Virus record (IMG/VR): IMGVR_UViG_3300008952_000048
Location: 1 to 61,196 of that record
Strand: one strand, 5' to 3'
DNA length: 61,196 nucleotides
Origin: a virus
Lineage: Duplodnaviria; Caudoviricetes
The stretch's first letter is position 1; every line of letters begins with the position of its first letter. Positions 1 to 61,196 of the stretch are shown here, in pieces. The notes below the pieces were generated by a model. It searched no databases and was not told where the DNA came from. It saw only the letters and a program-made list of their open reading frames with translations. Position numbers and translations under genes: made by a program.

Positions 1-3
1 ACC

Positions 4-222
4 ATGTATGGCCATGCCGAAGAAGCTACCCCCTTTACCAAATTAGAGAGTGGTGATAACTTTGTTGAGATTTACCGCAGCTTTTTAAAAACAATCAAGG
101 AGAGACCCTGCGTAATTATAGTAAACTCCCATCAACCAAAGATCTACGAGTCACCAGATGGCGGAGAGACTGTCTACGAGAGAGACTTCGGGGACTATGA
201 AAACCGAAAGAGAATAAAGTGA
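4..222 (+). CDS. hypothetical protein, probably 5'-truncated by the window edge
   Basis: Frame is open from base 1. The TGA stop overlaps the next GTG start (GTGA), as expected for coupled phage genes. No motif recognised. Confidence 0.55.
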   Translation: MYGHAEEATPFTKLESGDNFVEIYRSFLKTIKERPCVIIVNSHQPKIYESPDGGETVYERDFGDYENRKRIK

Positions 223-758
223 TTAAAATAAACATAGGATGCGGCTGGAGAAATTTCGGCCCAGAGTGGATCCACATTGACGGGGGAGATTACCCCCACT
301 TAGATTCTAAAGATATTATGAATCTTTCCCAGGGCAACGAAGAGGTGGACTTGATTTACGCCTCGCATGTGTTGGAATATTTCGACAGGGAAGAAGTGAA
401 AACTCTTCTCAAGGAGTGGCACCGTGTCCTCAAGCCCCGCGCAACCTTGAGGTTGGCGGTTCCAAATTTTGAATCTATAGTAGAAGCGTATGGGAAAGAA
501 GAATATTCTTTAGATAATTTTTTAGGGCCACTCTATGGAAAAATGTCAATGGGGAGAGAAACCATTTATCATAAAACTGTCTATGATTTTAAAAGTTTGG
601 CGCAACTGCTGAGTGAAAGTGGGTTTGTGGATGTAAGGCTTTTTGATTGGCGCAAAACTGAACATGCCCACTTCGACGACCACTCTCAAGCCTATTTGCC
701 CCACATGGACAAAGAATCAGGGATGTTGATGAGCTTCAACGTGGAGTGCACTCGATGA
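219..758 (+). CDS. class I SAM-dependent methyltransferase (Methyltransf_11-like)
   Basis: KINIGCG glycine-rich motif I, VDLIYASHVLEY and EWHRVLKP..LRLAVP motifs; lies in a sugar-modification cluster. Confidence 0.85.
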   Translation: MIKINIGCGWRNFGPEWIHIDGGDYPHLDSKDIMNLSQGNEEVDLIYASHVLEYFDREEVKTLLKEWHRVLKPRATLRLAVPNFESIVEAYGKEEYSLDNFLGPLYGKMSMGRETIYHKTVYDFKSLAQLLSESGFVDVRLFDWRKTEHAHFDDHSQAYLPHMDKESGMLMSFNVECTR

Positions 759-1342
759 GTTTTGAGGTTGTAAGTGAATTCGAGAGTGAACTATCTAATT
801 TTTTCGGAGCGCCATATGGAGTTGCCGTAGACTGCTGTACTCATGGGTTAGAGTTGTGTCTAAGGCACACTCATGCATCTTCAATTTCGGTCCCCAAGAA
901 CACATATATATCTGTACCGTTTCTGGCCAACAAGTTGGATATTCAACTGAATTGGCGCGAGGAAGATTGGCTTGATTATTATTTTTTGACCCCCGAAGTG
1001 GTAGACGCAGCTGTGCTTTGGAGAGAGGGCAGCTACGTTCCCGATACTTTTATGTGTTTAAGTTTTCAATTCCAAAAACACCTAAGTCTTGGTCGAGGTG
1101 GGATGATCTTAACTGATAATAAAAAAGCATATGAATCCTTAAAGAAGATGTCATATGATGGTAGAATACAGGATGTGCCATGGAGAGAGCAGAATATAAC
1201 TTCGATGGGGTACCACTATTATATGACCCCGGAAACAGCCCAAGCGGGCCTAACAAAGATGCCAGATGCCATCAAGACCAAACCAAAACAGTGGACAATT
1301 TCAGATTGGCCAGATTTAACACAAATGGAGGTGTTTAAATGA
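755..1342 (+). CDS. shortened DegT/DnrJ/EryC1/StrS-family PLP-dependent sugar aminotransferase
   Basis: FESEL..FFGAPYGVAVDCCTHGLEL, VDAA, SFQFQKHL..GRGGMILTD (PLP lysine motif) and GYHYYM. The ATG at 755 overlaps the upstream stop (ATGA). Confidence 0.8.
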   Translation: MSFEVVSEFESELSNFFGAPYGVAVDCCTHGLELCLRHTHASSISVPKNTYISVPFLANKLDIQLNWREEDWLDYYFLTPEVVDAAVLWREGSYVPDTFMCLSFQFQKHLSLGRGGMILTDNKKAYESLKKMSYDGRIQDVPWREQNITSMGYHYYMTPETAQAGLTKMPDAIKTKPKQWTISDWPDLTQMEVFK

Positions 1343-2310
1343 AAAAAGCACTTATAACTGGCATTACTGGCCAGGACGGAAGCTACTTAACAGAGTTTTT
1401 ACTTTCAAAGGGATATGAGGTGCATGGCGTTGTGCGAAGACACTCAGTTGCCGAAAACCAAGATGCCAGAATACGACACTTGGAAGGGGAGAATGTCCAC
1501 ACTCACTATGGAGATTTGTTGGACTATCCGTCTCTATATAGAATTGTGTCTGAGGTGATGCCTGATGAGATTTACAATCTTGGCGCAATGAGTCATGTGA
1601 GAATTAGTTTTGATTTACCTTCCTTCACTATACAAACTAACGCCTTGGGCGTTTTGAATATTCTTGAAATATATAGGACGATTTGTCCAAATGCTAAATT
1701 TTATCAAGCCAGTTCCTCGGAAATGTTTGGCAACTCTGTGGATGAGGACGGGATGCAAAGGCTGACAACGCCAATGAATCCCGTAAGTCCATACGGGTGT
1801 GCAAAGGTTTTGGGGTTTAATTTGGTGAAACATTATCGACATGCATATAAGTTACACGCCTGTAATGGCATATTGTTTAACCACGAAAGCCCGCGACGCG
1901 GTTCCAACTTCGTAACAAATAAAGTTGTAAAACACGCAGTGGAAATTAAAAAAGGGCTTCGAGATAAATTAGAGTTGGGGAACTTGGACTCTTATAGGGA
2001 CTGGGGCCACTCAAAAGATTATGTTAGGGCGATGCATGCAATTATAAATCACGAAACTCCGGAGGATTTTATTGTCTCTACACAAGAGACTCACTCCGTC
2101 AGGGATTTGTGTGAAACAGTGTTCAGCAAACTAAACATGGACTACAAAGATTATGTTGTCCAAAGCGAAGCGTTCATGAGACCAGAGGAATTGAAATACC
2201 TCAAAGGAGACTCTTCAGGGACTAGGGACTGCTTGGGTTGGTCGCCCGAATATACTTTTGATACAATGATAGATGAAATGATTGAAAGCTGGATGTCAAA
2301 ATTAAATTAA
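1339..2310 (+). CDS. gmd: GDP-mannose 4,6-dehydratase
   Basis: KKALITGITGQDGSYL, PDEIYNLGAMSHV, FYQASSSEMFG, SPYGCAK, NGILFNHESPRRG, LGNLDSYRDWGH; full length. Confidence 0.97.
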   Translation: MKKALITGITGQDGSYLTEFLLSKGYEVHGVVRRHSVAENQDARIRHLEGENVHTHYGDLLDYPSLYRIVSEVMPDEIYNLGAMSHVRISFDLPSFTIQTNALGVLNILEIYRTICPNAKFYQASSSEMFGNSVDEDGMQRLTTPMNPVSPYGCAKVLGFNLVKHYRHAYKLHACNGILFNHESPRRGSNFVTNKVVKHAVEIKKGLRDKLELGNLDSYRDWGHSKDYVRAMHAIINHETPEDFIVSTQETHSVRDLCETVFSKLNMDYKDYVVQSEAFMRPEELKYLKGDSSGTRDCLGWSPEYTFDTMIDEMIESWMSKLN

Positions 2311-2367
2311 GTGGAAAGAAAACGTTGATGAATCGATCCATGATAAGATTGTCGAATATTTAAAGTA

Positions 2368-2685
2368 ATGATTATCTACGTTGACATCGATGAAACGATT
2401 TGTATTTCTCCGGAAAGCAGAGATTATTCTAAGGCTATCCCCATAAAGAAAAATATTAACAAAATAAACAAAATGTATGATAATGGAGATACGATAATTT
2501 ATTGGACGGCAAGAGGAACTGGAACTGGAATAAACTGGAGAGAAGTAACAGAAAGACAATTCGAAAATTGGGGTGTTCAATACCACGAATTGAAATTTGG
2601 AAAACCTCAATATGACCTCTTTATAGATGATAAAAACATGAACACAGAAGATTTTTTTGGCAAACCTACAGGAGTTAGCAAATGA
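2368..2685 (+). CDS. small HAD-superfamily phosphatase (capsule-biosynthesis phosphatase-like)
   Basis: YVDIDETI (DxDxT), IIYWTARG, FGKP..DLFIDDK. Confidence 0.85.
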   Translation: MIIYVDIDETICISPESRDYSKAIPIKKNINKINKMYDNGDTIIYWTARGTGTGINWREVTERQFENWGVQYHELKFGKPQYDLFIDDKNMNTEDFFGKPTGVSK

Positions 2686-3683
2686 CCAAATTAGAATATA
2701 TATGGGTAGATGGCACACAGCCTACCCCGACACTGAGAAGCAAAACAAAAGTTGTTGAAAGCCTCGGCAGACACTGGGAAGACCTTGCTCTTCTGGATGA
2801 CTGCCCAATTTGGGGGTTTGATGGATCATCAACAAACCAAGCAGAAGGAAATAATTCAGATTGTGCTTTAAAGCCAGTTAGGATATACGAGAACCCCCTC
2901 AACCATTCGGGATATTTGGTTTTGTGCGAGGTGCGGAATGTCGATGATACTCCCCACGAGACCAATACTCGCCAGCTTTTAGAGTCTTTCGTGGCATCAG
3001 ATACCAACGAGCCTTGGTTCGGCGTTGAGCAGGAGTATACTTTCTATAAAGATGGCCAACCTCTTGGGTGGCACAACGGTGAGCCACCCCCTCAAGGTGA
3101 TTATTATTGCGGAAGAAACATTGGCGACGGAATTGCTCATTACCATCTGGATATGTGCATTGAGTGTGGCATCAAGATCTGCGGCATCAATTCTGAGGTA
3201 ATGCTTGGCCAATGGGAATACCAAATCGGAGCTGCAGACCCTCTTCGTGTATCTGATGATTTGTGGGTGGCCCGATGGCTTATGGAAAAGATTTGTGCCA
3301 AAAAGGGATTGACTGTATCTCTCGACCCTAAACCCGTCGAAGGTGACTGGAACGGTGCAGGCTGCCACACTAATTTTTCAACTAAAGAAATGCGTGAAGA
3401 GGGTGGAATCAAATTCATTCATGAGGCAATCGACAAGTTGGGAAAAGTACACAAGGAACATATTTCCATGTATGGCAACGGAAACGAAAACCGACTGACA
3501 GGCGATCATGAAACTTGCGACATTGACACCTTCAGAGCAGGAGTCTCAGATCGAGGTGCATCAATTAGGATTCCATGGCAGGTGAATAAAGACGGAAAGG
3601 GCTACTTAGAAGATAGACGCCCCGCCTCCAACTGCGATCCGTATTTGGTTTGCTGGCGCGTTTTAAAAACTGTATTGGAATAG
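2682..3683 (+). CDS. glnII: glutamine synthetase, type II
   Basis: LEYIWVDG, LRSKTK, WGFDGSSTNQA, PWFGVEQEY, GINSEVMLGQWEYQIG, PKPVEGDWNGAGCHTNFST, RLTGDHET, DRGASIRIP, GYLEDRRPASNCDPY; 333 aa is GSII size. Confidence 0.95.
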   Translation: MTKLEYIWVDGTQPTPTLRSKTKVVESLGRHWEDLALLDDCPIWGFDGSSTNQAEGNNSDCALKPVRIYENPLNHSGYLVLCEVRNVDDTPHETNTRQLLESFVASDTNEPWFGVEQEYTFYKDGQPLGWHNGEPPPQGDYYCGRNIGDGIAHYHLDMCIECGIKICGINSEVMLGQWEYQIGAADPLRVSDDLWVARWLMEKICAKKGLTVSLDPKPVEGDWNGAGCHTNFSTKEMREEGGIKFIHEAIDKLGKVHKEHISMYGNGNENRLTGDHETCDIDTFRAGVSDRGASIRIPWQVNKDGKGYLEDRRPASNCDPYLVCWRVLKTVLE

Positions 3684-3692
3684 GAGAATAAC

Positions 3693-4292
3693 ATGGAAAA
3701 CAAAATACATGAAAACTGGAAACAATTTTTGAATGAGTCCTCTTTGTCGAGGGTGTATTCTCATATGCTGGAGCACGATACTGGTATTATAACAAGCTTT
3801 CGCGGCAACAAGAAGAAAAAAGAAAATTATGAAAGTAATGGAATCTTAAAAGCGCGCCTTCTGGAAAGAGGCTATGGGGTCACGACGGTGAAAGGTTCGT
3901 ATATAGAAAATTTTACGCAACCCACTGCGATGGAGGTATCCGAAGAGAGCTTCTTTGTTGTAAACCTCCCCGATGATCCGGGATTTGAAACAATGCTGTT
4001 TGTTCTCTCGGAGGAGTATGAGCAGGACTCTTTTCTCTTTATTCCGGAAGGGGCAGCTGGGGCTTACCTTTTTGGCACAAGCGAAACCAATACTTTTCCT
4101 CCTTACGGCGACAAGCACGATGTTGGCGATTTGAAGATGGGCAAGGAAGATCAATTTATGACAAGAGTTAAAAACCGGCCTTTCACATTTAAGGAAAAGC
4201 CCCTCAAAGAAGAATTGGAAACTTACGCCAAACTTTCTCGAAATTCAAAATGGGTGGTAAAATCCATCGCCCAAAAATTTAAAAAATCATAA
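3693..4292 (+). CDS. conserved phage hypothetical protein, possibly head-packaged
   Basis: AGGAG SD at 3682-3686. N-terminal IHENWKQFLNE and internal LKEELE resemble (I/L)-X-E prohead-protease sites. Confidence 0.7.
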   Translation: MENKIHENWKQFLNESSLSRVYSHMLEHDTGIITSFRGNKKKKENYESNGILKARLLERGYGVTTVKGSYIENFTQPTAMEVSEESFFVVNLPDDPGFETMLFVLSEEYEQDSFLFIPEGAAGAYLFGTSETNTFPPYGDKHDVGDLKMGKEDQFMTRVKNRPFTFKEKPLKEELETYAKLSRNSKWVVKSIAQKFKKS

Positions 4293-4301
4293 GGAGATAT
4301 T

Positions 4302-4499
4302 ATGAAATTATCAAACCAATCAATTGGAACATTAATGATGGTATTGCAAAAGTGCCTGATGGAGCAGAGCGACATTGTGCCTATGCTAAAAGACCTGAAT
4401 TTCGTGGCCGATGGCGACGAGATTTCGGTAGTAAACCCACCGACAATTCATGTTGACAACGACAAATTAGACGACGACTTGGTAGAAACGAGTGCCTAA
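4302..4499 (+). CDS. hypothetical protein
   Basis: AAGGAG SD upstream; tiles between neighbouring genes. Confidence 0.7.
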   Translation: MKLSNQSIGTLMMVLQKCLMEQSDIVPMLKDLNFVADGDEISVVNPPTIHVDNDKLDDDLVETSA

Positions 4500-4752
4500 A
4501 TACGTCTACGAGTGCAAAGAGTGCGGATTTATTAAAGAAAGTGTCCACTCAATGCAAGAAAAACTTAAAGATTGTTCCGAGTGTGATACAATAGACTCAC
4601 TCATGCGGATACCTTCGTTTAATTTTCTCCGAATGGACATTGTTGATAATAGCAATTCTGGCGGGAGAGTAAAAGAATTTATCGAAGATACTCGCGAGGA
4701 ATTAAAACAGGAAAGAAGAAGTCTTGTGAATCGGGAGCATAGTAATGATTGA
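4492..4752 (+). CDS. FmdB-family zinc-ribbon protein
   Basis: MPKYVYECKECG...CSECD (P-x-Y-x-Y-x-CxxC...CxxC); GTG start. Confidence 0.8.
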   Translation: MPKYVYECKECGFIKESVHSMQEKLKDCSECDTIDSLMRIPSFNFLRMDIVDNSNSGGRVKEFIEDTREELKQERRSLVNREHSND

Positions 4753-5083
4753 GTTAATTTTAGTTTTATCTATTTTATTAAACATTTTTCTTGGATGGTA
4801 CGGATATCTTCTTTTACGGAAGGTATTATTTGCCTCCGATAACACATCAGACATTCTGACAGAAGTTGAGAGGTTTAAAGAACACCTAAACAATGTTTAT
4901 GAACTAGAGACGTTTTATGGAGATGAAACCCTCCAGGGTCTGCTTGATCATACCAGTAATTTATCAACTTTTCTGACAGAGTGCGAGAATGCATACGCAT
5001 TAACTGAAAGAGAGTTTGAAGAATATGTCCAAAACAACCAAGAAGAAGGCCAAGCGCCGGAGAATGAGCAGGGGCGGCGGTAA
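4745..5083 (+). CDS. hypothetical membrane-anchored protein
   Basis: N-terminal hydrophobic helix LILVLSILLNIFLGWYGYLLL; GGGAG upstream. Confidence 0.65.
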   Translation: MIELILVLSILLNIFLGWYGYLLLRKVLFASDNTSDILTEVERFKEHLNNVYELETFYGDETLQGLLDHTSNLSTFLTECENAYALTEREFEEYVQNNQEEGQAPENEQGRR

Positions 5084-5744
5084 AGCCTACTTTACCAAAG
5101 TTCACGAAGATGCGATTGTTCAATATGCCCTTTCCGATTCGCGGGAAGTAAAGACAAAACTGTATGTAGATCTCATCAATCCAGCCTTCAATGAGATGGT
5201 TGACAAAATTGTTTACACATATAAATTCACAAACCTCCCAAATATCGATGACCTCAAGGCCGAATGTAAAGTTTGGCTAACCACAATTTTAGATAAGTTT
5301 GATCCGTCAAAAGGATCAAAAGCGTTTTCCTATTTTTCCGTTATCACAAAAAATTGGTTCATTCACAAAGTAAAGAGAACAGCCCTCCAAAATCGCAGAG
5401 AGGTGTATTATGACGACATGCCAAAAGACATGGAGCAGATGCACCTTTCCACCACAAATATGTATTTTGAGATAAGGGAAGGCCATGAGTTTTGGCAATC
5501 TTTATGGGGAGAAATTGAAGAATGGGACAAGTTGGCCAACAAGGTAAACGAGAAGAAAGTAATTGATGCAATTAGAATTCTCCTTTCTGAGCCAGATGCT
5601 ATTGAAATTTTCAATAAGAAAGCTATTTACTTTTATATAAGAGAGATAACAGGTCTCAATACAAAACAGGTTGTTAGCAGTCTTAATAAGGTGCGAACAA
5701 GATATAAAAACTTTAAGGCCAAATGGGACGAGGGAAAAATCTGA
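5025..5744 (+). CDS. T4 gp55-like late-transcription sigma factor
   Basis: Sigma region-2-like ILDKFDPSKGSKAFSYFSVITKNWFI and N-terminal YFTK..EDAI; precedes the structural genes. Start set at ATG 5025. Confidence 0.7.
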   Translation: MSKTTKKKAKRRRMSRGGGKAYFTKVHEDAIVQYALSDSREVKTKLYVDLINPAFNEMVDKIVYTYKFTNLPNIDDLKAECKVWLTTILDKFDPSKGSKAFSYFSVITKNWFIHKVKRTALQNRREVYYDDMPKDMEQMHLSTTNMYFEIREGHEFWQSLWGEIEEWDKLANKVNEKKVIDAIRILLSEPDAIEIFNKKAIYFYIREITGLNTKQVVSSLNKVRTRYKNFKAKWDEGKI

Positions 5745-6037
5745 TGTCAAGAAACTTAGATGAACAAATTGAACAAGCGTTGGAAAATGTCACGGAAGAC
5801 CGCGACGTCACCAAACGTCTTCTTAATGACCTCATTGATTATATTTCCGTATCTAATGATCGCCACGTAGAGGCAGGCACAATTGCTGCCAAGTATGTGG
5901 AAACCCTGCAGCGTTCAAATGAGCAGGTTGTTAAAATCGCCGGCATCATTCAAAGAGCGAATGCAAACGCCGGGCCCGAAGGATTATCGAGAGAGGAGAA
6001 GGAAGATCTGTTTGAGTTAATTCAGGGGGCCGAGTAG
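5744..6037 (+). CDS. helical hypothetical protein (possibly small terminase-like)
   Basis: ATG overlaps the sigma-factor stop (TGATG); predicted all-helical. Function is a guess. Confidence 0.6.
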   Translation: MSRNLDEQIEQALENVTEDRDVTKRLLNDLIDYISVSNDRHVEAGTIAAKYVETLQRSNEQVVKIAGIIQRANANAGPEGLSREEKEDLFELIQGAE

Positions 6038-7138
6038 ATGACTTCTCAAGTTAAAACAAGAAAATCAACTAAAAAGCAAAGTATCTTGCAAGGCATGGTC
6101 AATGACGCACAGGCCGATCATGGCCGAGCCGGATTTGTAGACCTTAGTCGAAAATACGTAGCCCTGGTTGTAAAACGCTGCAAGCGCCCAGACGGCAGTT
6201 TCGTCACACAGCCAGGCAGCGGCAAAGATCCAGAAGCCGTATTTTATTTTTATAAAATAAGAATTATGGAAAAGCTTGACGCACAATCATATGGTCAGCT
6301 GGCACTACCAGAGATGGAAGATGAATTAGATCTTGGCTATAGTAAAGAGGAAACTCAAAATGTTCTATTGAGCTTATATCCCGATGGTGTTTATAAGAAA
6401 GCTTCTTCATCCGGCGGCCAAGCCCCCCGCGAAGGAGATTATGTTATAGCGATGCACGACCATATTCAGGGAAGATTTTTAATCTTTAAAGACTCAAAAC
6501 CTAATTCCAGAAATGAAAAGCCCCCAGGCTCTGTGCCAGACTATAGCACCCTCCCTGGAAATGACGAACTCTTTAAGAACGGAAAACCAGTACCTATTAA
6601 CACCACACCCAAAGGCTTGCCCCAAGGCCCCAAAGCGGGCCGTATTGAACTCACAAGCAACCGAGTCAATTTTGAATGCCTCCACTCCGATTTGAAAAAA
6701 GACGCTCAAGATATAGCCGACGAGTTCGCTAGTCTACAGACACCGCCGTTCCCAACGGGTGCCCCTGCACCTCTTTATATATCTTCAGCTTATCGAAGCA
6801 CTGCCGACAATACCAGGGTTTATAAAGCCCTGGGTGAGTCAGAAAATAGGGGTAGCTGGCACAAAGTCGGTGCCGCATTTGATATCGACCCGAACAATTA
6901 TTCTCCCATAGAGAGAGCCGCGCTCAAAAATGCCATCGCAGCCGTAAAAAAGAACCGCGACGGCGAACTTTGGCATTATCCCCACGGTAATCACCACCAC
7001 ATGTCGAGGGAAAAAGGTACCAACGGCCGAAAACATTACGAAGCTGCAGTTGATCAAGATAAGTGCTCGGACGAAAATTTGGATAAGTTTACCGAAAATT
7101 CATCCACCGGAACCCCAATCACCGAGGATGAAAAATAG
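6038..7138 (+). CDS. putative baseplate hub/gp5-like protein with C-terminal peptidase M15 (Zn D-Ala-D-Ala/endopeptidase) domain
   Basis: ISSAYRS...N..V...GSWHKVGAAFDI...HHH matches the M15 R / SxHxxxxAxD / HxH motifs; beta-rich N-terminus; located before the baseplate genes. Confidence 0.7.
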   Translation: MTSQVKTRKSTKKQSILQGMVNDAQADHGRAGFVDLSRKYVALVVKRCKRPDGSFVTQPGSGKDPEAVFYFYKIRIMEKLDAQSYGQLALPEMEDELDLGYSKEETQNVLLSLYPDGVYKKASSSGGQAPREGDYVIAMHDHIQGRFLIFKDSKPNSRNEKPPGSVPDYSTLPGNDELFKNGKPVPINTTPKGLPQGPKAGRIELTSNRVNFECLHSDLKKDAQDIADEFASLQTPPFPTGAPAPLYISSAYRSTADNTRVYKALGESENRGSWHKVGAAFDIDPNNYSPIERAALKNAIAAVKKNRDGELWHYPHGNHHHMSREKGTNGRKHYEAAVDQDKCSDENLDKFTENSSTGTPITEDEK

Positions 7139-8080
7139 ATGGCGTCTACGTGCATTAAAACAACAGATCAATCTTTAATACCCTCCAGCATCAAGGGAAC
7201 TTCAAGTGAACATGCTAACGAGTATGCTTCGGAGATAGTGCCCCTTGTTACTCCCGTTTCTAAGGCGTGGGATACAATTGTTGAGGGAGAGAACAATGCT
7301 AGTATTGTTCTTGGGAGGAAATATAATTCTCCCACCGTAGACACTAGGGTTGGAATGATTGACATGTGCGTTGGCCGAGTGGAAGATCCCTCCCTAAGCA
7401 AAGATAACCCAAACCAGGAAGTTAAATATTCCTATGGAATTTCCCCCAAAGACTCCGCCAGAATTTATATGTGCCAGAATGACGACGTGGACAGCACGTT
7501 CGGATTACCAACCTCAGCACCATCGAGGAGGTCAGCCATTTGCCTTAAAGCAGATGCAATAAGAATTGTATCCAGAGATTCAGCGGGAGGCGTAAAAATA
7601 ATGGTACAGCAAGATCCCGATGGCCAAAATTCTCTCACTGGAGATTCTATTGGCACAGCCGGCGTTGAACTTATTGCCGGAGGCCCAATGGAGCCCATGG
7701 TCAAAGCCGATGCCCTAGCCGACAGCCTATATCAGATTGTTGATTTTGTGAAACGACTGCAGAACATGTTTACTAATTTTCATGCATCCCAAGATGCTTA
7801 CAACCAGCAGATTGCCACAGAGTTAAAAATCTCTCCGTTTTATGGCGCCCCCGTGATACAAGATCCGGCAACCCCCGCACAGTGTGCCAAAACCTGCATA
7901 GACGGCTTCAATTGGGTAACATGCGAAGGTCGTTACTTGAGAACCTTAATGTCTAAGTATGAGATGACAAATCTTGGCGTCACTGCTGCTACGCAATCTC
8001 TAGTCGGCGCAGGAAAAGATAAGCCCACGGAAAAGCTTTTTAATGCAAAGTTTGCGAGCCCACATCACAAACTCGATTAG
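7139..8080 (+). CDS. putative baseplate spike/gp5 C-terminal-like protein
   Basis: Short beta-strand repeats (ASIVLGR, SARIYM, SAICLKADAIRIVSR, GVKI, GVELIAG) followed by a helical tail; baseplate context. Confidence 0.5.
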   Translation: MASTCIKTTDQSLIPSSIKGTSSEHANEYASEIVPLVTPVSKAWDTIVEGENNASIVLGRKYNSPTVDTRVGMIDMCVGRVEDPSLSKDNPNQEVKYSYGISPKDSARIYMCQNDDVDSTFGLPTSAPSRRSAICLKADAIRIVSRDSAGGVKIMVQQDPDGQNSLTGDSIGTAGVELIAGGPMEPMVKADALADSLYQIVDFVKRLQNMFTNFHASQDAYNQQIATELKISPFYGAPVIQDPATPAQCAKTCIDGFNWVTCEGRYLRTLMSKYEMTNLGVTAATQSLVGAGKDKPTEKLFNAKFASPHHKLD

Positions 8081-8095
8081 AGAGTAATTACTAAT

Positions 8096-11000
8096 ATGGA
8101 AGAACAACTAGAACTTTTATATCAGAAGTGGAAAGACCCCTACCAAAACCGCACAGCGCGGGCGATGACGTTTCCAGTCTATGCCACCTTCGTCCCCGAT
8201 ATCCTTGACGATCCCATCCCTCCTACATTTTACATTAACGGGATACCACTTGATGAATTTGAGTGTGAATATATTTACGGCCGGGCCGTCACAGACGACT
8301 CAGATTATTTTATTAGCTTCTATGAAACAGATGCCGGCCAAATGCGTTTGCAATATGATGAATATGTTCTTGAGGAACAGAATCGTCAACTAGAAATTTC
8401 GCTAGAAAATGAACGCCGCCGCCGAGACGACCAAAAAGCTGCAGACGCTCAAACCAGTCTCACACTCAGTGACTATGAAGCCGGCCAGAAAAGGCTGTGG
8501 GAAAGAACCAACAGCAACACCCCTGCCGCAATAAAAAAACTAAAAGAAGATCTTCTATATATCCGACCATATTTCCAAAGAAAGGAAATAGCCACCCCCT
8601 CAAACATAGCGGCCCAAGAAGCGTCCGACGCCGGTGAGGTATACTTTCTCGCCAACCCAATTGGCCCTGATGGATATACTGGGATGAACACAGATATCGG
8701 ACCACTTAAGGACAAGGTATTTGAAGCGATCACCGCCCATTACGAATCCGCCAATGCACCCACCCTCTTTAATCCCCCGTTGAAAGCTGCCATCCGCGTC
8801 CTGCGGGAATATTTTGGCCTCCGGCGCGCAGACTATCCCAACCCCACTTTCTATATTGAGCTGGAAAGGATAAAGACTGAAGTGGCTACGTATTTTGGCC
8901 GACCACTAAATCAGGAAATTTATGAGCCCCGCGACCTTGTTACTCCCACTTCTGATCCTTTCCTTTCTCAAAAAATGACAATGGCGCCAATTTTCACGGA
9001 GGAGGAAATAGAGGAGTTGGAGTTAATAAATTTAAACCCAATCCTGCCAGAAGATCTCTTGGACGACAAAAAGAGGATCTTAGATCCTAACTTTAAATTA
9101 TGGTCATCCTCCCCCGATGGACAACCAAATGAAGATTTTCCAAGCATAGATGGAAAACGCGTCAAGGCTGCAGATGGTGAATTTAGTATCGCAGGCACCA
9201 AGGCTGAAGGTCAAATTAAAAATTTCTATGATGTGTATGCGAGCTCTACTCAATCCTTGAGGTGGCTCTTTGAAATGCATCAGAAAACCCTAGAAGACAC
9301 CCTAGCAAATGATCCGACCTCTATAAGTGCAAACGGCAATGATTTTGAATTGGATTTTGAGAATCTTGAACTTGTCATGCGCGCAATAGAAATAATCAAG
9401 ACCGAGAATACCTTCGCCGCGAAAATGCCCATTTCGGAGCAAGAATTCGACACTCTGTCAAAATTCCAAGCAACTCTGGCAGTAACAAAGGGAGACTCAG
9501 CGGTAGTAAGAGCTATATTTATATATTATTTTGATAAAGATTTTCAGGACTACGAGGCTACTCCCTTTCGAGAACCCGTAATCAAAACTATTGCCGTAAA
9601 GAACGGAAATCCGGATCTTCCTCCCCCCTTCCCCGATTACATGTCCGGCAACACTGTAAGATATCTCAGCAAGATTCGTGACCTTGAAGAAGCAGCATAT
9701 GAAATTTTTGGAGAAGATTATATCAATGAAATGCAGTATCAGAGAGATTCTCAAGCCAAAATGCAAGCGGCTACCAAAAAGCTTGAAAAGAGATATAACG
9801 GTTGTTTTAGTCCCGATTCGTGGTATGCCAACATTCACGCTGGAATGGAGAAACTTCTCACACACAAATATGCTGATATATTTAAGTTTTCAAAAGAATT
9901 TCAAAAACCACCGATAACCAAAAAAGCCGGGACAGAAGAAGAGAAGAATAAAGACCGGGCCAAGAATAACACCGAAGACGTTTCTGCATTTAAGAAAATA
10001 ATGACAGGAACAAAAAAAGATATCGAGAAGACGGTAAAGGATATAGCTATCAACGCAACAGCGGAGGACTATACGGTCAGAGAGGGTGACAAAATTGAGA
10101 TATCTGTAGATCCCAATGCTAGCATGGAATTTAATCGTATCGGCGACGAAGCCGATTCGGTATTGAAGGACTTGCGCTTGCAGATAGTTGGCCACCCTCG
10201 ACAACAAACGTCCGATTGGGATTATCTTCGTGCGCCAGGGTCATTAGCGGATCTTGCCGTGACAAGAAACTTTCCCCCCACTGAGGATTGGTTTTACAAA
10301 CTGAACCCCTCCTTCATGCCAACTACCGTCGGCCCCGAAACCAAAAACGTTCCTCTCAAGGCCGGCCAAATAATAAAGATCCCCAAAGCCGGTGGTTTTG
10401 ATCCAGGCGCGATGCAAGCCGCCGGCGCATCAATGTTCTCCGGCATCACAGAAGACATCGGAGTCGAAGAGTGGCCAAAGTTCTTTAAGGAGGCCCTTCT
10501 AGATCCCCTTATTTTAAAAATCTGCCCAGAGACTCTTCCTTCGAGAATTGTTGAGTGTTTGTTGCCATCAAACTGCAGGGAACTTATAAAATATGTTGGC
10601 CTATGGCGGGCCCGCCAGCTTCTGGAATATATCGTTCAATTTGATGTATTTGAATTTAGAGATTCCCGCCCTGGCATCCAAAAAGCTCTCGACGAATGGG
10701 ATGAGCTCATTTCCGATAGGTATAACTTTAAAGCAGTCACCTTTAACGGAGATGGTTTCCTAAAGTCGGGCCCAATAGACGGGAACATCCTTTACCCAGC
10801 GGGAGCAGACAAGGTTTCCGTATCACTCCTCGTCAGAATTACTGCGGAAGACAATTCAGCAAACGGAATACCAAACCAGAGGAAAATTAATGGGGAGCGC
10901 CAAAAATGTATCTTAACCCAGAAGGGGACATTCTCAATAAGAACCAAAAAGGGGAATATAAGTATCTTTCTAACGTCTGCAGATGGCAAAGAAGTTGAAT

Positions 11001-14000
11001 ATACCCTGACCGGATCAGATAAATTCCATGATGGTAAATTCCATCAGGTGGGCTTTTCATGGCTGGGAGCAATAGGAGAATTGGTGGCCATAATTGACGG
11101 CCAGGAAATCCCCACAATACTTATAGATGGAGAAAAGTTTCGAGGGCCACTGGCAGTCGAAGAGAAAAGTAGTGCCACCCCGTCCTCAACTGGAACATCG
11201 GAAATTATAGTGGCATCTGCAAACTCAGAAAAGAGCGTAAAAGGATTCGCAGGTCAAATAGATGAGATATGTATTTTTAATAAAGTCTTATCACCTCAAG
11301 ATTGGGTGAAGCTGGCTAAGGTACAAAGTGATCAAAACTTGTCGACTAAAGGACTCTCGCGCTATGCATCTGCTTGGTGGAGAATGGGAGATACAGTTGG
11401 TGACGCACTAACATCCAGATCTATCCAGTATAATAAGGGAGAAATAGTTGATCGCATATCTTCTATAAATTTATCACCTGTCACTCAACCGGATGGCGGC
11501 GTTAGAGAAGATGATCCTCGCTCTCCGGGAAAAGCATGGGCATCCTTTGAGAAAGGTTCCCAATTTATTGTCGTGACGAGACTCTTTAAACCGAGTGACG
11601 AAGACGAGTTTCTTTCAATAATTGATCGGAATGTCGATTTGGTGAGGTTGTGCGATTATTTCGTTAAACAAATAAAAGATGTTTTGGCCTTCGCTGCCGA
11701 CCCGGAAAAAATAATTGATGATATTGAGGCCATGCTTAAGATACCTGAGTTCCCAAAAGATCCCCACTTTGAGATTGAGGTCTTTATAAAGAAGGCGGTC
11801 TTTGAGCAGTTGATAAAACAGTTTTCTCAATTTTTATTAGACCTCGTTGAAGAATACATATTAAATTGCGAGAACTGGAGAGGACTTGTTCAGGCTTTAG
11901 TAAAGGGAACCCTCTCTGGTGGTGACGTCGGTGCTGCATGGAAAGATGCCTTTGGGGACAATATGAACCAAAATCCTCTTATGCAGCTTTTGGGAGGCAA
12001 CGTAACTTTTGAGGATATGTTTAAAGCGGCCGCTCCTGCCATAGCCAACTCAATAGAGTCTGTTATTTCCTCCACTGGGTTTCAATATTCTGCCGATGGT
12101 CAGACACCTACGTCTCTCGGCCTCGGTACCGTATTGTTTTCAAACAGAGCCCAACTCGCTGCTGACATTTATGATATGCCGGGGAGCACCGGAGCCTCTA
12201 GTTTTCAGGTGGCCATCCAAAACGGGAACATGGAAACAGCAGCTACTATAGAATTAATTAAAAAGACAACTGAAGAAATCCGCCCGGATGAAGCATTGGA
12301 ACTCTTCTCTGGAAACGCCTCCGCTCAAACGTTGGAAAAAGTCAAGCAGGTCGTGAGAGATAATTTTTCTGACTCATCAGTCATCAATGTAGAAACGGTG
12401 CCTATCCTTTTTGCCTCTTTTGCCGAGGCCATCGGCGCCGGTAATTCAATAAACCAATTTCAGGTCATGTCACAGTTTCTTATGAATAATTTCCCCCCCT
12501 CTGGAGATCCCTGCGATCCCGGAAGCACATTTAGAGATAAGATTGGCCAAGGGCTTGATAGGATGCAAGATCAGCGAGGAAAAGATCTTATCGACAAGGG
12601 TCTTGATTTGGGCCAAGAACGGCCCCCCAACAATTGCCCCCTTGCAATCCCGTTAACGGCCTATGAACGCCGAGCACTCAGAAACACCATCACCACAACC
12701 TATACTCCTGTTTTGTCTGCCTACGATAATGACCTTAACTTGTATCGAGTTGGCCTGACTTCTGTGGGGAAAACAGAAGAGAAGATTCGAAAAATATACT
12801 GGAAGGGTGAAACTATAACGCAGAAAGTTTTTGATGGCAACGCAGGGGTCGAGGAAAAAGCAATAGAAATTGAAAAAACCCAGGTGAACCCCACCTTTAA
12901 GGTTTTGATTGAGCAGGGGTATATTCCCATGACAAGCAAGGGAGAAGTCGATGGGACTGAGTATGGCGGTGTTGTTAAGACCCAGTGGAACCCCTTCAAG
13001 GATAATTGGCTTGGCGAAAAAAGACCGCCTGAATCCTTGGTTGCAAAGCAGCCTGCCACTGAGGATGATGACGTCGAGCAACCAGATATTGATATCGGAG
13101 ATTTACATAAGAGCTTGGGCCCATATACTGATTATGATGACAGCGAAGAAGTAGGAGGAAGTGCATATGCGGCAGTTCAAACCCCATCTGTGAAGTTGGG
13201 AGGTAAGTCTATTGAGGCCCTATCAATGACGAACGCCAAATTCTCAATGTCCGACGAAGAGTCAGAAGAAAGAGCTTATTACTTCAAATCGCGCAAGGAA
13301 GCAGAATCATGGCGGGGATATAAAAATATAATATCCTCCAACGAATCGAGCATATACGGATCAGGAATGTTGGACGAAAACTATGCAGGAGATACAAATA
13401 GTCGCTCTACCATGGTTTATCAGACCAAATATGGAACGGAGCTAGCCGGCAAGAAGAAAATCTCCTACATCAAGAAAACCCCCACAGGATCTAATATTTA
13501 TAATTTTGATGCCAATTTAGATTTTAAACTTTCATCCGACTTGAGGCAGAAAATTTTAGATTCTGGGTTTCAAGACGCTGAACCCTCCGAAGAGGTCTGC
13601 GATGACGCGTCATCAGCCACCACCGCAATGCCGGAGGAACTAAAGTATACTCCACAAGAAAACGTTTTTGAGTTTGTGGTTAATAATGAAAATTCTAACT
13701 TGCAAGTTGGCGCGGATGAAATAAAAACCTCCGTATATGATTCGGTCTACAGAGAAACACTAACAGCGATGATGATGAAGGTGGCTGACTCTCCCCTTTT
13801 AAAGACTGTGCCAGGAACTACCGACGGTGGCAACGCTGGCCTCGTGGGGCTGAACTTTCTGAATTTAAATCAAACTCCACGCCTCATTGATATGGAATCG
13901 TTTGCGCTGCAGGTGTCTGAGGACTATGCTTCATTGTTAGCCTGCCCCGATGAGTCGACGGAAGCTCCTATCTATCGAGCCCTCAAAATGTCAGTGACAA

Positions 14001-15838
14001 GAATGCTTGCTAGAATTTGTTTGGTTGATTTTATGTTGAGAGGGATAATACCATTTTCACAACTAGCTTTTAGCAAAAAAGATCCGGTCATAAAGAAATT
14101 CATTATACAGAAGTTGGAAGTAGATTTAAATGTATTTACGACTGCAACTAACCGCCTCTCCAAGTCGGAGGTTTTGGATGGAATTCATGGAAAGATTGTC
14201 GAAGAATTCAACACCCAGGCCGCCAGCGGAGACATTGATGAAGACCTCCTCGATGTCGCTATGTTTCGCGAGAACTGGCGAGATGCAATAGATTACTACA
14301 TAGAAGATGAGTTTGATTTTATTTTAAATAGAATAAAAGAAACTGTCCACGGTGGATGCATTGAAGAGGAATCAGAATCACCCGATGGTATCACCAAAGA
14401 TATGTACCGCGCCATCTTAAAGTATGCAAACGGAAGAGAGGGAAATCTCAGGACAGAAAAATATACAGTTTCTAAATCTGGACAAAAGAAAACAGATTAC
14501 TTTGTAGATTCCAATGAGGCTCAAGCGAACTTATCTAAGGTTGGGATATCCTTGTTTTACTCACACAACAATAAGAAAATTGTCCTATGTACTGTTGAAA
14601 AAGATTATGACGAAGTTAAGGAAACACTTCAGATTCCCGACATCATTGGCGAAGTGGATTGCGATGATCGCTCTCTATATTCCCCCGAAGGGGAAACAAC
14701 CAAGAACCATGATCATTCTCATGGCTACGAGATTGATGCAAATGGAAATGGGAGAACAACTACAACAATCGGCTCCAGTGTCCCCCACACTCATCCGATA
14801 AATAGATATACGGTGGTTCCGAAGATTGCATCGGACGGAACGGTAGAGCACGTTCACTCGCTTCCGAAGAATCCTAGCGAAGCTCAAGTCGCAGCTGGCA
14901 GCCTGAAAGTAAAAATTGAAGATTATATGGAAGAGTTACTAATCGAGGAGGACAACTTTAAGATAATGTTTGATTATTGTTTTGATCTTAAAGAAGTGTC
15001 TTCTCTTGTTTTGGTCTATTCTGTCATCTCTGCTGAGAACCAAATTATGCTTAATTGTTTTAACGGAACCAAGAAAGCGATTATTGACATGTATGGTTGG
15101 CTTTGGCAGGAGGGCCCAACGACAGATCCTTGTAGTAGTGATATTTCTAAGCCCTTCGCCCCTGACTTTGGAGACCTCCTGCCCGATTTTGGAGATTTCA
15201 TGGACAACCCACAGGCTCTTCTAATGTTTATCCTGGCCCCTCTTTTAACATTTCGTGGCTGGACGAAGACAGCCGATCCCCACGTATTCGTGACGACAAC
15301 CATCATGGATGTCTTTAATATGCCCATAAACCCAAAATGGTCCAAGAAAAATATACAGGTTAACCCCCTCGATCCAACCGATGTTGAGTGCATGTGTTGG
15401 CCCTCGTGGCCCGGCACCAGACCAATGGATGATATAACTATCGCTACACACTTTGCCATCAATGGCCTCACTCTCGAAGCAGCAGTCGCGCTGGGCGTTA
15501 CATGGGCCCCAGTGCCCATCACCGGAGTCCCCTTTACACCAACCCCATTTGGAATGTGGTATTATTTTCTTGTAATGCCACTTATTTGGCTCATAAGAGA
15601 CCTACCGAGACTCGTTGATATGTACCAGCAGACCGATCAGGGCGTCCAAGCTTTAGCTAGTATTGGAATGGGAACCGGTGAGATAGTCTGTGATCCAGAG
15701 GATCCAACACAGTCGAATGCTAATGCTAACCAATCAAGCGGTGAAGAGGATTGCCCATCGCTGACACAGCCCACTGACTGCCCACCACTTAAACCAATGG
15801 CAGAAACAATTATAGATGTTTCTTCTTCAGAGTGTTAA
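8096..15838 (+). CDS. 2580-aa virion protein with split LysM-like motif, LamG domain, His-rich motif and hydrophobic C-terminal segments
   Basis: YTVREGD...LKAGQIIKIP; LamG-like AVTFNG...DGKFHQVGFSW...FAGQIDEICIFNKVLS...WWRMGD; HDHSH/HTH/HVH; directly upstream of gp25. Confidence 0.75.
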   Translation: MEEQLELLYQKWKDPYQNRTARAMTFPVYATFVPDILDDPIPPTFYINGIPLDEFECEYIYGRAVTDDSDYFISFYETDAGQMRLQYDEYVLEEQNRQLEISLENERRRRDDQKAADAQTSLTLSDYEAGQKRLWERTNSNTPAAIKKLKEDLLYIRPYFQRKEIATPSNIAAQEASDAGEVYFLANPIGPDGYTGMNTDIGPLKDKVFEAITAHYESANAPTLFNPPLKAAIRVLREYFGLRRADYPNPTFYIELERIKTEVATYFGRPLNQEIYEPRDLVTPTSDPFLSQKMTMAPIFTEEEIEELELINLNPILPEDLLDDKKRILDPNFKLWSSSPDGQPNEDFPSIDGKRVKAADGEFSIAGTKAEGQIKNFYDVYASSTQSLRWLFEMHQKTLEDTLANDPTSISANGNDFELDFENLELVMRAIEIIKTENTFAAKMPISEQEFDTLSKFQATLAVTKGDSAVVRAIFIYYFDKDFQDYEATPFREPVIKTIAVKNGNPDLPPPFPDYMSGNTVRYLSKIRDLEEAAYEIFGEDYINEMQYQRDSQAKMQAATKKLEKRYNGCFSPDSWYANIHAGMEKLLTHKYADIFKFSKEFQKPPITKKAGTEEEKNKDRAKNNTEDVSAFKKIMTGTKKDIEKTVKDIAINATAEDYTVREGDKIEISVDPNASMEFNRIGDEADSVLKDLRLQIVGHPRQQTSDWDYLRAPGSLADLAVTRNFPPTEDWFYKLNPSFMPTTVGPETKNVPLKAGQIIKIPKAGGFDPGAMQAAGASMFSGITEDIGVEEWPKFFKEALLDPLILKICPETLPSRIVECLLPSNCRELIKYVGLWRARQLLEYIVQFDVFEFRDSRPGIQKALDEWDELISDRYNFKAVTFNGDGFLKSGPIDGNILYPAGADKVSVSLLVRITAEDNSANGIPNQRKINGERQKCILTQKGTFSIRTKKGNISIFLTSADGKEVEYTLTGSDKFHDGKFHQVGFSWLGAIGELVAIIDGQEIPTILIDGEKFRGPLAVEEKSSATPSSTGTSEIIVASANSEKSVKGFAGQIDEICIFNKVLSPQDWVKLAKVQSDQNLSTKGLSRYASAWWRMGDTVGDALTSRSIQYNKGEIVDRISSINLSPVTQPDGGVREDDPRSPGKAWASFEKGSQFIVVTRLFKPSDEDEFLSIIDRNVDLVRLCDYFVKQIKDVLAFAADPEKIIDDIEAMLKIPEFPKDPHFEIEVFIKKAVFEQLIKQFSQFLLDLVEEYILNCENWRGLVQALVKGTLSGGDVGAAWKDAFGDNMNQNPLMQLLGGNVTFEDMFKAAAPAIANSIESVISSTGFQYSADGQTPTSLGLGTVLFSNRAQLAADIYDMPGSTGASSFQVAIQNGNMETAATIELIKKTTEEIRPDEALELFSGNASAQTLEKVKQVVRDNFSDSSVINVETVPILFASFAEAIGAGNSINQFQVMSQFLMNNFPPSGDPCDPGSTFRDKIGQGLDRMQDQRGKDLIDKGLDLGQERPPNNCPLAIPLTAYERRALRNTITTTYTPVLSAYDNDLNLYRVGLTSVGKTEEKIRKIYWKGETITQKVFDGNAGVEEKAIEIEKTQVNPTFKVLIEQGYIPMTSKGEVDGTEYGGVVKTQWNPFKDNWLGEKRPPESLVAKQPATEDDDVEQPDIDIGDLHKSLGPYTDYDDSEEVGGSAYAAVQTPSVKLGGKSIEALSMTNAKFSMSDEESEERAYYFKSRKEAESWRGYKNIISSNESSIYGSGMLDENYAGDTNSRSTMVYQTKYGTELAGKKKISYIKKTPTGSNIYNFDANLDFKLSSDLRQKILDSGFQDAEPSEEVCDDASSATTAMPEELKYTPQENVFEFVVNNENSNLQVGADEIKTSVYDSVYRETLTAMMMKVADSPLLKTVPGTTDGGNAGLVGLNFLNLNQTPRLIDMESFALQVSEDYASLLACPDESTEAPIYRALKMSVTRMLARICLVDFMLRGIIPFSQLAFSKKDPVIKKFIIQKLEVDLNVFTTATNRLSKSEVLDGIHGKIVEEFNTQAASGDIDEDLLDVAMFRENWRDAIDYYIEDEFDFILNRIKETVHGGCIEEESESPDGITKDMYRAILKYANGREGNLRTEKYTVSKSGQKKTDYFVDSNEAQANLSKVGISLFYSHNNKKIVLCTVEKDYDEVKETLQIPDIIGEVDCDDRSLYSPEGETTKNHDHSHGYEIDANGNGRTTTTIGSSVPHTHPINRYTVVPKIASDGTVEHVHSLPKNPSEAQVAAGSLKVKIEDYMEELLIEEDNFKIMFDYCFDLKEVSSLVLVYSVISAENQIMLNCFNGTKKAIIDMYGWLWQEGPTTDPCSSDISKPFAPDFGDLLPDFGDFMDNPQALLMFILAPLLTFRGWTKTADPHVFVTTTIMDVFNMPINPKWSKKNIQVNPLDPTDVECMCWPSWPGTRPMDDITIATHFAINGLTLEAAVALGVTWAPVPITGVPFTPTPFGMWYYFLVMPLIWLIRDLPRLVDMYQQTDQGVQALASIGMGTGEIVCDPEDPTQSNANANQSSGEEDCPSLTQPTDCPPLKPMAETIIDVSSSEC

Positions 15839-15862
15839 TATATATTAAAGGAGGTATTTCAC

Positions 15863-16288
15863 ATGGCGACCAAACAAAGAAAAATCTTAACTCCATTTCT
15901 TCCTCTCGTTGAAAGTGGGGAACTAGAGTATAAACATATAGATAATAATGGCGACCTCATAAGGCAGAACTTCAAGAACCTGATTTTAACAATCCCAGGG
16001 GAGAGAATGATGGATCCAGATTTCGGTGTCGGAATCCAAAGGTTCTTATTTGAAAATGCCATTGCCGCATCTTCTGGAATCCAAACAGAAGTAGCTAGAC
16101 AAGTTAGTAAATATATGCCATTTATTAGTATTAGAAACGTTCTCGTCGAGCCGTCTGCAGAGGAAGCCACTCTTATTGTGAGGATCTTTTATTCTGTTCC
16201 GACTTTGGCTATTGAAGAATATATTAATTTATCTTTTGATGCCAATGGTCGCTGGTTATACGATAGTTGGGAAACATCGATAAGTTAA
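15863..16288 (+). CDS. baseplate wedge / sheath-initiator protein (gp25/GPW family)
   Basis: IRQNFKNLILTIPGERMMDPDFGVGIQRFLFE hallmark; AAGGAGGT SD at 15848-15855. Confidence 0.92.
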   Translation: MATKQRKILTPFLPLVESGELEYKHIDNNGDLIRQNFKNLILTIPGERMMDPDFGVGIQRFLFENAIAASSGIQTEVARQVSKYMPFISIRNVLVEPSAEEATLIVRIFYSVPTLAIEEYINLSFDANGRWLYDSWETSIS

Positions 16289-16312
16289 TGATGTGAAACT
16301 TTTAGTTTTCAA

Positions 16313-16319
16313 CTATTTA
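16313..16319 (+). promoter_or_regulatory. putative late promoter CTATTTA
   Basis: Intergenic, upstream of the gp6 SD; the same heptamer recurs in other intergenic gaps. Confidence 0.55.
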
Positions 16320-16341
16320 AAACAGGTAGGAGAACCATTAA

Positions 16342-18135
16342 ATGACAAAACTCAAAAATGTCCCCATAAATTATACCAGTCGAGATTTCGAAACAATCAA
16401 ACAAGACTTGGTAGATCATGCAAAAAGATATTACCCGGATACCTTCCAAGATTTCAATGAAGCCGGCTTTGGTTCTCTAATGCTTGATACAGTTGCATAC
16501 GTTGGCGACATTCTTTCTTTTTATGCAGACTACCAAGCAAGCGAGAGTTTTATCGACACGGCCTCTGAGTTTAATAACCTCATTAGTCTTGGAAAACAAA
16601 CGGGATTTAAGTTAAAGAGGAATACAGCATCGCAAGGGATTGCAACGTTTTTTATTATGGTTCCCGCTAACTCTTCTGGCACCGCGCCAGACACCAGATA
16701 TATACCAATTTTGAAGAAGGAAACTTCGATGACCTCGACCTCAAACGCAAGATTTGTCCTAAACGAAGATGTTAATTTTTTGTCTGGCGACACCGTTGTT
16801 GCAAGAACCGACCCCGACACCGGCGCCCCAACCTATTTTGCTGTGAAGAATTATGGCGCCATTTCTTCAGGAGAGCTCGTCTCGGCCGCTATTACGGTCG
16901 GAACTTTTAAGAAGTACAGAGAAATTTCTGTTGAGGATCCATTTATTACAAATATCGTATCTATTGTCGATTCAGATGGTCACGACTATTATGAGGTTGA
17001 CTACCTAACTCAGAATGTTATTTTTCGGTCTATAGCAAATCGAGATGCAACAACGAGAGAACTGGCCCCAGAGATTCTTAAACCATTGGTAGTTCCGCGC
17101 CGATTTGTAACTGAACACAATGCCGGAGGAATAAAAATACAATTTGGATCAGGACTTGAAGAGACGAATGCCAATGATAGAGTTCTAGACCCATCCTCAG
17201 TATCCATGAAAATGTATGCGAAACCATATATATCAGATGTCGAAATGGATCCAAGCAAACTCCTCTCATCCGACACCCTTGGGGTCTCCCCAGCAAACAC
17301 TCAACTAACAATAACTTACCTCAGAAACACCAGAAGTGATGTGAATATAAGTGCAAATTCCCTGACAAAAGTAGACAGGAATATAATGGAATTTCAGGAT
17401 GTAAACTCTTTAGACCCCTCCCAAGTTGGCATCGTTCGAGCTTCTGTTGAGGTTACGAACGGGAGCCCCATTGTTGGTTCGATTTCTGACACGGACGTAG
17501 ATGAGTTGAGAAGGAGAATTTCTAATTCCTTTTCCAACCAGCGCCGCGCTGTGACACTCAAGGACTATGAAACTATGGCCTACGCTATGCCCTCTAAATT
17601 CGGAGCCCTCAAAAGAATCAGGGCGATAAAAAACCCAAACCCACGACGTGGGAATCTCAACATCGCCGTAATCGCGGAAGATGCCTCTGGTTATCTTACA
17701 GAATCAAATTTAGTTTTGAAAGACAACCTTCGAACGTGGCTCGACAAGGGCCGAATGGTGAGCGATGTTGTTGAAATAACGGATGCAAAGATTATTAATT
17801 TGGGCATAAACTTTACAGCCATCGGCGACTTAGATAAAAACCGAAGCGCCATATTGCAAGATTGCATAGAGGCGATTGCAATCCTGTATAGCAACAAAGC
17901 TGAAATCGGGGAAGCCTTTTATATAACTGATGTGTATAAGACACTTAAAGATGTCGATGGCGTCATTGACGTGGTTGATGTAGGTGTCGTTACTAAGAAT
18001 GGCTCCAATTATAGTAGCATCTCATTTGACATAAATGATAATCTGTCCGAAGATGGAAGGTCTATTGTGATGCCCCGAAACGTAATTTATGAAATCAAAT
18101 ATCCCACCTTGGATATCAAGGGGGCAATTAAATAA
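16342..18135 (+). CDS. baseplate wedge protein (T4 gp6 / baseplate J-like)
   Basis: INYTSRDFETIKQDL, DFNEAGFGSLMLD..AYVGDILSFY, IQFGSG, QRRAVTLKDYE. Confidence 0.9.
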   Translation: MTKLKNVPINYTSRDFETIKQDLVDHAKRYYPDTFQDFNEAGFGSLMLDTVAYVGDILSFYADYQASESFIDTASEFNNLISLGKQTGFKLKRNTASQGIATFFIMVPANSSGTAPDTRYIPILKKETSMTSTSNARFVLNEDVNFLSGDTVVARTDPDTGAPTYFAVKNYGAISSGELVSAAITVGTFKKYREISVEDPFITNIVSIVDSDGHDYYEVDYLTQNVIFRSIANRDATTRELAPEILKPLVVPRRFVTEHNAGGIKIQFGSGLEETNANDRVLDPSSVSMKMYAKPYISDVEMDPSKLLSSDTLGVSPANTQLTITYLRNTRSDVNISANSLTKVDRNIMEFQDVNSLDPSQVGIVRASVEVTNGSPIVGSISDTDVDELRRRISNSFSNQRRAVTLKDYETMAYAMPSKFGALKRIRAIKNPNPRRGNLNIAVIAEDASGYLTESNLVLKDNLRTWLDKGRMVSDVVEITDAKIINLGINFTAIGDLDKNRSAILQDCIEAIAILYSNKAEIGEAFYITDVYKTLKDVDGVIDVVDVGVVTKNGSNYSSISFDINDNLSEDGRSIVMPRNVIYEIKYPTLDIKGAIK

Positions 18136-19973
18136 TGGCAATTAAAAGATACACAGCAGACGCAGACAACACTATTACAAACGCCTTCGAGTCTAACTTA
18201 GAGACTCGCGGAACAGACGCCAACATGGGACTCTCAGATATTATCGAGACATTTGTTATTTATGGTCAAGCATCAAGCTCTTCGCTAGAAGAGTCTAGAA
18301 TTTTAGTTAAATTTCCAGTTGACGAAATACAGGAAGATAGAGATGCCTTAAATGTTCCAGCGTCTGGAAACGTAGACTTCTACCTCCGTGTGCACAATGC
18401 ACCGCATGGCCAGACATTGCCAAAAGATTATAGCTTAAAAATCTTACCAGTCTCCGGAGCTTGGGAAGAGGGTTACGGACTTGATATGGAATCCTACTCT
18501 GACAAGGGTGAGTCCAATTGGGAACAAGCCACAACCAGTCGAGATTGGGTTTGGGATGGTGGAGATTTTCATACCACCCCAGAATTTACTCAAGCTATGC
18601 CACTTGGCACAGAAGATATAGAAATTAATATAACTGACTTGGTGGAGGATTGGCTCTCTGATGACGGAATCGCCAATGACGGATTGGGGATAAACATCTC
18701 TTCCAGCGTTATCGATCCGTTTTCGGTTAATGCCAGCTTCAGTAACGTGAGTTTGGGCAACCAGGACGCGGTGTTGACTGTGCCAAAACAATGGACAGGC
18801 ATGACTGCCGCCGAAACAGCATCTTTTGATAATAGCACTTCAACATGTTATGACTTTGTTTCTGGCACCGGTGCGCCATCTCCAGCCCCAGATCCGTATG
18901 CTGCATGGCTAACTGTCGACATCGGTGCCCAAAACGCTTCCTATGTTGATACCGAGCGAACGAGCTCGATACTTCTTTTCCCTACCGACTCTGGAGAGTC
19001 TCTCTGGGGCGACGTTAATTCTGATTGCACTTATTTGACAGGGAGCACTGTTGTCTTTCTTTTTTCTAGTGGCTCGGTTTTCCCCCACCACAGAAACGTG
19101 ATGGACTTGACATTGCAGCTGCCCTCAAACATAGCTCGCTTCGATCGCTCTTATTATATTAAGAAATTCTTTGCACGAGGTTCAGAGCATTTTTATTTGC
19201 GCCCCAAAATCGAAGCAAGATGGGACTCTTCAAAGAAGGATAGGAGAAATTCTTTTTATGCTTCTAGTTCTCTGGTCCCGGCTGCAGACAATCTAAACAC
19301 ACTATACATTTATAATAGGGTTCGAGGACAACTCCAAAACATTCCAGCCATCGGCACCGGCAGTATTCTTGTTAGCCTATATTCCGGCACAACAGAGCCA
19401 TCGGGTTCCAAAGTATCTTTGTGCGGAGGCGCCACCAACGCGACAGGATCGTGGGTAACTACTGGCATATACTCTGCACAGTTGTGCACAACCTCCAGCG
19501 GCCCCTACCTGTATGATGTCTGGCATTCAGCATCGGTTGAGTATGTTACGGGAAGCAGAATATCTGTTAGAAGTTTTGCTACCGACACCTCTGTTGATAC
19601 GGGCGAATACGTTTCAAATATAACTAATTTAAAAGAGAGTTATGCTCAAACTGAAAGCCCAAGATTGAGAATGTTTGTGAGGGATAAAGATTGGAGCCCA
19701 ACAATTTACACAGTTGCAACAACCAACATTGAGACGAAAGTAATTGAAGATGCTTATTTCAAAGTTTATAGGGTTGCAGATGGCTTTGACGTAATATCCT
19801 ACGGAACGGGCAGTTCAAATTGTACGAGGATGTCTTATGATAAAGATGGAAACTATTTTGATATTGACATGTCCATGTTTGAGTCAGACTATTCATATGG
19901 AATTAAGGTTGCCTATAAAGTAAATGATAGATATGAGGAACAGCCAGAACTTTTTAAATTTAGGGTTGAATAA
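18135..19973 (+). CDS. virion structural protein with DNRLRE/CBM96-like domain
   Basis: ADADNTI, SRILVKF, PVSGAWEEG, W..DGGDF, INITDLVEDWL..NDG, RPKIEARW; coupled (TAATG) to gp6. Confidence 0.7.
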   Translation: MAIKRYTADADNTITNAFESNLETRGTDANMGLSDIIETFVIYGQASSSSLEESRILVKFPVDEIQEDRDALNVPASGNVDFYLRVHNAPHGQTLPKDYSLKILPVSGAWEEGYGLDMESYSDKGESNWEQATTSRDWVWDGGDFHTTPEFTQAMPLGTEDIEINITDLVEDWLSDDGIANDGLGINISSSVIDPFSVNASFSNVSLGNQDAVLTVPKQWTGMTAAETASFDNSTSTCYDFVSGTGAPSPAPDPYAAWLTVDIGAQNASYVDTERTSSILLFPTDSGESLWGDVNSDCTYLTGSTVVFLFSSGSVFPHHRNVMDLTLQLPSNIARFDRSYYIKKFFARGSEHFYLRPKIEARWDSSKKDRRNSFYASSSLVPAADNLNTLYIYNRVRGQLQNIPAIGTGSILVSLYSGTTEPSGSKVSLCGGATNATGSWVTTGIYSAQLCTTSSGPYLYDVWHSASVEYVTGSRISVRSFATDTSVDTGEYVSNITNLKESYAQTESPRLRMFVRDKDWSPTIYTVATTNIETKVIEDAYFKVYRVADGFDVISYGTGSSNCTRMSYDKDGNYFDIDMSMFESDYSYGIKVAYKVNDRYEEQPELFKFRVE

Positions 19974-22900
19974 TGAGTGACGCCAACAGGAGAGCAACGG
20001 CCGCAAAGACCGAAGCGGATTTGCAAGAAGATAACTTGGAGTCCTCCAAGTTAATAACCTCCGAGACAAAACTAGAAAACATAATCGACCCAAGGCTCGA
20101 CTACTCAGATCCATCAACATTTGTAACTTATGGCCTTGCAGAAAAATACTATGTAGCTGCAGTTGAGAATATAACCAACATTTATCCTTACGATGGATCA
20201 AAGCTCGAGAAGACTGAGTGGCACATTTCTGGCTCTGGTCTTGATAATTATGTTTTTGATAACACATACCCTCGAACAAACGGAAGTATTACTTTATCTT
20301 ATGGCGGCTGGGGAGATACAGCCGCATCGTTGGACGAATATGAACTTCCTGTCGATAAAGAATATATCACCGTTTACGGTGGCCCAAATGCCGACAGCAT
20401 GGCAACCAACCTATCTTCACTCTTTCCGTCTGCTGGCGGCAAAGCAAATGTTATCAACGCCCTCGAAAACCAAGAGGCAAACCTTACAATTGGTGGTGGC
20501 AATACTGTTGAATTTTGGATGAAGAAACCTACTTTTGAAAAAGCTCATGAAGTGGTTCTCGATGTTATGCCAAATCAGCTTGTATCCGATGATAGGTTTT
20601 GTATATACTTATCGTCATCTGGCCACATCGGCCTGAAATACAAAGCATCATCTTCCGAAGTGTCTGGCGAATTTCCGGTCACTGGCTTGGACGATGACAA
20701 TTGGCACCATTATGCGATCTCTATTACGCCCTCTGGTGCAGCCACTCTTTATATCGACGGCGCAGCCTCGGATGATGAAGTCACCGGCGACGCCACCACG
20801 AAAGTTGAAACACCACTTGTTGCGACACTAGGATCTTACGCTGGCCCCAAGGCCGCCGATGGCACCACATTACCAACTGATACTCCAGGTTGGTGTAAGC
20901 TGGACGCCTCCCTTGATGAATTTCGATTTTGGAAAACAGATCGTTCCGGGATTGAAATAGGAATTAACTGGAATACGCAGGTTTATGGTGGCACAAATAC
21001 AGACACAGCAAATACTGACTTGGGCGTTTACTTTAAATTTAATGAAGGCATCCTTGGAACATCTCAAGATGCCACGGTCTTAGATTTCTCAGGCAGGATT
21101 TCGAATGGAGCCTGGACTGGATATTCTCCAGGCGCAAGAAGCTTGACTTCTGCAATGGTAGAGTCTGGCGCTTCTGTTTCGGAGTTTAAAGATCCCATCA
21201 TTTACTCTACTCATCCCGATGTGAAAGCCCTCAAAGAACGCCTCCGCGTCGATGGTCTCTTATATGATCAGCAAAACAACGCATCATTATATAATTCTGT
21301 ACCATCTTGGATTAGAGAGGAAGACACCGGCACCCAGAATACTATGAAGTTAATGCAGATTATGTCATCCTATCTCGACACGCTTCAAAATCAACTCACA
21401 GAAATTAACCAGATTAAAAATATATCTTATCCTAGCGGCTCCCAAAAGCCGTATAACATTATAAACAGGAATCTTAGAAACCTTGGGTTTGAAACAGAAG
21501 ATTTCTTTATTGATGCTACTTTGCTAGAGAGGTTCATGGATCGAAACAATCAAGGAGATCTCGAACTTAAAATTACAGATACGAAGAATTTAATCTATCA
21601 GAACATTTACAATAACTTAACTTACATTATGTCTTCCAAGGGAACTGAAAAGTCTTTTAGGAACTTGGTTAGATGCTTCGGGGTCGATGAGAGACTTGTG
21701 AAGCTAAATGTCTATAGTAACGGAGAAATATACACACTCGAAGACAGGTATGCAACTTCGGTATTTAAAAAGAGGATGATCTCTTTCGATGATACTACGA
21801 GGTTTGAGGCAACCATTTTTCAAACTTCAAGTGCCACAACTCCAAGCTTAGGGTACATATCTTCATCTGGTGATTTTGCAAATCTCAATGGAGTAACCTT
21901 GGAAGCAGACATCCTATTTCCAAGTCAGGCCCCGATATCCTCTCCGGATTATTATAACATTCCCTTTAAGAAAGCTTCGCTGTTCGGCATGAAAGAAACA
22001 GACGGCACCACTTATGATTGGCTCCCGACAGACAATGCAGACCTGCAGGTTTATGCTGTGCGGGAACAAAAGAATGGTGAAAGCGCGTATTTTCAACTGA
22101 CCTCCTCACAGCTCGGCATCGATCTTAAAACAGATGTATATGGAGGCGTTTATGATAACGAACGGTGGATCTTCGCTGCAAAGGTTAAAAACCCCGCCAT
22201 CGACACCGACGAAGATTATGTAATAGAATTTCAGGGCTCAAACGCCAACAATGGAATCATTCAAAATTCTTTTACTCTTACTGCCAGCCTTGACAACACA
22301 GAGGCTCTGGCCCTTCTTGGTGCAGACAAGAGATTGTTTGCTGGAGCGTATAAGACAAACTTCTCAGGATCAACTGTCGAGAAGACAAATGTTTTATTTT
22401 CAGCCTTAAGATACTGGGGAAAATACCTCAATGAAGATGAAATCACAAGCCACGCAAAGGATGCCAGAAACTTTGGCCTAAAAGACCCGAATAGACCTGT
22501 ATTTAACGCAGAAAATGATATGCCCGCCATTGACACGCTAAAATTGCATTGGGATTTTGAGCTGGTTAACTCGTCTTCTACGGGGGGAGAATTTGATGTT
22601 TTAGATTTCTCTGGTGGCAACGGCTTATATGGAGATTTTGGAAATATTCACAACGGCAAAGGGTATGGCTTTCCGGCTAGTTCTACTGAGGTTGTGGATG
22701 TTGAATATGTCAATACTTTGACGAGAGTGAACCCCGACGTGGCCAACGGATCAGACATGGTTGATGTCTTAACTCCAGCAGAGCAAATAAAAGAAGAGTT
22801 TTCCCAACCAACAAATCTTGTGTTCGCCATCGAAAAAAGCTTATACCAGACACTATCAGATGAAATGATTAGGTCTTTTTCCACTATAAAGGACTTTGCC

Positions 22901-23545
22901 TCTCTCTACAATAGTGCTGCAGACAAATATAGAAACAAACACGCAGAGATGGAAATAATGAGAAGAAATTTCTTTTCTAAGATGGAAAACTCTCCCGATG
23001 TTAACAAATTTTATGAATATTTTAAATGGATTGATGACGCTGTGGTCCGCATGCTCCGGCAAGTCTTGCCAGCTGGTGCTGAAGTTACGGAGGGATCAAT
23101 CAATATAATTGAAGGCCATATTTTAGAAAGAAACAAGTTTGTTCATAAGACACCGACATATGCGGTGGATAAAGAAATAAACACGATTGCCGTTGTTGTT
23201 AACGTTGCAACAAATGGCGGCGGGAGTGGTATCGGCGCAGCTGCGGACTATAGCGACCCCTTTTGGGATGGAAGACCTTTTTATGAATTGCCGTACTCTA
23301 TGGAATCTGGAGATGTGCACGTTGATGCTGACAGATTGAGAATATTAAATAACCTACACAGCGGCCGCCGTAAGATTTCTCAGGTAGAGTCAACAATACC
23401 AGATGGTGTGTGGCTGGAAGAAAAATCTACAGCCTCTCATATCCCCGCAAACGAAGAATCCGAGATGTCCTCAACCGGCCTTGTTGAGCAGGTTATACGG
23501 AATGGGAAAACTAAAATCTTTGGTAAGATTGTCAAACTTGGATAA
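19973..23545 (+). CDS. baseplate/tail protein with LamG (concanavalin-like) domains and tail-protein-I/gp7-like segment
   Basis: TVEFWMK, DDNWHHYAI, LYIDG, LDEFRFW (LamG); SKGTEKSFRNLVRCFG resembles the KGT motif of baseplate wedge proteins. Confidence 0.75.
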   Translation: MSDANRRATAAKTEADLQEDNLESSKLITSETKLENIIDPRLDYSDPSTFVTYGLAEKYYVAAVENITNIYPYDGSKLEKTEWHISGSGLDNYVFDNTYPRTNGSITLSYGGWGDTAASLDEYELPVDKEYITVYGGPNADSMATNLSSLFPSAGGKANVINALENQEANLTIGGGNTVEFWMKKPTFEKAHEVVLDVMPNQLVSDDRFCIYLSSSGHIGLKYKASSSEVSGEFPVTGLDDDNWHHYAISITPSGAATLYIDGAASDDEVTGDATTKVETPLVATLGSYAGPKAADGTTLPTDTPGWCKLDASLDEFRFWKTDRSGIEIGINWNTQVYGGTNTDTANTDLGVYFKFNEGILGTSQDATVLDFSGRISNGAWTGYSPGARSLTSAMVESGASVSEFKDPIIYSTHPDVKALKERLRVDGLLYDQQNNASLYNSVPSWIREEDTGTQNTMKLMQIMSSYLDTLQNQLTEINQIKNISYPSGSQKPYNIINRNLRNLGFETEDFFIDATLLERFMDRNNQGDLELKITDTKNLIYQNIYNNLTYIMSSKGTEKSFRNLVRCFGVDERLVKLNVYSNGEIYTLEDRYATSVFKKRMISFDDTTRFEATIFQTSSATTPSLGYISSSGDFANLNGVTLEADILFPSQAPISSPDYYNIPFKKASLFGMKETDGTTYDWLPTDNADLQVYAVREQKNGESAYFQLTSSQLGIDLKTDVYGGVYDNERWIFAAKVKNPAIDTDEDYVIEFQGSNANNGIIQNSFTLTASLDNTEALALLGADKRLFAGAYKTNFSGSTVEKTNVLFSALRYWGKYLNEDEITSHAKDARNFGLKDPNRPVFNAENDMPAIDTLKLHWDFELVNSSSTGGEFDVLDFSGGNGLYGDFGNIHNGKGYGFPASSTEVVDVEYVNTLTRVNPDVANGSDMVDVLTPAEQIKEEFSQPTNLVFAIEKSLYQTLSDEMIRSFSTIKDFASLYNSAADKYRNKHAEMEIMRRNFFSKMENSPDVNKFYEYFKWIDDAVVRMLRQVLPAGAEVTEGSINIIEGHILERNKFVHKTPTYAVDKEINTIAVVVNVATNGGGSGIGAAADYSDPFWDGRPFYELPYSMESGDVHVDADRLRILNNLHSGRRKISQVESTIPDGVWLEEKSTASHIPANEESEMSSTGLVEQVIRNGKTKIFGKIVKLG

Positions 23546-23560
23546 AACGTTGAAAAGAAC

Positions 23561-23567
23561 CTATTTA
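23561..23567 (+). promoter_or_regulatory. putative late promoter CTATTTA
   Basis: Intergenic, upstream of the tail fibre gene. Confidence 0.55.
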
Positions 23568-23598
23568 GAATAGTAAAAAGGATTCCGGAGGAAATAAG

Positions 23599-26004
23599 AT
23601 GTCAACAAAAAATATCGTGCCAAGAACAGGAAGTGATGGCGGAAAAATTGGAACTGATTCAAAGCATTGGAGTGAGGGCCATTTTGATAGTATCACTGGT
23701 TCGCTTCTTGGCGACGTTGTTGGTAACATAACCGGTGATATCTCCGGGGATGCAGACACTGTTGACAGCAAGCATGCAACAGACTTTACTTTAGATTATG
23801 TTACAGACAACGATAATACCACAACAAATGAGATTACGGCATCCGCAATAGCTCTCAATATCATTGGTGATGCAGCCGGCGATCAAAGAATTTATCTAAA
23901 TGTAACTCCGGACGTCAACGCAACTGTGATAAAAACCCCCGTCGGGACTAACAGATTAAAAATCTCCGATGGCGGCAGTACCTTTTTATATGACAACGGC
24001 GGAAACACAAGAATTAACATTGGCAACAGCGCCGATCTTATCCTAAACTCTGAAGGTGGGGATAATGTACAAATAACTGGTTCACTTTTTGTCTCCGGGT
24101 CTTCCCGCTTCGGAAACGAATTAACTGATACGCACCAATTTACAGGCTCTTTTTTACAAACTGGTTCTGGCGGAACAAGCGTTTTCAATGATCGCGTTGA
24201 GGTGGTAGGTACTTTATCTGCCTCATACTTCGAAGGAATCAACCTCACAGCCTCCGGTCACGTCTCTGCCTCCGCCTTTTATGGCGATTTCTTTGGCGAC
24301 GGCTCTGGCATCACTGGCGTAACAGGCGATTGGGACGGGCAACATGATGGCGACGCGGGAATTACGGGTTCTCTAGAGCTTTCCGGCTCAAACGCAAAAC
24401 TTATGATTGACGCAACTTCTTCTGGTGTAAGTTTAGCAATTGGCGGTGACTTAGGCTTAACAGACGCAAGCAACATAAAAAGAATCTCTGTTGTCTCTAC
24501 TGATGCCGCTTTCGCTGGTTTCGGGAACGATAATGATAACAGAGGTTATATTGGATGGGATTCTGGCACTTTAGGCGGCCTACCGTATTTGGAGATAGGA
24601 ACGGTACAGGATGGCGTATCATACCCAGACACGATAATTGTCGACGAAGGTCAGGTAGAGGTATCTGGCTCCCTCACAGTCGCCAACTCCGTTTACGCCT
24701 ACGGAACCATCACTTCCCCTTCAAAGGGATTCCACGCGGGATCTTCATATGGACCTCTTGCCAATGAATACTTGTTCATGGGCCCCAAAAACTCATTGGG
24801 CCCGACAATAGACTTTGGCCAACACAACAACGGACTCCCAGCCGCCCGAATCTTTTCTGAATCCGGCTCCTCTAACACCGGCCATTTATATATATCGGCC
24901 AGCAATCACATGTATTTCAAGCTGCCCGGTAACGACCAAATCATAATCTACAACGAAGGTTCTGATTTCGTCCCACCATCAAACGGCGGAACTCTACTTG
25001 TTCATGGTGAAGATAACGTTTCGGAATATATAGCAATGGGTGTTATGAGCCAATCTTCTGGGTTGGGACTACCCACTATCACTGGCGGAGGCATTGGAAC
25101 AACGCCTGCCTCACTAGCTTTCAGAACAGCCGACGCAGGAGTCGAAGCAGTTCGAATGCTGATCGACACAACGGGCTCTGTTGGCATTGGAACAGCAACC
25201 CCCGACCACACCCTTACAGTTGTTGGCGATATCTCTGCCTCCCTCAGTATCTCTGCCTCCGCCTTCTATGGCGACGGGCAATATCTTACTAATCTTCCTG
25301 GCGGATCGCCGGGAGGACAAGAGACTTATATTCAATATAACTCTGGCAGCGCGTTTACTGGCTCTAGCAAACTTTATTTTAACGACACAAACAATAATGT
25401 GTGCTCTGGTGCAATGCTTAATACTCGATATGCGAATATTACTATTACTAATGGCTATTGCCCCGAATCAGCTGGACTTTATTCCATGGACCCAGCAATA
25501 AACTTCCGTGTCCTTGGTCCCGCCGGCACCCCAGTTGGGGACGATTCTTGGATCATAGGCGGCAATGGCCAGTTCACGTTTAATGGCACAGGATCTTTCA
25601 CCGACGAGCTTCGTGTCACAGGTCTTCTGGAGTGTTACAATAATATCAGCCTCGGCGGCGGCCAACTCTGGGATAGCGGCCACGACCTTACCACAAAAAC
25701 AGCTAACTTTGACATTGACTGGGATGACGGCATGACACAGGAAGTGATTCTGTCAGGCACGACGGCGACCACCTTAACTGCATCTTTTAGTAATATCAGA
25801 CCTTACGCAACATATCAATTCATAAACAAAATCGGGAAAGACAATATGGAATTAGAATTTAATCAGAGTATCTTCTGGCCCGGAGGAGTAAGACCAACCC
25901 TTAGTAATGTTTCCGGTTCCCGCGATGTTATTACATTTACCACGGACGGCGACTCCAACATGTATGGAGTGGCCCAATTTAATTTTAGCGCATCGGTGGG
26001 TTAA
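23599..26004 (+). CDS. tail fibre / receptor-binding protein
   Basis: N-terminal IVPR..G.IGTDSKHW, repeated ITGSL/ISAS/FYGDG units, RMLIDTTGSVGIGTATP, GGSPGGQETYIQYN, C-terminal FWPGGVRPTLS..RDVITF; GGAGG SD at 23587. Confidence 0.8.
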   Translation: MSTKNIVPRTGSDGGKIGTDSKHWSEGHFDSITGSLLGDVVGNITGDISGDADTVDSKHATDFTLDYVTDNDNTTTNEITASAIALNIIGDAAGDQRIYLNVTPDVNATVIKTPVGTNRLKISDGGSTFLYDNGGNTRINIGNSADLILNSEGGDNVQITGSLFVSGSSRFGNELTDTHQFTGSFLQTGSGGTSVFNDRVEVVGTLSASYFEGINLTASGHVSASAFYGDFFGDGSGITGVTGDWDGQHDGDAGITGSLELSGSNAKLMIDATSSGVSLAIGGDLGLTDASNIKRISVVSTDAAFAGFGNDNDNRGYIGWDSGTLGGLPYLEIGTVQDGVSYPDTIIVDEGQVEVSGSLTVANSVYAYGTITSPSKGFHAGSSYGPLANEYLFMGPKNSLGPTIDFGQHNNGLPAARIFSESGSSNTGHLYISASNHMYFKLPGNDQIIIYNEGSDFVPPSNGGTLLVHGEDNVSEYIAMGVMSQSSGLGLPTITGGGIGTTPASLAFRTADAGVEAVRMLIDTTGSVGIGTATPDHTLTVVGDISASLSISASAFYGDGQYLTNLPGGSPGGQETYIQYNSGSAFTGSSKLYFNDTNNNVCSGAMLNTRYANITITNGYCPESAGLYSMDPAINFRVLGPAGTPVGDDSWIIGGNGQFTFNGTGSFTDELRVTGLLECYNNISLGGGQLWDSGHDLTTKTANFDIDWDDGMTQEVILSGTTATTLTASFSNIRPYATYQFINKIGKDNMELEFNQSIFWPGGVRPTLSNVSGSRDVITFTTDGDSNMYGVAQFNFSASVG
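24263..25274 (+). repeat. 25-nt direct repeat pair in the tail fibre gene
   Basis: TCTCTGCCTCCGCCTTTTATGGCGA (24263-24287) and TCTCTGCCTCCGCCTTCTATGGCGA (25250-25274), one mismatch. Confidence 0.8.
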
Positions 26005-26007
26005 ATA

Positions 26008-29000
26008 ATGTCAAATTACGGGCAGCAAAAATATCTCAGCTCTTCGGTGATTGTCTCAGGCTTAGATAAACCAAAGGGCATCCACGTACCCAAAAAGGGT
26101 GAAACGTATGATGGAGAGATCTATTGGTCAGAGCTTGGCTCTACCGAAGAAGATATTTTACCCAGCGACCGCGAGTCAAAAAAGAATACTGAAACCTTTT
26201 TTCATACGCCGGGCTCCCTAACGGAAAGCTGCTCTAAAAGCACCCTTGGGGTAATAAAAAGAGGAAATCTAAATGGCCTCGGCCAAATCTATGATATAGA
26301 AACGATTCAGACAGGAAACATTTACGGTGACGGAGTTTGTGCGCCCTTTCTCGGAAATTCCTTATATATCGACGCCACCACCGGATCTGCGCTCTGCTGG
26401 ACAGATGTTCTAGGGGGCAGATATGATGTAAAAGGAGGTTATTATGGATTTGTGGGTCACTCTCGATTAAATGAGTCCGGCACAGAGGCCACCACTTATC
26501 CCTATTTTTATTGGGGTTCAGACGAACCCGGAATTAACCAAGCCGGCTGTACTTGGATTACTGGCAGTCATCACAGCGCCGGCCAAACGCCGGGAATACT
26601 CTGGGCTTCACAACGAGAAGGTGCCACCGGACTTTGTTATAAATCGTCTTCTTTGAGCCCAAACTCGGCATCAATGCAGATATGGTCCTCCTCTCTCGCA
26701 CAACCCAACGGTCCCGGACAATTCCCCTATTCTGTGGCGTATGATGAATCTGAAAATTATGTTTATTGGACAACTTTGGGTTCATCGGAGGGAGATGGCA
26801 CCGCTGGAAATAACAGAAACTTCTCAGGAAGCGATGGGAAGATTTGGCGTGGCAACTTGGACTTAACAAATTTAACCATGAGCAATGTAGAGGTTTTGGT
26901 GGAGGGTTTTTATCCGACGGCATTAACACCCTCATACCAACCCGCCGGGCACTCTTGCACAAATTATCCAATTGCCTTATCTTTGGATCTAGATAGTCGC
27001 TACATATATTGGTCTGCCGGAAAACTCCAAACGGAAATGGGCGAACAGTGCTTTCCGCTCATAGCGTTTCAAAACTATGAAGGCGGCCCACAGCGAAGCA
27101 TTTATCGCTGCTCGATGGACGGCACACATCAGACTTTTAAAACTGGATTAGGAAACCCCTATGGCGTCGCCGTTGATAGTAAGAACAGAAAGCTGTATTG
27201 GGCAGACCAGTCTGGCGACGAGATTAAGAGAGCCGATCTTGCACCCGGTTCAGCTGCCGATACCATCATATCTAGTGGTGAAGGCTCCGCAGACGGAGTT
27301 TATGATCTCGCCCTCGATGTTGATGCTGACAAGCTATTCTACATAACAAAGGATTCGATTTTAAAAATATTCTCTTCTAGCTTAGATGGTTCCGGAGGTG
27401 GCACACTTATAGACAGTTACAGTTCCTCCACTCCCCGTGGCATTGCCCTCGATACGTCTGCTCAAAAAATCTACTGGACAGACTCAAGCAGACACTGGGT
27501 TCAACGTATGGACTATGACGGCTCGAACAAAGAGACACTGGTTGATGATACGGGAACACACCCAATCGAAAACCCTGGCGGAATTACCCTAGATACGGCT
27601 GCCGGACAGATGTATTTTACAGAGTTTTACAACGGCGCCGAGGCAATTTTAAGGGCCCCAATGGACGGAACATCATCAGCCCCCGTCGAGACTTTAGTGC
27701 ATTCATCTTCGGTGTTTCCCATGAATTTTCCATGTGGAATTGATTTAGATATCCCCAACCGGCTAATGTATTGGGTAGACGGGACGACCGACACCACCGT
27801 ACCTTATGATGGTGTCTGGCGAGCGTCCATGGATGGAACAGCCTCATACAGAGGAGCCCCAGAAATGCTTATAAATCTGTCCCCCGACGGAGGATCGGGG
27901 GTTATAACGAGGTATATTTCTCTCGACCGGCCCGGAAAGAAAATGTATTGGAGCGACTCGGAGACGGACATAATCCAATATGCCGACATGTCTCCGGTTC
28001 AAGAGGTTGTATCGAATTTAAATATGCCAATGGCAACTTCCATTGCAGATGGCCACCTATATTGGACAGATATGGTTGATGGAACAATATCTCGTCGACC
28101 TCTTGTGGGCACCGGATATTATGCGCCTGTAGGAACACAGCCGATGGACAGAGATGTTTGGTATAGTAAGTTCCAACAAGTAAAGAACTTGCCGGAATCT
28201 TCAGAAATTAAAGATTCTTCCATAGACCAGATAAACAAGAAGATATATTGGCTAGCGTCCGGATATACAGAATCTTTTGAACAAGAGCATCCTGGATATT
28301 CAGCTACAAGCAGTGCAGACCCCGCCGATTCGTATGTGGGGAATTTTAGTTCCAGTGGAAACTGGTATAACGGATACCAGGGGGCATCCCCGGATGGAAC
28401 AGATGCAAAACCCTACGCATTTTTGTGGAGGAAGGGAACAACCCCATCTGGAAATACCGGGCCCACAAACGCCTACAGGGGGGATTACTATGCCTATTGC
28501 GAAGCATCCGACAATCCCGCCAACGACGGCCCCCAAGGCCCCGGAACCAACTACAAGATTTTTGAAATGTCTAGGTCATTTGGGACAGCACACACTGTTA
28601 AAGAGATGTCGTTTTGGTATCACATGTTCGGCGCCGCCATGGGCACCTTGGAGGTTTCGAGAAGCACAAATGGTACAGATTGGAACGGACTTACGTTTTA
28701 TGCCGATGGTATATCCACCACCTCATTGTCTGGACAGCAACAAACCGCCAGTGCAGATCCGTGGCGCGAAGCCACCGTCAATCTTTCGGCCATGGCCGGC
28801 TCATCATTTTATGTAAAAATACGATCCATTACGGGTGATAATTACACAGGGGATCTATCAATTGATTATATTCAATTTGACCCATCAATAAAAAGATCAG
28901 ATCTCGACGGCGGAAGCGTCGAAGATATCCTTACGGGCTCTGTAGCCGACGGCGCAGCCCGTATCGCAGTTTCGCCGGAGAATGATAGATTCTATTGGGC

Positions 29001-30726
29001 TGACAACGATCTTAATACTTTAAATTCCGGAAGCATCACTACCACCTCATCTTATGGGGCAATCACCTCAAGTCTTCCCTCCTCTGTTGGCGGCTTGGCA
29101 TATAATTACTTGGATGATGTAATTTATTTCTCTTCGGGCTCTTCTGTTTATGCGGTGACGGGAACTTCTGGAGACTCAAACCTCTTGTATGAGGTGGGCA
29201 TTGCAAGCGAGATCCTAGATATCAGGTATGACCCAAGAGGGATCGAAAAATATAGCGGCCTCCAGGGTCGCATATATATGCTGACTAGGTATGACGATGC
29301 CCCCTACAACGGCATGCATATTACTTCATTCATGGACAAGCATGGCAAAAATGATGAAACTGTTTGCTATAACGATTGGGAAAATTATACGACCGTTGAC
29401 TATCCCTCTCCTACATCGATGGAGCTCGATTTGGATAGGAGAGACGCATATTTTCTTAATCACGGAGAGGAATTTGCAATTGTCACAAAGTGCCCGATGG
29501 CAGAACCCATCGCCACCTACCCGCCATCAGCAATGCCGCCATTCCCTCCCATTGCTCGCTACCCCATCGCAGGAACAACGGGATCTGAAAACTTACCAAC
29601 AATACTTTCAACGAATAGGTCAGGCTACCCAGACTATTACGATATCGACAACCTCAGCGTCCCAGATGCCGTTCTTAGGACAATTTTCTATACGGACGGG
29701 AATAACACTGACATTCTAAAGAGGGATAAGTCGGGCCTCTATTTCGGGTCTCAAATTTTGGTCCACGAGACATATGAAAATGCAAATGGCTGCGCTGTAG
29801 ACTATTACAATAAGAAAGTTTATTATACTAAATATGGCGGCGGCGAAGCATATGTTCAATCCTCTAGTTTTGATGGATCGAATTGGGGCACCGTTGCTGG
29901 CACTTTCGGTGCAGCGGGTGTCACTATTCGTGGTATTGCAGCTGCCCCCAAGCTTGGTAAAATATTCTGGTGCCGTCGCAACGGTTCGGATCCTGCAGAC
30001 AACACAATTTATAGCGCATCACTACACGGCGAAAACATCGGAGTTGTCCTATCGGGCCTCCAAGATCCTTATGATGTTGTGATTGATCAGGAAAATAACA
30101 AACTTTACTACGTAGATGGCGCCAACGGAGCCCCCGGCGGATACTGGACAAACCAAGTATTTAGTGCCAGCGTCGACGGATCAAATCACGGCCCACTTAA
30201 CAGCGAGATACAAACTCTCCTCCAGACTGATGTTAATGATAGCTGGGGCAACCCAGCTATAGATTTAGACCGCCTCAGTCAAACTTTATACTTTGTCGGC
30301 CGCTATACCGGAACCCCAACAGACACCAGAGTCCACAAGTGTGATATCTACGGAAAGAATGCATCTCTTATCCTAAGAGACCAGCAGCCAGACTCTATAA
30401 ACCCAATTGACATTTTGGTGGACCCATGGGCAGACAGACTTTATTATATGTTTAATGACACTCCTGATTATTGCATGTCTAGTAGCTTATCCAACCCCGG
30501 TACTGGCTCTGAGAATTTATCTGGAGTGGCGTGGATACCGACGGGAAGCGGTGGTCCATCCTTATTAAAAATGTCTTTTTACTTTGAAGGTCGTGGGAAG
30601 AATGTAAATAGGTACTCCGGACCAGACCTGTATACGATTACCAACTCTGGCTCAAATGGCGATATTTCCAGAACCTCATCACCACTCGTAATTCTAGGAA
30701 CCAACAGTGAGCCAAACAAGACATAA
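26008..30726 (+). CDS. multi-propeller YWTD (LDL-receptor class B repeat) protein with an inserted MAM domain; putative receptor-binding virion protein
   Basis: About 20 blades of type P.GIALD....IYWTD....IxRxxxDG; MAM motifs TPSGNTGP, YYAYCEAS, MSFWYHMFGAAMGTLEV, WREATVNL, TGDLSIDYI. Confidence 0.85.
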   Translation: MSNYGQQKYLSSSVIVSGLDKPKGIHVPKKGETYDGEIYWSELGSTEEDILPSDRESKKNTETFFHTPGSLTESCSKSTLGVIKRGNLNGLGQIYDIETIQTGNIYGDGVCAPFLGNSLYIDATTGSALCWTDVLGGRYDVKGGYYGFVGHSRLNESGTEATTYPYFYWGSDEPGINQAGCTWITGSHHSAGQTPGILWASQREGATGLCYKSSSLSPNSASMQIWSSSLAQPNGPGQFPYSVAYDESENYVYWTTLGSSEGDGTAGNNRNFSGSDGKIWRGNLDLTNLTMSNVEVLVEGFYPTALTPSYQPAGHSCTNYPIALSLDLDSRYIYWSAGKLQTEMGEQCFPLIAFQNYEGGPQRSIYRCSMDGTHQTFKTGLGNPYGVAVDSKNRKLYWADQSGDEIKRADLAPGSAADTIISSGEGSADGVYDLALDVDADKLFYITKDSILKIFSSSLDGSGGGTLIDSYSSSTPRGIALDTSAQKIYWTDSSRHWVQRMDYDGSNKETLVDDTGTHPIENPGGITLDTAAGQMYFTEFYNGAEAILRAPMDGTSSAPVETLVHSSSVFPMNFPCGIDLDIPNRLMYWVDGTTDTTVPYDGVWRASMDGTASYRGAPEMLINLSPDGGSGVITRYISLDRPGKKMYWSDSETDIIQYADMSPVQEVVSNLNMPMATSIADGHLYWTDMVDGTISRRPLVGTGYYAPVGTQPMDRDVWYSKFQQVKNLPESSEIKDSSIDQINKKIYWLASGYTESFEQEHPGYSATSSADPADSYVGNFSSSGNWYNGYQGASPDGTDAKPYAFLWRKGTTPSGNTGPTNAYRGDYYAYCEASDNPANDGPQGPGTNYKIFEMSRSFGTAHTVKEMSFWYHMFGAAMGTLEVSRSTNGTDWNGLTFYADGISTTSLSGQQQTASADPWREATVNLSAMAGSSFYVKIRSITGDNYTGDLSIDYIQFDPSIKRSDLDGGSVEDILTGSVADGAARIAVSPENDRFYWADNDLNTLNSGSITTTSSYGAITSSLPSSVGGLAYNYLDDVIYFSSGSSVYAVTGTSGDSNLLYEVGIASEILDIRYDPRGIEKYSGLQGRIYMLTRYDDAPYNGMHITSFMDKHGKNDETVCYNDWENYTTVDYPSPTSMELDLDRRDAYFLNHGEEFAIVTKCPMAEPIATYPPSAMPPFPPIARYPIAGTTGSENLPTILSTNRSGYPDYYDIDNLSVPDAVLRTIFYTDGNNTDILKRDKSGLYFGSQILVHETYENANGCAVDYYNKKVYYTKYGGGEAYVQSSSFDGSNWGTVAGTFGAAGVTIRGIAAAPKLGKIFWCRRNGSDPADNTIYSASLHGENIGVVLSGLQDPYDVVIDQENNKLYYVDGANGAPGGYWTNQVFSASVDGSNHGPLNSEIQTLLQTDVNDSWGNPAIDLDRLSQTLYFVGRYTGTPTDTRVHKCDIYGKNASLILRDQQPDSINPIDILVDPWADRLYYMFNDTPDYCMSSSLSNPGTGSENLSGVAWIPTGSGGPSLLKMSFYFEGRGKNVNRYSGPDLYTITNSGSNGDISRTSSPLVILGTNSEPNKT

Positions 30727-30794
30727 AACCACCATTTACGCAATAAACCACATATCAGCATATTTATTAATGTTAAGAAGAATATAAGGTATTT

Positions 30795-33700
30795 ATGAGC
30801 AACGACGGAAACAAATCAGCAAGAAGAGTCCCATTCACAATGTTCAGTTCCTCCGCAACAGGAGGGTACTTAACAGACCTACATGCAAACTTCACTTCCA
30901 GCATAGAAATAAACAACATGCACACGGATACTTATGGAGATTTCCGGCATCCTCCGATGCAAGGTCCGTTTACTGAGCAACACGTTGGCGGAATGCCCCA
31001 CCGACACACCAAGATTCTTTTGTCGGGAGACATGGAGTATATTACCACAAACGTTGATGGGCCAGATGGTTATTGGGATGAGACGCCCCTCTATGTGACT
31101 CCTTTGGATTCCCCCGTCAGCACAGATACAGTTTGGCAATTGGACGGCAGCGGTGATTTAACTCCGCTAACGGGAGCATTGATTTCAAACAATACTATAT
31201 GGGAATTGGTGGATGCCGATACTGCCCTCTCACCCGGCGAGCCCGACGAGGAGAGTTATTGGCGAATCTATAAAACGGACTGCAAACCAGAGGGATTCTA
31301 TATTATTCCCCTTGCCGGCAATTTAAATGTATATGGCGCAGATTATGGAACAGCCCCTCGCTCTTGGCTTTATCGAGACGAGTTTGCAAAACGGCCATTG
31401 AACATTAGAAATATCAAAAGTGGAGACGCATGCACTGTTGTGGGCAATTTTAGCATGGAATACGAAGTTGTTCAGATCGCAGGAAGAACAATAAATCCTA
31501 GACATTATGCAGAATATCCAGAACAATATACAGCCGAATTCCCTCTCCATCGGGGAACAGAAGGAAGGGTTTTAAATACCCTCAACGAAGACGGCCAACC
31601 AGCCACAGGAACCCTTCCCGATTACACTCTTCCCGACAATACAGGCTCTCTTAACAACTTCATCTTTGTAAGCAAATTCTCAGCCCCCGGCGACAGATAC
31701 ACAATGTCTCGTGGATTTTTAAATCCAATTGGCGAGGAGCTGTCGGCCTACAATGCGAGTCCATTTAGAAACTTGACAGCCAAAGCTGAATTATCTGAAG
31801 ACTTGGCAACGCATACGCCGAAAGCAACCGATATCCCGCCTCTATCTGGCACCCTCTACCACACAACAAACCGGAATACGAGATTATATAAAGAATTATC
31901 TGGCTCTTCTTCTGATGTTGTTATAGATAAACTTGTGTATGACGACGGATATGTAACTCACGCCATACCTCAGAGTACATTGCAATATAGTTGGGTTACT
32001 GCCTCGGCCGTTACAACCCGCAGCGAATTTCCAGGGTATGCCACCGGAAGTGATATCGCCTTCTATTCAAATAGCGTCGGCTTTGATTCCCCAATGAACA
32101 ATGTTTATATTGATCCGGTTAATGCTACACAATCTTTTGATTCCTCCGGCTCCGTATATGGATATAACAGTTGGAAGGAAATCCGAGGAGGAGAAAGAAG
32201 ACTCTCCAGGTATTACAGGGAACACAATATTCTCCCCGTCACCAACGAGGTCTCTGAAAAGACAACTCAATATATTGAACCACCAGTTGTGGCAAAACAC
32301 CTGCCAATGGAACATGAGTTGGCAATTGATGCGACAGGAACCCCATTCCTCCTCTCAAGTGTTTATGGAAACAAACTAACTCGTTATTCAAACAACGCAA
32401 TTAATGTACTTTATAATTTTTGGGTATCGGATGCGAATACTAAATATGCGGAGCTAAAAAGTTTATATATCAACAGTTCAGTGCCAGCAGCAAACAATCC
32501 AGTTAAAGCATTTTATTCTTTGACTTATGGACAAACCTTGTGGCCCAAGGACGAAAACGCCTTTATGAAAAAGGTAAGAGTAAGAGGAAATTACCAAGAA
32601 GTGCCGGGGACAGGCTTGCGAGGATACGACAGATTATACGGAACTCAGAACAAAATGAATAGCCCCAATCTGATGAGAGATCCAACCGCTCTAAATTCAC
32701 AAGGAGTTGCTAACGCATCTTTGGCTTTCGATCCGATGAAGACCGACGGCGCCAACTCCTTTCCAAATCTTGGCACCGGCGTAACGCCTGGAGTTTTCTC
32801 CGGCGATGTGGGAGAGCTTAATTTTGATACTGACAGATCTTTCACATCAAGCGCCTCTCCAATATCTTCTTTAGACTTTTTTGAAACGAACTACCTCCGT
32901 GTTGACTTGACGAGCAGCGACTACAATGAGAGACTTATCGAGCAAATGTCAGGAAAAAACAGATGGTATGACAACTATGATGATTATGAGGAAAACATGA
33001 GAGGCATGAAAAAGGAAACCTCAATCCTCCCAGAGTTTAGAATTTCGGAACACATGGATTATTATATTAATGAGGCAGCAGGAAATTTCCGGGCAGAGAA
33101 TAAGAACTTTCTCACTCTCCTCGGAGCAAACTACACCTCCTCAGCCGAGACACAAACTTCTACAACCTTCAATGTGGATTTTGATAATACCTATTTATCA
33201 TCCGAGGAATTTGATCGCTTGAAGCAAATTAGAGACGATCACCTCACCTATGCGAAGCCAAAGAAAATAACCCTCAAAGCAACGGGGGTAAAGAAGCTGC
33301 TTCCCTATAACGGGTTCTACCCGGATACGAGGACAGTTCAGCTTGGCAACTTACTTAGCGAATCATTGTCGGCGGATATTGTGGGGTATAAAGCAGATCC
33401 TACAAATCCCGACATTGAGGAGACTTTTTTGGAAAGATCTGATGAACATGGATACGAGGCTTTCTTAAAATCCCTTGCTTCTCCGGGACTTTTGTATAAT
33501 ACTATGAAGGCTGGCATCGCAGTTAGTTATCCTGTTTATAGTCAGATCCCTGCAACATCATCTGTTCCGTTTGAGCCTCCGTTTGAAGTTGGATCAAATG
33601 CTCGCCTTATAAACCCAACTGCCGAAATGGCCCTTTCTTCTAGCGTAACGTCTAATTTCACTCTTCCCTTCGAGGCGCTTGTTAACTTAAATGAAAACTT

Positions 33701-36700
33701 ACCAAAGGGAGAGAGGGTTCATTTAGTGAGTTCAAATCCGGCCCAACTTGAGGAGGGTTCTTTTGCTACGAGTTCTCTATATTATGGAAAGTGGGGAGGC
33801 TCGAAGAAACCAAATTTTGAAATAGCTGCACATAATTATCTGGCCGAAAGTGTTAATTTCTTTTTAAAGAAATCACAACTTAACACATTTTTATCGGCCC
33901 CCCAAGTTGAGTTCGCGGATGTGGAACCAGACAAGAAATACTATATGGATGTGGTCTTGAGGGACGATGCGGAGATGAATAAGTTCGCTGAATATGGCGG
34001 TGTAACTGCTTCCTGGCCAGTCTTTGAAGATGTGAGTGAAGATATTCTACAAAGCGCGCCCAACTTAGGAGCAGGAACAATTGTTAAATCTGCAATTATT
34101 GAAGATGGTTCCGGTGGCGCATATTCCCTTTGGGCAACTTCAAGGACCGTATGTGATAGCACTAATTCTTCCGATGTTTATTTTGTTCATACCTCTGATA
34201 TTGGATATTCGAGACTCCTTCAAACAATTCCATCCCCAAATACAAATGATGCCTTTGGGTATTCGATGGATATTTGTTCTGGCACAGTCGGTCGAACCTC
34301 CTCCGACATATTATTCACTGTTAGTGATAATTCGATGCTTGACGATGGGACGCAATATTTTGTCTTATCCACTGGTTCGGCCGGCGAAACATATAAATTT
34401 GTTTGCACATCGTCGGTGACAGGGGACATAGCTCCCAACATTTTTGAATTCGAAAAAGACATCAACGCAAAGGAGAGTGCCACAAATCTCGCAGCCGTGA
34501 TCAACTTATCAGCATCAGAGTTCACTGCGACCGCCTTTAACCCAGACTCGGTGAATAATTATTATTATATCAGAATTTCTTCTTCTGTTGCTGAAGCCAC
34601 CGCCAACGCCTACAACCTTACATCAACCTTGTCTAATACCACGCCCACCGACTCTTTACTCAGCGGAGGGTCTGACGGAGAACAGGGCAACTTTTTTATA
34701 ATCGGTGCACCATGCACCGCCCCAGAAGATCTTTTAGACTGGGAAGACACCTCTTTTGGTAATTGCTCTGAAAACGACGTTTATGCATATCCGCATGGCC
34801 AGGGACAATACAGCGAACTGCCCGCTGCCCGAATGCAAACTGGCAGTGCTTATCTTTATTCCCACGTCCCTAGTTCGAACAAGCTTACGCTGGAAGAAAC
34901 AATTAGTCCTCTATGGCTGTTTTATAAAGGCGGGATGTCGGGTCCTGATCCATGCGTTCCTTATGGAAACAGTGAAACACCAAGGCATTGTAGTGGTGTC
35001 GGCAAAGCCGTCGCAATTTGTAATGATAATCAATACCACGATCAGGCCATCAATGGCATTCATTGGGCTGTGGCAGCAAACTACGTTAACTCCTCCATCG
35101 GCACCAGCGGAGATCTCTATTATCCAATGCAGGGCGTAGCACTTTGGATGAACTATCAAAGGGCCGGCGATTTTGACCAATACTCTGACCCTTTAGAAAC
35201 CGGCCCTGCTTATCTTTTAGATGGCTGGTACCCTACATTCCCTGGGTCAAACCCTGGAGACGAACAAGCAACGTTGTCCCTTTCGATAGGCGCCGACAAT
35301 ACAGGCAAAGTAAGGGCCGTCATAGCCGCATCGGATATTTCTGCATCCACGACTGGCAATGTTGCCTGGGCAACGTTTGAAGAGGGCCCCTCTAAAAGTG
35401 CACCATGCCCCGTTCTAACTGGCCCACCATCCCCCTCACCCGGCGTTACGGGCTCAATAATACATAATGCATCCACAACGGAAGACTCTTGCAGGGTCGC
35501 GGTGTCAGCAATAAAGAACGCCCCGGATGCTGATTTTCATTATGCCATATCGTATCAGACTGATGGTTGCGTCGCAAGCAACTGCTTATTTAAGTTAACT
35601 GTAAGTTCTTCTGTTGTTGGAACCTCCACGACCCCCACTTCATTCGCCGATCACGATGGCACTTCCGATATGAGTCCCGCAATTGCCTTTGCCCTCGGCG
35701 GCCCAATGACAGGAACCTTGTTGAACTCAGTAAACGATCCAGTTTCTATTGATATGTATTCTATACCACTTCCAGCATCCCCAGGATCCCTTCCAACTCC
35801 AGATACAGTCCTTACCACTCCGGCATCAAGCGAACAAGTGAAACATCTTGGATTTTCAGTTAATCCTTCGGGCCTCTGGAATCGGTTTATCTCTTTAGGT
35901 CAATATGGAGAAGATGGCGCCGGCGATGATTTTTTCATAATTTATGATGCACCCCGTGAACTAAACTATAAGCAGCATGGGAGATTATTTGGATTGCCAG
36001 TTGACGATATATATGATCCGGCCTACATTCAGTATACTCCTCCTGGGTTTTATGGCGAGTCCATTGCCCGCATAGCCTTTTCTTCTAGCACTGGCCAAAC
36101 TGTATCTCTTGATGAAATTATAGCATCATCGGTTGTGGACGAGATTCTCACCTTGAATCAGGGGAAAATAAAATCATCCAAAACCGGCCTAGATAGATCT
36201 TTATTCTCCACTCAGGATTCTGCAAAAATGCCGGTTTCATCTTCTGTTAGTTTGTTCGGAAAAGTAATTCAACCAGACATCCAATTTTCAGTAGGCGCCG
36301 ACGGAGATGCCACAAGTGCAGATAGAGCAACATCTGGTGACGTTAATAAGGCTAGGTGGGCCATTTCAACAAAGTATGAATGCCCAGTCTTAAATGTATC
36401 TTCAAGTCTGTATGCTGAAAATTATAGCTCTCACTATCCTGATCTAGAGGACAACCCTATTTGGGAAAATGGAAATAACTCTTTTCGCCTTCCAAGTTCC
36501 GTGTGGACAAGCTACGGCCAACCTGTAGCCCCAGAAAAGGGATATTATTTTGAGCTCCGAGAAAATCCAGAAAAAACACCTTCAGACGGATCTTTAATCC
36601 AGCTTTGCGGCTTCACTGCCGGAACAAAAAAGATTGGCACCGTTGCAGATCAGAGAGTGATGAGCGAGGCAATTATGGTCATTCCATATTTAGATCGCAA

Positions 36701-37310
36701 GATTCCCCACAAGACAGTTGAAATCGAAAGTGGGAAGCACTTCATCCGGTACAGCCGAACTGAGCTTAAGAGGCAAAAGGCGAACATAGAAGATAAGGGA
36801 TATGCAATTGATTCTGATATCACTGCAACCTCTATATCCGAACAGATCACCGGCATGAAAAATTATGTCATACCACCTCAATACAATTTTATACAATACG
36901 ATGATATTAAGCCATTTGCTTATTATTTCCTCGAATTCGATCATACACTGAGCCAGCGAGATTTAATTGACATTTGGCAAGGTGTAATGCCTTCGATTGC
37001 AATGAACCCTGAAACAGATGAGGTAGAGATCTCTCACGATATCGATAAGTATAATTTCTTTTACAATGTAAATTTCCCAACTGATATAAAGTTCATGGTA
37101 TTTAAGGTGAAGAAGAAAGCAGGCTGGAACTACTACGAAATTACGGCAGACTCCAAGGATGATACGAGATTTAAATTCGATTTTCAGGGAGATGGACAGG
37201 TAGAAGTTGTGCCCGACTATAATTACAATTGGCCTTATGATTTCTGCTCTCTTGTGGAGCGAGCAAAGGTTGACGTTAGTGTTACTTTCAAGAAGGATGG
37301 AGAAGAATGA
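30795..37310 (+). CDS. 2171-aa virion structural protein with an FG-GAP-like propeller segment
   Basis: Long uninterrupted ORF in the tail module; DAFGYSMDI, FFIIGAP, TGSAYLY, GVGKAVAI motifs. Confidence 0.7.
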   Translation: MSNDGNKSARRVPFTMFSSSATGGYLTDLHANFTSSIEINNMHTDTYGDFRHPPMQGPFTEQHVGGMPHRHTKILLSGDMEYITTNVDGPDGYWDETPLYVTPLDSPVSTDTVWQLDGSGDLTPLTGALISNNTIWELVDADTALSPGEPDEESYWRIYKTDCKPEGFYIIPLAGNLNVYGADYGTAPRSWLYRDEFAKRPLNIRNIKSGDACTVVGNFSMEYEVVQIAGRTINPRHYAEYPEQYTAEFPLHRGTEGRVLNTLNEDGQPATGTLPDYTLPDNTGSLNNFIFVSKFSAPGDRYTMSRGFLNPIGEELSAYNASPFRNLTAKAELSEDLATHTPKATDIPPLSGTLYHTTNRNTRLYKELSGSSSDVVIDKLVYDDGYVTHAIPQSTLQYSWVTASAVTTRSEFPGYATGSDIAFYSNSVGFDSPMNNVYIDPVNATQSFDSSGSVYGYNSWKEIRGGERRLSRYYREHNILPVTNEVSEKTTQYIEPPVVAKHLPMEHELAIDATGTPFLLSSVYGNKLTRYSNNAINVLYNFWVSDANTKYAELKSLYINSSVPAANNPVKAFYSLTYGQTLWPKDENAFMKKVRVRGNYQEVPGTGLRGYDRLYGTQNKMNSPNLMRDPTALNSQGVANASLAFDPMKTDGANSFPNLGTGVTPGVFSGDVGELNFDTDRSFTSSASPISSLDFFETNYLRVDLTSSDYNERLIEQMSGKNRWYDNYDDYEENMRGMKKETSILPEFRISEHMDYYINEAAGNFRAENKNFLTLLGANYTSSAETQTSTTFNVDFDNTYLSSEEFDRLKQIRDDHLTYAKPKKITLKATGVKKLLPYNGFYPDTRTVQLGNLLSESLSADIVGYKADPTNPDIEETFLERSDEHGYEAFLKSLASPGLLYNTMKAGIAVSYPVYSQIPATSSVPFEPPFEVGSNARLINPTAEMALSSSVTSNFTLPFEALVNLNENLPKGERVHLVSSNPAQLEEGSFATSSLYYGKWGGSKKPNFEIAAHNYLAESVNFFLKKSQLNTFLSAPQVEFADVEPDKKYYMDVVLRDDAEMNKFAEYGGVTASWPVFEDVSEDILQSAPNLGAGTIVKSAIIEDGSGGAYSLWATSRTVCDSTNSSDVYFVHTSDIGYSRLLQTIPSPNTNDAFGYSMDICSGTVGRTSSDILFTVSDNSMLDDGTQYFVLSTGSAGETYKFVCTSSVTGDIAPNIFEFEKDINAKESATNLAAVINLSASEFTATAFNPDSVNNYYYIRISSSVAEATANAYNLTSTLSNTTPTDSLLSGGSDGEQGNFFIIGAPCTAPEDLLDWEDTSFGNCSENDVYAYPHGQGQYSELPAARMQTGSAYLYSHVPSSNKLTLEETISPLWLFYKGGMSGPDPCVPYGNSETPRHCSGVGKAVAICNDNQYHDQAINGIHWAVAANYVNSSIGTSGDLYYPMQGVALWMNYQRAGDFDQYSDPLETGPAYLLDGWYPTFPGSNPGDEQATLSLSIGADNTGKVRAVIAASDISASTTGNVAWATFEEGPSKSAPCPVLTGPPSPSPGVTGSIIHNASTTEDSCRVAVSAIKNAPDADFHYAISYQTDGCVASNCLFKLTVSSSVVGTSTTPTSFADHDGTSDMSPAIAFALGGPMTGTLLNSVNDPVSIDMYSIPLPASPGSLPTPDTVLTTPASSEQVKHLGFSVNPSGLWNRFISLGQYGEDGAGDDFFIIYDAPRELNYKQHGRLFGLPVDDIYDPAYIQYTPPGFYGESIARIAFSSSTGQTVSLDEIIASSVVDEILTLNQGKIKSSKTGLDRSLFSTQDSAKMPVSSSVSLFGKVIQPDIQFSVGADGDATSADRATSGDVNKARWAISTKYECPVLNVSSSLYAENYSSHYPDLEDNPIWENGNNSFRLPSSVWTSYGQPVAPEKGYYFELRENPEKTPSDGSLIQLCGFTAGTKKIGTVADQRVMSEAIMVIPYLDRKIPHKTVEIESGKHFIRYSRTELKRQKANIEDKGYAIDSDITATSISEQITGMKNYVIPPQYNFIQYDDIKPFAYYFLEFDHTLSQRDLIDIWQGVMPSIAMNPETDEVEISHDIDKYNFFYNVNFPTDIKFMVFKVKKKAGWNYYEITADSKDDTRFKFDFQGDGQVEVVPDYNYNWPYDFCSLVERAKVDVSVTFKKDGEE

Positions 37311-38395
37311 CATTTTTTGATAAGAAAGAAGAAGTTATTGAAATCAAATTGACATCCTTTGGAAAGTCTCTCTATTCTAGAGGAAAGCTTAAGCCATCCT
37401 ATTATGCCTTTTATGATGAGGATGTTATTTATGACAGCCTCTATGGGTGTTCATCCGGCAGTGCCGATCAGAGGATAGGCGAGACTCCACGATCTAGGGT
37501 GCAGACCAGCAGGACTGGAGTTGACAACAACCTAGAAAAGATAGATACTTTTTACGAAAACTTTATCGCTTCGGGGATCGCCCCTAGTGATGCTAAGGAA
37601 ATAAATTTAGTCGAGGAAGCAAGAAGAAGAGATATATTTCTTCCAATTGGTAGCTCCGCAAATAGCACTCCTTACTATCCGGCTTGGAGATCATACCTCC
37701 TGTTGGGAAACTCAGACTCAACAAAGCCGTATTTTTATTTTGGAAATGAGACAGGATCTGTCGTTAACATCCCTCAAATAGATATTAAGAAGAGGGTGTT
37801 TACCTCAAAAGCAATTCGAGGCTCTGATGATAATACTGCACTCTATGGTTATGTATTCCCAGATGGAAGTAGCCTCACTCTTAAGGAAAATGAAAATGCT
37901 GAGTTTTTGCTTTACCTGGAAGAAAAGAATGCTTCATCGGACAATAAGAACTTTAGTGTTGAAGTATATGAAATGACAGAAGAGAATGGCAAAGAGATGT
38001 TATACCCTCTTAAATTTAAAAAGGGGGCCCAAACTAACAGGATTGTGGATGGGATTATGCTTGACAGTGATCCAGAGATTGGTACGCCTCCCCCTCCCGC
38101 CGATCCTACTGAGATGGTGGATTATTATTTTGATGTGGAGCTTGACGAGGAAATCTCGGTGGACATTCTACGAAGAGCGTTCCAAAGCGGAAGGTTCGCG
38201 GGCATCGAGGATTTAGAATCTCTTGTAAGCACATTTAGATTTCCCCCTGGCACCGACGCCACTTCTGGCGGCCCGTCTAGTGAGATATACGGATTGAGCT
38301 TGGATGACATTGCTCAAATGGATAGTGAAATTATAGAAGGCATGGAAACTGGCCTATACGATGAGGACGATAATAGCGATGACGACCCCTGTTAA
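37307..38395 (+). CDS. virion structural protein
   Basis: N-terminus (FFD..EVIEIKLTSFGK..L.PSYYAFYDEDVIYD) is paralogous to 43940..44836; acidic C-terminus; ATGA coupling. Confidence 0.7.
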   Translation: MTFFDKKEEVIEIKLTSFGKSLYSRGKLKPSYYAFYDEDVIYDSLYGCSSGSADQRIGETPRSRVQTSRTGVDNNLEKIDTFYENFIASGIAPSDAKEINLVEEARRRDIFLPIGSSANSTPYYPAWRSYLLLGNSDSTKPYFYFGNETGSVVNIPQIDIKKRVFTSKAIRGSDDNTALYGYVFPDGSSLTLKENENAEFLLYLEEKNASSDNKNFSVEVYEMTEENGKEMLYPLKFKKGAQTNRIVDGIMLDSDPEIGTPPPPADPTEMVDYYFDVELDEEISVDILRRAFQSGRFAGIEDLESLVSTFRFPPGTDATSGGPSSEIYGLSLDDIAQMDSEIIEGMETGLYDEDDNSDDDPC

Positions 38396-41300
38396 TTATA
38401 TTGGCGATGAAGTACCAAACGTTGAGATAGACGGAGTTTTTCTAGAACCCACTAGAGTTGTTATTCATTTACACATTAATGAATATATTTACCCTCTTGG
38501 TGTCGGAACGTGGGTAACAAATCAAAGCTACAAGAATTTATTGAGAATTGATCTTGTCCAGACATCTATCAAAGACGGATTGTTAAGCTCATCTCTTGTT
38601 AAGAAAATTTATGCTTCTGATCACTATCCCCGTGATTTAAGTAAAATAACGGCGAAAAGAAAAAGACAAAAATTACAACAGATAGGTTTTAAAATAGTCT
38701 TGGAAGATTTTGACTACAAAGGATTGACAAGTTTATCTTTCACTGCAAATACCACAATTACGGAACGGGAACTGATAACCAAGAGGGGCTTTTCTTTTGC
38801 TGCTGTTAATATGGAACCACTTTCTGGGAAGCCTTCAACAGTCGAGGTTATGAAAAATAGAAACGTTCTCTCGAAAGGTGTTGGTTATTTTCTAGGTGAA
38901 TCTTTTTATAATGGGCCCAAAACTCAACTTCCCAATGGCCGCTGGGTCACAGGAACCACTCAGACCGAAGAGTCAAGATTTCTAACAGTCAGGAGTGTTC
39001 CGAACATCAAGGTTGCAGACTATAGAGATCTATATGAAGTACTTCCAAAGATTGGCACACCCATCACTTCTGCGAAGAATAATTTGCCGTATGGCACCAA
39101 ATTGGGATATTTCTCAGAACTAAGTTCCTGCCGAGATAAAGAAGGAAACCTAAGATTTTTCTTTACACTAGATTACGAATCGGCCTACAAGAACAAATCT
39201 CAGTATGGTGATTTGTTTGCGAAAATGAGCCAGAGATTGAAAGACCGAGTTCTTTTGAATTCGGCGATAAGAAGTTTACAACTCAGCCGCAAGCGCGTCG
39301 ATCTCAAAACTACCGCAACGAATGAGCCCAGTGAAATGTTTGTAATTGCAGGCGAGCAGAGAGGCGACGCGTTTAGGAAATCAAATGCTAAATATGGCGC
39401 CATTCGCGAAGAAGAATTTAGTTTTCAATATGGAGACCTTCTTCTTCGAAGCTTCTCCGGCGCCGACCGATCCTTGAAAGATATAACGGTAGGAAAGTAT
39501 CAATACAGTGTCTCAGCAAACATAGAGGACGGCATGTACAACTTTATGGATTTTCAGAGCAGGGAGCTCGTGCAATCTCAAGCGTTACTTCAAACTTATA
39601 GAAACCTTCTTAACAGCGCCAAGAATTATGATAATGATTCACAAACATATGATCGAGACTTTATTAATGATTTGCGAGCGCAAACATCATTTGAAAATCT
39701 TCCATACATTAGAGCCCTCATTACAATTTCGGAGAATATTACTTTTCTTGCCGATAACTTGAGCAACAGTGAAATAAAAAGATTCCTCAGCACCCTTAGA
39801 TATAAACTTAGTCCACGGACTGGAACAAAAGAGGGCGTTGATCAGGCAATAAATATTATGGGTATCATGCAAAGAAACATGGCCACCGTCATGGAAATTG
39901 TCTCAAAGGGAGCCGCAGCCATACTTCACGGTAGAGATCAAACAATAAAGACCGGAGCATCACGAGGGAACCTCCAGTTCTCGCTCAGTAGCACATTTTC
40001 AGAAGTATTTGATGCGACTGAGAGTTACGATAAGGGGATTGCCTACCTATCTACCACGGAGATTTTAGATTTAGACGGCGCAACTGGCTTAAAGACCATC
40101 TCTGGCACTACTCTGGAAAATAGGATGGATGATGAAAATTTGAAGTTCTTTAACGCTAAAAGTGTCATGTTCACTATCTCGTCCGGTGATCAGTCTTTCA
40201 CCGCAGATGGAACCGGAACTTCCTTTTCTTATCTTACTCCGACATCTTTGCGCCTGGGAAAACGAGCCTACATGATCAACACAGATAAAAATGTATCTTA
40301 CTCAGGAGATCTTTCTGTCGAAACAATGTCGTCTGGGGATGCAGAAAACAAATATAAAATGGCTTTAGGGGAATTATCAAAGTCAAGGTTTAAATCTGAG
40401 ACGCTTGAATTTATAGACATAAGACCAACCTCAGACGAAACTTTTTCCATGGAAAGCAACCTAGACGAACCAAATGAGACTAACCCTGCGAAGGAGTCTA
40501 TAAATCAATTTAACCTTTCTTTCAATACAAGAGAGCAAGGCTTTACAAATCCTTTCACAGCTGCCAACATTTCGGCGGTATATTTATCTTCACAAATAGA
40601 TCAAACTCCCGTTGAGAATTTAGCGACACAGGCAAAGATTAATAATTTGAGTCCTATGAGCAGGTTTACAAATATAGATTCTGAACATATAGCGGGCACA
40701 AAGGTAGAACCTAAAGTCATAGATCAGCAGTATGAGGCCCCCTCATCGGTAGTGATAACTACGTCGCCAGACTTCGAACTCAACGGATTAGATGGCACGA
40801 AACACACTATATCCAGAGAAAAGTTTGACAAACTCCCAAACCACTTCAAAGCAATTTTTGCCAGTGGCGCCACTTTCGGCTCTGCCTTTAGCAAGATTTT
40901 TGATGCAGCCAATCTTGGCGACAACAATAGATATAACTTAATTTTAGGATCAATTGTGAAGGTTGAGGTTTTAGCCGGGTATCACAAGGACAGGGAGGGA
41001 GACACTCTCATTAAGGCTCCCAAGTTTATTCCCTTGACATACGATTATTATAAAACCAGCGCCGGAAAGAATCTCTTGTGTCGACTTAAACCATATGAGA
41101 ATGACAGTATCGGATTTAAGAGAAGCAATATGGCATCGATTTATAATAAGTTTTTTGTTGTTGCAGTCCCGGAATCCGTCGCCGGCCCAGAGAACCTACT
41201 ACAAATCAGGATTAACAGTGCCGAAACAATTCAGGAAATAGTTGATATTTATGATGCATTTGGTGTTGACTTTGATCGCGGAAGAGGCGCAGTAATTGAC

Positions 41301-41426
41301 GTAGATCCTAACACCTGCGGAGTCCTTTCGGAAGAGAGGGCGACAGAAAACATATACGGATCAACAACCCCAACATCCGGAGAAATAGCTCTGGCCCTTG
41401 AGGGGGGAACACCTACAGACTATTAG
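38379..41426 (+). CDS. large hypothetical protein, probably virion structural
   Basis: ~1015-aa ORF in the tail module. Start is ATG 38379 or 38361. Confidence 0.65.
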   Translation: MTTPVNYIGDEVPNVEIDGVFLEPTRVVIHLHINEYIYPLGVGTWVTNQSYKNLLRIDLVQTSIKDGLLSSSLVKKIYASDHYPRDLSKITAKRKRQKLQQIGFKIVLEDFDYKGLTSLSFTANTTITERELITKRGFSFAAVNMEPLSGKPSTVEVMKNRNVLSKGVGYFLGESFYNGPKTQLPNGRWVTGTTQTEESRFLTVRSVPNIKVADYRDLYEVLPKIGTPITSAKNNLPYGTKLGYFSELSSCRDKEGNLRFFFTLDYESAYKNKSQYGDLFAKMSQRLKDRVLLNSAIRSLQLSRKRVDLKTTATNEPSEMFVIAGEQRGDAFRKSNAKYGAIREEEFSFQYGDLLLRSFSGADRSLKDITVGKYQYSVSANIEDGMYNFMDFQSRELVQSQALLQTYRNLLNSAKNYDNDSQTYDRDFINDLRAQTSFENLPYIRALITISENITFLADNLSNSEIKRFLSTLRYKLSPRTGTKEGVDQAINIMGIMQRNMATVMEIVSKGAAAILHGRDQTIKTGASRGNLQFSLSSTFSEVFDATESYDKGIAYLSTTEILDLDGATGLKTISGTTLENRMDDENLKFFNAKSVMFTISSGDQSFTADGTGTSFSYLTPTSLRLGKRAYMINTDKNVSYSGDLSVETMSSGDAENKYKMALGELSKSRFKSETLEFIDIRPTSDETFSMESNLDEPNETNPAKESINQFNLSFNTREQGFTNPFTAANISAVYLSSQIDQTPVENLATQAKINNLSPMSRFTNIDSEHIAGTKVEPKVIDQQYEAPSSVVITTSPDFELNGLDGTKHTISREKFDKLPNHFKAIFASGATFGSAFSKIFDAANLGDNNRYNLILGSIVKVEVLAGYHKDREGDTLIKAPKFIPLTYDYYKTSAGKNLLCRLKPYENDSIGFKRSNMASIYNKFFVVAVPESVAGPENLLQIRINSAETIQEIVDIYDAFGVDFDRGRGAVIDVDPNTCGVLSEERATENIYGSTTPTSGEIALALEGGTPTDY

Positions 41427-41443
41427 ATTAGGTATATAAAATT

Positions 41444-43870
41444 ATGAAATTTTCTAAGTTAAACAATTCACTAATTAAAAAGAATACACCTTTTGCCGAG
41501 AGGAAATCACTAAAGGATTTTGTTGGACTCTACCAGTCCGGCGGCTATTTCGAACAAAAGAAACCGCAGCTACAAAGCAATTCTGCAAAAGGCCCTTCTT
41601 CTGAGAAGTGGGTAAATCAAACTTCTGTTGAAAATGATGTTTTCCGTGAGAAGATTGGTGCATCTTGGAAGGTGAGCCGAACGTCACTTAATATGCTTAA
41701 AGATCAGATTGGAAATTTGAACTTTCCAATTACCTTTGCAGCCTCCTCAATAGCGTTTGACAACAGCGGCGGCCCATGGGGAGGCACTTCGGAAGATTTG
41801 GTATTTACCGGTAACGACGTTATCATTACGGACATCGCTGGCTCGCTTCCGGGAGTTCCTATTTTGGACTTGTGTTTTGTCCTCTCGGATATAGAGGTGA
41901 ATAACATCGGAGCTTCTTATAATTTTTATATTAAAGAATACGAAGAGGCAACATCAGACGCTGCCGTCGATGAATATGATTTATTGGATTCATATGGAAC
42001 ATATTTATCGCTACTTCCCTTGACGTACTTTGCAGATGTTGGTAATGGTCTTGATGATTTCACGAATGAAAATATCTTGAAACTAATAAACCCGGATGTT
42101 TATAGGCATGACTCTCGCGGGAACCTAATCTCGGAAAGATTTCAAACAACACAGAGGCACGACGAGAACAGCTCCCCAGCATTTCCTAACAATAATATAA
42201 AGAATTTTTATAGAAATTTTTCTGTGAACATTGGAAACCAACTTTCTTCGGAAAAGTATAAGAATATAATCTACCCAGAGGGCAGTGAGAAGAAAGTCAA
42301 CGAGTCAGTCAGTTCTTTAAAAGATTCTTTCCCATATTATATAGGATTTGATATTCATATTCCCGACTTTGCAAATGACGGCCAAGAATCTGGCAACCCC
42401 ATGATTAGCCGCGCCCCTCGCCTGTCCGAAGCTTTCACGTCTGGTGAGGTGAAAATGGCAAATTATCTTATGAAAAATGTTGCCGCAAGTTTATACACTT
42501 CAGCAGTCTACAGAGAAGAGGAATATATAAGGAACGCTAATGGACAGAATTTTTCGGCAACCCCAAAAGTTTGGGATCTTTTGACGCTTCTTGATTATGG
42601 ATATAGTGAGTTTAAAGATAAGTCAATTGTTCTCGGAACCGTTGGGGACAAATTGGATACGTTCCCTGAGTTGGCACCGGGCTTTTCTAATACCATAGAT
42701 AATGTTGAATTTTTAATTAATTTATATAATATGGTGGCCCCCTTCTGGCGCCGAACAGAGGACATTTTTTCTGGTGTGTTCGCGTCATCTGAAGTAGTGA
42801 TGTATAGAGTTGCAAAATATAAGAAAAACTCTTTTCAAGATCCAATACAGAATTTCTTTTTCTTTAACTCCGGCAATGTGGATGTGTTTAAATTCATGGA
42901 CACTCAGGTGAAAGTGGGCGAAGATTATTTTTATAGAATTTACTCATATTCTATTGTTTTGGGATCGGAGTACACCTATATTAGCTCATACGCAGGATCA
43001 TTCACGGAAGAGACAGACTCAGCTTCGGCCAACTATGACCCACAATATCAACAGCCACCACCCCCGGCCCTGGGGATCAGCCTTCTAAATGCAAATGCTC
43101 TCAAACTTGTGGAGAATCTCGTATTTTCAACGCAATCTTTTGTAACGAGTTGTCCCCCTCTTGCTCCCGAAATTAAGTTTAGAAGTTTCATAGGAAACGA
43201 AAAGAGGATCCAAATATCATTTGGAAACCAAGAGACCCCGATTAAAGCTGTTCCATTTATGATGACACAAGAAGAAGAGCTCAGAATGAGAAGAATAAAA
43301 TCCTCTCAAGGCGATATCAATGCTGCCGAGGTGACATTTAAAAACGATGATGAGGTAAAGGTTTATGAGATATATAGGACAAAAACACCCCCGACAACCC
43401 TGAATGATTTCAAGGGAAAACTCCACCGCCGAGTTACAGACTCTTCAGTTTTGGAGAATGTCTCTGTAGATACTACATATTATTATATGTTTAGAACAAT
43501 CGACGCGCATGGAAATGTTTCCAACCCATCTAAGACATTTGAGTTGACTTTGATGGGCGGTTTTTCGCCGTATCTTGTTTACGAGGAATACAATTATCAA
43601 ACCGCCTACCCATCCAACAAAATGAAAGATCGTAAGATGAGGCGTTTTCTAAGGTTAAGGCCAGCGATGCAACAGCTTTTTATTGATGACCACAATTTAG
43701 CTGGTGTTGAATCATCGAGAGATGTGTCTTCGAGGCCCACGCTTGGAGTGGCCAACGATGGCACTGTGTGGGGAAAGAAATTTAAGATAAGATTAACATC
43801 TATTGAAACAGGAAAGAAAATAGACTATAATGTAGAATATGATTACGATTTTGAGCGTAGAGAAGAATAA
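41444..43870 (+). CDS. virion structural protein with fibronectin-III/Ig-like motifs
   Basis: FMDTQVKVGEDYFYRIYS and VYEIYR...TTYYYMFRTIDAHGNVSNPS are FN3-like C-terminal strands. Confidence 0.6.
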   Translation: MKFSKLNNSLIKKNTPFAERKSLKDFVGLYQSGGYFEQKKPQLQSNSAKGPSSEKWVNQTSVENDVFREKIGASWKVSRTSLNMLKDQIGNLNFPITFAASSIAFDNSGGPWGGTSEDLVFTGNDVIITDIAGSLPGVPILDLCFVLSDIEVNNIGASYNFYIKEYEEATSDAAVDEYDLLDSYGTYLSLLPLTYFADVGNGLDDFTNENILKLINPDVYRHDSRGNLISERFQTTQRHDENSSPAFPNNNIKNFYRNFSVNIGNQLSSEKYKNIIYPEGSEKKVNESVSSLKDSFPYYIGFDIHIPDFANDGQESGNPMISRAPRLSEAFTSGEVKMANYLMKNVAASLYTSAVYREEEYIRNANGQNFSATPKVWDLLTLLDYGYSEFKDKSIVLGTVGDKLDTFPELAPGFSNTIDNVEFLINLYNMVAPFWRRTEDIFSGVFASSEVVMYRVAKYKKNSFQDPIQNFFFFNSGNVDVFKFMDTQVKVGEDYFYRIYSYSIVLGSEYTYISSYAGSFTEETDSASANYDPQYQQPPPPALGISLLNANALKLVENLVFSTQSFVTSCPPLAPEIKFRSFIGNEKRIQISFGNQETPIKAVPFMMTQEEELRMRRIKSSQGDINAAEVTFKNDDEVKVYEIYRTKTPPTTLNDFKGKLHRRVTDSSVLENVSVDTTYYYMFRTIDAHGNVSNPSKTFELTLMGGFSPYLVYEEYNYQTAYPSNKMKDRKMRRFLRLRPAMQQLFIDDHNLAGVESSRDVSSRPTLGVANDGTVWGKKFKIRLTSIETGKKIDYNVEYDYDFERREE

Positions 43871-43873
43871 AGA

Positions 43874-43894
43874 GGGTTTTTATTTAAAAAACCC
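43874..43894. terminator. inverted repeat after gene 41444..43870
   Basis: GGGTTTTT-ATTTA-AAAAACCC 8-bp stem. Confidence 0.4.
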
Positions 43895-43896
43895 AC

Positions 43897-43920
43897 CTAT
43901 TTAGTGTATAATACTAATTA
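43897..43920 (+). promoter_or_regulatory. tandem putative late promoters CTATTTA and CTAATTA
   Basis: Intergenic, upstream of the GGAGG SD of 43940. Confidence 0.55.
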
Positions 43921-43939
43921 TGGTTTGGAGGAATAGCAA

Positions 43940-44836
43940 ATGGCATTTTTAGATAACAGTGGCGATATTATTATCGATGCAGTATTAACTGATCATGGAA
44001 GATACAGGTTAGCCAAAGGCGATGGCTCTTTTGCTATTGAGTACTTTGCTTTGGGCGACGATGAAATTGATTATGCTCTGTATGATGCTGACGCCCCCAC
44101 GGACCAAGGTAACTTGGAGATTATGCAAACTCCAATCTTGGAAGCATTTACAAATAATGCCTCCTCGCTAAAGAGTAAACTCATAACGATTAATCAAAAT
44201 AACTTGCTATACTTGCCGGTTTTGAGGGCAAACAACTTATTAAACTCAGCCGAAAACACTGACCTTGGCATGTATGTGGTTGCTTGCACCGAAACAACAG
44301 AAGTCAATGCCAGCGGCTCACAACCAAACCTCAATGGGGTGACTGTGGGAATGGGATCTGAAATAAGGATCGATCAAGGGGTAGACAATGACGCACAGTC
44401 ACCAAGTTATTTACTACCTCAGATTCTTGTAGAGACTCAATATAGTGTCCAGATTGATAATCGTCTGGGAATGATTGTTTCTAAAAATGGCACCAATGGC
44501 ACAATTGTAACCAATCAAGCATCTTACATTGATGACGACCAAATTGCAAGTTATATTTACACTTTAAACACTGACGATGCTTTTGTTTCGGAAAATACGG
44601 AGGTTGGTCAGACCAACGAAGTTATAGCTGGCCCAAGAGGTACAATTCTTACATTTGCGATTCAGGCATCTATTGAATTAAATACTAGCTCATACCTATT
44701 TTCTCAAATGGGGAGCACCGCTTACATAGCCGGAATAGGCGATGTTCAATATATTGATAGTACAGTCAGGATTGAGGGCATGACCACAGGCGCCTCGGTT
44801 GACTTGCCCATGAGATTTGTAAGATCAGTATCATAG
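43940..44836 (+). CDS. virion structural protein (fibre-attachment-like N-terminus)
   Basis: MAFLDNSGDIIIDAVLTDHGRYRLAKG..FAIEYFALGDDEIDY; GGAGG SD at 43927. Confidence 0.75.
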   Translation: MAFLDNSGDIIIDAVLTDHGRYRLAKGDGSFAIEYFALGDDEIDYALYDADAPTDQGNLEIMQTPILEAFTNNASSLKSKLITINQNNLLYLPVLRANNLLNSAENTDLGMYVVACTETTEVNASGSQPNLNGVTVGMGSEIRIDQGVDNDAQSPSYLLPQILVETQYSVQIDNRLGMIVSKNGTNGTIVTNQASYIDDDQIASYIYTLNTDDAFVSENTEVGQTNEVIAGPRGTILTFAIQASIELNTSSYLFSQMGSTAYIAGIGDVQYIDSTVRIEGMTTGASVDLPMRFVRSVS

Positions 44837-44852
44837 AACAGGGGAAATAATA

Positions 44853-45866
44853 ATGGCACAGACATTTAAAGAATTGGGAAGCGACAACATTGCATCAACA
44901 AGGACATTATTACATGAAAATGTCCCTGTGACTGGCACGATTGTTTCGGGAAGCACCTACAGCGGCGACAACATTAAAGATTATTCTCACGGTATGTTTC
45001 AGTCCGTGTATGATTATCCATATCTAAGTTCCTCAGCAAATCATCTATTCGATTTGACTTGCGGATATAAATCAGGTTCAGCTTCAAACACCCAAAATAG
45101 TAAGAAACAAAATATCTATGGCCAAATGGCACAAGTGTTGGTCGGCAACGATGCCCTCGGCAACATCAGAGAATTCGATAGAGACGGTGATCTATCTGAG
45201 GGCCCGTATATTAGCGAAGCATATTTTATAAACTTAGCGCGCCTGTTGACAAAAGATGAACTAAAAAAGGGAACGTTTACTCTTACGCTCGGCAACGGCG
45301 CAACCTACTCTGACCCCTTTTCCACCACAGATCTCGTAATCACCGACACCAATGCTGACACCAGTTACAAGACAAACTCGCCAGCCGGAGAGTATGGAAT
45401 CTTATACACTTCCTCTGTGGATATCGTAGAGGGTTCAGGTGTGGGTCTTTTATATTACCAAGCCGGCGTAGCGGTTTTATCCTCATCTGTCTTCGATGGC
45501 CTACAAATGAACGGCGCCGCCGAGACAGCAGAGCAGATGCTAGCTGGAAGCGAGATTTCTTCTAGTGCAGACGCAGTTCGCCACCGTTTCTATAATCTCT
45601 CATTCAACAACACAATCGAGTTAAATTCTACAATTTATTTCTGTAATGCAAATCACAATGAGTTTAATTATAGTGCGAATCCAACTTACCTCACCGCGAG
45701 TAAAATTAGAGTAAAAGAAAATGCTATTGACGCTCCATCTTCCTATATTACATCGGTGGGCCTTTATTCCGCCACTCATGAGTTGTTGGCAGTAGCAAAG
45801 CTGTCGGAGCCCTTAAAGAAGGATCCTGCCACCACCTTAACTCTCCGAGTGAGACTTGACTACTAG
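44853..45866 (+). CDS. virion structural protein
   Basis: C-terminal EFNYSANPT...YITSVGLY...ELLAVAKLSEPLKK...LRVRLDY; paralogue of the next gene. Confidence 0.75.
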   Translation: MAQTFKELGSDNIASTRTLLHENVPVTGTIVSGSTYSGDNIKDYSHGMFQSVYDYPYLSSSANHLFDLTCGYKSGSASNTQNSKKQNIYGQMAQVLVGNDALGNIREFDRDGDLSEGPYISEAYFINLARLLTKDELKKGTFTLTLGNGATYSDPFSTTDLVITDTNADTSYKTNSPAGEYGILYTSSVDIVEGSGVGLLYYQAGVAVLSSSVFDGLQMNGAAETAEQMLAGSEISSSADAVRHRFYNLSFNNTIELNSTIYFCNANHNEFNYSANPTYLTASKIRVKENAIDAPSSYITSVGLYSATHELLAVAKLSEPLKKDPATTLTLRVRLDY

Positions 45867-45892
45867 GCGTCTTTTCCGACAAGGAGGAACAG

Positions 45893-46993
45893 ATGTCCTT
45901 TTACAAGTTTGACAAGAATGACACGATTTTAAATAGTGCAAGGTCTTATCCTGAAGCCAGGGTTTATATCGATCAATCAGCTTCCTATTTTAATAATTCT
46001 GGACAATCTGGATATAAGCCCATCTCGCATGTATCGGGGAGTAAATTAATAGTTGGAAAATCCAGCTTCAGGGCCAGACCTGTCTTTGTGTCAATAGCGG
46101 AATATTCTGGCTCGAACGTCACTTCATCATTTGAATTAGATTACTATACAAACTCCAATGTTGTTGTATCTTCAGATTATCTAACTGGCACTGCAGTTTC
46201 GTATCCGACAGTGGTTCCAAATCCAAAACTATCAGCCTTAAAAAATACCCTTAATTATTATACGAAGAATAGTCAACACTATGCGTGGGTTGGCCCCTCG
46301 TCAAGCGCAACTGGTCCAGCGTGGTATAAGCCAGAACAAGATATTATGCTGGTAAGTATTCCATCTCTCCTGTATGGATCTTCAATCCAGGAGGGAAGTG
46401 TTGATCTAAAATTTTATGTTACCGGAACACTCGCTGGTCAACTAACGGACTCCACCGAGCGAGGCGAACTCGTCCAATCCGGCGGTGCAGAAGATGGAAT
46501 GGTTGCCGGCGTTGTCCTCTACAATGAGGGCTTCCTCCTCTTGACAGGATCTTGGGATCTAAACTCAACCCCAATACCATCCACCGGCGAGAACCCACGA
46601 TGGAATAATTTTGCAACCCAAAGCGTGGCAGAAACGGATGCATCTTTTGATATTAGTTTTAATGGCACCACCTACACACCAACTATGATGATGTTTGCCC
46701 ACGCAAATCGAGGAGAGGTGAACAACTCGAATAATCCAACCTTTGTTGAATACGACCAAACAAAAGTATCCGACAGCAGCCCCTTTCTATATCTTGAGAA
46801 CGACTCCCAGACAATAAAAAATATTGTATCTTCCTCCTTCCAAGAGTCGGGCTCCTTCGAGAAGACGACTTATATTTCATCGATTGGGATTTACGACGAC
46901 AATATGAATCTGGTCGGCACCGCAAAGCTGGCAAACCCCATTCGCAAGCGAGAAAAAGACAGTTATACATTTAAACTTAAGTTAGATCTGTGA
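45893..46993 (+). CDS. virion structural protein
   Basis: C-terminal NNSNNPTF...TYISSIGIYDDNMNLVGTAKLANPIRK...FKLKLDL; AAGGAGG SD at 45881. Confidence 0.75.
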   Translation: MSFYKFDKNDTILNSARSYPEARVYIDQSASYFNNSGQSGYKPISHVSGSKLIVGKSSFRARPVFVSIAEYSGSNVTSSFELDYYTNSNVVVSSDYLTGTAVSYPTVVPNPKLSALKNTLNYYTKNSQHYAWVGPSSSATGPAWYKPEQDIMLVSIPSLLYGSSIQEGSVDLKFYVTGTLAGQLTDSTERGELVQSGGAEDGMVAGVVLYNEGFLLLTGSWDLNSTPIPSTGENPRWNNFATQSVAETDASFDISFNGTTYTPTMMMFAHANRGEVNNSNNPTFVEYDQTKVSDSSPFLYLENDSQTIKNIVSSSFQESGSFEKTTYISSIGIYDDNMNLVGTAKLANPIRKREKDSYTFKLKLDL

Positions 46994-46999
46994 TATAAT
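46991..46999 (+). promoter_or_regulatory. extended -10 element, possible leaderless promoter of the resolvase
   Basis: TG-A-TATAAT ends 6 nt before ATG 47006; no SD present. Confidence 0.45.
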
Positions 47000-47005
47000 A
47001 ATTGC

Positions 47006-47527
47006 ATGATCTGCGGTTTAGATGTCAGCACCAGTATAACTGGCGTCACAATACTTGACAAAAATGGAAAAATAATATATAATGAAGCATGGGACACGAG
47101 AAAGTATAAAGACTTTTTCACGAAAGCTAAATTTGTTAGGAGTAAAATAACCTTCCTGACCACACAGTTCGATATCGAGGAAATATATATAGAACAGTCT
47201 CTTCAGTCATTTCGCAGTGGGTTTTCCTCCGCGAAGACACTATCTACTTTGAGTAGATTTAATGGAGTAGTTTCATGGTTGATATACGAGCACACTGGAG
47301 TCGTCCCCCAATACCTTTCGGCGGCCACCGCGAGAAAGGCTTGCGGCATCAAGATTCCAAGAGGCGAAAACGCTAAACAAAAAGTCGTAGAGTTTTTACT
47401 TGACAAAGAACCCCAATTCGTGGTACAATATACTAAGTTTGGTAATTTTAAACCTGAATGCTTTGATAAAGCAGACAGTATTGTTATAGCAAAGGCAGGA
47501 CATATTTGTCAGCAGAAAAGAAAATAA
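47006..47527 (+). CDS. RuvC-like Holliday junction resolvase
   Basis: ICGLDVSTSITG, IYIEQ and DKADSIVIA carry the acidic RNase H-fold catalytic residues. Confidence 0.85.
   Translation: MICGLDVSTSITGVTILDKNGKIIYNEAWDTRKYKDFFTKAKFVRSKITFLTTQFDIEEIYIEQSLQSFRSGFSSAKTLSTLSRFNGVVSWLIYEHTGVVPQYLSAATARKACGIKIPRGENAKQKVVEFLLDKEPQFVVQYTKFGNFKPECFDKADSIVIAKAGHICQQKRK
47055..47083 (+). promoter_or_regulatory. perfect sigma70 consensus promoter inside the resolvase gene
   Basis: TTGACA-17 nt-TATAAT. Confidence 0.7.
47400..47429 (+). promoter_or_regulatory. sigma70-type promoter upstream of primase
   Basis: TTGACA-18 nt-TACAAT with extended -10 TG. Confidence 0.6.
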
Positions 47528-48465
47528 AAGTATTAAAAGACATCCTCGGCGGGTTTTATCGTGTCGGAGAGGAACGTCTTTTCATTTGCCCGAAGTGTAA
47601 GCACCGAAAGCCAAAACTTTCTATAAATATAGAAAAAGACAGCTTTAAGTGCTGGATTTGTGATTATAAGTCTCCTTCCATCTATCGCCTTATCCGCCGA
47701 TACGGATCTTACACTCATAGAAAATTGTGGGAAGAGTTGACCGGAAGGATGGATCTGGCCAATGCCCCGACGGATCTCTTGACCCTTATCAAGAATATCG
47801 GGAAAAAAGAAGAACTAGAACCAGAAGAGATCATCAACCTCCCAGAAGAATTTAGAACTTTAACAGGAAAGAAAAACCACATCTCCTCAGCTAAGGCCGC
47901 ACATTATTTGAAATCTCGCAACATAAAGAGAGAAGACATCTTAAGGTGGAAGATAGGATATTGTGGATCTGGCGAATACGCTGGGAGAGTAATTATTCCC
48001 TCCTTTAACATGGACGGGAGAGTAAATTATTTCATTGCTCGTTCTTATGAGGAAGATTGGATAAAATATAAAAACCCATCCGCAAAGAAAGATATTGTCT
48101 TTAACGAGCTATATGTGGATTGGGAAAATGATTTAACACTTGTCGAGGGTGTTTTCGATGCAATTGTTGCTGAGAATGCGATTCCGCTTCTTGGGTCTTC
48201 ACTTAGAGAAGATAGCACATTGTTTTCGAAAATCGTGAGTCACGACACGCCGCTGTATGTTGCCCTCGATCCCGATGCTGAGTCGAAGGCCATGAGGTTA
48301 GTTAAGAACCTCGTTCAGCATGATTGCGAAGTCTACAAAGTAGATGTTTCGGGATACAGCGATGTGGGCACAATGCCCAAAGAGGTCTTTGCGAAACGAA
48401 AAGAAGAAGCCGTCCCAATGGACTTGGATTCATCCTTTCTATATCAGGCACTGAGTGCCATTTAA
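47506..48465 (+). CDS. DNA primase (zinc-binding + TOPRIM)
   Basis: CPKC...CWIC zinc finger, YLKSR, GRVIIPS, VEGVFDA, VALDPDA; TTG start. Confidence 0.88.
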   Translation: MSAEKKIKVLKDILGGFYRVGEERLFICPKCKHRKPKLSINIEKDSFKCWICDYKSPSIYRLIRRYGSYTHRKLWEELTGRMDLANAPTDLLTLIKNIGKKEELEPEEIINLPEEFRTLTGKKNHISSAKAAHYLKSRNIKREDILRWKIGYCGSGEYAGRVIIPSFNMDGRVNYFIARSYEEDWIKYKNPSAKKDIVFNELYVDWENDLTLVEGVFDAIVAENAIPLLGSSLREDSTLFSKIVSHDTPLYVALDPDAESKAMRLVKNLVQHDCEVYKVDVSGYSDVGTMPKEVFAKRKEEAVPMDLDSSFLYQALSAI

Positions 48466-48481
48466 CAATAGAGGAAAATAT

Positions 48482-51400
48482 ATGGTTAGAATTGCTCACA
48501 TTAGTGATACTCACATTCGAAATTTGAAGTATCACAAGCAATATAGAATTGCTTTCGATGATATGTATCGCCAGCTTCGTGAATTGAAGCCCGATTATAT
48601 TGTTCATTGCGGCGACATCGCTCATCGCAAGACAGACATATCTCCAGAGTTGGTTGATATGACAACTGACTTCTTGAGAAGTTTGGCAGACATTGCACCG
48701 ACACACGTTATTCTTGGGAACCATGATGGCAACCTAAGAAACGACAGCCGACAGGATGCAATTAGTCCCATCGTTGATGCGATGGAAAATCCAAAAGTGT
48801 TTTTACATAAGGACTCTCAAGAGGTCGCGCTGAAACACAACATTGTTCTCAATGTCCTTTCAGTGTTTGATAAGGACAATTGGATTACGAAACCCACGAA
48901 GAAAAAGAAAATAAACATTGCCCTCTACCATGGCAGTGTCGCAGGCTGTAGAACCGAAACGGGCTTTATGTTGGAGCATGGTATCGATATTTCAATTCTA
49001 CGAAATTTTGACTATGCAATGCTTGGCGATATTCACAAGACAGATCAGACCCTTGACCACGAAGGCCGTGTCCGTTACTGCGGGTCAACCATTCAACAAA
49101 ACCACGGCGAGACTGATGATAAGGGATTCCTGATCTGGGACATTGAAGACAAAGACAACTTCTCAGTTTCCCATCATCGTATTTTGAATCCAAATCCTTT
49201 TGTTACAATTATCCTTACACCCAAGGGGAAGGTGCCCAAAAAGATAGAGGTTCCGGCCAACGCCAGAATCCGTATCCGCTCAATGAACCAGATTTCTGTC
49301 GGAGCGATGAGAAAGGCCCAGGGGGTTGTTCAAACAAGGTTCAAGCCAGAGTCCACAACGACACAGAACAACGTAAGCGGAGTAGTCGGCAGCGTCGAGG
49401 ATGCGATAAAAGAGGCTCTCGAAGAAGATTTGAGAGATGAAAAAGTTCAGGAGAGACTGATCAAAGAATATCTCAACGATTATGAATTGACTGATGAAAT
49501 GATATCAGAAGTCCTTTCTATTAATCGACGCATGAACTCTTATGCTGGGGAAATAGATGAAGTGTCTCGTAATATCCACTGGAAACTTAAAAGTTTAGAG
49601 TGGGATAATCTTTTTAATTATGGTACCGGCAATTCTGTTGACTTTGAAAACCTTTCTGGGGTGGTGGGTATCTTTGGTGAAAACTATTCTGGAAAGAGTA
49701 GCACCATCGATTCTCTATGTTATGCCCTCTTTAACAGCACAACCAAGAATGTTAGGAAAGCCTATAACATCATTAATCAAAATAAACCAAATTGCAGAGC
49801 CAGGGCTGTAATCGATATCGCTGGTCGAGATTATATTGTTGAGAGAAAATCGGAGAAGTATGTTAAAAGACTAAAGGGAGAGGTAACGAATGAAGCAAAG
49901 ACAGATGTCGATTTCTTTGTTGCCGAGTCTGGCGGCGATATGAGAGAACTCAATGGAACATCCCGTATAGAGACAGATCGAAACATAGCCAAATACTTTG
50001 GAAACATCGATGACTTCTTACTCACATCCATGTCATCTCAGACAGATTCTCTTACATTTATTAAAGAGGGCTCTACGAGAAGAAAGGAAATTCTTGCAAA
50101 GTTTCTCGATTTACTTTTGTTTGAAGAGAAGTTTAGAATTGCAAAGCTGGAGGCAGCAGACTTGCGTGGCTTCGTGAAGGCCCTTGAGGGTCGAGATTAT
50201 GCTAATGAGATTGCCTCTGGAGCTGCCGATATTGTGAGAAACGAAAATGCAGTAGAAGAACACACAGCGAAGTGCGACGGATATAGAGAGGAGATAGAAG
50301 AAAACGAAGAAGAGATTTCAACCATCACCCTTCAGATTGATTCTATTCCTGCGGAAATTATCGATGCCGAAAAGGCGAAAAGTTCTGTATTGCGGCTCAC
50401 AGAAGATGTGTTAAACTTGCAGGAGACAGAAATAACAATAGCAAACACGAGAGCAAAAGATTCAGAATCTTTAGAAAAGATAAACGAATTTCTTTCCTCT
50501 TTTGATATTGAAGAATACAGGGAAAGAAAAACCAACATTGTAGAACTTGAAAGGGATATAGATATTCTTTCGGGAGAGTGGAACGCCCTAAATGAAAAGG
50601 TTTCTGTTGCAAAGCGAAAAGCATCTCTGCTAAGTGAAGTGCCGTGTGGTGATAAATTTCTACACTGTAAGTTGCTGAAGGACGCTACTGCTGCCGAGGG
50701 AAGGCTACCAGCTCTTGAAGGACGATTGTATGAAATAACCTCGTCAAAAAATCAGAAGCAGGACAGTTTACATTTATTGACTCCAGAGGTGGTAACTTCT
50801 CATATTGATAAGTACGATCAACTTATTACGAAGAAGTTAGAAAAAGAGAGGGCAGTATCAGAGGCCACCCTGATGTCTGAAAAGTTGGCTTTGGAAATTC
50901 TTTCAAAGGAACGACACATCGAGGATCTTAAAAAAGATATTGAAGTTTATGAAGAAAACAAAGATGCAATTGAAAATTTGGAACTTCTTCTAAAAGAGCG
51001 AGAAAGCAGACAAAAAAGGATTTCCGAATTGTCCCTATCTCTTGACAGCTGCAAGGAAGAGATCTTAAAATTATACAAGATTCACGGCTCCTTAGAAGAG
51101 AAATTGTCATCTTTAGAGGCCGACCGGGAAATGCTTAATCAAAAAAGGGAAGAGTATGCCGCTTATGATTATTTTTTGCAGTGCATGCATTCCCACGGAA
51201 TTTCTTCGGACATCACAAAACGAAGACTTCCGGTGATTAATGCAGAGATTTCCAAGGTTCTCTCTAACGTTGCTGACTTTGAGATTTATCTTGAAACCGA
51301 CGGAAGAAAACTTGATGTCTTGATTAAGCACCCGAAGTTTGATCCCCGGCCAATTGAGCTGGGATCGGGAGCAGAAAAGACATTGGCAGCAATTGCCATT

Positions 51401-51634
51401 CGTTTGGCTCTCTTGAGCGTCAGCACGTTGCCTCGTGGCGATGTGTTTATTCTTGATGAGCCCGGCACCTCTTTGGATGAGAATAATATGGAAGGCTTTA
51501 ACAGGATTGTTGATTTAATTAAGATGCAATTCAATAAAGTTATCCTAATCTCTCATTTGGATAGTTTGAAGGATGCTGCAGATATGACAATTGATATCGA
51601 CAGGAAGGACGGATTTGCTCATATTAATCAATAA
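48482..51634 (+). CDS. fused Mre11/SbcD nuclease - Rad50/SbcC ATPase (T4 gp47-gp46 fusion)
   Basis: ISDTH, CGDIAH, LGNHD, ALYHG, LGDIH phosphoesterase motifs, then Walker A GENYSGKS, coiled coil, LGSGAEK signature, FILDEP Walker B and ISH. GAGG SD before ATG 48482. Confidence 0.92.
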   Translation: MVRIAHISDTHIRNLKYHKQYRIAFDDMYRQLRELKPDYIVHCGDIAHRKTDISPELVDMTTDFLRSLADIAPTHVILGNHDGNLRNDSRQDAISPIVDAMENPKVFLHKDSQEVALKHNIVLNVLSVFDKDNWITKPTKKKKINIALYHGSVAGCRTETGFMLEHGIDISILRNFDYAMLGDIHKTDQTLDHEGRVRYCGSTIQQNHGETDDKGFLIWDIEDKDNFSVSHHRILNPNPFVTIILTPKGKVPKKIEVPANARIRIRSMNQISVGAMRKAQGVVQTRFKPESTTTQNNVSGVVGSVEDAIKEALEEDLRDEKVQERLIKEYLNDYELTDEMISEVLSINRRMNSYAGEIDEVSRNIHWKLKSLEWDNLFNYGTGNSVDFENLSGVVGIFGENYSGKSSTIDSLCYALFNSTTKNVRKAYNIINQNKPNCRARAVIDIAGRDYIVERKSEKYVKRLKGEVTNEAKTDVDFFVAESGGDMRELNGTSRIETDRNIAKYFGNIDDFLLTSMSSQTDSLTFIKEGSTRRKEILAKFLDLLLFEEKFRIAKLEAADLRGFVKALEGRDYANEIASGAADIVRNENAVEEHTAKCDGYREEIEENEEEISTITLQIDSIPAEIIDAEKAKSSVLRLTEDVLNLQETEITIANTRAKDSESLEKINEFLSSFDIEEYRERKTNIVELERDIDILSGEWNALNEKVSVAKRKASLLSEVPCGDKFLHCKLLKDATAAEGRLPALEGRLYEITSSKNQKQDSLHLLTPEVVTSHIDKYDQLITKKLEKERAVSEATLMSEKLALEILSKERHIEDLKKDIEVYEENKDAIENLELLLKERESRQKRISELSLSLDSCKEEILKLYKIHGSLEEKLSSLEADREMLNQKREEYAAYDYFLQCMHSHGISSDITKRRLPVINAEISKVLSNVADFEIYLETDGRKLDVLIKHPKFDPRPIELGSGAEKTLAAIAIRLALLSVSTLPRGDVFILDEPGTSLDENNMEGFNRIVDLIKMQFNKVILISHLDSLKDAADMTIDIDRKDGFAHINQ

Positions 51635-51637
51635 CTA

Positions 51638-51644
51638 CTATTTA
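51638..51644 (+). promoter_or_regulatory. putative late promoter CTATTTA
   Basis: Immediately after the Mre11-Rad50 stop, before the lysis/head genes. Confidence 0.55.
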
Positions 51645-51663
51645 TATGGTGGAGGTGACGATT

Positions 51664-51915
51664 ATGAGCACTGATGAGAAAATTAAGTTAGATACAATTG
51701 AGGAGAAGCTTGACCAAATGACATCCAAGTCTGGAGCACTGGACAGGCTGTTTAGCAAGGTGGCTTCTCGCAAATTAATGGTTTGGATGACAGCTACGGC
51801 ACTTATGTCCGTGGCCGCTCTCGAATCGGAGCATTGGGTCTGGATTAGTATCGTTTACCTTGGCGGCCAATCAGCCATCGATATCTTTGAAAGGATTAAA
51901 GGTTACAACAAGTAA
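51664..51915 (+). CDS. small two-helix membrane protein (holin-like)
   Basis: SRKLMVWMTATALM and WVWISIVYLGGQSAID hydrophobic segments; GGAGGTG SD at 51651. Confidence 0.55.
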   Translation: MSTDEKIKLDTIEEKLDQMTSKSGALDRLFSKVASRKLMVWMTATALMSVAALESEHWVWISIVYLGGQSAIDIFERIKGYNK

Positions 51916-52286
51916 TGACAACTTTAAAGAAGGTTTTCCTTTGGCTCAAACATTATTGGTATTTTCCGGTGGTGTTTGTTGCCATTCTTATTGCGTTTGT
52001 TTTCCACCGAGGAAAAGTCGAACAACTTGTTGACTTGCTGATCGGATCGATGGAGAGTCACAAGAATGAACTTGCAGCCGTCAATTCTGCCAACGAAAAA
52101 GAGAACGCAAAGATTGAAAAGAGCGCCAAGAAATTCTCCAAAGATCTGCAGGACATCGTTTCCGAAGAATCTGCAGCCCTCGAAAAAGCCGAGGGAGATA
52201 AAAGGAAAAGAGAAAAAGATCTTAAAGACCTCGAAATGGAATTGCTCGCCGACGAAATGAAGAAGGCATTTTCCAAGAAAGATTAA
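51915..52286 (+). CDS. N-terminally membrane-anchored coiled-coil protein (i-spanin-like)
   Basis: One TM helix (WYFPVVFVAILIAFVF) followed by a charged coiled coil. Confidence 0.55.
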   Translation: MTTLKKVFLWLKHYWYFPVVFVAILIAFVFHRGKVEQLVDLLIGSMESHKNELAAVNSANEKENAKIEKSAKKFSKDLQDIVSEESAALEKAEGDKRKREKDLKDLEMELLADEMKKAFSKKD

Positions 52287-52289
52287 GCT

Positions 52290-52730
52290 ATGAGAACACT
52301 AATACTATTATCACTGTTATTCAGTTTCCCTGTCTTTGCCGACGAGATTGTGGCAGAGCCAATTACGAAAGGCCAACGAGCCCCATTCAACGGAATTATC
52401 CTCGATGGCCCCTCGGCAGCAAAGGTAATCTCAGCTCACGAGTATGCCACCGAGAAGTGCAAGATCAAATCAGAGCACGACGTAAAGAAGGCGAAAGCAA
52501 ATTGCGAACTGGAGAAGGATATCCTTGCAGCGAAACTTCAATCCCTTCATGAGAAACACACAGCCATCACCAAGATTAAGGATACAGAGATCACAAGACT
52601 CCAAGGAGCTCTCAGGGATGTGTCTGCTGATTATAGCGAGTGGTGGTTTGTCGGTGGCGTCATCGCAGGGATCGCAACTTCGATTGCTATTTTTTATGCT
52701 GCTGTTAAGACTTCCCAAGGTGAGGCATGA
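52290..52730 (+). CDS. exported coiled-coil protein with C-terminal membrane segment
   Basis: Signal peptide MRTLILLSLLFSFPVFA, coiled coil, WWFVGGVIAGIATSIAIFYAA. Confidence 0.6.
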   Translation: MRTLILLSLLFSFPVFADEIVAEPITKGQRAPFNGIILDGPSAAKVISAHEYATEKCKIKSEHDVKKAKANCELEKDILAAKLQSLHEKHTAITKIKDTEITRLQGALRDVSADYSEWWFVGGVIAGIATSIAIFYAAVKTSQGEA

Positions 52731-53122
52731 AAAAAGACACAAACGATATTGCAGCAATTGAAAAGGCCATCTCTAAGAAGTATGGTGACGAGGCAATTGT
52801 TAATCCAAAGTCGTTGTGGGATGAAAACAAAGAGAAAGATTATATTGAACAGGTTAAGAAGTCTGTAAAAAAGCACGATAAAGTATCTGAGGCCACCGAT
52901 AAAGTCGAATTAAACGGGTTTTTGTTATCTAAAAAACTAATTAATAAGACGAGCGACAGGGTTTGCCCTGTTTGTGACACTTACTCTTTCGACAAGAAAG
53001 ATGATTTATATATGAATCGTTTTGAATGTTGCTTGAGGTGTTACATTAAGTTTGTAGAAGGAAGAGAAGAGAAATGGAAGTCAGGTTGGCGTCCACAGCT
53101 GGTGGAGAATAAAGATGATTAA
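52727..53122 (+). CDS. hypothetical protein with zinc-finger-like motif
   Basis: CPVC...CCLRC; ATGA coupling, GAGG upstream. Confidence 0.7.
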   Translation: MKKDTNDIAAIEKAISKKYGDEAIVNPKSLWDENKEKDYIEQVKKSVKKHDKVSEATDKVELNGFLLSKKLINKTSDRVCPVCDTYSFDKKDDLYMNRFECCLRCYIKFVEGREEKWKSGWRPQLVENKDD

Positions 53123-53306
53123 AAACGATTTAGAAGATATTGTTGAGATGCTTTGCGACGGATGCAAAGATGCTGATAAGTTTGATCGTGGGAATGCGAC
53201 CGCTGGAACGCGGCTTCGCAAACGTGCGATGGAAGTTATTAAACTTCTCAAAGATATGAGAGCAGAGATCATTGAGGTCAGGAATGACCGAAAAGAAAAT
53301 AAATAG
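53115..53306 (+). CDS. histone H1-like (Hc1 N-terminal domain) nucleoid protein
   Basis: DADKFDRGNATAGTRLRK...LKDMR matches the GNxxAGTRxRK motif; GGAG SD. Confidence 0.75.
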   Translation: MIKNDLEDIVEMLCDGCKDADKFDRGNATAGTRLRKRAMEVIKLLKDMRAEIIEVRNDRKENK

Positions 53307-53323
53307 AAAAGGGGTGATTTAAA

Positions 53324-53863
53324 ATGTCAAACATATTAGATATTGTTAAGGGAATTAACCAAGCTGCAGCCAACGCACACGATGGCGCAACTGACGAAGA
53401 GGGTGAGCCTCTTGACATCGGATTAGAAAGGGACAAATCAACACCAATCACTGATCGTCGAGTTCTCGATGGTTTTGGTGTGAAGTTCTTGGGAAAAACC
53501 ATGCGCGTAAACTACCACAGAGAAGTTGGGATCAAAGAGACCAAGACCAACAAACTGAAGGACGAAGTTGAAAACGCCATTGAAGAAGTCACCAAGTTCC
53601 TTAAGAAAGAATACAAGAAGATCACCGGAAATGCTCTGAAGTTGAAGAAAAAGGGCTCCTTAAATCTCGGCAACGTGCAAAGTACATCCCGCGTCCGGTC
53701 ATGGGTGCAGGCCCACTGTGATTACGAAATCCAGGGAGTCGAAGGACACGACGTAAAAGATAAGAATGATATTGATTCAGCAATCAAGTCTTTTCTTGCG
53801 TTAGGTAAAAATGCAAAGAAACCAGAAAACGTGTCGATAACATCAACTGCAAATGATAAGTAG
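53324..53863 (+). CDS. conserved phage hypothetical protein
   Basis: 179-aa ORF immediately upstream of the terminase; GGGGTG upstream. Confidence 0.7.
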   Translation: MSNILDIVKGINQAAANAHDGATDEEGEPLDIGLERDKSTPITDRRVLDGFGVKFLGKTMRVNYHREVGIKETKTNKLKDEVENAIEEVTKFLKKEYKKITGNALKLKKKGSLNLGNVQSTSRVRSWVQAHCDYEIQGVEGHDVKDKNDIDSAIKSFLALGKNAKKPENVSITSTANDK

Positions 53864-53871
53864 AGCGCCCC

Positions 53872-55467
53872 ATGGCCTACCAGCTGACGAAGAAACAAAT
53901 TATACAGGAGATTGTCAAGTGCGGCAAGGATCCTGTTTATTTCACTAATACATACGCTCGGATTTCACATCCCCTCAAGGGACAAATCCCCTTTAAGACA
54001 TACCCATTTCAGACTCAGCTTCTACAGGATTTTGCAGATTATCGCTTTAACGTAATTCTGAAAGCTCGACAACTTGGCATCTCTACTATTACTGGTGCCT
54101 ATGTTGCATGGCTGATGATGTTCCACAAGGAAAAGAATGTTCTTGTAGTCGCTACAAAATTTGGAACAGCATCCAATCTCGTTAAGAAGGTGAAGCAGAT
54201 CATTAAGAACCTGCCACCGTGGATGGCCACAGCAACTATTACAATTGATAATCGATCCTCGTTTGAACTATCCAACGGTTCTCAGATAAAGGCTTCTTCG
54301 ACAACTGGCGATGCTGGTCGTTCTGAGGCTTTGTCTTTATTGGTTGTTGATGAGGCCGCCCACGTAGAAGGTCTTGAAGAGTTGTGGATGGGACTTTATC
54401 CCACTCTGTCTACTGGTGGCCGATGCATTGCGTTATCCACTCCCAACGGGGTTGGCAATTGGTTTCACAAGACTTTTGCCGATTCGATGGAGAGTAGAAA
54501 TGATTTTCATGCAACCACTCTCCTATGGAACGAGCACCCTGACAGAGACATGTCTTGGTTTGAAAAAGAGACTAGGAACATGTCACGCCGCGATATTGCA
54601 CAGGAGCTTGAGTGCTCCTTCCTCGCGTCCGGAGAATCAGTCATTCATCCCGATGATATTGGGAGGCTTGAAGAGGCAGCAACAGCACCCAAATACCAAA
54701 CAGGATTTGATAGAAATTTGTGGATATGGGAAGAATACCATCCAGGAAACACATATTTAATGGTTGCCGATGTTGCGCGGGGAGACGGCAAAGACTTTTC
54801 GGTATTCAACATTGTAAAACTGGAGACAATGGAGGTTGTTGCAGAGTATCAAGGAAAACCAAATTTAGATTTATTCGCTGGGCTGTTAAATACAACCGGG
54901 AGAGAGTATGGTCAGTGTATGTTGGTCGTTGAAAACAATAACATTGGGTTCAATATCTTAGAGAAACTGATCGCAATGCAATATCCCAACCTTTATTACT
55001 CAGAGAAGGGTTCACATGAATACGTGGACCCTATGGTCGCAGAAACAAAATCTTCTACAGTCCCAGGTTTTACCACTTCCATGAAGACTCGCCCTCTAAT
55101 CATTGCGAAATTGGAGGAATATATAAGAAATAAACTACTTAAAGTGAGTTCTATACGTTTTATTAGCGAATTGCGGACATTCGTATGGAACCATGGACGC
55201 GCCCAGGCAATGCGAGGGTACAACGATGATCTCGTTATGTCGCTTGCTATTGCGTGTTGGGTGAGGGACACGGCGATATTGACCAACAGTAGAAGCGTGG
55301 AATATAATAAGGCTTGTTTAGATTCTATGATTGTGACAAATACTAAAATAAATACTAAAATAAATGGACAAGTGGGTTATAATAAGACATTGGATATTGA
55401 AAAGGGCACAGAGGCCGACAACACTTTGCGGCAATATCAAGATTTTATGTGGCTTTATAAAGGATAA
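53872..55467 (+). CDS. terL: terminase large subunit (T4 gp17-like)
   Basis: KCGKDPVYF, LKARQLGIST (Walker A variant), LLVVDEAAH (Walker B), LSTPNG, ADVARGDGKDFS, VENNNIG, NDDLVMSLAI. Confidence 0.95.
   Translation: MAYQLTKKQIIQEIVKCGKDPVYFTNTYARISHPLKGQIPFKTYPFQTQLLQDFADYRFNVILKARQLGISTITGAYVAWLMMFHKEKNVLVVATKFGTASNLVKKVKQIIKNLPPWMATATITIDNRSSFELSNGSQIKASSTTGDAGRSEALSLLVVDEAAHVEGLEELWMGLYPTLSTGGRCIALSTPNGVGNWFHKTFADSMESRNDFHATTLLWNEHPDRDMSWFEKETRNMSRRDIAQELECSFLASGESVIHPDDIGRLEEAATAPKYQTGFDRNLWIWEEYHPGNTYLMVADVARGDGKDFSVFNIVKLETMEVVAEYQGKPNLDLFAGLLNTTGREYGQCMLVVENNNIGFNILEKLIAMQYPNLYYSEKGSHEYVDPMVAETKSSTVPGFTTSMKTRPLIIAKLEEYIRNKLLKVSSIRFISELRTFVWNHGRAQAMRGYNDDLVMSLAIACWVRDTAILTNSRSVEYNKACLDSMIVTNTKINTKINGQVGYNKTLDIEKGTEADNTLRQYQDFMWLYKG
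55338..55365 (+). repeat. 12-nt tandem duplication in the terL 3' end
   Basis: AAATACTAAAAT twice plus AAAT, encoding NTKINTKIN. Confidence 0.75.
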
Positions 55468-55470
55468 TAT

Positions 55471-57420
55471 ATGGCAGAAATAAGAAACAACCCAAGAAAC
55501 CCAACGTCAACATTATTTAAAAAGCTTACGAGATTATTCTCCGGCCCAATCGTTAACCGTCGAGTACAGATGTATCGCAAGCAACGCCGGAAAGATTTAA
55601 ACAAATACAGATCTCAGTTTTATTCGACAAGCGGCCTACAATTTAAAAAATCAACTTACAATCCCTTTGATGTAATGCAGACAAATCAAATCTCGAACCA
55701 GAATCGGGCAGAGAGATATATGGACTTTGATCAAATGGAGTATACCCCAGAGATAGCATCTTCTCTGGATATATATGCTGATGAAATGACTACCAGCACC
55801 CATCTGCAACCTATGCTAAGAATCAACTGCCAGAACGAAGAGATTAAAACCATTCTTACTGGCTTGTATGAGAACGTTCTAAATATTAATTTTAATCTTT
55901 TTGGATGGTCTCGCACGATGTGTAAATATGGAGACTTCTTTTTATATTTGGATGTTGATGAAGAAGAGGGCATTCAGAATGTCATCGGCCTTCCCCCACA
56001 GGAAGTAGAGAGGATGGAGGGAGAAGATCCCAGCAATCCAAATTACGTGCAATTCCAATGGAACTCTGGCGGCATGACCTTTGAAAACTGGCAAATGGCC
56101 CACTTCAGAATTTTGGGCAACGATAAGTATAGTCCTTATGGAACCTCTGTTCTTGAGCCAGCACGAAGGATTTGGAGACAGTTGATATTATTGGAAGACG
56201 CCATGATGTCATATCGTATTGTCCGATCCCCAGAGCGACGAGTTTTTTATATCGACGTGGGAAATATTGCCCCTCAAGATGTTGAGCAATATATGCAGCG
56301 CGTGATGACCCAGATGAAGAGAAATCAAATTGTTGATTCCCAAACTGGCAGAGTGGATTTAAGATATAACCCACTCTCAGTAGAGGAAGACTATTTTATT
56401 CCTGTTCGTGGAGACTCAGCTTCCAAGATTGAGTCTCTAGCTGGAGGCACTTTCACTGGTGATATTGACGACGTTAAATATCTGAGAGACAAGCTTTTCT
56501 CTGCTCTTAAGGTGCCACAGTCCTACCTTTCTCGCGGCGAAGGTGCCGACGAGGACAAATCAACTTTAGCCCAAAAAGACATCCGCTTTGCAAGAACTAT
56601 TCAGAGACTGCAGCGTAGCCTTCTTTCTGAGATAGAGAAGATTGGAATTATTCACTTATATACCATCGGGTTTCGAGGAGATGATCTTGTAGCATTTACT
56701 CTATCATTAAATAACCCCTCAAAAATTGCAGAACTTCAGGAGCTCGAACATTGGAAAACAAAGTTTGATGTTGCTGGGAGTGCCACCGAAGGCTTCTTTA
56801 GTAAGCGGTGGATTGCACAAAAAGTCTTTGGCCTTACTGATGACGAGATCGTTAGAATGCAAAGAGAGCAATTCTTTGATAGAAAGTTTGATGCTGAACT
56901 TGAAGCAGTTGGCGAAGCCATTTCAGGCGGAGAAGGCGGCATGGCTGATTTTGGAGACGATGGCCCCGGCGGAGATGATGATTTCGATTTAGATGATATG
57001 GACGATATCGATTCAGAAGGCGGCGATGAGGAAGAAGCCGAACCGGAAGACGGCGAGCTGCTGGCAGCACCGCCAGCCAGAAGGAACGACAACGTGGCCA
57101 TCGGACAGATGACAACCACACCTAAATCTAAAAAATGGTATAAGAAGCGCGGCGATGGTAGAAAAAAAGGCGCAGCAAGAAAATACCACATGAAGGCAGA
57201 GGCCGGAGAGTCATACGGAAAGAATACTACCACCAACATTCACCATGGCCTGAAGGGTTTAGGAGAATTTAGTCTGGCAAATGGGGTATTTGAATCAAGT
57301 GACACTAATTATGTAGAAGACGAAAAAAAGATCTTTGAAGCAAAGGGCGAGTTAGAGAGATTTGCGAAGTCTCTTTCGCACTCGAAAGACGTGGAGAGTG
57401 ATGATGAAAGCGAAACATAA
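55471..57420 (+). CDS. portal protein (T4 gp20-like)
   Basis: PEIASSLDIYADE, LLEDAMMSYRIVRSPERRVFYIDVGN, EEDYFIPVRG, LFSALKVP; acidic C-terminal tract. Confidence 0.95.
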   Translation: MAEIRNNPRNPTSTLFKKLTRLFSGPIVNRRVQMYRKQRRKDLNKYRSQFYSTSGLQFKKSTYNPFDVMQTNQISNQNRAERYMDFDQMEYTPEIASSLDIYADEMTTSTHLQPMLRINCQNEEIKTILTGLYENVLNINFNLFGWSRTMCKYGDFFLYLDVDEEEGIQNVIGLPPQEVERMEGEDPSNPNYVQFQWNSGGMTFENWQMAHFRILGNDKYSPYGTSVLEPARRIWRQLILLEDAMMSYRIVRSPERRVFYIDVGNIAPQDVEQYMQRVMTQMKRNQIVDSQTGRVDLRYNPLSVEEDYFIPVRGDSASKIESLAGGTFTGDIDDVKYLRDKLFSALKVPQSYLSRGEGADEDKSTLAQKDIRFARTIQRLQRSLLSEIEKIGIIHLYTIGFRGDDLVAFTLSLNNPSKIAELQELEHWKTKFDVAGSATEGFFSKRWIAQKVFGLTDDEIVRMQREQFFDRKFDAELEAVGEAISGGEGGMADFGDDGPGGDDDFDLDDMDDIDSEGGDEEEAEPEDGELLAAPPARRNDNVAIGQMTTTPKSKKWYKKRGDGRKKGAARKYHMKAEAGESYGKNTTTNIHHGLKGLGEFSLANGVFESSDTNYVEDEKKIFEAKGELERFAKSLSHSKDVESDDESET

Positions 57421-58219
57421 CAAAAAAAGAAACACAGCTTTTATTTTTGAGGCCCTTAGCCGAGAGGTTACAAAAGCCATCATCGAAAATGATGAAAGAA
57501 AGAAGAAAGCTGTCACCTCTATCGTGCGCTCATATTTCAAGCGCGGAACAGAATTGAGAAAAGAATTAGATCTTTACCGAAATCTAAATGAATCGAGTGA
57601 GTGTGACAAAGACACTGCCAACAGGATTTTGCAGGAAGTAAAGAGAGACTATGGAGATATAAATAAGAAGAAGCTCTTTAAAGAGCAGACGGCGATGATT
57701 AATACCATCAATAAGGAATTATCAAAATCAGTCTTTTCTAATTTTGTAGGAAACTATAAATACCTCGCAACCATTTCACAGATCTTCAACAAAGAATCAG
57801 ATGCCAAAAACCGCGTTCTACTTGAGGATACTGTTTTGGACACGATGACAAGGGCGAAAGAAGATGATGACATGAAACCTGTAGACAATATTGTCTATAA
57901 GTCTTTTGTATCAAAATTTAATGAAGAGTATTCTTCTGTATTGCCCGACGAGCAAAAAGAGCTTCTTGGAAAATACGTTTCTTCTTTTGCTGATAATGGT
58001 GTCGAGTTTAAGTTATATATGAATGAAGAAATCGGGCGCCTTAAGAAAAAAGTTACCGAAGCCCTCGACTGCGAAGAGGTTACAGGCGATACCGAGATGA
58101 AGAATTCCACCAAAGAGGTTTATAATCTCCTAGAGAATTCCGCCAAAAAGCCCATCGACGAAGAGCTCGTGAGGCAAGTCTTAAATATTCAGAATTTTGT
58201 TAGGGAGGTTGAATCATAA
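57401..58219 (+). CDS. conserved head-module protein
   Basis: KHNKKRNTAFIFEAL N-terminus, GGAG SD at 57393; lies between portal and protease. Confidence 0.75.
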   Translation: MMKAKHNKKRNTAFIFEALSREVTKAIIENDERKKKAVTSIVRSYFKRGTELRKELDLYRNLNESSECDKDTANRILQEVKRDYGDINKKKLFKEQTAMINTINKELSKSVFSNFVGNYKYLATISQIFNKESDAKNRVLLEDTVLDTMTRAKEDDDMKPVDNIVYKSFVSKFNEEYSSVLPDEQKELLGKYVSSFADNGVEFKLYMNEEIGRLKKKVTEALDCEEVTGDTEMKNSTKEVYNLLENSAKKPIDEELVRQVLNIQNFVREVES

Positions 58220-58749
58220 TGCCTGTTGAAGTTGAAATAGATCCTTCGGCTGAACCACAGCCAGAAAGGAAGGACGGCAAGCTTTCCTTTACGATGAACG
58301 CCCGTCGTTCACTCGGTGGCGATATTATGATTTTTGATCATATCGATATTGACATTGTATATGTACCAGGAACAAAGAAGCTGGTAACGTTTGCCAAAGA
58401 AATGCAAAATGACAATGTGTATGCTGCTCAGAATAGATTGTTTGATTACTTATCCAAGAAGGGTGTAATCCTCCCAGAGTCAGTGCAGGGCGGTAATGTT
58501 TACGGATCTCTCGAAGGTCAAGTTCCCAAGCCTGTCGGCGGCCTCGACGCCACGAAAGTTCTTATGATGAGCCTTGGAAAGTTTTTCGAAGAGGAGCGTC
58601 CATACTTTGCTTATGAAGAAGCCTATAAAGAAGAAGAAATTGATCATTGGGTCGACCCGACACCTGAAGATTCTACTGCTCTTGGCCAAGTCCCGCAGGC
58701 TGCCAAGAAGGGCTCCATTGGAAAACTGAGAGGATACTGGAACGTTTAA
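58219..58749 (+). CDS. hypothetical protein
   Basis: TAATG coupling on both sides, GGAGG upstream. Confidence 0.7.
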   Translation: MPVEVEIDPSAEPQPERKDGKLSFTMNARRSLGGDIMIFDHIDIDIVYVPGTKKLVTFAKEMQNDNVYAAQNRLFDYLSKKGVILPESVQGGNVYGSLEGQVPKPVGGLDATKVLMMSLGKFFEEERPYFAYEEAYKEEEIDHWVDPTPEDSTALGQVPQAAKKGSIGKLRGYWNV

Positions 58750-59090
58750 TGAACCTCTTGTTATTTGTTTTGTGTGCTTATGGCATGACACAAATCATCG
58801 TTTACGGAACTATATTTGAGAAATTTCGCCCCACCAACGGTTGGCTCTGCAAGCTTTTTTCTTGCACAATGTGTGTTGGATTCTGGGTTGGCCTATTTCT
58901 TTGGGGAATAAACGATTTCACAACACTATTTACCTTCGATAATAGCATCCTAACAGGGTTTTTGTTGGGATGTCTTTCCTCTGGAACGAGTTATATCTTG
59001 TGTCAGAGTTTTGGCGACGAGGGAATTAAGCATGAATTACATGACCAAAAGGTGGATGTTGCAACCAGTAAGACGCTGTTGCAAGGGTAA
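58749..59090 (+). CDS. DUF1360-like membrane protein with CxxC
   Basis: Hydrophobic helices and LFSCTMCVGFWVG. Confidence 0.65.
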   Translation: MNLLLFVLCAYGMTQIIVYGTIFEKFRPTNGWLCKLFSCTMCVGFWVGLFLWGINDFTTLFTFDNSILTGFLLGCLSSGTSYILCQSFGDEGIKHELHDQKVDVATSKTLLQG

Positions 59091-59121
59091 CATATCCGAG
59101 CGGGTTGTGCCCGCTCTTTGA
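59032..59121 (+). CDS. putative small peptide MNYMTKRWMLQPVRRCCKGNISERVVPAL
   Basis: 29-codon ORF below the track cut-off, preceded by GAGGG. It overlaps the end of the DUF1360-like gene and the hairpin. Confidence 0.3.
   Translation: MNYMTKRWMLQPVRRCCKGNISERVVPAL
59098..59119 (+). terminator. GC-rich hairpin with short T-tail upstream of the prohead protease
   Basis: GAGCGGG-TTGTG-CCCGCTC-TTT: perfect 7-bp stem. Confidence 0.5.
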
Positions 59122-59134
59122 AGTGGAGAGTTTG

Positions 59135-59752
59135 ATGTCGAAGTATTTACTTACTGAATATTATGAATTGTGTCCGAACGGGACATGCGAAGATCTGCTC
59201 ACCGAAGCTGAAAAGCAGATGGTGAAGGAAGGTACCATGTTTCTTACGGGCGTTATGCAACGAGCCGAATCAAAAAATGGAAACGGAAGAAGGTATCCAC
59301 GTCAAACTCTTCAAAGAGAAATTGAAAACTATAAGAAGATTATCCGAGATCGCCGCGCAGTTGGCGAGCTAGACCACCCAGACTCTGATGTGGTCAATCT
59401 TAAAAACACATCACACATTGTCACCGAGATTTGGTGGGATAATGATGACGTAAAAGGAAAAGTCCAAATTCTCAGCACCCCTTCCGGGCAAATTCTCCGG
59501 TCACTTGTCGATAGTGGCGTTAAACTTGGTATCTCATCTCGTGGATTAGGCTCCGTAGCAGACGCCGGGAATGGAGATACAATTGTTCAAGACGACTTTC
59601 AGTTGATATGTTTTGATTTTGTTTCTGAACCTTCGACAACTGGCGCCTTCATGGTGAAAGAGGGAAGAGAGAGGCAAGATAATGTGATCACCAAAGCTGA
59701 TAGAATTAATCGCGCCTTAAACGAAATTTTAAAACCTTGGGAGAGCAACTAG
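59135..59752 (+). CDS. prohead core protease (T4 gp21, peptidase S77-like)
   Basis: NGNGRRYP, GELDHP, SHI, TPSGQIL, GISSRGLGS, DFVSEPST; GGAG SD before ATG 59135. Confidence 0.93.
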   Translation: MSKYLLTEYYELCPNGTCEDLLTEAEKQMVKEGTMFLTGVMQRAESKNGNGRRYPRQTLQREIENYKKIIRDRRAVGELDHPDSDVVNLKNTSHIVTEIWWDNDDVKGKVQILSTPSGQILRSLVDSGVKLGISSRGLGSVADAGNGDTIVQDDFQLICFDFVSEPSTTGAFMVKEGRERQDNVITKADRINRALNEILKPWESN

Positions 59753-60469
59753 ATGCACATTAAAAAATCCAGACTACAACAAATTATTAAAGAAGAGGTA
59801 AACAACGCTAAGTTTATTGAGGTTAGGGAGGAAGAAATCATCGACCGTGGCCCCGCCTCAGAAGAAGAGGGAGACAATACTGTTTCACCAGACAATATTT
59901 CCCTGGATGAACTCATTACCCAGGAAGTCACAAACGCGATGGAGGGTCTTGGAGATTTTGCACCGTCGTCTGATCCGCTGGAGAACATAAAGACGAGATT
60001 GAAAAATAAAAATATGAATCCCGACAATGATATGGAGGCAGAAGTCAAAGATGAACTCGCCAACCACCCCCATCTGCGCGACAAGATCCTTACTTTTTAT
60101 TATGGCGAACTCGCGGATATCAATAAAAGAAAAATGCAGAGAGATACATCCGATGGCAAAGGTGTTGCCGAAGAAGGTTCCGCCAACGAGAGCGCCGACC
60201 ACAAGGGAGACAAGAAGCGCAGTGTTACTATTGATGTCAGTCCGTATGGAAAAACTGCCTCTCAAGATTACGAGAAAGTCGGCGGAGACCTTACCGAGAA
60301 GGAAGACTGGATCCAAAAGGCGAATCTCAAGAAGGGTGAGTGCGCCGATCCCGGCGATAGTGATTGTCCCGAAGGCTCACGTCAGTATAATTTGGCTATG
60401 AATTTTAAGCATGGCGCAATTCACAGGGCTAACCTCGCAAAAGGCAAAAACCCTAAAGGACCAGGGTGA
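59753..60469 (+). CDS. acidic head-internal/scaffold-like protein
   Basis: N-terminal IKKSRLQQIIKEEV, several (I/L)-X-E sites, DWIQKA motif. Confidence 0.6.
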   Translation: MHIKKSRLQQIIKEEVNNAKFIEVREEEIIDRGPASEEEGDNTVSPDNISLDELITQEVTNAMEGLGDFAPSSDPLENIKTRLKNKNMNPDNDMEAEVKDELANHPHLRDKILTFYYGELADINKRKMQRDTSDGKGVAEEGSANESADHKGDKKRSVTIDVSPYGKTASQDYEKVGGDLTEKEDWIQKANLKKGECADPGDSDCPEGSRQYNLAMNFKHGAIHRANLAKGKNPKGPG

Positions 60470-60480
60470 AAGGAAAGTAA

Positions 60481-60873
60481 ATGAAGAAAAGCGATCTTAA
60501 AAAAGTATTAAAACCAATCATTAAAGAGTGCATCAGAGAATCACTCTATGAAGAAGGATTATTGAAGAGCATCGTTGCTCAGGTTGTCGAAGGCTATTCC
60601 GAAGGAACAAAACCAATTGTGGAAAAGAAAGCCGTCGCACCCAAGCCCACCGATGAGCCAAAGCAGATGAGACTCAAGCTCGACGAGACAAAGAAAAAAA
60701 TGCTTAGTGCAATTGGCCAAGATGCCTATGGTGGTGTAAATGTGTTTGAAGGAACAACCCCAATGCGGTCGCAAGAACCGGCCGCCGGAAATGTGATGGA
60801 AGGAGTTGAGCCGGGAGATTCTGGTGTCGACATTTCTTCTCTCATGAACAATAGATGGGGAAAGCTAATCTAG
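60481..60873 (+). CDS. conserved head-module protein
   Basis: MKKSDLKKVLKPIIKECIRESLYEEG; AAGGA SD. Confidence 0.7.
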   Translation: MKKSDLKKVLKPIIKECIRESLYEEGLLKSIVAQVVEGYSEGTKPIVEKKAVAPKPTDEPKQMRLKLDETKKKMLSAIGQDAYGGVNVFEGTTPMRSQEPAAGNVMEGVEPGDSGVDISSLMNNRWGKLI

Positions 60874-60888
60874 AAAGGTTTAATTACA

Positions 60889-61110
60889 ATGGCAACAAAT
60901 GTTACAGTAAAAGCAAGAGCAGGAGAATCGTCGGAGAAAATGATAAAAAGATTCATGAAACAGATTAAGAAGTTCCGAATCATGGAGCAACTGAGGGAAC
61001 GAAGGTATTATCAAAAGAAATCGGACAAAGCTCGGTTAGCCAACAAAAAGGCCAAGCGGGATATCCAAAAGCAGAACGCCAAGAAAAAGGCTTTAGAGAG
61101 AAATGTATAA
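60889..61110 (+). CDS. rpsU: phage-encoded 30S ribosomal protein bS21
   Basis: VTVKARAGESSEKMIKRFMKQ..K..IMEQLRERRYYQKKS..RL..KKA matches bS21 (E..E..LRRFK...E.R.R..Y.KPS); 73 aa, basic. Confidence 0.88.
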   Translation: MATNVTVKARAGESSEKMIKRFMKQIKKFRIMEQLRERRYYQKKSDKARLANKKAKRDIQKQNAKKKALERNV

Positions 61111-61147
61111 GATTGGGATATAATTACCCAATAGACGGAGAAACGAC

Positions 61148-61196
61148 ATGGCAAACTATTATCAATATAAACCGGGACTAGGAGCAGTCGGACAGT
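61148..61196 (+). CDS. 5' end of next gene (truncated)
   Basis: GGAG SD followed by ATG; MANYYQYKPGLGAVGQ is open to the window end. Confidence 0.6.
   Translation, partial: MANYYQYKPGLGAVGQ

Follow-up and report, generated by a model that had tools for sequence, protein, structure and literature searches.

The 61,196-nt window analysed here, which is the whole stretch of phage DNA presented above, raises the question of why the tripeptide [S/T]-[G/A/S]-S recurs in tail proteins of different folds, and whether an enzyme reads it. A first-pass annotation had proposed that it is a sequon through which the phage glycosylates its own outer virion proteins. We counted [ST][GAS]S in each of the 39 ORFs of the window and compared the observed numbers with 2000 composition-preserving shuffles. 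Seven proteins, of 612, 1190, 801, 1572, 2171, 337 and 366 aa, exceed the shuffles about 3-4.5-fold; the remaining 32 stand at about 1x, all with z ≤ 1.6. Across this phage and its relatives, outer tail proteins exceed chance about 4-5-fold. The hand counts of the first-pass annotation were reproduced for the 801-, 1572- and 366-aa proteins (25, 29 and 8), and the 612-aa protein has 15 motifs where about 13 had been given. Its low counts were also found for the terminase (1 observed/0.9 expected), the portal (1/1.0), Mre11-Rad50 (1/1.6) and the 2580-aa protein with a LamG domain (4/4.6). Capsid-module proteins show no enrichment. The signal is thus stronger than had been claimed and extends to the 1190-, 2171- and 337-aa proteins.

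All seven proteins are encoded on the plus strand. The 612-aa protein (p612; 18135..19973; 15 motifs versus 3.7 expected) is encoded directly 3′ of a gp6-like wedge gene. Its AF2 model, of moderate confidence (pLDDT 74.7), shows tandem Ig/FN3/macroglobulin-like β-sandwich domains, with Foldseek matches to MG/Ig/FN3 arrays at E about 1e-5. The 1190-aa protein (19973..23545; 11 versus 3.9) contains a ConA-like (Laminin_G_3) domain (PF13385, E 2.7e-9); its giant orthologues of 3688 aa in genome G001 and 5829 aa in G002 reach 46/14.1 and 65/24.9 (obs/exp). Enrichment is strongest in the 801-aa tail-fibre-like protein (p801; 23599..26004; 25 versus 5.6, and 12 versus 0.6 for the form with hydrophobic flanks), in which the motif forms period-5/6 arrays terminated by F/Y-GDG elements. 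The 1572-aa protein (26008..30726; 29 versus 9.0) combines YWTD β-propeller blades with a MAM domain (PF00058, PF08450, PF00629). The motif occupies the I-x-x-x-x-L-D-G position in four of its blades, and the strings already singled out at first pass (IFSSSLDG, VQSSSFDG, IYSASLHG, VFSASVDG) are all there. Pfam and PHROG searches gave no match for the 2171-aa protein (30795..37310; 28 versus 9.8, flanked form 12 versus 1.1). The 337-aa protein (p337; 44853..45866; 8 versus 2.1), with orthologues at 7/2.0, 9/2.1 and 7/2.0, is a C-terminal paralogue of the 366-aa protein (25% identity over 114 aa). The latter (p366; 45893..46993; 8 versus 3.0) belongs to a very large aquatic phage family with 4062 homologues, and its AF2 model (pLDDT 73.9, moderate confidence) found no structural neighbour in Foldseek (best E 0.1).

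Four further tail-module proteins of 362, 1021, 808 and 298 aa (37307..44836, plus strand) are not enriched (2/1.3, 1/3.6, 1/2.4 and 2/0.9), and their orthologues in G001 and G002 are likewise at about 1x. They are internal negative controls: the span 18135-46993 originally put forward as enriched holds for the seven proteins above but not for these four. PHROGs, a PDB sequence search and the ESM Atlas yielded no usable function label for the unannotated tail proteins, these four included. Inner or outer placement was therefore taken from gene order, which suggests that the motif is confined to exposed virion proteins.

The signal survives shuffling inside blocks of 10 and 20 residues, and 124 motifs were observed where a dipeptide-preserving model expects 67.9. 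When order permutations of the tripeptide were compared, the forward order showed the highest enrichment, and when all tripeptides were ranked without prior choice, TGS, SSS, SGS and TSS led the well-populated ones. The definition is sharp: S or T, then G, A or S, then S only. Hydrophobic flanks are favoured (66 versus 38 expected at position -1) and the spacing between motifs peaks at 6-7 (11 observed versus 4.2 expected), the motifs being dispersed along the proteins, with short period-5/6 arrays in fibres only. Since the codons at the motif vary, with the position-3 serine switching between AGY and TCN at 4 of 14 shared sites, a DNA-level origin was rejected. A common domain was rejected too, as all-versus-all BLAST of the enriched proteins links only p337 and p366. 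The motif is carried by several fold classes, namely the fibre repeat, the YWTD propeller with MAM, the ConA-like domain and Ig/FN3/MG sandwiches. The first impression of a motif that crosses folds is borne out, at the protein level and for some of the tail-module proteins. Known sequons, N-x-[ST], [DE]-x-N-x-[ST] and D-[ST]-[AILVMT], were rejected because they are not consistently enriched in the seven proteins (z -1.0 to 1.4 for N-x-[ST] and -2.0 to 0.5 for the Bacteroidota D-[ST]-[AILVMT]).

Two complete relatives, Flavobacterium phage vB_FspM_immuto (immuto) and Microcystis phage Mel-JY01, carry the motif in their orthologous tail proteins too, the enriched ones including gp169, 159 and 165 of immuto and 511, 513, 514 and 516 of Mel-JY01. 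Class statistics were drawn from 32 tail proteins of five clade genomes (30,605 aa). All six tripeptides exceed expectation (obs/exp: SGS 139/28.7, TGS 113/23.2, TAS 62/18.8, SAS 58/23.4, TSS 61/28.7, SSS 72/36.8), with z up to 20 in the tripeptide ranking, and near-variants remain at about 1x (TGT 1.2, SGT 1.3, AGS 0.8, GGS 0.9, NGS 0.7). The tripeptides interconvert at hot alignment columns of the p366 and p612 families (TGS/SGS/TAS/SAS; SSS/SAS/TSS), and the class therefore acts as one unit. The p612 orthologues contain 15, 15 and 14 motifs, yet 28 of 35 motif columns occur in one sequence only: the sites turn over while their density is retained. At the family level, 649 motifs versus 165.3 expected were counted in 56 aligned p612 homologues and 648 versus 155.9 in 67 aligned p366 homologues. 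The ratio is at least 2 in 149 of 150 p366-family representatives, and all 68 p801 homologues are enriched (2.1-4.9x), with dense period-4 to 6 arrays in fibre homologues.

Outside the clade the enrichment disappears. T4 baseplate and fibre proteins are at about 1x, with 1 flanked motif across 23 proteins; giant proteins of cyanophage S-CAM1 give 10/9.1 and 11/9.4, the Vibrio jumbo phage 9/9.4 and the p366-like protein of RM378 1/1.2 (obs/exp), and none of 49 outgroup ORFs reaches p<1e-3. Within the clade, a 1497-aa protein of G002 with 10.7% Ser is not enriched either (12/11.3). The controls from T4, S-CAM1, Vibrio, Rhizobium and RM378 phages thus dismiss a generic property of phage tails; the enrichment is a trait of one clade of aquatic T4-like myoviruses, and [ST][GAS]S is a real linear motif, specific to this clade and borne by its distal tail proteins. 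The open-access literature searched, on phage virion glycosylation and on Mel-JY01, contained no account of it.

We then considered which enzymes could read such a motif. As the first-pass annotation had stated, the window, a contig fragment, contains no glycosyltransferase family detectable by Pfam in its 39 ORFs and two extra frames. The sugar-nucleotide genes that it listed are present at 219..2310, where the contig is cut on its left side, all assigned by Pfam and on the plus strand: a methyltransferase (219-758), a short DegT-like ORF (746-1342) and a GDP-mannose 4,6-dehydratase (gmd; 1339-2310, E 3e-110). They are a possible sugar supply, though they are not conserved in the clade. A gmd orthologue is absent from G002 and Mel-JY01, both equally motif-enriched. 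The presence of gmd does not track the motif, and the proposed tie to the window's own sugar genes goes unsupported, an outcome that the annotation had set beforehand as speaking against it. In partial support of the idea that the phage may glycosylate its own tail, the relatives do carry conserved glycosyltransferases. A GT4 orthologue occurs in 9/9 clade genomes, at 31-48% identity and across hosts from different phyla, versus 0/6 outside; motif enrichment was measured in five of these nine (window excluded) or their tail families, and is absent in the six outside. PF00534 is found in 5/5 relatives and PF00535 in 4/5. PF01075 (GT9) is found in only 2/5 clade genomes and PF01973 (MptE-like/Maf domain) in 1/5, so a Maf-type flagellin glycosyltransferase was rejected as the conserved enzyme. 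The co-occurrence of GT4 and motif amounts to about one evolutionary event, confounded by kinship, and DNA or host glycans could just as well be the substrate of the GT4. As a clue to when the GT4 genes are expressed, the T4-type late promoter TATAAATA proved uninformative: neither in the window nor in G001 or G002 does it stand in front of genes.

The reading that leads, and that we hold tentatively, is that [ST][GAS]S is a candidate O-glycosylation sequon. The hydrophobic-flanked tripeptide would be a recognition motif under selection in the distal tail proteins of the clade, and its serine (or the position-1 S/T) would be O-glycosylated in the cytoplasm during virion assembly. The enzyme would be the phage-encoded GT-B/GT4 glycosyltransferase conserved throughout the clade, while a variable set of additional glycosyltransferases and sugar-nucleotide genes, in this window gmd, the DegT-like gene and the methyltransferase, would determine the glycan. 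We infer three things here: modification of the motif, a glycan as the modifying group, and the GT4 as the enzyme responsible. The sharp class, the interconversion, the turnover at constant density, the codon switching, the several folds and the mixed structural contexts all speak for a sequon, as do the absence of enrichment outside the clade and from S-rich or β-rich neighbours and the co-occurrence of the GT4 within it. Against it stand the lack of a glycosyltransferase in the window, the single event behind the co-occurrence and the enriched relatives that lack gmd, together with the structural features listed below for its main rival. It is conceivable, more doubtfully, that this abundant marine and freshwater T4-like clade coats its distal tail with glycans by its own cytoplasmic GT4 acting at a hydrophobic-[S/T]-[G/A/S]-S-hydrophobic sequon. 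Such a coat, if real, would cover the wedge periphery, the fibres and the propeller and lectin-like proteins, and variable glycan islands would diversify it between phages.

The main rival, a serious though doubtful possibility, is a structural idiom of the clade: the tripeptide would end or start short β-strands as a tight turn or strand cap, its small middle residue pointing inward and its hydroxyls capping the backbone, or form a rung of a solenoid-like repeat in the fibres, and no enzyme would read it. Every enriched protein is β-rich, and the spacing peak at 6-7 and the period-4 to 6 fibre arrays suit this explanation; the period-5/6 fibre arrays, lying within a PF06598-like repeat, could be purely structural. 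Hydrophobic flanks and several tight hairpins also fit a turn motif, two-residue hairpins being predicted by AF2 at YL-TGS-TVVF and WH-SAS-VEYV. Some sites are near-invariant (YGTGS in 54/56 p612 homologues, LTGSW in 59/67 of the p366 family), with T and G more conserved than S. At the p366 site T218 and G219 are invariant and S220 varies (TGA/TGT/TGG in 8/67), a pattern more like that of a structural constraint at this site than of an acceptor. However, the motif is missing from β-rich tail proteins of T4, S-CAM1, Vibrio and Rhizobium phages, and β- or Ser-rich neighbours in the clade genomes are not enriched. The predicted contexts vary and share no single conformation: DSSP on the two AF2 models places 12 of 23 sites in coil, 6 at strand edges, 3 in strands and 2 in helix. 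A and S substitute for the middle G, which argues against a glycine-specific turn, and position 3 does not admit Thr, a residue better suited to strands than Ser. Moreover, most sites turn over instead of holding fixed structural positions.

It is unlikely, though less so than an artefact, that the linear motif has a reader other than a glycosyltransferase, be it another serine modification (phosphorylation, acylation), a clade-specific assembly chaperone, or hydroxyl-rich patches that would bind host or environmental polysaccharide directly. This explanation shares the sequence-level evidence for the sequon, none of which specifies a glycan, and lectin-like and propeller domains of the kind common in adhesion are found among the enriched proteins. 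On the other hand, no kinase, acyltransferase or chaperone emerged as a candidate in an analysis that searched for glycosyltransferases as its sole candidate enzyme class and found them conserved in the clade, and a binding patch would not need a strict tripeptide. We consider it very improbable that composition, low-complexity Ser/Gly stretches, a motif chosen after the fact or a bias at the DNA level produced the signal: the enriched proteins are Ser-rich (8.7-14.2%), SS, GS and TG dipeptides are over-represented too and the motif was first picked by eye, but the signal is kept under global and local shuffles, the dipeptide model and the unbiased ranking, the motifs are dispersed with varied codons, and the result is replicated in independent genomes and three large families (68, 67, 56 and 150 sequences, from thousands of homologues).

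T4-like phages dominate aquatic viromes. To our knowledge, glycosylated virions have been documented in mycobacteriophages and giant algal viruses, T4-like phages have no such record, and we know of no sequon for any phage. The glycosylation sequon, if confirmed, would be the first for phage virion glycosylation, readable in thousands of metagenomic tail proteins; tail glycosylation would become predictable, without culture, from the sequences of thousands of phages. The sequon would also assign a role to the large glycan-gene islands of clade phages and bear on host recognition, protease resistance, particle stickiness and phage-receptor engineering. A structural idiom would be a previously undescribed lineage-specific tail signature that helps to annotate anonymous genes. 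The cultured relatives immuto and Mel-JY01 make the question directly testable.

The proposal can be set beside several known systems. For mycobacteriophages, phage-encoded glycosyltransferases are proposed to modify the virion proteins of the phage itself within the host cytoplasm, and the glycans are reported to lie at the C-terminal ends of capsid and tail-tube subunits (Freeman et al. 2023, as cited in PMC12619734). As far as that account goes, phage-encoded virion glycosylation is what it shares with our proposal. Unlike the mycobacteriophage sites, the candidate sites here, read from sequence only, are internal tripeptides scattered along distal tail proteins, and the phages that carry them are those of Gram-negative bacteria and cyanobacteria.

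Aah and TibC are autotransporter O-heptosyltransferases that act on AIDA-I, TibA and Ag43. The pertinent part of one report has them O-glycosylating Ser/Thr at the loop start in strand-loop-strand elements (PMC3835316), which offers the sequon reading a precedent by analogy. Many motif sites here are likewise predicted at strand-loop junctions; the loop-start position itself fits p612 residues 302, 312 and 465 and p366 residue 218, but not others. Aah and TibC have no sequence consensus, whereas the motif class here is sharp, and they are GT9 enzymes, a family found in only 2/5 clade genomes, whereas the conserved enzyme here is GT4-like. GtfA and GtfB are encoded by tandem GT-B/GT4-fold genes and glycosylate fibre-like, serine-rich repeat adhesins with Ser-x-Ser patterns. 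Fibre-like candidate substrates are found here as well, and G002 has two adjacent GT4-like ORFs (427 and 419 aa). In contrast, the candidate substrates here are folded and multi-domain, with dispersed motifs and no long Ser-x dipeptide repeats. Membership of the GtfA/GtfB enzyme pair was rejected, as the clade GT4 matches Gtf1 in the PDB more weakly (E 1.8e-4 and 0.25) than generic GT4 enzymes such as BshA (E 1e-9). The general O-glycosylation sequon of Bacteroidota and bacterial N-x-[ST] mark many proteins and are short like the motif here, but neither is enriched in the seven proteins; both systems are periplasmic, and phage tails assemble in the cytoplasm.

The last comparison is with chloroviruses. 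Vp260 is a virion-surface glycoprotein of a chlorovirus that encodes its own glycosylation machinery, and the relevant passages of the same source give the glycans characterised so far as N-linked, with O-linked ones unconfirmed (PMC5408694). The likeness lies in fibre homologues that share the Chlorovirus glycoprotein repeat model PF06598, and not in p801 itself, which gave no match at E<=0.01. PF06598 is matched by all five re-scanned p801 homologues, over [ST][GA]S arrays followed by F/Y-GDGS-LTG.

We compared 39 ORFs of the window with 2000 composition-preserving shuffles each, counting the tripeptide [ST][GAS]S (TGS, SGS, TAS, SAS, TSS and SSS) that the first-pass annotation had put forward as a candidate glycosylation sequon. 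Seven are enriched: the proteins of 612 aa (15 observed, 3.7 expected), 1190 aa (11/3.9), 801 aa (tail fibre-like, 25/5.6), 1572 aa (YWTD protein, 29/9.0), 2171 aa (28/9.8), 337 aa (8/2.1) and 366 aa (8/3.0), hereafter p612, p1190 and so on. The shuffle check proposed in that annotation thus leaves the enrichment standing; its hand counts were accurate and all the proteins it listed as motif-rich are retained, but it had missed three (1190, 2171 and 337 aa). The remaining 32 ORFs lie at about 1x, including the 2580-aa protein (4/4.6), gp6 (2/1.9), terminase, portal, Mre11-Rad50 and also four tail-module proteins at 37307-44836. The virion positions of enriched and non-enriched proteins are deduced from gene order only. 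In an unselected ranking of all tripeptides, TGS (26/5.4), SSS (30/8.8), SGS (22/7.1) and TSS (20/6.6) came top among those with real counts. The codons of the motif are varied, which places the signal at the protein level.

A, G, N and D are excluded from position 1, which takes S or T; position 2 tolerates G, A or S, all else being depleted; position 3 is S only, with 1.27x for [ST][GAS]T and 0.7x-1.0x for its A, G and N counterparts. A hydrophobic residue precedes the motif in 66 of 123 cases (38 expected), a charged one in only 9 (24 expected), and the following residue is V, A, L or F. This flanked form is 8- to 20-fold enriched (p801 12/0.6, p2171 12/1.1). We widened the set to 32 tail proteins (30,605 aa) from five genomes of the clade, the aquatic T4-like myoviruses related to the window; no tripeptide in it was more over-represented than the six singled out at first reading: SGS 139/28.7, TGS 113/23.2, TAS 62/18.8, SAS 58/23.4, TSS 61/28.7 and SSS 72/36.8. 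The near-variants TGT, SGT, AGS, GGS and NGS remained at 0.7-1.3x. The same set holds about twice the expected number of D-G-S and D-G-T; as D-G-T is raised in the outgroup set too (1.6x), this excess seems to reflect a broader preference at turns.

Tail proteins of the outgroup (18, with 19,900 aa) hold the six tripeptides at 0.7-1.3x, and none of 49 outgroup ORFs reached p<1e-3. The baseplate and fibre proteins of T4 are at about 1x (23 proteins, one flanked motif altogether). In cyanophage S-CAM1 (10/9.1 and 11/9.4) and a marine Vibrio jumbo phage (9/9.4) the giant structural proteins are flat, as they are in a Rhizobium phage, while an uncultured 484-kb phage shows weak enrichment at most and the p366-like protein of Rhodothermus phage RM378 none (1/1.2). 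These flat tails rule out a general property of tail proteins; the enrichment is a trait of the clade. The closest cultured phages, Flavobacterium phage immuto and Microcystis phage Mel-JY01, are distant (portal identity about 40% each), and both show the enrichment in proteins encoded downstream of gp6, such as tail spike 169 (60/20.4) and ORF 159 (7/1.4) of immuto, and 511 (18/5.5) and 516 (11/1.9) of Mel-JY01. In neither phage does it extend to gp6, primase or the Rad50-like genes. The only enzyme-like protein to stand out is annotated as chitinase-like and lies upstream of the tail lysozyme in Mel-JY01 (L084:2269-3300; 4 motifs versus 0.6 expected).

Uncultured relatives, with portal identities of 59-86%, are abundant among viral metagenome contigs, some of 185-204 kb. 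Genome-wide scans of two complete relatives (121 and 131 ORFs) gave p<1e-3 only for orthologues of p612, p1190 and p337 and one fibre-like protein, followed by p366 orthologues and other p337 orthologues (p 2e-3 to 5e-3). The capsid module, the enzymes and the tail proteins orthologous to non-enriched ones of the window were flat in both, as was, in one, a 1497-aa protein with 10.7% Ser (12/11.3). The p1190 orthologues of relatives are fused giants of 3688 aa (G001:134786-145852) and 5829 aa (G002:133605-151094). Where these two genomes have one giant protein, the window has separate 1190-, 801-, 1572- and 2171-aa genes, which suggests that tail-module genes are fused or split within the clade. 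Portal homologues of 80 loci (L001-L080) total 140 motifs versus 75.4 expected (1.9x), against 1 versus 1.0 in the window's portal; the excess possibly comes from Ser-rich tails in some portals.

Enrichment extends through the protein families: all 68 homologues of the 801-aa fibre (2.1-4.9x), 67 aligned p366 homologues (648/155.9), 56 aligned p612 homologues (649/165.3) and, of 150 diverse representatives of the p366 family, 149 (median 4.1x, minimum 1.97). A few sites are nearly fixed (LTGSW in 59/67 p366 homologues; YGTGS in 54/56 and ASSSL in 53/56 p612 homologues), but most are not. Three p612 orthologues carry 15, 15 and 14 motifs, with 28 of 35 motif columns private to one sequence. At shared columns the six tripeptides interchange (TGS 38, SGS 7, TAS 7 and SAS 3 at one of them), and sequences that lack the motif there have unrelated residues instead; at 4 of 14 shared sites the position-3 Ser uses both unconnected codon families. 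Interchange, turnover and codon use show that selection maintains the motif class, its density being conserved beyond simple site inheritance. Across thousands of p612-family homologues, identity stays at 50-78% for about the first 47% of the protein, and the C-terminal half varies or is exchanged, as would be expected of a host-range module.

The enriched proteins span different fold classes, and BLAST-level similarity among them is limited to p337-p366. The 801-aa fibre, whose homologues are PF06598-like, carries period-5/6 motif arrays that close with F/Y-GDG; YWTD propeller blades with a MAM domain, and a ConA-like domain, are also represented. p612 is modelled as tandem Ig/FN3/macroglobulin-like sandwiches (AF2 pLDDT 74.7; Foldseek E about 1e-5), and no structural neighbour was found for the p366 model. 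In two models, 23 motifs fall in coil (12), at strand edges (6), within strands (3) and in helices (2), for background shares of 39%, 26%, 22% and 14%; several sites are predicted two-residue hairpin turns. As the signal is sequence-defined, fold-independent, clade- and protein-specific and kept through turnover, it fits better with a linear motif that some clade-specific factor recognises than with a single structural element.

That this motif is an O-glycosylation sequon is our tentative reading, held with somewhat less than even confidence. Phage tails assemble in the cytoplasm, so any glycan would need a soluble protein O-glycosyltransferase, which would add it to the tail proteins there. 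No glycosyltransferase was found among the window ORFs, as had been remarked at first reading. Among five related genomes, GT2-family genes occur in four and GT1/GT4-family genes in all five, often in tandem inside larger glycan-gene islands; GT9 (2/5) and Maf-like enzymes (1/5) are not conserved. One GT4-like gene has full-length orthologues in 9/9 clade genomes (31-48% identity), the Flavobacterium and Microcystis phages included, and none in T4, S-CAM1, LR756508, the Vibrio phage, the Rhizobium phage or RM378. This co-occurrence agrees with glycosylation but represents essentially one evolutionary event. In PDB the GT4-like protein matches generic GT4 enzymes and, weakly, a chlorovirus GT and Gtf1. 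A 1234-aa open frame of Mel-JY01 (PP395634.1, about 5.3-8.2 kb) is, from its GT1/GT4-type and GT9-type domains, a predicted multidomain glycosyltransferase. The first-pass annotation had tentatively tied the motif to the window's GDP-sugar genes; that link finds no support, since orthologues of gmd are absent from G002 and Mel-JY01 and the motif is therefore not tied to GDP-perosamine-type sugars. Glycan composition, if any glycan is attached, probably varies between phages. Neither the motif nor tail glycosylation in T4-like aquatic phages was found described in the open-access papers searched.

The strong rival, a structural idiom, is a serious if doubtful possibility: it draws on the hydrophobic flanks, the hairpin contexts, the arrays in the fibre and some sites where T and G are conserved more than S. 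The linear motif might also have another reader, which we regard as unlikely. An artefact is very improbable, as expectation hardly rises when shuffling is confined to 10- or 20-residue blocks and the 124 motifs observed still exceed the 67.9 expected from a conservative dipeptide-preserving model.

The window is a single 61,196-base contig, part of the genome of a T4-like myovirus, and all its genes lie on the + strand. A methyltransferase, a short DegT-like ORF and GDP-mannose 4,6-dehydratase lie at its cut left end. Within 1-1342, a frame of 73 aa stays open at the edge of the contig, the DegT-like ORF has just 198 aa (best Pfam stretch, profile positions 164-235 of 360) and, of the methyltransferase domain, only the C-terminal half is matched by its ORF; these sugar genes may be truncated or degenerate, or else represent an unusual, short form. 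Between the sugar genes and the late sigma factor (5016-5744), at 2682-4292, lie genes for a 333-aa glutamine-synthetase-like protein and for an S-adenosylmethionine lyase. Further along are the wedge proteins gp25 (15863-16288) and gp6-like (16342-18135) and the prohead protease (59105-59752). The T4-type portal (55471-57420) directly follows the terminase large subunit (53872-55467), with no sheath or tube genes in between, where T4 has them; no sheath gene was identified in the window. The 1059-aa protein at 48455-51634 joins Mre11-like phosphoesterase and Rad50-like SMC/AAA_23 domains, a fusion kept in G001 and G002 (1046 aa each; 47-49% identity).
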